A stretch of DNA of 31,510 nt from a bacterium (GCA_039793385.1 JBAMLU010000055.1:1-31510); one strand, 5' to 3'; shown: positions 1 through 31,510, numbered from the stretch's first letter. The notes: generated by a model not told the origin, from the sequence alone. Made by a program: numbers and translations.

Positions 1-11
1 GAGGAACGATT

Positions 12-347
12 ATGTCTGATGAGAGGAAGATTGTATGGCGTGGCGTTAGGGATATGCCACCTATGGCAGTTTCGCTTGGCTCTATGAGAATAAATCTCAC
101 GGGCAACTGGCGTAATGTTAGACCTGTTATAAATTATGATAAATGCACAAGATGCATGATTTGTTGGAAATACTGTCCTGAACCGGCGATAGTAATCAAG
201 AAGCCTTATGAGATTGGGCTTAGATTTGATGGCAAGCACGCTGATAAAGAGATACCCGTTGTTGACCTTGACTACTGCAAAGGTTGCGGCATATGTGCGG
301 TCGAATGCCCGGTCGAGTGCATCGAGCTTATAAAGGAGGAGAAATGA
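12..347 (+). CDS. porD: 2-oxoacid (pyruvate-type):ferredoxin oxidoreductase delta subunit (2x[4Fe-4S])
   Basis: TGNWRNVRPVINYDKC start; two ferredoxin motifs CTRCMICWKYCP and CKGCGICAVECP; stop overlaps the alpha-subunit start (ATGA at 344-347). Confidence 0.9.
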   Translation: MSDERKIVWRGVRDMPPMAVSLGSMRINLTGNWRNVRPVINYDKCTRCMICWKYCPEPAIVIKKPYEIGLRFDGKHADKEIPVVDLDYCKGCGICAVECPVECIELIKEEK

Positions 348-1498
348 TTGAGGTTATAATGGGGAATCATGCCCTTTCGTATGGGGCGATGCTTGCACGC
401 GCTCAGGTTATTGCTGCCTATCCTATAACACCGCAGACACAGGTTGTTGAGCTCCTCTCGGAGTTCTGCGCTGATGGTAGGCTCAATGCGAAGTTCATAA
501 AGGTTGAGAGTGAGCATTCAGCTATGGCAGCCTGTATAGCAGCATCAGCAGCTGGTGCGAGGGCTTTCACAGCAACATCAGCCCAGGGACTTGCACTTAT
601 GCACGAGGAACTTCACTGGGCTGTCGGCGCAAGAACACCTGTTGTTCTCGGAAATATCAACCGCGCTATGGCTCCACCTTGGACAATCTGGACCGAACAA
701 AACGATTCCCTTTCACAGCGCGATGTCGGAATTATGCAGATATATTGCCAGGACAATCAGGAGGTGCTCGATTCGGTTATACTCGCATATAAAGTTGGTG
801 AGCAGGTTCTTCTCCCAACAATGATTGTGCTCGATGCTTTCTTCCTCTCCCACACATCAGAGCCTGTTGATGTTCCTGACCAGGAGCTTGTGGATAAGTT
901 CCTCCCACCATATAACCCACCTTATAAACTTGACCCCGATGAACCTCACGCATTCGGTGGACTAACAAGCCCCGATTGGTATTTCGAGCTCCGCTATCAG
1001 ATTGAGCAGGCTATGGTAAAGGCTAAGGAGCTTATTGAGAAAGCTGGGCGTGAATTTGAACAGCTATTCGGCAGATATTACGGGCTCGTTGACCCTTACA
1101 GGACTGACGATGCTGAAATAGTTCTTGTATCATCAGCAACACCTGCTGCTACAGCAAGGATGGTTGTGGACAAACTGAGGGAAAATGGCTTTAAGGTCGG
1201 CAATCTCAGAATCAGGGTGTTTAGACCTTTCCCTTTCGAAAAGGTGATTGAACATTTGAAAAATGCAAAAAAGATCGCCGTACTCGATAGGAATATCTCT
1301 TTCGGGCACTCGGGGATTTTCTACCAGGAGGTAAAATCAGCCTTATATAATCAGGATTTTCATCCGCCAATTTTCGGTTATATAGCAGGACTTGGCGGAA
1401 GGGACATAACACCTGAACTAATAGAGGAGATTTTCATCGAGACGATGCAGAAAGATAAACCAGAAAGCGAAACGATATTTAAGGGAGTGAAACTGTAG
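344..1498 (+). CDS. porA: 2-oxoacid:ferredoxin oxidoreductase alpha subunit
   Basis: GNHA...AAYPITPQT, ESEHSA, TATSAQGLALMHE and GLGGRD motifs. Start moved from the ORF-track 284 to ATG 344, which follows AAGGAGGA and overlaps the porD stop. Confidence 0.93.
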   Translation: MIEVIMGNHALSYGAMLARAQVIAAYPITPQTQVVELLSEFCADGRLNAKFIKVESEHSAMAACIAASAAGARAFTATSAQGLALMHEELHWAVGARTPVVLGNINRAMAPPWTIWTEQNDSLSQRDVGIMQIYCQDNQEVLDSVILAYKVGEQVLLPTMIVLDAFFLSHTSEPVDVPDQELVDKFLPPYNPPYKLDPDEPHAFGGLTSPDWYFELRYQIEQAMVKAKELIEKAGREFEQLFGRYYGLVDPYRTDDAEIVLVSSATPAATARMVVDKLRENGFKVGNLRIRVFRPFPFEKVIEHLKNAKKIAVLDRNISFGHSGIFYQEVKSALYNQDFHPPIFGYIAGLGGRDITPELIEEIFIETMQKDKPESETIFKGVKL

Positions 1499-1548
1499 AG
1501 GTTTTAAAAAGCGGAGCTACCCATTTTAAAGTAATCTAAGGAGAGTGT

Positions 1549-2430
1549 ATGAAACTAACGATCCCCGAAGAGGAGGTAATGAACCCTGGGCATCTTGCCT
1601 GTCAGGGATGCGGCGCAACCTTAGCAATGCGATATTTTCTCAAAGCCACAGGTCCACGTGTCATCCTTGATTTTCCAGCCTGCTGCTGGTCCGTTATTGA
1701 TGGACCTTTCCCGTATAGTGCGGTAGGTGTGCCGTTATTTCACACCGCATTTGAAACGGCGGCAATAACAGCCTCAGGTGTGCGCGCAGCCCTTGATATG
1801 CTCGGCAAGAAGGATGTTCATGTTATTGCATGGGCTGGTGATGGCGGAACATTTGATATTGGTATTCAAGCACTCTCGGGTGCAGCAGAAAGAAACGACA
1901 ATATAATCTATGTCTGCTACGATAACGAAGCTTATATGAACACCGGTATCCAGCGAAGTTCTGCAACACCATGGGGAGCATGGACCACAACCACACCAGA
2001 AAAGCATCCTAAAGAAACACCAAAGAAAGACCTCGTCGCAATAATGGCAGCGCATAGAATCCCGTATATAGCAACAGCAAGCATAGCATATCCCGAGGAT
2101 TTCATACGGAAGGTGAAGAAGGCGTTAACAATTGAGGGATGCAGGTTTTTCCATGTTTATGCGAGTTGTCCCACCGGCTGGAAAATGCGTCCCGAGCTTG
2201 CTGTTCAGGTGGCACGGTTAGCTGTAGAATGTAAAGTATTCCCGCTACTTGAGATTGAAGATTTCGGCGAAAAATGGCGCATAACTAAAAAACCAAAAGG
2301 TCTTCCAGTAACCGAATACCTCAAAATACAAGGAAGATTCAGACATCTCAAGGAGGAGGATATCAAATTCATTCAAGAGATTGTTGACCGTGAATGGGAA
2401 AGGCTTATGAAGAAATGCATTTCGGAATGA
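1549..2430 (+). CDS. porB: 2-oxoacid:ferredoxin oxidoreductase beta subunit (TPP-binding)
   Basis: CQGCG, ACC and CPTGW Fe-S cysteines; TPP motif GDGGTFDIG...DNEAYMNTG; SD AAGGAG upstream. Substrate (pyruvate or branched-chain) cannot be resolved from sequence. Confidence 0.92.
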   Translation: MKLTIPEEEVMNPGHLACQGCGATLAMRYFLKATGPRVILDFPACCWSVIDGPFPYSAVGVPLFHTAFETAAITASGVRAALDMLGKKDVHVIAWAGDGGTFDIGIQALSGAAERNDNIIYVCYDNEAYMNTGIQRSSATPWGAWTTTTPEKHPKETPKKDLVAIMAAHRIPYIATASIAYPEDFIRKVKKALTIEGCRFFHVYASCPTGWKMRPELAVQVARLAVECKVFPLLEIEDFGEKWRITKKPKGLPVTEYLKIQGRFRHLKEEDIKFIQEIVDREWERLMKKCISE

Positions 2431-2433
2431 ATA

Positions 2434-2524
2434 CGGAGAGGCAGGGATTCGAACCCTGGGAAGGGCTTTTGACCCTTCAACCGCTTAGCAGGCGGCTGCC
2501 TTCGACCAACTCGGCCACCTCTCC
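2434..2524 (-). tRNA. tRNA-Ser (anticodon GCT), CCA not encoded
   Basis: Reverse complement folds as a cloverleaf: acceptor stem GGAGAGG/CCTCTCC with discriminator G, anticodon arm GCCGC-CTGCTAA-GCGGT, long variable arm (GAAGGG..CCCTTC), T arm CAGGG-TTCGAAT-CCCTG. Confidence 0.96.
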
Positions 2525-2536
2525 AGCCTATTTCTC

Positions 2537-2565
2537 AATATAAAACCATTCAAATATTAAGTCAA
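2537..2565 (-). promoter_or_regulatory. sigma70-type promoter of tRNA-Ser
   Basis: On the minus strand: TTGACT (2565-2560), 17-nt spacer, TATATT (2542-2537), ending 12 nt before the mature tRNA 5' end. Confidence 0.7.
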
Positions 2566-2590
2566 CAAAATTTTTTGAACTTGCTATAAA

Positions 2591-2631
2591 TAAAAAAACA
2601 ACTTGACATTGAGCCTTAAATTATTTTTCTT
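2591..2631 (+). promoter_or_regulatory. possible promoter of the + strand operon (perfect -35, weak -10)
   Basis: TTGACA at 2603-2608 preceded by an A-tract (UP-like). No good -10 hexamer at 16-18 nt spacing. Confidence 0.3.
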
Positions 2632-2657
2632 TTTCACATAATAAGGAAGGAGCGAGG

Positions 2658-4037
2658 ATGAGAGTAAAGATTTTGGGGGTTTTGTTGTTAGTTATGTTCT
2701 TGTCTTGTTATGTTGCACCGCCGGTTGAAACTAAAAGACCGCCTGAGGAGACTAAACCAGCGGTAGCAACAACACCTGCAGTTCAGGCTCAGGCTGTTTC
2801 CCCGGCTGGTGTACCGAAAGTTTGCGAGACAGGTGCAGAACTTATAGTCGGAACTGATGCACAAGAACTCTATCCAAAGGTTAATCCTGTTGATACAAAT
2901 CTATTAGTTTATATCTCCTGCGGTGGTGGTGAACTATCGAGCTACGATGTATGGACATACAGAATTCCAGAGAAGAGCTCGGTTCGTATCACAACCGATG
3001 GAAACTCAAATGAACTATTCCCGTCATGGACAAAGGACGGTAAATCAATAATTTTCGACTCTGACAGAATCCCTGGTGCTGGACGGACACTCTGGCAAAC
3101 AGAACTTCCAGGTGGAACAAAACCCATTCGACTTCTCCTTTCGGAGTCGCAAGTCGCAATGTACGGGAGCATATCGCAATCACCAATGGGAGCAAAAGAG
3201 ATAGTCTTTGAATCCCCGAGCTTTGATAGGATAAAATCAATTCTGGCATTACCACCGAATTCCTGCGATGATAAGAATTTCCCGCGATATGGTGCGGATT
3301 TCAAGTCAAAGATATGGACGATGAACCCAAATGGCACAGGCCTTCGCTGCCTCCTGGATGGGCGAGACCCAGCATGGTCTCCGCTCGGTGATAAGATAGC
3401 TTACTCATCAAATCTTAACGGTAACTGGGATATATGGGTAATGGAGAGCAAAGGTGGTAACCAAATCCAGTTGACATCATCACCCTTTGATGAGCTTGAG
3501 CCTTGCTGGTCGCCGGATGGTAAGATGATCGCTTTCGCCTCCAATCAGAGCGGGAACTGGGATATATGGGTAATATCAGTTGATGGTGGTCCGAAGATGC
3601 AGTTGACATCATCAGTTGTTGATGAGGGTGGACCGTGTTGGTCGGCGAATGGATACATTTATTATCATTCACTTTGCCGAGGGAACTGGGATATATGGCG
3701 TATACCGGCTCCTCCTCTTCAGGCACCATCCCTTCTTGCAAAATTGGAGAAAAAACTTTCTAAAGAAGCGAGAATCGAGGTGCTTAACGGAACTCGTATT
3801 AAAGGGCTTGCTGCAAAGGTTGCGCAAAAACTCTCGGATATGGGGTATAATGTTGTTAGAATAGGAAACGCAAGAACAAGAAAACAAACAACAACAAAAA
3901 TATACTATTCTCTCGAATACAAAGATATTGCAAGGGAGTTATCTGAAATCCTTCCTCGCGAACAATATATCTTCCCGCGAGGGTTCAAATCACCCGGAAC
4001 TGATATAACAATAATTGTCGGGCGGAATATGCGTTAA
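2658..4037 (+). CDS. Predicted lipoprotein: TolB-like (PD40) beta-propeller fused to a C-terminal LytR_C domain
   Basis: Signal peptide with lipobox-like FLSC; Pro/Ala-rich linker; repeated WSPxGxxIAF/YxS..GNWDIW blades; C-terminal IEVLNGTRIKGLAAKVAQKL..GYNVVRIGNA...TKIYY...DITIIVG matches the LytR_C (PF13399) pattern; SD AAGGAG. Confidence 0.75.
   Translation: MRVKILGVLLLVMFLSCYVAPPVETKRPPEETKPAVATTPAVQAQAVSPAGVPKVCETGAELIVGTDAQELYPKVNPVDTNLLVYISCGGGELSSYDVWTYRIPEKSSVRITTDGNSNELFPSWTKDGKSIIFDSDRIPGAGRTLWQTELPGGTKPIRLLLSESQVAMYGSISQSPMGAKEIVFESPSFDRIKSILALPPNSCDDKNFPRYGADFKSKIWTMNPNGTGLRCLLDGRDPAWSPLGDKIAYSSNLNGNWDIWVMESKGGNQIQLTSSPFDELEPCWSPDGKMIAFASNQSGNWDIWVISVDGGPKMQLTSSVVDEGGPCWSANGYIYYHSLCRGNWDIWRIPAPPLQAPSLLAKLEKKLSKEARIEVLNGTRIKGLAAKVAQKLSDMGYNVVRIGNARTRKQTTTKIYYSLEYKDIARELSEILPREQYIFPRGFKSPGTDITIIVGRNMR
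3423..3698 (+). repeat. Intragenic direct repeats encoding propeller blades
   Basis: AACTGGGATATATGGGTAAT at 3423 and 3555, with its first 15 nt again at 3684; CAGTTGACATCATCA at 3468 and 3600. Period is 132 nt (44 codons), then 129 nt. Confidence 0.9.
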
Positions 4038-4060
4038 ATTTTTACGAAAGGAGGGTTACT

Positions 4061-4345
4061 ATGAGCGAACACAGAGGAGAAAGCGGTTGGAAAGCATTTA
4101 TTAGTGGGTTTTTGGTTGGTGGGTTAATCGGTGCAGGACTTGCTCTTCTTTTTGCACCAAAAAGTGGGAAAGAAACTCGTGAGGATATAAAGCGAGAAAT
4201 AGAAAAACTTATTGAGGCTGGGAAAACTAAAGCAGCGGCAATTAAGGAGGCTCTTGCTCGTGAGGCTGAAGAACTTAAGACGAAGGCTGAAGCGATAAAA
4301 GAGGTCTTGAAAGAAAAGGGAACATCTAAAGAGGAGAAGGTATAA
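4061..4345 (+). CDS. YtxH domain-containing protein
   Basis: FLVGGLIGAGLALLFAPKSGKETREDIK signature followed by a charged coiled-coil; SD AAAGGAGG. Confidence 0.88.
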   Translation: MSEHRGESGWKAFISGFLVGGLIGAGLALLFAPKSGKETREDIKREIEKLIEAGKTKAAAIKEALAREAEELKTKAEAIKEVLKEKGTSKEEKV

Positions 4346-4349
4346 ACAA

Positions 4350-4697
4350 ATGTCTACAGGCGCATTCCTTTTGTTCCTTGCCATTGTTATAGGGTTAGTG
4401 GCAATATTCTTTATCCTCCTTCTAATTCAAATTTTAAGTTTCATAAGCAGGGTGGAAAGGGAGATATTACCTAAAGTTTCAGGACTAATTGGCGAGGCTG
4501 AAAAAAGCGTGGTGAAGGTCAATGCGAAATTGGATCAGCTGGATATTTCCGGTATTAGCGGGGCACTCAGAATAGTTAATGAGTTTGTGGTTTTAATTGA
4601 GCCCGTGATTGCCGGGATGAAATTTGGCTTTAACCTTGCCAAGCGGCTGCGAGCTCTTTTCAAGGGTCATCAAGATGAGCGGTCAGGAAAAATGTAA
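4350..4697 (+). CDS. Membrane-anchored coiled-coil protein, YtxG/DUF948-like
   Basis: N-terminal TM helix then an amphipathic helix (ISRVEREILPKVSGLIGEAEKSVVKVNAKLDQL); adjacent to YtxH, as ytxG-ytxH are in Firmicutes. Family call is tentative. Confidence 0.5.
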   Translation: MSTGAFLLFLAIVIGLVAIFFILLLIQILSFISRVEREILPKVSGLIGEAEKSVVKVNAKLDQLDISGISGALRIVNEFVVLIEPVIAGMKFGFNLAKRLRALFKGHQDERSGKM

Positions 4698-5289
4698 GTT
4701 CTGCGAAAGAAAAGGGAAAAGGTTCTGCAAAAGGGAAAACGGGTATATATGTTCTCGATGCTGCGGTGAACAAAGGGATTTAATGGAATGCCCACCTGAA
4801 TGTGATTATCTGAAACTATGGCTGAAAAGCTTGAATAATCTTCTAAAAAGCCTAAAAAAGCTCGAATATCAGGAAATACAACGTAATCAATTCCAAGACC
4901 TTCAAAAAAACCTCGCAAAACAAACCATTTTCCAGCGCCTTCTTTTTATTTCTCTTCCTGATGGAATATCCTACGGGGATAATGATGTTAGAGCATTTCT
5001 GGCGTATCTGAAGGAATTTTTCAGGATACGAAGAAGCGGCTTAATATATACGCCACCTTTCAATAATCACAAAACAAGATTATGGTTTGAGCAATTTATG
5101 AAAAAGAAAGAGGAATTTGAGAATATTCAATTGAGGCTCACAGATGACGAGTTTTTGGACTGCATTGGTAAAGAAGAAAGAACGCTCGAGTGGTACAAGA
5201 GCAAGCGCTTTGCTAAAAATCCATACTTGACACAATTGATATTTTTCTCTCCAGAAATTGAGGGGAAAAGGATAATACCATCAGTCTAA
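4675..5289 (+). CDS. Hypothetical protein with N-terminal 8-Cys metal-binding cluster
   Basis: CKFC-x7-C-x7-CSRCC-x8-CPPEC. Start moved from the ORF-track 4624 to ATG 4675, just before the Cys cluster. Confidence 0.7.
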   Translation: MSGQEKCKFCERKGKRFCKRENGYICSRCCGEQRDLMECPPECDYLKLWLKSLNNLLKSLKKLEYQEIQRNQFQDLQKNLAKQTIFQRLLFISLPDGISYGDNDVRAFLAYLKEFFRIRRSGLIYTPPFNNHKTRLWFEQFMKKKEEFENIQLRLTDDEFLDCIGKEERTLEWYKSKRFAKNPYLTQLIFFSPEIEGKRIIPSV

Positions 5290-5310
5290 AGGGTAGAATG
5301 GGAATTCATT

Positions 5311-6237
5311 ATGAGGATAGCTGTGTTAATGGGAGGGAGTTCGCCTGAACGAGAGGTGTCATTGAGAAGCGGTAAGGCAATAACTAATGCGCTTCGACGG
5401 TTAGGACACACCGTTTATGAGCTTGATTGGGATGAAACACTTGTAATAAGAAGATACAAGGAATTGCAGGAATTCGAGCTTGTATTTATAGGGTATCATG
5501 GTGGATTTGGTGAGGATGGACATGTTCAGGCAGTGTTAGAGATGCTTGGTATACCTTTCACCGGCTCATCATCGGTTGCTTCTATGCTCGGTATGAACAA
5601 GATATATTCAAAAAGGATATTCAGGCAAGCGGGCATACCAACCCCACCAGGATTTGAGATTGAAAAGCCGGACGGCAACGAGCTTGAAGAGATTGACAAG
5701 ATGATAAGAGAGGATTTCGGTTATCCAGTAATAGTAAAACCATCAACCTCAGGCTCAACGATAGGGCTATCGCTTATTTACTCATCTGATGAGCTTCCGC
5801 TTGGAATAGCCGAAGCGAGGAAATATTCGCGATCTTATATTGTCGAGAAATACATAAAGGGTCGTGAACTTACAGTGTCGATCCTTGCTGATCGTGTTCT
5901 TCCTATTGTTGAAATTGTGCCATCAAAAGGACTATACGACTATACCTGCAAATACACAAAAGGGATGAGCCAATATATATGCCCCGCTGTGCTTGGTGAT
6001 CATATTCGTGAAAAGCTTGAGAGATATGGAATGCTTGCATTTAATTTGCTTGGTTGTTCAGGGTATGGGAGGGTTGATTTTCGTTTTGATGGTGAAAATG
6101 TTTATTGCCTTGAAGTAAATACTCTTCCAGGGATGACCGAGCTCTCTCTTGTCCCTATGGCTGCAAAAGCAGCCGAGATAAGTTTTGATGAGCTTATCAA
6201 CAAAATCTTAAAGGAGGCATTAAAAAGGAAGGTGTGA
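5311..6237 (+). CDS. ddl: D-alanine--D-alanine ligase
   Basis: GGSSPEREVSL, HGGFGEDG, VKP..SGSTIG, omega loop LYDYTCKY (Tyr, D-Ala-D-Ala type), EVNTLPGMT..SLVP. Confidence 0.96.
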   Translation: MRIAVLMGGSSPEREVSLRSGKAITNALRRLGHTVYELDWDETLVIRRYKELQEFELVFIGYHGGFGEDGHVQAVLEMLGIPFTGSSSVASMLGMNKIYSKRIFRQAGIPTPPGFEIEKPDGNELEEIDKMIREDFGYPVIVKPSTSGSTIGLSLIYSSDELPLGIAEARKYSRSYIVEKYIKGRELTVSILADRVLPIVEIVPSKGLYDYTCKYTKGMSQYICPAVLGDHIREKLERYGMLAFNLLGCSGYGRVDFRFDGENVYCLEVNTLPGMTELSLVPMAAKAAEISFDELINKILKEALKRKV

Positions 6238-6238
6238 T

Positions 6239-6667
6239 ATGTTGAACAGAGTGTTCTTAATCGGTCGGCTCGGTAAGGACCCGGAATTGAGATACACACC
6301 GACCGGTACACCTGTTTGTTCTTTCAGGCTTGCAACAGACAGGAAATGGCGGGACAAAAACGGCAATCTGAAGGATGAGACTACATGGCATAATATCGTT
6401 GTTATGGGCAAACAGGCTGAAATCGCAACATCATACCTGAAAAAGGGAAGCCTTATATTTGTTGAGGGAAGACTTAGCACTCGAAGCTGGGATGACAAGG
6501 ATGGCAACAGACACACAGTTACAGAAATTATCGCTCGAAATTTTAGATTCCTCGAAAAGAAAGAGGCAGCTGAAATCCAGCCCGAGGAGTTTCCTGAGGA
6601 ACATCTGGAGCAGGAGATTCAACCTGAACCCCCATCCTCTTCAGTTGAGGATGATATACCATTTTAA
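6239..6667 (+). CDS. ssb: Single-stranded DNA-binding protein
   Basis: NRVFLIGRLGKDPELRYT OB-fold start, KKGSLIFVEGRL, acidic C-terminal DDIPF tail. Confidence 0.97.
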   Translation: MLNRVFLIGRLGKDPELRYTPTGTPVCSFRLATDRKWRDKNGNLKDETTWHNIVVMGKQAEIATSYLKKGSLIFVEGRLSTRSWDDKDGNRHTVTEIIARNFRFLEKKEAAEIQPEEFPEEHLEQEIQPEPPSSSVEDDIPF

Positions 6668-6697
6668 TTTTCTTTCCTTTTAAGAGGTTTGTGAAAT

Positions 6698-7765
6698 ATG
6701 TTCTCAGGGCTCATATTTGGTGAAGTAACATTTTTTTCTCTTGTTATTGAGTTTTTAATTTCAGGAATTTTGATTGTTATTTTTGGAACCCTACTTTCAA
6801 AATACGGTGATATAATTGCTGATATTACAGGGCTGGGTGGCGCCTGGGTTGGAACAGTTCTCCTTGCCACAATAACATCCATACCTGAGGTTGCAGCTTC
6901 ACTTTCATCAGTTACAATTTACAAAGAACCTAATTTAGGTATAGGGAATGTTTTTGGAAGCAATGCGTTTAACCTTGTCATTCTGGCAATCCTTGACCTA
7001 TTGCAGGGAACAGGGGCTTTTACGACAGAAATAAAACTATCACATATCCTTCCAGCCTCTTTCGGTATAATTCTTATAGGGTTAGCAATTATGGGAATTA
7101 TAGCGAGTAAGGTTATTACTCAATATGCATCTTTTATAAGCCTTATTTCAACTGGCGTTATAGCTTTTACTTTTCTTGTTGGAACGAAGATGGTTTTTAG
7201 GTTAGAGCAGTCGGAGAAGATGGAGTTGTTTGAGGAAGATTTTATGGAGCATCCCGTAAAACCACGCCGACTATACCTTAAATTTGCTATCTCCGCTATC
7301 TTAATTGCTGCTTCTGGTTGCTGGTTATCGGTGGTAGGAGATAAAATTGCTAATTTCCCAATAGCCACAGGAGCTGGCACTATAACGCTCGGAGCAACAT
7401 TTGTTGGAAGCATTCTTGTGGCTATTATGACAAGTATGCCCGAGGTCGTTGTTTCAATATCTGCTTTGAAAATAGGTGCTATAGACCTCGCTGTCGCAAA
7501 TGTTCTTGGCAGTAATACATTTAATATGATAATCCTTTTCTTTATGGAACTTTGCTCCGGTTCAACGGGCATATTTGCATTTGCAGATATAAAATTACTC
7601 ATTCCAGCGTTTATTTGTATTATAGAAACAGCGATCCTTATAAGCGGACTTATTTACAGGTCGAAGAGGAGTTTTCTCCTTTTAGGGCTTGATAATCTTG
7701 CGCTTCTTACGGTTTATATCGTTGGTAATTGGGTTTTCTTTAAAGCCACGGTGAAACCAATGTAA
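6698..7765 (+). CDS. CaCA-family Na+/Ca2+ (cation) antiporter
   Basis: About 10 TM helices; two alpha-repeats ATITSIPE...GNVFGSNAFN and AIMTSMPE...ANVLGSNTFN. Confidence 0.9.
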   Translation: MFSGLIFGEVTFFSLVIEFLISGILIVIFGTLLSKYGDIIADITGLGGAWVGTVLLATITSIPEVAASLSSVTIYKEPNLGIGNVFGSNAFNLVILAILDLLQGTGAFTTEIKLSHILPASFGIILIGLAIMGIIASKVITQYASFISLISTGVIAFTFLVGTKMVFRLEQSEKMELFEEDFMEHPVKPRRLYLKFAISAILIAASGCWLSVVGDKIANFPIATGAGTITLGATFVGSILVAIMTSMPEVVVSISALKIGAIDLAVANVLGSNTFNMIILFFMELCSGSTGIFAFADIKLLIPAFICIIETAILISGLIYRSKRSFLLLGLDNLALLTVYIVGNWVFFKATVKPM

Positions 7766-7768
7766 TTG

Positions 7769-8515
7769 CTAATCTACCACATTTTCAAGCTCGCCCGCTT
7801 TTCCCCATCCCTCTTTACCATCCTTAATCCTTATTCTTGCCCATTCGTCGCGCCTTTCAAGTATAACCACTTCTGTACCCTCATGAAGACTAAATAAAAG
7901 CTCGCTTGTCTCGCCTGGTGCCGAACGAACATGAAACTCAGGAGTTATTATAATAGCAGTCCTGGTTTCCCAATCGTCAGATTTCTTAAATGCATAAATA
8001 GAAACAAAAACTAAAAGCGCTATCCCAAAGCCCAGGCACAGATTTTTCAAAATCCTTCCACCGTTGAAAATGGTAAAAATCCCAAATATAGTTGTAAGAA
8101 CTGAAAGGATAATTATCAAAAATATGAGCTCCCTAAACGAGAGAAGACCGATAATTGATGAGTAAATTTTATATAGAAATCCTGTCCGAACCGACTTTAT
8201 ATCATCCCTCAGGAAAGATTCAGCGAATGCAAGATTGTATTTGATTTCCTTGCTGCGGGGTGCAAGAATCAATGCTTTTTTGTAATTAAGTATGGTTTTC
8301 CCGAGCTTCCGCATCTTAAAATAAGCATTGCCAAGGTTATAATATATATCGGGGTTGTGCCCATATTTTTTAATTGCAATTTCATAATACACTGCCGCCG
8401 AATCATATTGAGCTTCCTCGTAAAATTTATTGCCGATGTTGTAAAAATTGTTCTCTGTGGCTCCAATGGGTATAAGTATTGCCATAACAAAAAAGAGCAA
8501 AAGCGTTTTTCTCAT
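7769..8515 (-). CDS. batE: BatE-like protein (signal peptide, TPR, two TM, C-terminal SH3b)
   Basis: TPR (YYNLGNAYFK..LGKTILNYKKAL); SH3-like VRSAPG....LFSLHEGTEV..W.RI...GKEGW; last gene of the bat run. Confidence 0.85.
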   Translation of the reverse strand: MRKTLLLFFVMAILIPIGATENNFYNIGNKFYEEAQYDSAAVYYEIAIKKYGHNPDIYYNLGNAYFKMRKLGKTILNYKKALILAPRSKEIKYNLAFAESFLRDDIKSVRTGFLYKIYSSIIGLLSFRELIFLIIILSVLTTIFGIFTIFNGGRILKNLCLGFGIALLVFVSIYAFKKSDDWETRTAIIITPEFHVRSAPGETSELLFSLHEGTEVVILERRDEWARIRIKDGKEGWGKAGELENVVD

Positions 8516-10302
8516 TTGAGCTCTTTCGATAGGGTTTTGAGTAGTTTTTCGGCTTTAGATATAAGGGAATCCCTATTGATTATAGAACTACTTGAAGGAG
8601 CAAAGCGAGCAAGTTCGAGCGTATTAAAGAAAGAGCGGAGTTCATCAAGAATCCGGTCATCACTCCCGCGCTCTTTTAATTCTCTAACGAGATCCTCAAC
8701 AAGCGAACCCTCAGCAAGATTGAGCTTATCCACAATGAACCTGAAAAGAGCATCATAAATGAACCCGAAACATTCCGAATCTTCTTTTTCTTTTTTCGCT
8801 TTTTTAAGCCTTTCCTTTGCAACCCTATATGCACGGCTCGAACGATAGAAAGCGATATCGCTTATAAGCCTTTGTCTTCTTCGCTTTATTGCTACTCCCA
8901 ATGCAATTGAAAATAATTCTAAAGGAAAAACAAGGAAATAAACAGCTGGAACGGAAATAAGGCTTGAGACTCCCCTTATATATGGTTTGTTTGGTTTTAT
9001 ATATAAGATATCCTTGCCATACAATTGTAGTGCCTGCTTTGTTGGCGCATATGCCATTGTGGGCAGTGCCGGAAATTCTTTGCCTTTAAGAACGGTTATA
9101 TTGATGGGTTGTGTTGAAACAGTTCTATATTCCTCTTTCGCAGGATTGAAATATGAAAATGTAATGGGCGGTATAACGAAATTTCCTGTTTCCCTTGGCA
9201 TAAGCACTATTTCGAATTCTTTGTTATTCCCCTTTACAGTTGAATGGCTTTCGTATCTTTCGAAAACAGGTGGAAGCTCAAGCTTAGGTTCCTGAATTCC
9301 ATCAAGATTGCCCTTGCCTGAAATAACGACCTTCAGCGTAAACGCTTCATTTGTTTTTATCTCCTTCTTATCTAATGACGCAGAGATTGTGAATTCTCCG
9401 ACAGCGCCGCTAAAATCTGCTGGTTTTCCCTTTTCTGGAAGGGGCAAGATTTCAATCTCAACGGGTTTTGATGTGATTGTTATCTGCTGGGTTCTCCCCC
9501 AGAAGTCGAAAATATCTCTTGGAGGAAGCTGGATAACACCAACAAGTTCAAGGGGTTCTATTCTCTTTTTGCCTGTGCTCACACCATAAATTTTGTATCG
9601 TGAAAGCAACGCAGAAGAATATCTTATACCATTTATAACTTTTGGCTGATATTCGAGCGACTTTGCAGTGTAATCCGTGCTTACCCAGAAACCCTCCATC
9701 TTTGCATCTTTAGAGACCGACAATTGCATAAGATTGAGCCTCGTGTAGAGCCAGAACTCAACCGTTATCTCCTCACCAACATAAGCTTTTTTCTTGCTCG
9801 CCCAGCAAGAGACAAATACCTTATTGCCAGTTTCAGCTTCTGTGCCAAATCTTGGTTCGGCTCTCTTTCCTGATTGTTGTGGCATAGTTTGTTGTGGTGC
9901 TGCCTGCCCACCAGGAAAAACCTCAACTGTTATGGGCTCCGTTGTATAAGTGTTCCCTCCAATGTTTATTGAAAAAGAGGGGATGGTCAGTTTACCGGTT
10001 TTTCTTGGCGAAAGAATATATATGAAATTCTTTGAAACCTTTGTCTCCATCTTTCCACCTATAATATTTATCGATGTTGAGCTTGAAGTTGTTGAGCCGA
10101 GGATTGCCCAGTCAGGCATATCAGGAACATTTGGTGGCGGAACGGAACCAATGTTCGCGCCCTCAACAGTAACAGTTAATTGTACCTGATCGTCTTCTGC
10201 TATGCTTGTCCTATCAACGGAGGAGGTGAAATTTATCTTTTGAGCGATAAGTTCTGAGAAAAACAAAGCAAGAGTAATTATAATTTTACCAGTCCTTTTC
10301 AT
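8512..10302 (-). CDS. batD: BatD-family protein (periplasmic Ig-like repeats, one TM, cytoplasmic tail)
   Basis: SVDRTSI..DQVQLTVTV, YILSPRKTGKLTIPSF, FSGAVGEF and FSYFNP motifs. Start moved from GTG 10317 to ATG 10302, which follows GGAGG and overlaps the batC KDW-stop. Confidence 0.88.
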   Translation of the reverse strand: MKRTGKIIITLALFFSELIAQKINFTSSVDRTSIAEDDQVQLTVTVEGANIGSVPPPNVPDMPDWAILGSTTSSSTSINIIGGKMETKVSKNFIYILSPRKTGKLTIPSFSINIGGNTYTTEPITVEVFPGGQAAPQQTMPQQSGKRAEPRFGTEAETGNKVFVSCWASKKKAYVGEEITVEFWLYTRLNLMQLSVSKDAKMEGFWVSTDYTAKSLEYQPKVINGIRYSSALLSRYKIYGVSTGKKRIEPLELVGVIQLPPRDIFDFWGRTQQITITSKPVEIEILPLPEKGKPADFSGAVGEFTISASLDKKEIKTNEAFTLKVVISGKGNLDGIQEPKLELPPVFERYESHSTVKGNNKEFEIVLMPRETGNFVIPPITFSYFNPAKEEYRTVSTQPINITVLKGKEFPALPTMAYAPTKQALQLYGKDILYIKPNKPYIRGVSSLISVPAVYFLVFPLELFSIALGVAIKRRRQRLISDIAFYRSSRAYRVAKERLKKAKKEKEDSECFGFIYDALFRFIVDKLNLAEGSLVEDLVRELKERGSDDRILDELRSFFNTLELARFAPSSSSIINRDSLISKAEKLLKTLSKELK

Positions 10303-10960
10303 GATATTCGCCTCCACGGATAGGAAGCTCCCGCTGGTTTTGAAGGTTCTTATCGCTTTGGTCTATAAGGTTGAGAATCCTTTCAGCATCCTCCTTAGAA
10401 ATTTCCTCCTTCTTCTCACCTGAGCCACCTTTTTGAGTTGTATCTGTGCCCGTTGTGTCAGGTTGGGGTTGCTGTGATTGCTGATGTTGTGCTCCGCCCT
10501 GTGATTGCTGAGCTTGTGCTTGCGGCTGCTCCTCCTTCTTGGCAAGCTCCTTTAAAAGGGCACGGGCTAACTCAAGATTATATTTCGCATCCTTGTCGTC
10601 GGGGTCATATTCGAGCGATTTCTTATAACACTCTATAGCCTTTAAAAGAGAATCGCTCTGAAAATATGAGTTGCCAAGACCATACCATATCTTCGCTAAC
10701 AAATGGTTATCCCTTGCTTTTTCCGCCGCTTTTTGATACTCATGGACCGCTTTGTCATATTTCTTCTGCTTATAAAGAGCGGACGCCATATTATAATGCA
10801 CGATTGGTGATATTGGGTCATCAAGCTGGGCGTTCTGAAAATTCTCAAGAGCTTTCTCGAAATTCCCTCTTTCGTACTCCTTAATTCCGTTTTTCACTGA
10901 TGACCAGGGTGATGCGATAAGCAAGATAGGAAACATCACTAAAAACATTACCCCTTTCAT
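10286..10960 (-). CDS. batC: BatC-like TPR protein
   Basis: Signal peptide, three TPRs, AKYNLELA, Q-rich linker, ISKEDAERILNLI and a terminal EKDW. Confidence 0.85.
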   Translation of the reverse strand: MKGVMFLVMFPILLIASPWSSVKNGIKEYERGNFEKALENFQNAQLDDPISPIVHYNMASALYKQKKYDKAVHEYQKAAEKARDNHLLAKIWYGLGNSYFQSDSLLKAIECYKKSLEYDPDDKDAKYNLELARALLKELAKKEEQPQAQAQQSQGGAQHQQSQQPQPDTTGTDTTQKGGSGEKKEEISKEDAERILNLIDQSDKNLQNQRELPIRGGEYHEKDW

Positions 10961-11967
10961 CCTTTTCTCCTTCGTCTTTCGGGCAAAATCTCCTCAATTA
11001 TAAGAAGAATAAGTGCAAGTGCGAGCGGATATTGAAACCTCTCCTCGAACTGTGCAAACCTCTCAACCTTTATCTTTTTCTTCTCCATTTCCTCTATTTC
11101 GTTGAATAAAGCCTTAAGTTCAGCCTGACCGGGTGATGCTCTGAAATATCTTCCATCAGTTTCGAGTGCTATTTTCTGAAGAGTTATCTCGTCAAGAAGG
11201 GTTGTAATCACATTCCCATCTTTGTCCTTTTTATATCCGATAAAATTCCCGCTTTTATCCCTCATCGGGATAGGCGCACCTTGAGGGTCCCCGATTCCTA
11301 TCGTATAAATCCTTATCCCATCTTCCTTAGCCTTCTTTATCTCCGTGTCAAGATTGCCCTCATGACTTTCGCCATCGGTAATAATCACGATAGCTTTATA
11401 TTTTCTTTCCCTGTCTACGAATGCATTTCTTGCTATTTCAATTGCGCGTGGTATGTTTGTTCCCTGAGCAGGAAAATCCTCAGGGCTCACGGACTCAAGA
11501 AGCATTGATGCTGCATTGTAATCGGTCGTTAGAGGGCAGAGCAAAAAGGCATCACCAGCAAAAACAACTATCGCAACCCTATCACCTTTAAGACCATTTA
11601 TAAATGACTGGAGCTCATATTTCGCCCTAATGAACCTGTTTGGTTTAAGGTCCTCAGCATACATAGAGTTTGAGAGATCAAGCGCAATAACGATATCAAT
11701 CCCTGTTCGCTCGACTTCCTCAAGTTTTGTTCCTATCTGCGGACGAGCAAGCGCAACAACCAGAAACGCATAAGCAAAACAAATGAGAGCTTGTTTCAGC
11801 CTCCGATTCCTCATTGATACCATCTCCATAAGCCTTTTTAATAGCTCCAGCTCACCAAATCGGGAAAGCAAGTTTTTTTTCATTCGTTCAACTATGATAA
11901 AAAATATTATGAGAGCCGGTATGCCAAGAAGTCCCCATAGTATATTTTGATTTGCAAACCTGAACAT
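10957..11967 (-). CDS. batB: BatB-like membrane VWA-domain protein
   Basis: N-terminal MFRFA...TM...LARPQ; MIDAS DLSNS...GTNI...ITDG; C-terminal ERFQYPL TM. Confidence 0.88.
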   Translation of the reverse strand: MFRFANQNILWGLLGIPALIIFFIIVERMKKNLLSRFGELELLKRLMEMVSMRNRRLKQALICFAYAFLVVALARPQIGTKLEEVERTGIDIVIALDLSNSMYAEDLKPNRFIRAKYELQSFINGLKGDRVAIVVFAGDAFLLCPLTTDYNAASMLLESVSPEDFPAQGTNIPRAIEIARNAFVDRERKYKAIVIITDGESHEGNLDTEIKKAKEDGIRIYTIGIGDPQGAPIPMRDKSGNFIGYKKDKDGNVITTLLDEITLQKIALETDGRYFRASPGQAELKALFNEIEEMEKKKIKVERFAQFEERFQYPLALALILLIIEEILPERRRRKG

Positions 11968-11976
11968 GGTTTTGTT

Positions 11977-12990
11977 CTATGGTAGTTTTTTGAGATATGT
12001 ATTTGATAGAATGAGCTCACCAAGCAATAAAATAAGTACAAGGCTCATCGGAACCCCGGCGAGCTCTTTATACTGAACAAATCTCTGCACCTCGATTTTT
12101 GTTTTCTCCATCTCGTTTATTTCCTTATATATGCGCCTTAGTTTTTCTGTGTCTGTAGCCCTGAAATACTTTCCACCAGTCTCCATTGCTATTTTTTGTA
12201 GAAGTTCCTCATCTATTTCGACGGGCATCTGGACATACCTTTTCCCAAGGAATGGGTCTTCAATAGGATAGAGCGCATAACCCTCAATCCCCATACCAAT
12301 AGTATAGACCCTTATACCGAATGTTTTAGCCAATTTCGCAGCGGTCAAAGGATCTACCTCACCGGTATTATTCCTTCCGTCAGTAAGAAGGATTACGACC
12401 TTGCTTTTTGCGGTAGAATTCCTGAGCCTGCTAACAGCATTTGCAAGTGCAACACCTATCGCTGTTCCATCCTGAATAATACCTGTTCGAGCCTTGCTTA
12501 ACAGATTCAAAAGCATGCCATAATCCACCGTTAACGGGCATTGAGTAAAAGCCTTTGCAGAAAAAAGGACCAATCCTATTCTATCGTTTTCTCTGCCCTT
12601 AACGAACTCCGCAGCTACCTGTTTTGCGGTTTCTATCCTGTTGAGCGGTTTGAAATCCTCAGCGAGCATTGATGTTGAGCAGTCGAGCACAAGCATTATA
12701 TCTATGCCTTTTGTGTAAGATTTCTCAACGCTTCTACCAGCCCGTGGTCTCGAAAGAGCAAGAACAAGAAAAACAAATAGAAGCATCCTTAGGTATGGAA
12801 GGAGGAGTCTCATTTTTACCCTACCGCTTGCCTGTAATCCTTTAAGGCTCTGTAAGCTTGAGAATCTTATCGCACCACTATGCTTGAATTTTCTCTCAAA
12901 AAATATAAGGAGTGGGATAAGAACGAGCAAAAGCAAGAACCATGGTGATGCAAACTCAATAAACGAGCCTCCTGTAAGAGGGATTCTCAT
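11977..12990 (-). CDS. batA: BatA-like membrane VWA-domain protein
   Basis: FASPWFLLLL and LALSRPR N-terminus; MIDAS DCSTS...GTAIG...LLTDG; GIRVYTIGMG; ETGGKYFRA. Confidence 0.9.
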   Translation of the reverse strand: MRIPLTGGSFIEFASPWFLLLLVLIPLLIFFERKFKHSGAIRFSSLQSLKGLQASGRVKMRLLLPYLRMLLFVFLVLALSRPRAGRSVEKSYTKGIDIMLVLDCSTSMLAEDFKPLNRIETAKQVAAEFVKGRENDRIGLVLFSAKAFTQCPLTVDYGMLLNLLSKARTGIIQDGTAIGVALANAVSRLRNSTAKSKVVILLTDGRNNTGEVDPLTAAKLAKTFGIRVYTIGMGIEGYALYPIEDPFLGKRYVQMPVEIDEELLQKIAMETGGKYFRATDTEKLRRIYKEINEMEKTKIEVQRFVQYKELAGVPMSLVLILLLGELILSNTYLKKLP

Positions 12991-13937
12991 ACAGTACCTA
13001 CCTCCTCCTTTTCAATAACAGGTTCCTCATGTTGTTTAGGCATTGTTTCGATGACAAAAGTTTTAGCATCATCAAGAAGTTTCTCGCTTGTGCTTGTCTC
13101 GGGGATGAATTTGGCAAATTTCACATAGTCGGCTGTTCGAAGGATTTCGGTAAGAGTTATTATAGGGGTCTCTTTTATGCCGTTTGAGGCTAAGGCATCT
13201 ATTATCTCTGAGCTCACAAGCTCAAGTGCGGGGATATTAAGAGCATCCTCTATGTATTGGCGAAGGATTTCGGTTAATTCGATGTAGTATGTTTTTATCC
13301 CTTTAGGGTCGCTTTCGGGTGGAACTTTAAGATTTGCAAGCCTTTCGAGGGCAATTTCGTGTGGCGGTCGCATCTGAGCCTTTATCTCGAATAGCCCCTT
13401 TAACTTCTTCCTCTTAACCATAAAGAATATCAAAACACCAGCTAAAACAGCAGCAAGCGGTATCGCAAAGTATAATACCCTCTTCCACGGAAACGGATAT
13501 GCTAATGGTTTTTTAATATCCCTAAGCTGCCAGCTTGACCTCTCTCCTTTTAATAGTGAAAGAACATTTATAGTTATCGGTTGCGTGATTATAACACCCT
13601 CTTTTCCAGCGGAATCCTTATACGCAAATCCTGTAGGTGGAATCTCGAACTTTCCTGTGTCGTAAGTTGATATAACAAAATTGAATATAACAAGTTCTTC
13701 ATTGCCCTTGCTAATAGGTTTCCCTATCTGGAAATCCTTTATTTCGAACTGCCCAAGGTTATGTCCGATAGGTGGTTTTAAAACTGTGTAGCCTTTAGGA
13801 TATCGCATAGTGACCTTATAATTTATTCTATCGCCGATGTAAACCTGGCTCTTATCGACGCTGCTTTCGATACTCACAAGTCCAAGCGCGATTGAACTCA
13901 ACAACATAAGGAGGATAACGCTTGGCAAGTATTTCAT
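12987..13937 (-). CDS. Bat-associated type I membrane protein (BatD-like Ig domain, TM, cytoplasmic helical tail)
   Basis: Signal peptide; SSVDKSQVYIGDRINY; LRDIKKPL; TM; PHEIALERL...YYIELTEILRQYI...ADYVKFAK; position immediately upstream of batA. Confidence 0.8.
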   Translation of the reverse strand: MKYLPSVILLMLLSSIALGLVSIESSVDKSQVYIGDRINYKVTMRYPKGYTVLKPPIGHNLGQFEIKDFQIGKPISKGNEELVIFNFVISTYDTGKFEIPPTGFAYKDSAGKEGVIITQPITINVLSLLKGERSSWQLRDIKKPLAYPFPWKRVLYFAIPLAAVLAGVLIFFMVKRKKLKGLFEIKAQMRPPHEIALERLANLKVPPESDPKGIKTYYIELTEILRQYIEDALNIPALELVSSEIIDALASNGIKETPIITLTEILRTADYVKFAKFIPETSTSEKLLDDAKTFVIETMPKQHEEPVIEKEEVGTV

Positions 13938-14917
13938 TATTCACCCCCGCCGAACTTTATAGCTGGAGCGGAAATCCCGAGACTTTCCGGGTATATCTCG
14001 ATCTTTTCTCCCGCAACAAGCTTTTGAATGAGCTTGCTCTCGTTCTCTTTAGCCTTTGTTCTCATATATTCTTCAACAAGTTCGCCCCGCACATCCTCAA
14101 ATTTCTTACCTTTGTAAATACTATCCTTTTTAGCATCATATATTAGTTTCAGCTCGTATTCTGTTGGGGTTGGTATTGCCTGGCTAATTTCTTTCTCATA
14201 TGCCATCTGAATAAGAAGGTCTTGCTCGATTTTTTCTATGCGGCTCAAATATTTCGGCTCCTTGTTCAATCCCTCACGGAGCGCCAGATTATAAAGCAGT
14301 TCCCTTGTAATGAGATTATTCCTGAGAAATTCTAATCTGCCTTGAGGGGTTGTATATTTTGCTTTAAGGCTTTCTGGAAGGTCGTTTATTGCGTCGTTAA
14401 GGTCGTTTAAAGTGATAGGACGGGTGCCTACTGATGCAACAACCTTATTTGAGGCTTGTGGCGGGTTAATTGATGTTACCTGTTGAAGAAGTGCTTGTGC
14501 ATCGGTGTACCGTCCCAATTTCTCAAGGCATACCACAATCCGCTGGTTTATCTCGGTTGTATAAGGATTATCGGGATAAAGGGTCCTTAGCTTTATGTAT
14601 TTTGCGAGCGCCTTTGCATAGTCGCGAAGATTGTCCATATAAAGGTTGGCAAGGATGTAAAGCATGTTTATTCTCCTTTTAAGCTCAAGCCTCGAGTCGG
14701 TTAGTATCCGCTCATATTCATAAGCAGCCTCAGAATATAGCCCATTATTTGAAAGGTTATTAGCATAGGTTATCGCTTTATCTATATCCTCAACGCCTTC
14801 TCCTTTGTTTATTCTGCCAAGTTTGAATAGTATCACAACGAGAAGCAAAATGGAGAAACTGATTGCTGTTATAGTTATAAATCCCATTATATTTCGGTTT
14901 TTATTACTCTTTTCCAT
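13937..14917 (-). CDS. Membrane-anchored TPR protein fused to a SurA/PrsA-type chaperone domain that lacks the parvulin domain
   Basis: N-terminal TM; TPR-like helices (aa ~45-150); VVASVG.RPITLNDL...RELLYNLALREGL..EP...IYDAKK..Y-KG-KKFEDVRGEL...KIEIY follows the PrsA N/C-domain pattern with no HIL/SxD parvulin motifs. Confidence 0.65.
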   Translation of the reverse strand: MEKSNKNRNIMGFITITAISFSILLLVVILFKLGRINKGEGVEDIDKAITYANNLSNNGLYSEAAYEYERILTDSRLELKRRINMLYILANLYMDNLRDYAKALAKYIKLRTLYPDNPYTTEINQRIVVCLEKLGRYTDAQALLQQVTSINPPQASNKVVASVGTRPITLNDLNDAINDLPESLKAKYTTPQGRLEFLRNNLITRELLYNLALREGLNKEPKYLSRIEKIEQDLLIQMAYEKEISQAIPTPTEYELKLIYDAKKDSIYKGKKFEDVRGELVEEYMRTKAKENESKLIQKLVAGEKIEIYPESLGISAPAIKFGGGE

Positions 14918-14926
14918 TTTAACCCC

Positions 14927-15823
14927 TTATAATCTTCCTGCTCTACGCTTGAAATAAGCAACAAGGGGTTCGATATAATTTCTGCCCGTGACAATCTCGA
15001 TATAATCAACCCCGATCGACTTGAATACCTGTGTTATTTGAGATAACGAGTTTTTTGAGCGGATTCTGAATGTTTCGAGTAAAGATGTATCGTATGTATC
15101 GACAAGGACCTTTTCGCCACTTTCAGCGTCCTCAAGTTCGATTATACCTACCCTTGCCAGTTCAAGTTCGCGTGGGTCACGAAGGATTATTGGAACAAGG
15201 TCATGCTTTCTGGCGGCAATTCTCATTTCTTTTTCGTATCCGCTGTCGAGGAAGTCGGAGATAAGAAAGAGAATTGCCGAACGCTTGAAAAGATTGTTAA
15301 CAAACCTCAGAGCAAGCCCAATATCTGTTTGTTTCCCTTGAGGTTCGCAATAGAGTATCTCCCTTATTATTCTTAGTACATGCTCTTTTCCTTTTTTAGG
15401 TGGAACAAGCCTTTCAATCCTATCGGTGAAAATCAATAGTCCAACTTTATCATTGTTCTTCGTGGCTGAGAAAGCAAGGAGGCTTGCGAGTTCTGCTGTG
15501 AGTTCGCTCTTTAACTCCCCTATAGTCCCGAATTGCCCTGATGGAGACATATCAGCAAGAACAAAAACAGTAAGCTCTCGCTCCTCCTCAAAAAGCTTCA
15601 CATATGGTTTTCCCTGCCGAGCTGTAACATTCCAGTCTATAGTCCTTATATCATCCCCAATTTGATATTCCCTTACCTCAGCGAACTCAACCCCTCTACC
15701 CTTAAATGTAGAGTGATACTGTCCGGCAAAGAGGTCGTTAACAGCCTTTCGTGTTCTTATATCGATGAGCCTTACTTTACGAAGTATATCTTGGGGAGTG
15801 AGTTTTTTCTCGTTGTTTTTCAT
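14927..15823 (-). CDS. DUF58 domain protein (VWA-like partner of MoxR)
   Basis: GQYHSTFKGRGVEFAEVREYQIGDDIRTIDWNVTAR; DMSPS and ISDF MIDAS-like residues. Confidence 0.93.
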   Translation of the reverse strand: MKNNEKKLTPQDILRKVRLIDIRTRKAVNDLFAGQYHSTFKGRGVEFAEVREYQIGDDIRTIDWNVTARQGKPYVKLFEEERELTVFVLADMSPSGQFGTIGELKSELTAELASLLAFSATKNNDKVGLLIFTDRIERLVPPKKGKEHVLRIIREILYCEPQGKQTDIGLALRFVNNLFKRSAILFLISDFLDSGYEKEMRIAARKHDLVPIILRDPRELELARVGIIELEDAESGEKVLVDTYDTSLLETFRIRSKNSLSQITQVFKSIGVDYIEIVTGRNYIEPLVAYFKRRAGRL

Positions 15824-16809
15824 GGCACCTCAACGGTATTAAGTATCTTTCGAATAACATCCTCCGATGTCATCTCTTCAGCCTCAGCCTCAAATGTAAG
15901 AATTATCCTGTGTCTGAGAATATCAAAGGCAACCGCCCTAATATCCTCAGGTGTCACAAATCCCCTGTGCTGCAAGAATGCCCTCGCCTGTGCCGTCGTT
16001 CTTAGGTAGAGTGAAGCCCTTGGACTTGCACCATAAGCAATTATCCCCCTTAGCTCATCGAGCCCGTATTTCTCAGGGAATCGCGTAGCGAAAACTATGT
16101 TGAGTATGTAATCCTCAACCTTAGGATCAACATATATCTCTCGCACCACCCTTCTTGCCCTAATAATATCCTCAGGACCAACAACATCTTTAGCGAAGGG
16201 TAGGTCAGCTTTTGTGTGAAGGCGCATTATTTCGCGTTCCTCCTCGAATGCTGGGTATGTTATCACAACCTTCATCAAAAACCTATCAACCTGAGCCTCA
16301 GGAAGGGGGTATGTTCCTTGCTGTTCTATCGGGTTCTGTGTAGCAAGGACCATAAATGGTTCAGAGAGTTTATATGTTGTATCACCAATTGAAACCTGCC
16401 TTTCCTGCATAGCCTCAAGAAGCGCCGACTGAACCTTCGCGGGTGCCCTATTTATCTCGTCAGCAAGAATTATATTTGCAAAAATAGGTCCTTTTCTTGT
16501 TTCAAATTTCCCGGTCTGCTGATTGTAGATAAGTGTCCCGATTATATCTGCAGGCAAAAGGTCTGGAGTGAACTGTATCCTGTGGAATGTAACCTTTATT
16601 GTATCAGCGAGCGTCTTTACAGCAAGTGTTTTCGCAAGCCCCGGAACGCCCTCAATAAGAATATGACCATCAGCAAGCAACCCTATCATAAGCCTCTCTA
16701 TAAGATATTTCTGCCCAACAATCACCTTCCTTATCTCGTTGAGCATATCATCAACAAAGACGCTCTCGGCTTTGATTTTCTCATTTATTGCTGCAAGTTC
16801 GGGGTTCAT
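15820..16809 (-). CDS. moxR: MoxR-family AAA+ ATPase
   Basis: Walker A GVPGLAKT; RIQFTPDLLPADI; Walker B ILADEINRAPAKVQSALLEAM; ATQNPIEQQGTYPLPEAQVDRF; SD AGGAGG. Confidence 0.96.
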   Translation of the reverse strand: MNPELAAINEKIKAESVFVDDMLNEIRKVIVGQKYLIERLMIGLLADGHILIEGVPGLAKTLAVKTLADTIKVTFHRIQFTPDLLPADIIGTLIYNQQTGKFETRKGPIFANIILADEINRAPAKVQSALLEAMQERQVSIGDTTYKLSEPFMVLATQNPIEQQGTYPLPEAQVDRFLMKVVITYPAFEEEREIMRLHTKADLPFAKDVVGPEDIIRARRVVREIYVDPKVEDYILNIVFATRFPEKYGLDELRGIIAYGASPRASLYLRTTAQARAFLQHRGFVTPEDIRAVAFDILRHRIILTFEAEAEEMTSEDVIRKILNTVEVP

Positions 16810-16817
16810 ATCTCCTC

Positions 16818-17723
16818 CTATTTGTATTCGAGAAGTTTTTGTAATGTCAAAAGGGCATCATCAATCCACTCCTCATCTGCGCTGTATCCTCCAAATCTGA
16901 CAAGATTGCTGTGTTCAAGAAACCTTTCAACATTTTTTGTGAGGCTCTCGGGAAATTCGAGCTCGAAAAACTTTTCGCTCACCTCTTTCGGGCTCCTTCC
17001 GCTTATATCGTATGAATATTTCTCTAAAATGTATGTGCGGAGGATCTTCTCGAGGGCGGAAAAGAATTGAGCCCGAGTAACAGAGTTTCGTGTTCCCTCA
17101 ATGCTTTTGAGTTCCTCGAGCAACCGTTTCTCAACAGGAACAATCTCCTCAACAACCTCCTCTTTTTTAGCTCCTCTTTTTGAAAGAAAAATGAAAAAAA
17201 CCCCACCGGTTGCAATTATAACAAGAGCAATTATCCAGGCGTATATCGGGATTTTCCCCCCTTTTTTTCTCGGCTCGAGAACTGTTATAGAGAATCGGGT
17301 TGATGTTAATTGTCCGGTATAATTTGTGGGGCTAAAGAAGTATTCAACTTTGGTTGGCTCAATATATGCCATACCGAGCGAAGAAGGGGCATATTTGAAT
17401 ATGAACTCCTTAACGCTAAGCGTTACACCACTTCCGCTCTCACTTTTTGTAGCGCTACCCGAACCGACAAGTTTCAGATTGCTTACCGAAGGTAAAAAGT
17501 CCTTGATTGTATAAAGAGTAGGGTCACCTTCAATAATAACCTTGACCGTAAATGCGACCGTATCATCAAGTCGGATAGTGTCGGCTGATAGAGCTGCCTC
17601 AAGCCTGATATTCATAGGTGTTGATTCTGGATTTGTTGTATCAGGAGTGGCAAGGGTATCAAGCCCAAAACTCAACGAATAGAGTAAAACCAAAAATATA
17701 ATTGCCCGCTTCACACCTTTCAT
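16818..17723 (-). CDS. Second Bat-associated type I membrane protein (BatD-like domain, TM, cytoplasmic helical tail)
   Basis: Signal peptide; LSADTIRLDDTVAFTVKV; TM YAWIIALVIIATGGVFFIFL; FFSALEKILRTYI...LVRFGG tail. Start moved from 17750 to ATG 17723 (ATGA overlap with the DUF4340 stop). Confidence 0.72.
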   Translation of the reverse strand: MKGVKRAIIFLVLLYSLSFGLDTLATPDTTNPESTPMNIRLEAALSADTIRLDDTVAFTVKVIIEGDPTLYTIKDFLPSVSNLKLVGSGSATKSESGSGVTLSVKEFIFKYAPSSLGMAYIEPTKVEYFFSPTNYTGQLTSTRFSITVLEPRKKGGKIPIYAWIIALVIIATGGVFFIFLSKRGAKKEEVVEEIVPVEKRLLEELKSIEGTRNSVTRAQFFSALEKILRTYILEKYSYDISGRSPKEVSEKFFELEFPESLTKNVERFLEHSNLVRFGGYSADEEWIDDALLTLQKLLEYK

Positions 17724-19459
17724 CTTGGCTTGATAACCTCCTTGAACCATTTCCTTATGTTATTAACCACATTTGATGAAACCTCATATATATAAGGTTG
17801 CTTTTCAACATAGGCGTAGTAGTATGGTCCTTTTTCCTTCCCGATTTTTACCTCCACCCGTTCTGCTGATGTTGTTCCAATTGCAATTGTTATCGATGGC
17901 TTCTCTAATCCATATTCAGATTTAGGTTTGTCAAGAGCTCTTTTCGTATAGAACTGTAAGTTCTTGAACTGACTAAGCAGGTCTGTGAGTTCTTTTAAGT
18001 CCTCTATCCGAATATTTTTAGGTGAAACAAGGCTCCATTGTTTTTCGGGCGAGCTCACAAGCTTATACACAACACCATCAGAATCAGCAAGCTCAATTGT
18101 AGCGATTTCATCCGTCCTTATTGGGAAAATCTTTCTCTCGATGAAATAACTCGCCCCCCGGCCAGTGTAATCTAAAATCCTTGCAGGCACAAGGAATATC
18201 TCATCTCTACCGCTCAATTGAGCATATGCGTGCGTTTCGTCCTTTTTGTTCCCTAAAAAAAGATGTTCGCTTTTCGCCGTATCAGGACCAAAAAAGCGGA
18301 TAAATCTCTTATCAGAAACCTTTTTCCTATCGAATTTCAAGAAAGAATCGACAATTGAACCTGTTATATCTGATATAAGCATAGATACCTTAGATTCATC
18401 TGCAAGCAATGTTTCTGGTTTAACTATTTTCCATTTGTTGTTGAGCTTCACCATAGCAAGCGATACCGTATCACCTTGAATTTCAATCCTTTCTGGCGAT
18501 GTTATTTCGAATAGTTTTCTCGACCTGAAATCATCAACAGGCTTTAGAATGGCTTCAATCATAGATTTTTGAACAGCAAACACCGGGAGCATCTCGGGAT
18601 TGTAAACGTGGTATAGTTCTTTGTTATCAGCAACTTGATTCCCGAGGATAAGCGTTTTTTGTTTCCCCCCTATTGTCCACAGGTTAACATATGCAAGTGG
18701 TGATGTAAACCCATATTTGGCGAAGCCTGATGTATCCTCAGCGACGAATTTCTGGGCTCGGGCTGATGTTAAATCGGAAAGGAGCCTCGAAACATATTCA
18801 TCATTAGCTTTGTCCTTTATAGGTGAACCTATACGCCAAATACCAGTGGAATCCTTATAAACTTCCAAAGTAGCATCCTTCCTTTTAATAGTAAACTTCT
18901 GTACCTCGCCCGCATATATATCGATTATCCTTTTATCGCGGAACTCTGTAAGAGACTTGTTGAATTGGTTATAGATATTATCCTGAATTAGCCTCAGCCC
19001 TTTCGAGTGTGATGATATAGCGTAGTAATTGTTTCCTGTTGGAACAGGGTCACCGAGCTGGAGCATATAAGTTGAATCGTTAGCGAGTTTAATTTTGATA
19101 GTAAGAGATGGTGGATTGAGACCATATTCATCTAAATTCATCGCAGAATCCATTATCGTTTTTACCCATTTCGAATCGTACAATGTCTGGACCAAGGAGT
19201 TCATAACCCCCTGGTCGGCGAGGTATGTTATAGGTGATATTATTTGCCAGTTGCCAGTCGAGTCTTTAACAATAGTGGTTTTGCCGAAAGCGTTATCTAT
19301 CTCAACCGTTTTAACACTCTCGGGTCGCCAGAATAAAACCTTGCTCTCGCGTTCCTCTATGAGTTTTTTCTCCTTGCTTGGCTTTATCTCAAAGAAGTAA
19401 ACGAAAACAAAGAGAAGCACAAAGATGATAGCCAGTATTACTGTTCTCAAAGCTTTCAT
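17720..19459 (-). CDS. DUF4340 domain protein with four tandem repeats
   Basis: N-terminal membrane anchor; four ~130-aa units, each with W-x4-P (WQIISP, WRIGSP, WKIVKP, WSLVSP) and an xx(L/I)G strand; YG(L/F)xxP in three of the four. Confidence 0.8.
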   Translation of the reverse strand: MKALRTVILAIIFVLLFVFVYFFEIKPSKEKKLIEERESKVLFWRPESVKTVEIDNAFGKTTIVKDSTGNWQIISPITYLADQGVMNSLVQTLYDSKWVKTIMDSAMNLDEYGLNPPSLTIKIKLANDSTYMLQLGDPVPTGNNYYAISSHSKGLRLIQDNIYNQFNKSLTEFRDKRIIDIYAGEVQKFTIKRKDATLEVYKDSTGIWRIGSPIKDKANDEYVSRLLSDLTSARAQKFVAEDTSGFAKYGFTSPLAYVNLWTIGGKQKTLILGNQVADNKELYHVYNPEMLPVFAVQKSMIEAILKPVDDFRSRKLFEITSPERIEIQGDTVSLAMVKLNNKWKIVKPETLLADESKVSMLISDITGSIVDSFLKFDRKKVSDKRFIRFFGPDTAKSEHLFLGNKKDETHAYAQLSGRDEIFLVPARILDYTGRGASYFIERKIFPIRTDEIATIELADSDGVVYKLVSSPEKQWSLVSPKNIRIEDLKELTDLLSQFKNLQFYTKRALDKPKSEYGLEKPSITIAIGTTSAERVEVKIGKEKGPYYYAYVEKQPYIYEVSSNVVNNIRKWFKEVIKPR

Positions 19460-19460
19460 T

Positions 19461-20993
19461 TTAACCTCGCCTTCTCCACCAGACTATTCCGCTTGTGAGA
19501 AGTGCGCAAGCGGGAAGAATAACAATTAAAAGATAAAGGATGAGTTTTTGTGTTCTTGCGGTTAATGTTATTCGCCTATCTTCTTCCTCAACAGGGCGTA
19601 TTCCTATCCGTTCTTCCTCAAGGACAAGCCAGCTTATGGAATTCATAAAGAGGTCCTTGTTTCCAGAGAATTTGTAATAGGTGTTTGATGGAAAGTCAGC
19701 ATCACCGAAAGCCACTATCCTTGTTTCCTTCTTTTCTGTTGAAAGTTTCTGTGCGCTAACCGCAACCGCAACAGGTCCGGGTGTATCTTTCCCTTTATCC
19801 ATCGCTATTTTCTTTGTTCTATAATCGATCTCACCCCAGCTTTGTGGACTTGTTCGTGCTAATTCAACAACAGAGTATCCTTTAGTATCGTCAGCCTTTT
19901 TTAAAGACCTTGTTGTAGGGAAAAGCGTCGCCACATTGAAATCCTTCGTTATCGGGCTGAACGCATCGTATGAACCGACTATAGGCATAAGTTCATTCGT
20001 TCCAAAAAGGATTCCCGCCCCAGAAACATCAACAACAATATCATCATTTACCTTAATCCCGTAGTTCGAAAGCCAATTAGCGAGTGTATCGAGGTCTCCC
20101 GGTTCAAATAGGACGAGAAGCTTTCCACCATTTTCAAGATATTCGTCAAGTTTCTTTAACTCTGCGGTAGTGTAGTCGTATTGTGGCGCCGCAATAACAA
20201 CAAGCGATGCATCATCAGGCACTTTACCCGCATAAAGGAAAAAGAGCGTATCCACAATGAAGTTCTCGTCTGTCAGAAGTTTGGTGAGCTCAGAATAGCC
20301 ATCCTTGTCAGTCGAATACGGGCTTCTTTCTCCTTTGCCCTTTACAAAGTAAACCTTTGGCTTTGTGGTTTTAGTCGCGCGGATTATCGCATTAGTGAGG
20401 CTCTCCTCTGTAACCATATTCTCAATCTTCTCTCTTCTTTCGCCCGCTGCAACAACAACAGTATTATACGATTTAACACCAAATTCCCTTGCCTTATGAG
20501 GCTCTCTTTCGATATCTACCCTATAAATGTGTATCTTTGGAGAGTAATAGCTATATCGCCCAAGAAGCTCCATTATTCGTTCGCCTGTTTGCTCTACTCT
20601 TGGGTCACCCTTCCCTGTGAAAAGGTAGATATTTATATCCATCTTAAGATTCTTCAACTCCTTCCGTGTTTGGTCTGCAAGGCTGTAAGCCTTATTTGCT
20701 GTCGTATCGAAAGCGAATTTATGACGCGCGGAAATGAAGTTCACAACGACAAGAATCCCCAAGAATATGAGAATTAAAGCTAAAGCATTCAAACCAGATT
20801 TAGTCGCCCGACGAGTGAAAAATTCACGCTGCTCAACCAAAAAATAAATAAGATAGGCAAGCCCTAATAAAGCGCCAGCAAGAAGCGAAATCTTTGAAGA
20901 TAAAACCAACCCCTTATTTACCCAGTAAAGAATTGCTCCAACGATCAAACCTATAACACCAAGAAGTCCTATTAAAGAGAAAGTTCTTTTCAT
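19461..20993 (-). CDS. GldG-like ABC transporter auxiliary (periplasmic) component
   Basis: Three N-terminal TMs; FDTTANKAYSLADQT; KVYFVKGKGE; VIAAPQYDY..ELKKLDEYLENGGKLLVL; RIVAFGDADF.SN......GNKDLFMNSISWL; C-terminal TM. Confidence 0.85.
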   Translation of the reverse strand: MKRTFSLIGLLGVIGLIVGAILYWVNKGLVLSSKISLLAGALLGLAYLIYFLVEQREFFTRRATKSGLNALALILIFLGILVVVNFISARHKFAFDTTANKAYSLADQTRKELKNLKMDINIYLFTGKGDPRVEQTGERIMELLGRYSYYSPKIHIYRVDIEREPHKAREFGVKSYNTVVVAAGERREKIENMVTEESLTNAIIRATKTTKPKVYFVKGKGERSPYSTDKDGYSELTKLLTDENFIVDTLFFLYAGKVPDDASLVVIAAPQYDYTTAELKKLDEYLENGGKLLVLFEPGDLDTLANWLSNYGIKVNDDIVVDVSGAGILFGTNELMPIVGSYDAFSPITKDFNVATLFPTTRSLKKADDTKGYSVVELARTSPQSWGEIDYRTKKIAMDKGKDTPGPVAVAVSAQKLSTEKKETRIVAFGDADFPSNTYYKFSGNKDLFMNSISWLVLEEERIGIRPVEEEDRRITLTARTQKLILYLLIVILPACALLTSGIVWWRRRG

Positions 20994-20994
20994 T

Positions 20995-21777
20995 TTATCC
21001 CCTCCATCTCCAACTTTCTACTGCTTGTCCTGTAAGGAATAATCCCAATGCAGTAAAGGAAAGGAAGTAGATTATTCCTGATGTATCGATTACACCTCTT
21101 ATGAACCTTGTTAGGTGTGATGATAGTGATAGATAGTCGAGGGTTGTTGCGATCCATCCGCCTGAAACGATCGATGCCCAGTTAACAACCCAAAGAACGA
21201 GAAGCAAAGCAAATGATATTATAGCTGAAAGGATTTGATTTTCTGTTAGGGCTGATATAAAAAGTCCAAGTGCGACAAAAACCGCTCCCATAAGCGCAAA
21301 TCCAAGATAGCCCGAAAGAATTGGCAGTATATCTGGTTTTCCAAGCAAGATGAGTATCAACTGATATATAAATGTAAATGCAAGCATAACAAGGAACATT
21401 GTATATGCGGAGAGAAATTTTGCTGCGATCAATGAGGTGTTCGTTATGGGGGATGTTATAAGAAGTTCAAGGGTACCGAGCCGCTTCTCCTCAGAAAAGG
21501 AGCGCATCGTCACAAGCGGTATAAGAAAAAGCGATATTACCGCAAGATTATAGAAGAAAGGCTGAACGACCCAGACATTCACATTCATAGGTTGTGGCAT
21601 CCTCCTATACATCTGCGCAATCTGCACGCTCTGAATACAGGCAAGCGAAAAATATGATAGAATGTTATAGAAAAAGAAGCCGGTAAAAAAAAGGAATGCC
21701 GCAAGAATGATATAAGCAAGTGGTGTAGAGAAGTAGCTTTTGAGTTCCTTTCTCCAAATAGCCCATAATGCTCTCAT
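20995..21777 (-). CDS. ABC-2 type permease, GldF-like
   Basis: KELKSYFSTPLAY; LIPLVTMRSFSEEKRLGTLELLITSP; about 6 TM helices; RGVIDTSGIIYFLS. Confidence 0.9.
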   Translation of the reverse strand: MRALWAIWRKELKSYFSTPLAYIILAAFLFFTGFFFYNILSYFSLACIQSVQIAQMYRRMPQPMNVNVWVVQPFFYNLAVISLFLIPLVTMRSFSEEKRLGTLELLITSPITNTSLIAAKFLSAYTMFLVMLAFTFIYQLILILLGKPDILPILSGYLGFALMGAVFVALGLFISALTENQILSAIISFALLLVLWVVNWASIVSGGWIATTLDYLSLSSHLTRFIRGVIDTSGIIYFLSFTALGLFLTGQAVESWRWRG

Positions 21778-22727
21778 TGTTCCACCCCTTCCTCCATCGT
21801 TATAAGGTGTAAAAAAACCTCCTCAAGGCTCACACCAACCGGAGTGAGTTCGTACAAATCCCATTTTCTAAAGATAATAAATCTTGAAAGATCAGCTCGA
21901 ATATCAACATCCTTTTCGGTTTCAACAAGAAAAGTTGTTCCTTTCGATATCCCTTCATTAAAAATTCTTACTGATTTAACTTCTGTGAAGTTTTCGAGTT
22001 CTTTTTTCATTGTTTCAGGGTTATCGCCACCAAGTGTAATTCTAAGAGTATGTGTTCCTTTTAGCTTCTTTGCGAGTTCCTCTGGTGTATCCTCAGCTAT
22101 GATTTTCCCTTTATGGATTATAAGTACTCTGTCGCAAGTTACGCTCACCTCAGGAAGTATATGTGTAGAAAGCATAATTGTGTGGTCCCTGCCAAGTTCC
22201 CTTATAAGCTTCCGAACCTCAACAACTTGCTTTGGGTCAAGTCCTATTGTGGGTTCATCAAGGATGAGGATTTTGGGGTTGTGAAGGAGCGCTTGAGCTA
22301 CACCGACTCTTTGACGATACCCTTTGGATAGATGTCCGATCTGCTTGTGAATTACATCGCCAAGCTTGCATTTATCCACAACATAATCTATGCCCTCTTG
22401 CAACGATTTCTTCGGTACCTGCCGCAGTTCGCCCATAAATTTGAGATAATCAAGCACCTTCATATCTGAATAAAGCGGTGGATTCTCAGGTACATACCCT
22501 ATCTGCTTTCTAACACTGAGTGGTTCCTCAACAACATCATACCCAGCCACATAAGCCTTCCCTTCACTAGGAGGTATAAATGTTGTGAGAATTCTCATCG
22601 TTGTCGTTTTCCCTGCTCCATTAGGACCAAGGAAACCAACGATTTCTCCCTCTTTGACTGTAAAATTTATATGGTCAATCGCAACAACTGGACCATATCT
22701 TTTTGTTAGCCCGTCAACCTCTATCAA
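21774..22727 (-). CDS. ABC transporter ATP-binding protein, GldA-like
   Basis: TTG start after GGGGGA; Walker A GPNGAGKT; signature LSKGYRQR; ILDEPTIGLDP; STHILPEV. Confidence 0.93.
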   Translation of the reverse strand: MIEVDGLTKRYGPVVAIDHINFTVKEGEIVGFLGPNGAGKTTTMRILTTFIPPSEGKAYVAGYDVVEEPLSVRKQIGYVPENPPLYSDMKVLDYLKFMGELRQVPKKSLQEGIDYVVDKCKLGDVIHKQIGHLSKGYRQRVGVAQALLHNPKILILDEPTIGLDPKQVVEVRKLIRELGRDHTIMLSTHILPEVSVTCDRVLIIHKGKIIAEDTPEELAKKLKGTHTLRITLGGDNPETMKKELENFTEVKSVRIFNEGISKGTTFLVETEKDVDIRADLSRFIIFRKWDLYELTPVGVSLEEVFLHLITMEEGVEQ

Positions 22728-22754
22728 TCTTCCCCCTTTCTATTAAGGATTGGT

Positions 22755-24218
22755 TTAATCGACTCTCACAGGGATATAAAATACATTAGCGTCCCGTTTT
22801 ATCAAGAAAAGATTTATTGGGCGAAGCGACGCTGTAGCTCGGCTGAAACTTTCGTAGTTTGTGGTTCTTATTCCGTTTATTTCAAGGATAATATCGCCAT
22901 CACGAAGCCCAGCTTTTTGTGCAGGAGAACCGGGTTCAACCGACTTTATAATCATTCCACCTGATACACCATAGTTATCCGCTTGATAGGGCGAAAGTGG
23001 CGAAACGCTTATACCAAGCTTCTTTTTCGTCTCTTTTGATGGTTCCTCTTTTTGTGCCACTCTCTCTTCAGATGGAAGCTCTCCGAGAACCGCCTGAATA
23101 TTCCTCCTCGAGCCATCTCTTATAACTGTGAGGTTTACAGTTGTGCCGGGTTTCTTAAGTGCTATATTGTTTCTAAAATCTGAGCCATTAACAAATTCCT
23201 TTCCATCAAGCTCTATTATAACATCACCCTGCTTTAGCCCAGCCTTTTCCGCAGGGGAATCACTTAACACCTCACTTATTATAACCCCTTTTGCCTCTTT
23301 AAGCCCAATAGCCTGCGCAATGTCATCAGTAACATCCTGGATTCGCACGCCCAACCATCCTCTAACAACCTTGCCCTTGGTGATAATCATCTCCATCACC
23401 TGCTTAGCCATATTCACGGGGATAGCAAATCCGATTCCCTGGTAGCCACCGGATGATGAAGCTATTGCTGTATTGATGCCGATAAGCTCACCTTTGAGAT
23501 TGACAAGCGCACCACCTGAATTGCCGGGGTTTATTGCGGCGTCTGTCTGAAGGAAATCCTCATAATCGGCAATGCCGACCCGTGAACGCCCCTTTGCGGA
23601 TATTATTCCGAGCGTTGATGTATGCTCAAGCTCGAATGGGCTCCCTATCGCTATCACCCACTCACCAACCTCAAGGGAATCGGAATCCCCCATTCTAACA
23701 GCCTTAAAATTTTCGCCCTCTATTTTAAGTACCGCCAGATCTGTTTTTGCATCGCTACCTATAAGCTTTGCATCGTAGAACTTATTCTCCACCCTAACCT
23801 TTATCTCCTGTGCACCTGCAATAACATGATTATTCGTCAAAATATACCCATCTGAAGAAACTATTACCCCACTTCCAAGCCCGCGTTGCTTGTATTCCTG
23901 TTCCCGCCGAGGACCAAATCCGAAAGGCGACTCAAAAAATGGCGAGAAGAAAAAGAAATCATCAAACCCGGGTATCTCTACCTTAACTACCTTTGTGCTT
24001 GTTATTGTCACAACTGAGGGCGTGACCTCTTTTATAACCTTTGAAATATTCTCTGTTGTTGGAAGAGGTTTACCGTTTTCATCGAGCTTTTCCTGGGTTT
24101 CAATACTTACGGCAGGGCTCGGAAGTTTGAGGCTCGTAGAGATGGCAATGCCTATTATTAGCCCTACCAAAAGGAATACAAACGCCCCTGTTGTATATAT
24201 AAACCTACGCCCTTTCAT
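22755..24218 (-). CDS. degP: Do/DegP-family serine endoprotease with two PDZ domains
   Basis: Catalytic triad TNNHV / KTDLAV / GNSGG; N-terminal TM; RGWLGV and KKLGISV PDZ starts; SD AGGAGG. Confidence 0.93.
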   Translation of the reverse strand: MKGRRFIYTTGAFVFLLVGLIIGIAISTSLKLPSPAVSIETQEKLDENGKPLPTTENISKVIKEVTPSVVTITSTKVVKVEIPGFDDFFFFSPFFESPFGFGPRREQEYKQRGLGSGVIVSSDGYILTNNHVIAGAQEIKVRVENKFYDAKLIGSDAKTDLAVLKIEGENFKAVRMGDSDSLEVGEWVIAIGSPFELEHTSTLGIISAKGRSRVGIADYEDFLQTDAAINPGNSGGALVNLKGELIGINTAIASSSGGYQGIGFAIPVNMAKQVMEMIITKGKVVRGWLGVRIQDVTDDIAQAIGLKEAKGVIISEVLSDSPAEKAGLKQGDVIIELDGKEFVNGSDFRNNIALKKPGTTVNLTVIRDGSRRNIQAVLGELPSEERVAQKEEPSKETKKKLGISVSPLSPYQADNYGVSGGMIIKSVEPGSPAQKAGLRDGDIILEINGIRTTNYESFSRATASLRPINLFLIKRDANVFYIPVRVD

Positions 24219-24585
24219 TCACACCTCCTGCTTTTTTATGTATTCTTTCTATTAAATCAAGCAAGCTCAAAAGTTCCACAGGCTTCTCCAAAAAAGCGCT
24301 TGCACCAAGCTCTTTTGCTTTTGACTCGGTTTCCCAAGCCTGATTAGCTGAGACAAGGAAAACATCTATTCCGGGCATCACAGATTTAAATCGCTTTAAA
24401 AGCTCCATCCCATTTATATCAGGAAGGTCTATATCCAAAATCACAACCTCAGGCTCCTCTTGTATGAGTTCGAGTGCCTCCTTGCCAGTTTTTGCAAGGA
24501 GACACTCATATCCGTTAGCGCGGAGGAAATCTCTCATAGTCGCTGCACTATCTATATTGTCATCAACAACCAGAACCCTAACCAT
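24205..24585 (-). CDS. Single-domain response regulator (receiver only)
   Basis: VLVVDD, ILDIDLPDINGM (phospho-Asp), LVSA and FLEKP; no output domain; overlaps the degP start by 14 nt. Confidence 0.92.
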   Translation of the reverse strand: MVRVLVVDDNIDSAATMRDFLRANGYECLLAKTGKEALELIQEEPEVVILDIDLPDINGMELLKRFKSVMPGIDVFLVSANQAWETESKAKELGASAFLEKPVELLSLLDLIERIHKKAGGVNERA

Positions 24586-24670
24586 ACCATATAAAAAATA
24601 AGCAATTTTTATGCCATTCCTGAAAAGCCCTTTTACAAGCCTTTTTTCCCATTCCCTATCATCTGGATTG

Positions 24671-24715
24671 TGTCAGACTGACAATATCACCCATTCAAAT
24701 TTGACAAAATGACAA
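24671..24715. promoter_or_regulatory. Putative operator/promoter cluster in the divergent intergenic region
   Basis: Palindrome TGTCAG-A-CTGACA (24671-24683); TGACAA at 24679, 24702 and 24710; TTGACA at 24701. Confidence 0.4.
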
Positions 24716-24762
24716 TTCAATTTGTATTGCATTATTATCCCTCATTTTTATTTTATTATACA

Positions 24763-26787
24763 ATGGATAATAAAAGGGTAAAAAGAATATTGCCGCCAGA
24801 TGTTTTCATATTCTTTTTGGGAATTTTTTTCCTGTTGCTCGTTTTCTTTTTATTTTTCAGGTTAGTATTTTTTGTAAGGAATTTTCGTGAGGCAAGAGGG
24901 ATACCGCTTTTAGTGATATTGAAAGCGTTTCTTATAGGGATGCGGTTTGATGCTGTTGTTATTTCATATTTGCTTTTTCCCTTTTACATGCTCGGGGCTT
25001 TTCCTATTTTTGGTATGCATAAATGGAAAATTAAGCGGGCGGTATTATATGGAATTATGCTTGTCGTTTTTGCTTTTGTGTTGTTCCTTTTGCTCGTTGA
25101 TGTTGAATTTTACAGGGAATTTGGTAGCAGGCTCAATCTTTTTGCTGTGGAGTATATCGACCAGTTTGGGGTCATTGTTGATATGATATGGCATTCTTAC
25201 CCTGTCTGGGCATATCTTATATTTTTCTTGGCGATTGTGGTTTTGTTTGCGGTCATTTTCTTCAGAGTTGCCGGGCTTGCTTTCGGCAAGCTTGCCGGAG
25301 GAGGATTATTTGGAAGAACACTCTTTTTTATTCTCGGATTGGCTCTTTTATTTGTTGGTGCAAGGGGCAGAGTAGGTCTTGCACCTATAAATTGGGGAAC
25401 TGCGTATTTCAGCCGCTATGAATATGCCAATCAACTTGCGCTAAATGGTCCTTATACGCTTGGCTGGTCTATAGTTCGTGAGAAAAAGGAGAACGACCCA
25501 CGCTGGCTTAGTAAACTCGTATATATGCCGATGGATGAGGCAATAGATATATGTTCGAATATGGTTGCAACAAAGTCCGATAGTTTCGTTGAGCCTGGTG
25601 TTTCGCTAAAAAGACGCTCCCTTCCGTCAAAAGTTTTGGATATTCCTTTTGAGCCCAATATAATCGTGATTCTTCTTGAAAGCTGGCAAGCAAGGCTTGT
25701 TGGCGCATATGGATCTACACTTGGGCTAACACCTAATTTCGATTCGCTCGCAAAGGATGGCATCATTTTCGAAAATATGTATGCAACCGGCGTAAGGACG
25801 AATCGCGGGCTCGTTTCTGTGCTATGCTCATTCCCAAGTCAACCAGGACTTACTATTATGAAAAAATTCAACGCAAAAAGGGCTTTTAAATCCCTTCCCA
25901 AACTCCTTAAGGAAAGAGGATATAACACGATTCTCGTTTATGGTGGTGATTTGAAGTTTGACAATATTGAAGGTTTCTTCCGTAGTGAGGGTGTGGAAAA
26001 ATTCGTTGGAAAGGACGATTTCCATCCCTCACAATCTCTTGGCAAATGGGGAGTTCCTGATCACATTGTTTTTGACAGGGCGAACGAGGAATTCTTGAAG
26101 TTCGGTTCGAAGCCTTTTTTGGGGATAATCATAACGCTAAGCAATCATCCGCCAAATTTGCTTCCAGATTCATCGTTTATGAAATTTGGTCCTGAGGTTA
26201 AGGAGTATAAGGATTTGAACTCATTTTATTATTCAGATTGGTCGCTCGGACGATTTTTCAGGATGGCAAGAAATGAGAGATATTTTAAAAGGAGCATATT
26301 TGTTCTTGTGGCTGACCACGGGAGACGAAGTGAAGGGATGAATGAGATGGCACCTGAGCGGTTTAAGATTGCCGGTTTGATTTATGCCCCTGAAATTCTA
26401 AAAGGAATTGCTCCAATGCGTATAGAGAAGATTACAAGTCAAGTGGATATTATCCCTACTATAATGGGAATTCTTGGTAAACCATACATTCATGAATCCT
26501 GGGGTCGAGATATATTTTCGCTCGATTCGCTTGATGATGGTTTCGCAATTATGATCGACGGAAACAAATTAGGTTATATTCGCCAGCAATTTTATTTCCT
26601 GGAATATATTGGCGCGAGATATTACCTTTACGATTTATCCATCGACCCCGAGCTTAAAAATGATATTTCAGATATTGAATTTCAGATTGTGGAGAAAATG
26701 AGGACAGAAGCGCGGGCTTACATTCAATGCAGCGTATTCCTTACAAAGCCCACCCTTGATAATTTGAGGTTCTCAGATGAAAGATGA
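24763..26787 (+). CDS. LTA synthase family (alkaline phosphatase/sulfatase superfamily) membrane protein
   Basis: About 5 N-terminal TMs; PNIIVILLESW; ATGVRTNRG (catalytic Thr); TLSNHPP; ADHG; SQVDIIPT. Start set at ATG 24763; the ORF-track start at 24709 runs through the promoter-like region. Confidence 0.85.
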   Translation: MDNKRVKRILPPDVFIFFLGIFFLLLVFFLFFRLVFFVRNFREARGIPLLVILKAFLIGMRFDAVVISYLLFPFYMLGAFPIFGMHKWKIKRAVLYGIMLVVFAFVLFLLLVDVEFYREFGSRLNLFAVEYIDQFGVIVDMIWHSYPVWAYLIFFLAIVVLFAVIFFRVAGLAFGKLAGGGLFGRTLFFILGLALLFVGARGRVGLAPINWGTAYFSRYEYANQLALNGPYTLGWSIVREKKENDPRWLSKLVYMPMDEAIDICSNMVATKSDSFVEPGVSLKRRSLPSKVLDIPFEPNIIVILLESWQARLVGAYGSTLGLTPNFDSLAKDGIIFENMYATGVRTNRGLVSVLCSFPSQPGLTIMKKFNAKRAFKSLPKLLKERGYNTILVYGGDLKFDNIEGFFRSEGVEKFVGKDDFHPSQSLGKWGVPDHIVFDRANEEFLKFGSKPFLGIIITLSNHPPNLLPDSSFMKFGPEVKEYKDLNSFYYSDWSLGRFFRMARNERYFKRSIFVLVADHGRRSEGMNEMAPERFKIAGLIYAPEILKGIAPMRIEKITSQVDIIPTIMGILGKPYIHESWGRDIFSLDSLDDGFAIMIDGNKLGYIRQQFYFLEYIGARYYLYDLSIDPELKNDISDIEFQIVEKMRTEARAYIQCSVFLTKPTLDNLRFSDER

Positions 26788-27457
26788 GATTATATTAAGG
26801 TTTATTGATGTTTCAAAAATATACAGTGGGAACTGGGTAGCACTTTCTAACATAACTTTTGAAGTTCGACAGGGGGAGTTTCTCTTTCTTATAGGTCCAA
26901 GCGGAGCAGGGAAAACAACGCTTTTAAAAACCATATATCTCGCGGAGTTCCCCGATACTGGTAAGCTATGGTTTCTTGGGTTTTCGTCAGACAATATAAC
27001 GGAAAAAGATATACCATATATCAGGCGACGAATTGGTATTGTATTTCAGGATTTCAAACTCCTCGAGTACAAAACAGCATACGAAAATATTGAGATTCCG
27101 CTTATAGTTCGTGGTGTGAGGCGGAAAGAGAGAAGAGAAAGAACAATGGCAATACTTTGTGAGCTTGGTCTTGTTGAGAAGGCATGCCTTTTTCCTCATC
27201 AACTTTCCGGGGGTGAAAAGCAAAGGGTCGCTATAGGTCGAGCGCTTGCAAACTCACCAGTACTGCTTCTTGCCGATGAACCTACAGGAAATCTTGATCC
27301 TGTCACAAGCGAGGAGATTATGGATATACTCGTAAAAATAAACAGGAGAGGCACAGCAGTTATTATGGCTACTCATAATATGAACATAGTTGAGGAGCGC
27401 GGCGGGAGAAAACTTGTGCTTGAAAAAGGCAGAATCGTTGCCGATATAAAAGGATAA
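26777..27457 (+). CDS. ftsE: Cell division ATP-binding protein FtsE
   Basis: GPSGAGKT; IPYIRRRIGIVFQDFKLL; LSGGEKQRVAIGRA; ADEPTGNLDP; MATHN; followed by ftsX. Confidence 0.93.
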   Translation: MKDEIILRFIDVSKIYSGNWVALSNITFEVRQGEFLFLIGPSGAGKTTLLKTIYLAEFPDTGKLWFLGFSSDNITEKDIPYIRRRIGIVFQDFKLLEYKTAYENIEIPLIVRGVRRKERRERTMAILCELGLVEKACLFPHQLSGGEKQRVAIGRALANSPVLLLADEPTGNLDPVTSEEIMDILVKINRRGTAVIMATHNMNIVEERGGRKLVLEKGRIVADIKG

Positions 27458-27463
27458 AACTAA

Positions 27464-28327
27464 ATGAGCGGCATTATCTTCGCTATTGGCGAATCTTTAA
27501 GAGGATTTACGAGAAGATGGTTTATAACATTTTTGACTATCACCACGGTTTCGGTTGGGCTTGCAGTTTTCGCTTTGTTCCTCTTCTTAACATTGAATTT
27601 CCAAATATGGTTCGAACGGATCGGCGGAAGAATTGATCTCGAGTTATACATTGATGAAACAATAAACAATGATGCTTATATGGAATTAATTAATAGGGTG
27701 AAACAGATTGATGGTATTGAGGATGTGGAGTATATTTCGAGTGATGAAGCGAAACGAAGATACATAGAGAATTTTGGCAAAGAGATATTTGAGGGACTTG
27801 ATTTCAATCCGCTTCCACCATCATTGAGGATTAAGCTTAAAAAAGGAGAGGAGAATCCTCAAAATATAAAGGAATTATCCGAGAAACTAAGCCAGATTCC
27901 TGGCGTAAAGGATATAAGCATTGAAATGCGAATAATCAGGCGGATACACAATATGCTCAGGTTATTCTGGATAATTGTTATTGTCGGTGGAGCAATTCTT
28001 TTTACAGCTGTTGTCCTTATTATAGTCAACACGATAAAACTTGCTATATTCTCGCGGCGCGAGGAAATCGAGCTTATGAGACTTATTGGCGCAACTAAGG
28101 CTTTTATAAGAAGACCATTTCTTTTTGAAGGTATTATTCAAGGGCTTATTGCTGGAATAGTTGCTGGAGGATTTGTGAGGCTTCTTGCGTGGGCGCTTGA
28201 AAAGCTTTTCCCTGGAACAATACAAAATCTTGATACTATTCCGATTATAATCGTAATTCTCGGCGGCTTGCTCGGTGGAATTGGTTCTATACTTGCGCTG
28301 AAAAGATTTTTAATGATAAGCCTTTGA
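27464..28327 (+). CDS. ftsX: Cell division permease FtsX
   Basis: One plus three TM topology; FNPLPPSL; NTIKLAIFSRREEIELMRLIGATKAFIRRPFLFEG. Confidence 0.93.
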   Translation: MSGIIFAIGESLRGFTRRWFITFLTITTVSVGLAVFALFLFLTLNFQIWFERIGGRIDLELYIDETINNDAYMELINRVKQIDGIEDVEYISSDEAKRRYIENFGKEIFEGLDFNPLPPSLRIKLKKGEENPQNIKELSEKLSQIPGVKDISIEMRIIRRIHNMLRLFWIIVIVGGAILFTAVVLIIVNTIKLAIFSRREEIELMRLIGATKAFIRRPFLFEGIIQGLIAGIVAGGFVRLLAWALEKLFPGTIQNLDTIPIIIVILGGLLGGIGSILALKRFLMISL

Positions 28328-28339
28328 GTGATTGTTTAA

Positions 28340-29794
28340 TCAGAACCAGCGTATTGTTATGACCTTTTTGTCTGTATAGAAATCGATACATTCGCTTCCG
28401 TGAGCCTTGATATCACCAAAGAAAGATTGCCTTGAGCCACCAAATGGGAAAAACGCCATAGGTGCAGCAATACCAATATTAATTCCGCACATATTTGCTG
28501 GAAGCCTATATGCAAATTCACGAGCCCATTTACCACTTGATGTAAATATGCTTCCGGCATTTGCATAAGGGCAGCTTTCGATGAGTTCCATTGCGCTTTC
28601 AAAATCTTTCGCCCTAAGAATCCCGAAAACGGGTCCGAATATCTCCTCTTTCGCAATCCTCATCTCAGGACTAACATCAGCAAAAATCGTAGGACCTATA
28701 TAATACCCATTAGGATAATCCTCTACCTTTATATTTCTTCCATCAAGAACGAGTTTTGCGCCCTCTTTAATGCCGAGCTCAATATACATAACTACCCTCT
28801 CGAGAGCCTTTTTTGAGGATACAGGACCCATTTGGGTTTTCGGATCAAGTGCGTTGCCAACCTTGATTTGTTTGGCTTTTTCAACAACGGATTCAACCAA
28901 TTTGTCATAGATATCGCCTACAGCGACTATATTGCTGCCCGCAAGGCATCTTTGCCCGGCACAACCAAAACAAGAGCCCATTAGTGCTGAAGAAGTTGCC
29001 TTAAGCTCAGCGTCTGGCATAACGATTATAAAATTCTTCGCCCCCCCAAGTGCCTGAACTCGCTTGCCATATCTCCCGCACTCGGAATAGATATACTTTG
29101 CCGTTGGCGTTGACCCAACAAAGGATATTCCGGCGATATCGGGATGCTGAAGGAGGGCGTTTACGGTTTCTTTCCCGCCGTTAACAAGATTAACCACACC
29201 AGGTGGTAGGTTCAGTTCATCGAGCATCTCAAAGACAAGTTGTTGAGAAAGTGGCACCTGTTCCGATGGTTTTACGATGAAAGTATTTCCGGTGGCGATT
29301 GCTGGTGGCAGAAACCAAAGCGGAACCATAAACGGAAAATTGAACGGGCATATCGCAGCAAATACTCCTATTGGCTGCCTGAATACGACACAATCTATTC
29401 CAGCTGAGATGTCCTCGAGTGTTCTGCCTTGCATAAGGGATGTTATTCCTGTGGTAACCTCAACAACCTCAATAGCCCTTCTAACCTCACCCCGGCTCTC
29501 GTCAAGCGTTTTCCCAACCTCCTCAGAGCACACTCGCGCACATTCCTCAAACCTCTCCTCAAGTATATATTTGAACTTGAACATGTACCTTGCTCTTGTT
29601 AAAGGTGGTGTTGTTCGCCACTCAAAAAACGCCTCCTTTGCCGATTTAACCGCACAATCAACATCCTCCGCCGATGAAAACACAGTCTCGCCAATCTTTT
29701 CCCCGGTTGATGGGTTTATAACATCGAACCTATCCCTTCCACTTCCTTCCCTCCACTCCCCATTAATATAGTTCCTTGTAATTTTTACACCCAT
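28340..29794 (-). CDS. mmsA: CoA-acylating methylmalonate/malonate-semialdehyde dehydrogenase
   Basis: PFNFPFMVPLW; KPSEQVP; SFVGST; RVQALGGAKN (no catalytic Glu, typical of CoA-dependent MMSDH); FGCAGQRC; EEIFGP. Start moved from 29815 to ATG 29794, which follows GAGGAG. Confidence 0.92.
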   Translation of the reverse strand: MGVKITRNYINGEWREGSGRDRFDVINPSTGEKIGETVFSSAEDVDCAVKSAKEAFFEWRTTPPLTRARYMFKFKYILEERFEECARVCSEEVGKTLDESRGEVRRAIEVVEVTTGITSLMQGRTLEDISAGIDCVVFRQPIGVFAAICPFNFPFMVPLWFLPPAIATGNTFIVKPSEQVPLSQQLVFEMLDELNLPPGVVNLVNGGKETVNALLQHPDIAGISFVGSTPTAKYIYSECGRYGKRVQALGGAKNFIIVMPDAELKATSSALMGSCFGCAGQRCLAGSNIVAVGDIYDKLVESVVEKAKQIKVGNALDPKTQMGPVSSKKALERVVMYIELGIKEGAKLVLDGRNIKVEDYPNGYYIGPTIFADVSPEMRIAKEEIFGPVFGILRAKDFESAMELIESCPYANAGSIFTSSGKWAREFAYRLPANMCGINIGIAAPMAFFPFGGSRQSFFGDIKAHGSECIDFYTDKKVITIRWF

Positions 29795-29811
29795 TTTTTT
29801 CTCCTCTCCAA

Positions 29812-31510
29812 TCATTTCAGATACATCAGCCTCGCTTTCAAAGTTTCATTTTTTGATGTTAACCTAAGAAAATATAAACCTGATGATAAATTTCCCGCAG
29901 GAAACCAGGTAAATTCCCCAGAATCAATAATATTCGTATATACTTTTTCACCATTGATATTATATACAGCAAGTTCAAATTTTTCATTGTTTATGTTGCG
30001 GAAACGGATTGTTACTGAATTATTAAAAGGATTGGGATAGATTTTCAATCCATCTTCAGCCTTAAATGCTACTTCGTTTTCTATATTCAAAGGATTATAA
30101 ACAGAGATTCTCCATTGCACTCCTGCGTTGTTGCTGTAAGGATTATTATCTGAAACTATTACCTTTAATGTATAGAATCCGATTTCACTTATAGTGGGGC
30201 TAAAAGTGAAACTATTCGAATTACTAACAGAACTTTCATTGAGGAGCCAGGAGTAAGTTATCGGGTCACCATCTGGGTCTGATGATGTTATTGAAAATTC
30301 TACCGAACCACCGACCGGAATTCTGACAAAAACAGTATCTGGTGTCTGCGAGAGTATGCTTGGTGCCCTATTTCCAATTCTTGCCTCGACAATACGATAA
30401 GCATAATCGAGCTTTCCCAGCGGGTTCGTGAGTTTCAAACCTATAAGATGGAATCCCTCTTCAGCCGGTGTAAACCCTATATTTGAGCCAGTACCATCAT
30501 CGAAATCTCCATCCATATCGGTATCCCATTCGAACACAGCTGCGGTATATCTGCTGTTTGTGTCATTAGCGGTAAGTGTTATAGACGAGCCTAATGTTAC
30601 AATTGAATCCCCGAGGATTACTCCGTATGGTTCGGTTTCTGGGCTTCCTCTTCCATTATCAACATCATACGGTGAACTCAAACTATCCACAACTTCCTGA
30701 GCATCTGCTATAATTGTGTCAAATATCGCTGCGTTAGTTATGAAAGAATTCTTGAGCCACTCGAGGAAATCGGTGTACTGACCGCTTATTACATATGTAG
30801 TATCGATCGAGAGAATCCTGTTTCGGATAGTATCTTGCATTGCTGGAGATATTCCGTAATATTCGAATTGAGATAGCTCGGTTGGTGTAAATCCCGCAAG
30901 TAGAAGTCGGTTCTTGACAGATTGAATTAGCGCTCTTGAGATTGTAATATCAAGCCCATTTGAGCTTATGTAAGAGCGAAGAGAATCGGTATAAGATGCG
31001 GTAAGAAGGTTCAGTTGTTTGAGAAGGCGTGAGTATTTTATTATGCTTTTTGCCTGTGTCCTTTTTGATAAAGCCTCGCCATCATTTATTGCGCCCTGGT
31101 ATTTTTCGAGCGTGTGGAGAAAAGCATCTAAAGCGGAGTTCTGGAAAGAGATGAGATTTGTGAACTTGCAATGCAACTGACATATTCTATCATCAATAGA
31201 AGCGGGGTAGAATGTTGTAGGTTGGATTGGATATGGATACACATGTGCAGTGTCTGGTGGGTCTAATGCTATTCCAGCGTAATGAGCCTGTTGCGCAGCA
31301 AGAAGCCCTTCAATTATGGGTTGACCAAGATTAACAACGGCATCATTATACGAGAGTGGTATTCCTAATATCATACCTGCGGCGTTGATACACCCGATAA
31401 AAACGCCATCTGTCCAGAATGAAAGAGCTACTCCAAGAGCTGATGATGCAAAAAGTCCGAGAGCGAAAGTTCTTGAGGCGTTAGCTATAGCTAAGGATTC
31501 CTGGGCTGCC
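29812..31510 (-). CDS. Secreted multidomain protein, 5'-truncated: helical region, PKD-like and cadherin/Ig-like domains, T9SS type A C-terminal sorting domain
   Basis: The frame is open from the window edge (45 more codons upstream of the ORF-track ATG 31374, no stop). WDTDMDGDFDDG; NRAP...SDPDGDPITYSW; C-terminal KIYPNPFN..VTI.....VYNINGEKV.....LSSGLYFLRL.......LMYLK. Confidence 0.85.
   Translation of the reverse strand, partial: AAQESLAIANASRTFALGLFASSALGVALSFWTDGVFIGCINAAGMILGIPLSYNDAVVNLGQPIIEGLLAAQQAHYAGIALDPPDTAHVYPYPIQPTTFYPASIDDRICQLHCKFTNLISFQNSALDAFLHTLEKYQGAINDGEALSKRTQAKSIIKYSRLLKQLNLLTASYTDSLRSYISSNGLDITISRALIQSVKNRLLLAGFTPTELSQFEYYGISPAMQDTIRNRILSIDTTYVISGQYTDFLEWLKNSFITNAAIFDTIIADAQEVVDSLSSPYDVDNGRGSPETEPYGVILGDSIVTLGSSITLTANDTNSRYTAAVFEWDTDMDGDFDDGTGSNIGFTPAEEGFHLIGLKLTNPLGKLDYAYRIVEARIGNRAPSILSQTPDTVFVRIPVGGSVEFSITSSDPDGDPITYSWLLNESSVSNSNSFTFSPTISEIGFYTLKVIVSDNNPYSNNAGVQWRISVYNPLNIENEVAFKAEDGLKIYPNPFNNSVTIRFRNINNEKFELAVYNINGEKVYTNIIDSGEFTWFPAGNLSSGLYFLRLTSKNETLKARLMYLK

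Follow-up and report, generated by a model that had tools for sequence, protein, structure and literature searches.

The DNA analysed here (31,510 nucleotides, hereafter the window) carries a 16-gene cluster that consists of three separable modules: REC-DegP, a GldA/F/G-like ABC transporter with a DUF4340 protein, and an extended Bat operon (g07-MoxR-DUF58-g10-g11-BatA-E). Judging from gene arrangements in relatives, the ABC/DUF4340 module and MoxR-Bat are probably functionally coupled.

ORF calling in the window gave 16 cell-envelope ORFs on the minus strand, from 24585 to 7769, with junctions from g01 to g16 of -14, +27, -4, +1, +1, -4, +8, -4, +9, -1, -4, +9, -4, -17 and -4 nt; the 16 same-strand genes and 15 junction sizes claimed in an earlier, sequence-only reading were thus reproduced exactly. 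These values need the g07 start to be the ATG at 17723 (AAGGAGG upstream; longest-ORF start, 17750) and the BatD start to be the ATG at 10302 (GGAGG upstream; longest-ORF start, 10317). The domain identities claimed were confirmed with Pfam and the catalytic motifs are intact; the two cytoplasmic ATPases, three intact MIDAS sites, TPR proteins and intact DegP were all found. By predicted topology, 4 of the products are cytoplasmic and 12 are membrane or periplasmic proteins. The source organism is a hot-spring bacterium of the FCB type. In transcription order, the genes are:

24205..24585, minus strand: g01, stand-alone receiver, a CheY-like response regulator of 126 aa (Pfam Response_reg, E 1.8e-23)
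22755..24218, minus strand: g02, HtrA/DegP protease, periplasmic and anchored in the membrane, with two PDZ domains (Pfam Trypsin_2 and PDZ); 14-nt overlap with g01
21774..22727, minus strand: g03, GldA-like ABC ATPase, start codon TTG (Pfam ABC_tran)
20995..21777, minus strand: g04, GldF-like ABC-2 permease with 6-7 TM helices (Pfam ABC2_membrane_2; TM scan)
19461..20993, minus strand: g05, GldG-like auxiliary subunit (Pfam ABC_transp_aux, DUF7088, DUF4350)
17720..19459, minus strand: g06, DUF4340 protein, anchored in the membrane by its N-terminus, with 4-5 alpha/beta repeats in tandem in the periplasm (Pfam DUF4340, E 2.2e-64, 4 stretches)
16818..17723, minus strand: g07, BatD-like single-pass protein; start overlaps the DUF4340 stop by 4 nt
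15820..16809, minus strand: g08, MoxR AAA+ ATPase (Pfam AAA_3, E 4.1e-67, and AAA_lid_2)
14927..15823, minus strand: g09, DUF58, cytoplasmic VWA-like protein with intact MIDAS (Pfam DUF58, E 7.5e-75)
13937..14917, minus strand: g10, membrane-anchored TPR protein with a PpiD/SurA/EpsD-type chaperone N-domain (Pfam TPR and weak SurA_N_3)
12987..13937, minus strand: g11, BatD-like/DUF4381-like single-pass protein, LB_053-like (Pfam BatD, 27.1 bits, cut-off 24.1)
11977..12990, minus strand: g12, BatA, with N-terminal BatA domain, VWA with MIDAS and C-terminal TM helix (Pfam BatA and VWA)
10957..11967, minus strand: g13, BatB, with N-terminal BatA domain, VWA with MIDAS and C-terminal TM helix (Pfam BatA and VWA)
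10286..10960, minus strand: g14, secreted TPR protein of the BatC type, its tail rich in Gln and Pro (Pfam TPR_1, TPR_2; N-terminal signal-like segment)
8512..10302, minus strand: g15, BatD, with signal peptide, two BatD beta domains, one TM helix and cytoplasmic tail (Pfam BatD, E 2.4e-44, 2 stretches)
7769..8515, minus strand: g16, BatE, with TPR, two TM helices and C-terminal SH3 (Pfam TPR_1 and SH3_3; TM scan)

We judge the cluster to be a real operon, and its reading as one co-directional, operon-like unit was borne out, a predicted conserved sigma-54 promoter and an enhancer-like dyad preceding gene 1:

24601..24616, minus strand: predicted sigma-54 (-24/-12) promoter TGGCATAAAAATTGCT (spacing GG-N10-GC), located 15 nt upstream of the g01 ATG
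24671..24683, no strand assigned: dyad TGTCAGACTGACA (TGYCA-N3-TGRCA), predicted UAS, an enhancer at which a sigma-54 activator would act, 55 nt upstream of the -24 element

The promoter element is the single exact match within the 31.5 kb (0.11 expected), and no second good sigma-54 site was found within the 16-gene cluster; for the dyad, the window contains 2 matches where 0.12 would be expected. An element matching a sigma-54 promoter also precedes the first cluster gene in L001, L164, L167 and L168, each time with the dyad upstream, while any match to the dyad occurs in only 9 of 174 loci, and in L001 a GAF-sigma54-activator gene adjoins the cluster. This predicted promoter with its upstream dyad, conserved before the cluster in five related loci, is new. 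Sigma-70-type promoter-like and terminator-like sites were not more frequent than in shuffled sequence. Since the other same-strand junctions of the window, between unrelated genes, measure 50, 227, 23, 4, 0 or less, 21, 1, 30, -11, 6 and -4 nt, tight spacing is typical of this compact genome and short junctions alone are weak operon evidence.

In the first module, g02 scores 499.6 with TIGR02037, above the cut-off of 416.2, has its catalytic His, Asp and Ser in the usual motifs (NHV, DLAVL, GNSGG) and carries an N-terminal TM helix. The receiver g01 is kept as first gene in L001, L164 and L167. DegP is linked elsewhere to each of the other modules separately: HtrA lies directly upstream of ABC-permease-GldG-DUF4340, on the same strand, in all 61 Chthoniobacterales loci with enough flank, whereas in L164 and L167 REC-DegP stands directly upstream of g07-MoxR without the ABC module, as does DegP in L166, whose sequence ends before REC.

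The description of the second module as Gld-like held for family affinity and not for equivalence, the best NCBIfam matches being GldA for g03 (315.9 bits), GldF for g04 (148 bits) and GldG for g05 (77), with scores far under the equivalog cut-offs of 402.6, 288.5 and 390, respectively. The ATPase has Walker A (GPNGAGKT), signature (LSKGYRQR) and Walker B (ILILDE) motifs, and its signature is identical in F. johnsoniae GldA. In g05, which lies above the Pfam DUF4350 cut-off, TM helices at the N- and C-terminus flank two domains, one thioredoxin-like, periplasmic and devoid of CxxC, the other a GIFT/ThuA-like flavodoxin domain; its AF2 model (pLDDT 85.4) has the IFT52 N-domain as best Foldseek match (TM 0.77), followed by OST48 and ThuA-like proteins. 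The model of g06 (pLDDT 85.8) gave weak, sliding-clamp-like fold matches (TM 0.12-0.17), and no sequence match to g06 was found in the PDB. DUF4340 has been predicted to be an ABC subunit (bioRxiv 10.64898/2025.12.11.693642), and one DUF4340 gene is essential in Verrucomicrobium spinosum. The four-gene module of ABC ATPase, ABC-2 permease, GldG-type and DUF4340 proteins is widespread and uncharacterised, and has been noted in SAR11; we found homologous modules in Verrucomicrobiota and in named NC10, Rokubacteria, Acidobacteria and Chloroflexi MAG proteins.

The third module belongs to the Bat (Bacteroides aerotolerance) operons, known from Bacteroides fragilis, Riemerella, Francisella, Leptospira and Borrelia, whose canonical order was seen, among the 80 nearest MoxR loci, in the majority of those on a long enough contig. 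The MoxR protein has Walker A (GVPGLAKT) and Walker B (IILADE) motifs, and the MIDAS motifs, all of the form DxSxS, are DMSPS at residue 91 of DUF58, with Thr and Asp downstream, DCSTS at residue 103 of BatA, followed by the Thr/Asp motifs GTAIG and TDGRNN, and DLSNS at residue 97 of BatB, followed by GTNIP and TDGESH. The TM helix of BatD spans residues 454-472, and the stop of BatE, the last gene, is 3 nt from that of a convergent Na/Ca-exchanger gene. The g07 product has a signal peptide, a periplasmic beta domain, one TM helix and a helical C-terminal tail; g07 and g11 are paralogs (family-vs-family hhalign probability 99.8%, E 1.2e-28), the L082 ortholog of g07 clears the Pfam BatD cut-off, and g07 lies directly upstream of MoxR in 11 loci. 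A g11-type gene, with a weak NCBIfam LB_053 match in the window, is the usual gene between DUF58 and BatA (50 of 80 MoxR loci). The claimed foldase or holdase, g10, proved to be a PpiD/SurA-like chaperone without a parvulin domain: it matches the N-region of an NCBIfam EpsD-family PPIase, and also aligns (E 1e-39) with residues 1-300 of the 409-aa protein, bearing a Rotamase domain, that takes the same operon position in L169. Together, g07 and g10 define an "extended" Bat subtype, present in only about a dozen fetched loci. In other bacteria the VWA domain of the BatA-like BB0173 is periplasmic (PMC5700661), heat and oxidative stress induce the PhoP-controlled Bat operon (PMC11834572), and deleting Bat in Leptospira had no phenotypic effect (PMC3557215).

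The identical 16-gene order recurs in the only close relative (L001), with gaps of 91 nt at the DegP/ABC border and 390 nt within the Bat module, between g07 and MoxR; the GldG-DUF4340-g07-MoxR join is also present in L162 and L163. In the window clade the ABC module stands before g07, in L169 between the PPIase (foldase) and g11, with junctions of 11 nt and a 4-nt overlap, and in L171 between g11 and BatA. In each of the three arrangements one neighbour of the module is a gene of the g07/g11 type, and two of these junctions are 4-nt overlaps of stop and start. NJ trees place the three ABC-Bat lineages apart, with ABC-less operons between them, and gene order is kept although DUF4340 has diverged to 32-50% identity. 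On the other side, GldG or DUF4340 was found in none of the 80 nearest MoxR/Bat loci, even at E 0.05, and Bat genes in none of 80 Verrucomicrobial DUF4340 loci; L170, L172 and L174 have GldG/DUF4340 modules in unrelated contexts, and the sister clade runs REC-DegP-g07-MoxR without the ABC module from a like promoter type, in an operon that holds inserted unrelated genes (GGDEF, methyltransferase, BrkB). Only five GldG modules were inspected outside the window clade, so that the frequency of linkage is poorly constrained. The proposed check of co-occurrence and synteny thus gave a divided answer: most Bat operons lack the ABC module and most sampled GldG/DUF4340 modules lack Bat, so neither needs the other; the ABC set nevertheless lies within Bat operons at three different positions in distant relatives, which suggests that the two systems probably work together.

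We hypothesize that the cluster is an envelope-maintenance operon under predicted sigma-54 control, whose three separable modules act in one pathway, a proposal we consider about evenly balanced. A single transcript would be made when an enhancer-binding protein detects stress, either envelope stress or heat/oxidative stress. The ABC motor, via GldF, GldG and DUF4340, would do mechanical or export work in the periplasm, needed for assembling or stabilising exported (lipo)proteins by analogy with GldJ and GldK in Flavobacterium, whose stability requires GldA and GldF (PMC9127263). From the cytoplasmic side, the MoxR hexamer with its DUF58 adaptor may remodel or load a membrane VWA/BatD-type scaffold. 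The operon encodes three BatD-type single-pass proteins (g07, g11 and BatD); those of the g07/g11 type would be the likeliest interface of the two motors, and DegP and g10 may remove or hold clients that fail assembly. That the operon builds one trans-envelope apparatus, as the sequence-only reading had it, we would only infer, and the largely independent phyletic distribution of the modules and the larger gaps in L001 speak against it.

Co-regulation might suffice: DegP, the GldG-type ABC module and Bat would share one sigma-54 promoter as a stress "super-operon" and be mechanistically independent, which is possible but in our judgement on the unlikely side. Each module is found alone in many lineages, the sister clade keeps REC-DegP-Bat behind its promoter without ABC and tolerates passengers there, and the whole genome is compact; however, co-regulation alone hardly explains three insertion points in one kind of operon in divergent lineages, the constant adjacency of the ABC module to a g07/g11-type gene, or the linkage in L169 and L171, from which the sigma-54 element is absent.

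It is improbable that the ABC module is a genuine GldAFG transporter of the gliding/T9SS kind, merely beside an ordinary Bat (aerotolerance) operon, with nothing new in the arrangement. The NCBIfam matches and the identical signature point that way, as do a T9SS cargo gene at 29812-31374 (a protein with PKD and Por_Secre_tail) and similar cargo genes adjoining sister-clade operons; the shortfalls in score (316 vs 403, 148 vs 289, 77 vs 390), the four-gene modules of the other phyla and the recurrence of the Bat linkage in L169 and L171 argue against it. To our knowledge, F. johnsoniae GldAFG has no DUF4340 partner, and we know of no gliding or T9SS in Verrucomicrobiota, NC10, Rokubacteria, Acidobacteria or Chloroflexi. 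Strongly disfavoured, and very improbable in our estimate, is a functionally meaningless chance juxtaposition, neutral in a compact genome and inherited within one small clade: short junctions are normal in the window, and the exact order is confined to L001 and the window, the central join being shared by L162 and L163 as well, but the separate arrangements in L169 and L171, the order kept despite the divergence of DUF4340, and the pairing of DegP with each module in other phyla or clades are hard to reconcile with it.

Compared with the canonical Bat operon, MoxR-DUF58-(DUF4381/LB_053-like)-BatA-E, the window has every component in canonical order with AAA+/MIDAS motifs intact; it adds g07 before MoxR and g10 after DUF58, and has the four-gene ABC/GldG/DUF4340 module and REC-DegP upstream, behind the predicted sigma-54 promoter. 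Stand-alone four-gene modules have the same gene order and domains as that of the window and lie between rpsO and pnp, before a PBP4-type peptidase or behind HtrA, whereas a Bat operon contains the module or is fused with it in the window, L169 and L171. With GldA/GldF/GldG of F. johnsoniae the window shares a three-protein architecture, besides family matches and ATPase signature; in the window, however, the three genes are contiguous, followed by DUF4340, and linked to DegP and MoxR-Bat, not to gld or spr genes. In archaea, a neighbourhood of arCOG01314 (DUF4350, GldG-like), MoxR (COG0714), vWA and Ig-like proteins was predicted to form a secretion or membrane-remodelling complex (Makarova, Galperin, Koonin 2015; PMC5898192). 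In both it and the window, a GldG-like protein with a flavodoxin fold and a membrane anchor is encoded together with vWA proteins, a MoxR ATPase and membrane proteins whose extracytoplasmic domains are beta-sandwiches, the likeness beyond GldG being by description; as described, the archaeal neighbourhood has no ABC ATPase, permease, DUF4340, TPR proteins or DegP, and its vWA proteins are secreted Ig-vWA fusions, where the window has BatA/B. The expectation of an undescribed system has to be toned down: the link between GldG-like, MoxR and vWA proteins was already predicted in archaea, while the fused variant with a predicted sigma-54 promoter is new.

The cluster runs along the minus strand from window position 24585 down to 7769 as 16 ORFs in succession. 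They encode a REC protein (g01), DegP (g02), the four-gene ABC module, which comprises a GldA-like ABC ATPase (g03), a GldF-like permease (g04), a GldG-like protein (g05) and a DUF4340 protein (g06), then a BatD-like protein (g07), MoxR (g08), DUF58 (g09), a TPR/PpiD-SurA-like chaperone (g10), a second, LB_053-like BatD-type protein (g11) and BatA to BatE (g12 to g16). The sequence-only reading had taken them for one operon building a single trans-envelope apparatus. Its 15 junction values were reproduced exactly on recomputation, a match that holds only with ATG 17723 as the g07 start codon (Shine-Dalgarno AAGGAGG) and ATG 10302 as that of BatD (GGAGG); nine of the 15 junctions are overlaps and the widest gap is 27 nt. 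All its domain calls were borne out by Pfam, and the Walker motifs, the DegP His/Asp/Ser motifs and the three MIDAS sites (DxSxS-Thr-Asp) are intact. By hydrophobicity scan, four products are predicted to be cytoplasmic (REC, ABC ATPase, MoxR and DUF58) and the remaining 12 exported or membrane-anchored.

Spacing alone is weak evidence here: in other parts of the window, unrelated genes that follow one another on a strand lie equally close together. Scans of the window for sigma-70-type promoters and terminators gave no excess over shuffles, and a search of sequencing runs found the sequence, which originates from an uncultured organism in a hot-spring metagenome, in hot-spring DNA runs only and in no RNA run. 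In L001, the only close relative, the run is broken twice, with 91 nt separating DegP from the ABC module and 390 nt separating g07 from MoxR. The latter (L001 12673-13062) is non-coding, with a short ORF possible, against 8 nt in the window, and no promoter-like or terminator-like sites in excess of shuffles were found in it. In both the window (24709-26787, plus strand) and L001 (2642-4525, minus strand), a gene for a 692-aa sulfatase-family membrane protein, LTA-synthase/phosphoethanolamine-transferase-like, is divergent from the cluster; the window copy shares an 11-nt overlap with ftsE, and next comes ftsX.

A signal absent from the sequence-only reading was found ahead of the cluster. 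The near-consensus sigma-54 -24/-12 element TGGCATAAAAATTGCT lies at window 24616-24601 (minus strand), 15 nt 5' of the g01 ATG, and is the sole exact match in the window; it is of the TGGCAC-N5-TTGCW type, with GG-N10-GC spacing. Matching elements stand upstream of the first cluster gene in L001 and in three loci of the sister clade, and the element is absent from L169 and L171, two more distant operons.

Predicted sigma-54 elements upstream of the first cluster gene in related loci
L001, 4781-4795
L164, 6809-6823
L167, 6799-6813
L168, 8692-8706

In all five loci, the window included, a dyad TGYCA-N3-TGRCA (window 24671-24683) lies 55-120 nt upstream of the sigma-54 element, and any match to this dyad occurs in only 9 of the 174 fetched loci. 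A GAF-Sigma54_activat-HTH_8 gene lies two genes off in L001; among the annotated genes of the window there is no sigma-54 activator gene. The predicted promoter and dyad support a transcription start ahead of g01 and expression that would be enhancer-dependent and signal-responsive. The window leader from the predicted promoter would be only about 5 nt long, without a Shine-Dalgarno sequence.

Phenotypes are on record for both the Bat (MoxR-VWA-TPR) operon and the GldAFG-type ABC transporters, each of them widespread; to our knowledge, the biochemical function of neither is known. The Bat module of the window starts at the 4-nt g06/g07 overlap. MoxR (PF07726, E 4.1e-67) and DUF58 (PF01882, E 7.5e-75) are encoded by genes that also share a 4-nt overlap, and g12 and g13 each carry PF07584 and PF00092 with the MIDAS DxSxS, Thr and Asp intact. 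Pfam then places BatC (TPR), BatD (BatD domains and a TM helix) and BatE (TPR and SH3) in an order that, among the 80 nearest MoxR loci, recurs in most of those with a long enough contig. A profile-profile comparison, required since plain BLASTP gave no match, identifies g07 and g11 as paralogs over their full length (hhalign 99.8%, E 1.2e-28). Both follow the BatD plan, in which a signal peptide is followed by a beta domain in the periplasm, a single TM helix and a helical tail, and the g07 ortholog of L082 scores above the Pfam BatD cut-off. The g10 protein matches residues 1-300 of a 409-aa parvulin PPIase whose gene holds the equivalent place in the L169 operon (E 1e-39); g10 is without the parvulin domain and is therefore a chaperone-only PpiD/SurA/EpsD-like protein. 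From the g07/g11 paralogy and the position of g10 it follows that g07 and g10 are parts of a Bat operon of 'extended' type (g07-MoxR-DUF58-g10-g11-BatA-E). A gene for a small YfiO/BamD-like TPR lipoprotein stands upstream of g07 in four operons of this type without REC-DegP.

YfiO/BamD-like TPR lipoprotein genes
L082, 2913-3431
L096, 2890-3321
L169, 639-1208
L171, 2412-2828

Heat and oxidative stress elicit a response of the Bat operon in Riemerella (PMC11834572), whereas its deletion in Leptospira gave no phenotype (PMC3557215), so that published results on a Bat aerotolerance or stress phenotype vary by organism. The VWA domain of the BatA-like Borrelia protein BB0173 is periplasmic (PMC5700661).

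In the ABC module, the ABC_tran, ABC-2 permease, PF09822 and PF14238 genes are contiguous on one strand, an arrangement also found in L002-L081, L169-L172 and L174. Its proteins are GldA/F/G-like but fall far under the cut-offs of the NCBIfam equivalogs TIGR03522, TIGR03518 and TIGR03521 (GldA 315.9 vs 402.6, GldF 148.1 vs 288.5, GldG 77.0 vs 389.85). Besides its TM helices, the model of g05 has a Trx-like domain and one of GIFT/ThuA-like flavodoxin type, with IFT52 as the top fold match (TM 0.77) and a resemblance to OST48 and ThuA-like proteins. Its DUF7088 (residues ~100-190; gene at window 19461-20993) gives weak sequence matches to thioredoxins; thioredoxin activity was set aside, as g05 has a single Cys and so no CxxC, despite the Trx-like fold of DUF7088. 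A GldG alignment had no matches in viral contigs. DUF4340 (g06) is modelled as a membrane anchor followed by 4-5 tandem alpha/beta repeats; a PDB profile search was empty, and Foldseek gave no convincing solved homolog. An Lpt-like lipid bridge was discarded for g06, the AF2 model (pLDDT 85.8) consisting of tandem alpha/beta repeats and not beta-jellyrolls, and Foldseek returning only weak sliding-clamp-like matches (TM 0.12-0.17). DUF4340 has been predicted as an ABC subunit in SAR11 (bioRxiv 10.64898/2025.12.11.693642), and Verrucomicrobium spinosum has an essential DUF4340 gene. In Flavobacterium, the lipoproteins GldJ and GldK are unstable without functional GldA and GldF (PMC9127263).

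The g02 protein is a well-supported DegP (TIGR02037, 499.6 vs cut-off 416.2), with NHV, DLAVL and GNSGG motifs and two PDZ stretches. A genome-contig search driven by a Verrucomicrobia-dominated DUF4340 alignment returned Chthoniobacterales-type loci only and is thus informative on DegP, not on close relatives; every one of the 61 Chthoniobacterales loci with enough upstream flank has HtrA immediately 5' of its ABC module. These Chthoniobacterales/Udaeobacter genomes (L002-L081) carry HtrA-ABC-permease-GldG-DUF4340 as a discrete unit of five genes on one strand, bounded in L003 (5299-11857) by opposite-strand genes. In the sister clade, REC-DegP lies immediately upstream of g07-MoxR. In gene order, DegP completes a triangle of pairwise module links, HtrA with the ABC module and REC-DegP with Bat.

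The synteny of the Gld-like and Bat modules across genomes speaks on both sides. The 80 nearest MoxR loci, from metagenomes and at 60-69% identity (no match in that search exceeded 69%), mostly have the canonical order MoxR-DUF58-g11-BatA-E, and GldG or DUF4340 occurs in 0/80 of them, even at E 0.05. Likewise, Bat genes lie within 10 kb of DUF4340 in 0/80 Chthoniobacterales/Udaeobacter loci. The sister clade by MoxR (L164, L166, L167 and L168; 71-72% identity) has REC-DegP-g07-MoxR or g07-MoxR alone; the ABC module is absent and other inserts are carried instead, namely GGDEF, methyltransferase and BrkB genes.

Inserts in sister-clade operons
L164, 11003-12451
L164, 15577-16383
L164, 17488-18402
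L166-L168, similar

In this clade the MoxR/DUF58 interval holds genes for a GGDEF protein and an unknown protein of 200 aa, a SAM methyltransferase gene separates the two VWA genes, and BatC is preceded by a membrane protein of the BrkB family. The nearest named MoxR proteins are from Zixibacteria, KSB1, Calditrichales, Melioribacter and Elusimicrobia, and window 29812-31374 (minus strand) encodes a protein that combines a PKD domain with a C-terminal sorting domain of the T9SS (Por_Secre_tail), which indicates that the organism is of FCB type and has type IX secretion. T9SS cargo genes of a similar kind adjoin sister-clade operons (L164 4120-6561, L167 3912-6284). Elsewhere in the window, a tRNA-Ser(GCT) gene (2433-2525, minus strand) lies in a 227-nt gap between a PFOR beta-subunit-like gene and a PD40/LytR_C gene, on the opposite strand to both.

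On the other side, L001 keeps the complete 16-gene order despite a DUF4340 only 50% identical, and L162 and L163 keep the GldG-DUF4340-g07-MoxR join with DUF4340 at 32% identity. Among the five GldG modules examined outside the window clade (L169-L172 and L174), two sit inside extended Bat operons, at differing positions.

Gene order of extended Bat operons with an embedded ABC module (in parentheses)
L169, TPR-g07-MoxR-DUF58-PPIase-(ABC-perm-GldG-DUF4340)-g11-BatA-E
L171, TPR-g07-MoxR-DUF58-g10-g11-(ABC-perm-GldG-DUF4340)-BatA-E

In neighbour-joining trees, L169 and L171 fall among the ABC-less extended Bat operons (L082, L084, L096) by MoxR and beside the rpsO-pnp modules by GldG; given these placements, the linkage either arose several times or outlasted rearrangement. 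In all three arrangements the ABC module adjoins a g07/g11-type gene, with a 4-nt overlap in two. The other three modules lie elsewhere, in the rpsO/pnp interval (L170, L172) and ahead of a PBP4-type peptidase (L174).

ABC/GldG/DUF4340 modules between rpsO and pnp
L170, 8046-12759
L172, 4114-8879

The rpsO-pnp insertions, in two lineages, fall within the conserved block nusA-infB-rbfA-truB-ribF-rpsO-pnp. In L174 (3284-6138) a Peptidase_S13 gene (PBP4-type D-Ala-D-Ala carboxypeptidase) follows DUF4340 with a 4-nt overlap, a putative further link of the module to the envelope or peptidoglycan.

The best-supported reading of the cluster is a stress-inducible envelope-maintenance pathway, whose steps we infer from family knowledge and the cited literature. 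The ABC motor would work in the periplasm via GldF, GldG and DUF4340, while MoxR and DUF58 would remodel a membrane scaffold made of BatA/B and the three BatD-type proteins and organised by the TPR proteins; unassembled clients would be handled by DegP and the PpiD-like g10. The sequence-only reading is partly supported: comparative genomics makes functional coupling of the modules probable, and the single trans-envelope apparatus is a possibility; against an obligatory system, the modules are largely separate in the 80 MoxR and 80 DUF4340 loci. The main rival is that the modules are independent and merely co-regulated, which fits this separation and the ABC-less sister clade and is harder to square with the recurrent embedding in L169 and L171. 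That the GldA/F/G-like ABC transporter, DUF4340 and MoxR-DUF58-Bat form one physical dual-ATPase envelope machine, with g07/g11 bridging the periplasmic GldG/DUF4340 arm to MoxR/DUF58 and with DegP and g10 as dedicated quality control, we regard as rather unlikely. Were it true, the Bat operon and the GldAFG-type transporters, both unexplained for about 25 years, would have one biochemical task in common, the assembly or stabilisation of exported envelope proteins.

The Bat/GldAFG link is recurrent and resists rearrangement, and it is accompanied by links to DegP and a PpiD/SurA-like chaperone. It turns two old puzzles into a single testable hypothesis and narrows the choice towards a role in which exported envelope proteins are assembled, stabilised or subjected to quality control. 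A candidate interface follows from it, g07/g11-type proteins with DUF4340 and GldG, and the predicted sigma-54 promoter and enhancer offer a handle on the inducing signal.

Each module was already known, with the mechanism of each unsettled. As to the suggestion of an undescribed system, we found no paper on Bat operons with a GldAFG-like ABC/DUF4340 module, nor on their DegP links; the association of GldG-like, MoxR and vWA genes was, however, predicted in archaea in 2015, where a GldG-like (DUF4350)/MoxR/vWA/Ig-like neighbourhood was proposed to be a secretion or membrane-remodelling complex (PMC5898192). Like that arCOG01314-type system, the window joins a membrane-anchored DUF4350/GldG-like flavodoxin-fold protein (g05; PF14258, 39.5 vs cut-off 30.4) to COG0714 MoxR and vWA genes in the same cluster. 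The BatD-type beta-domain proteins of the window are analogues, and at most candidate homologues, of the archaeal Ig-like/membrane proteins. Unlike the archaeal system as described, the window has an ABC motor, and the association predicted in archaea is extended here to bacteria with that motor added.
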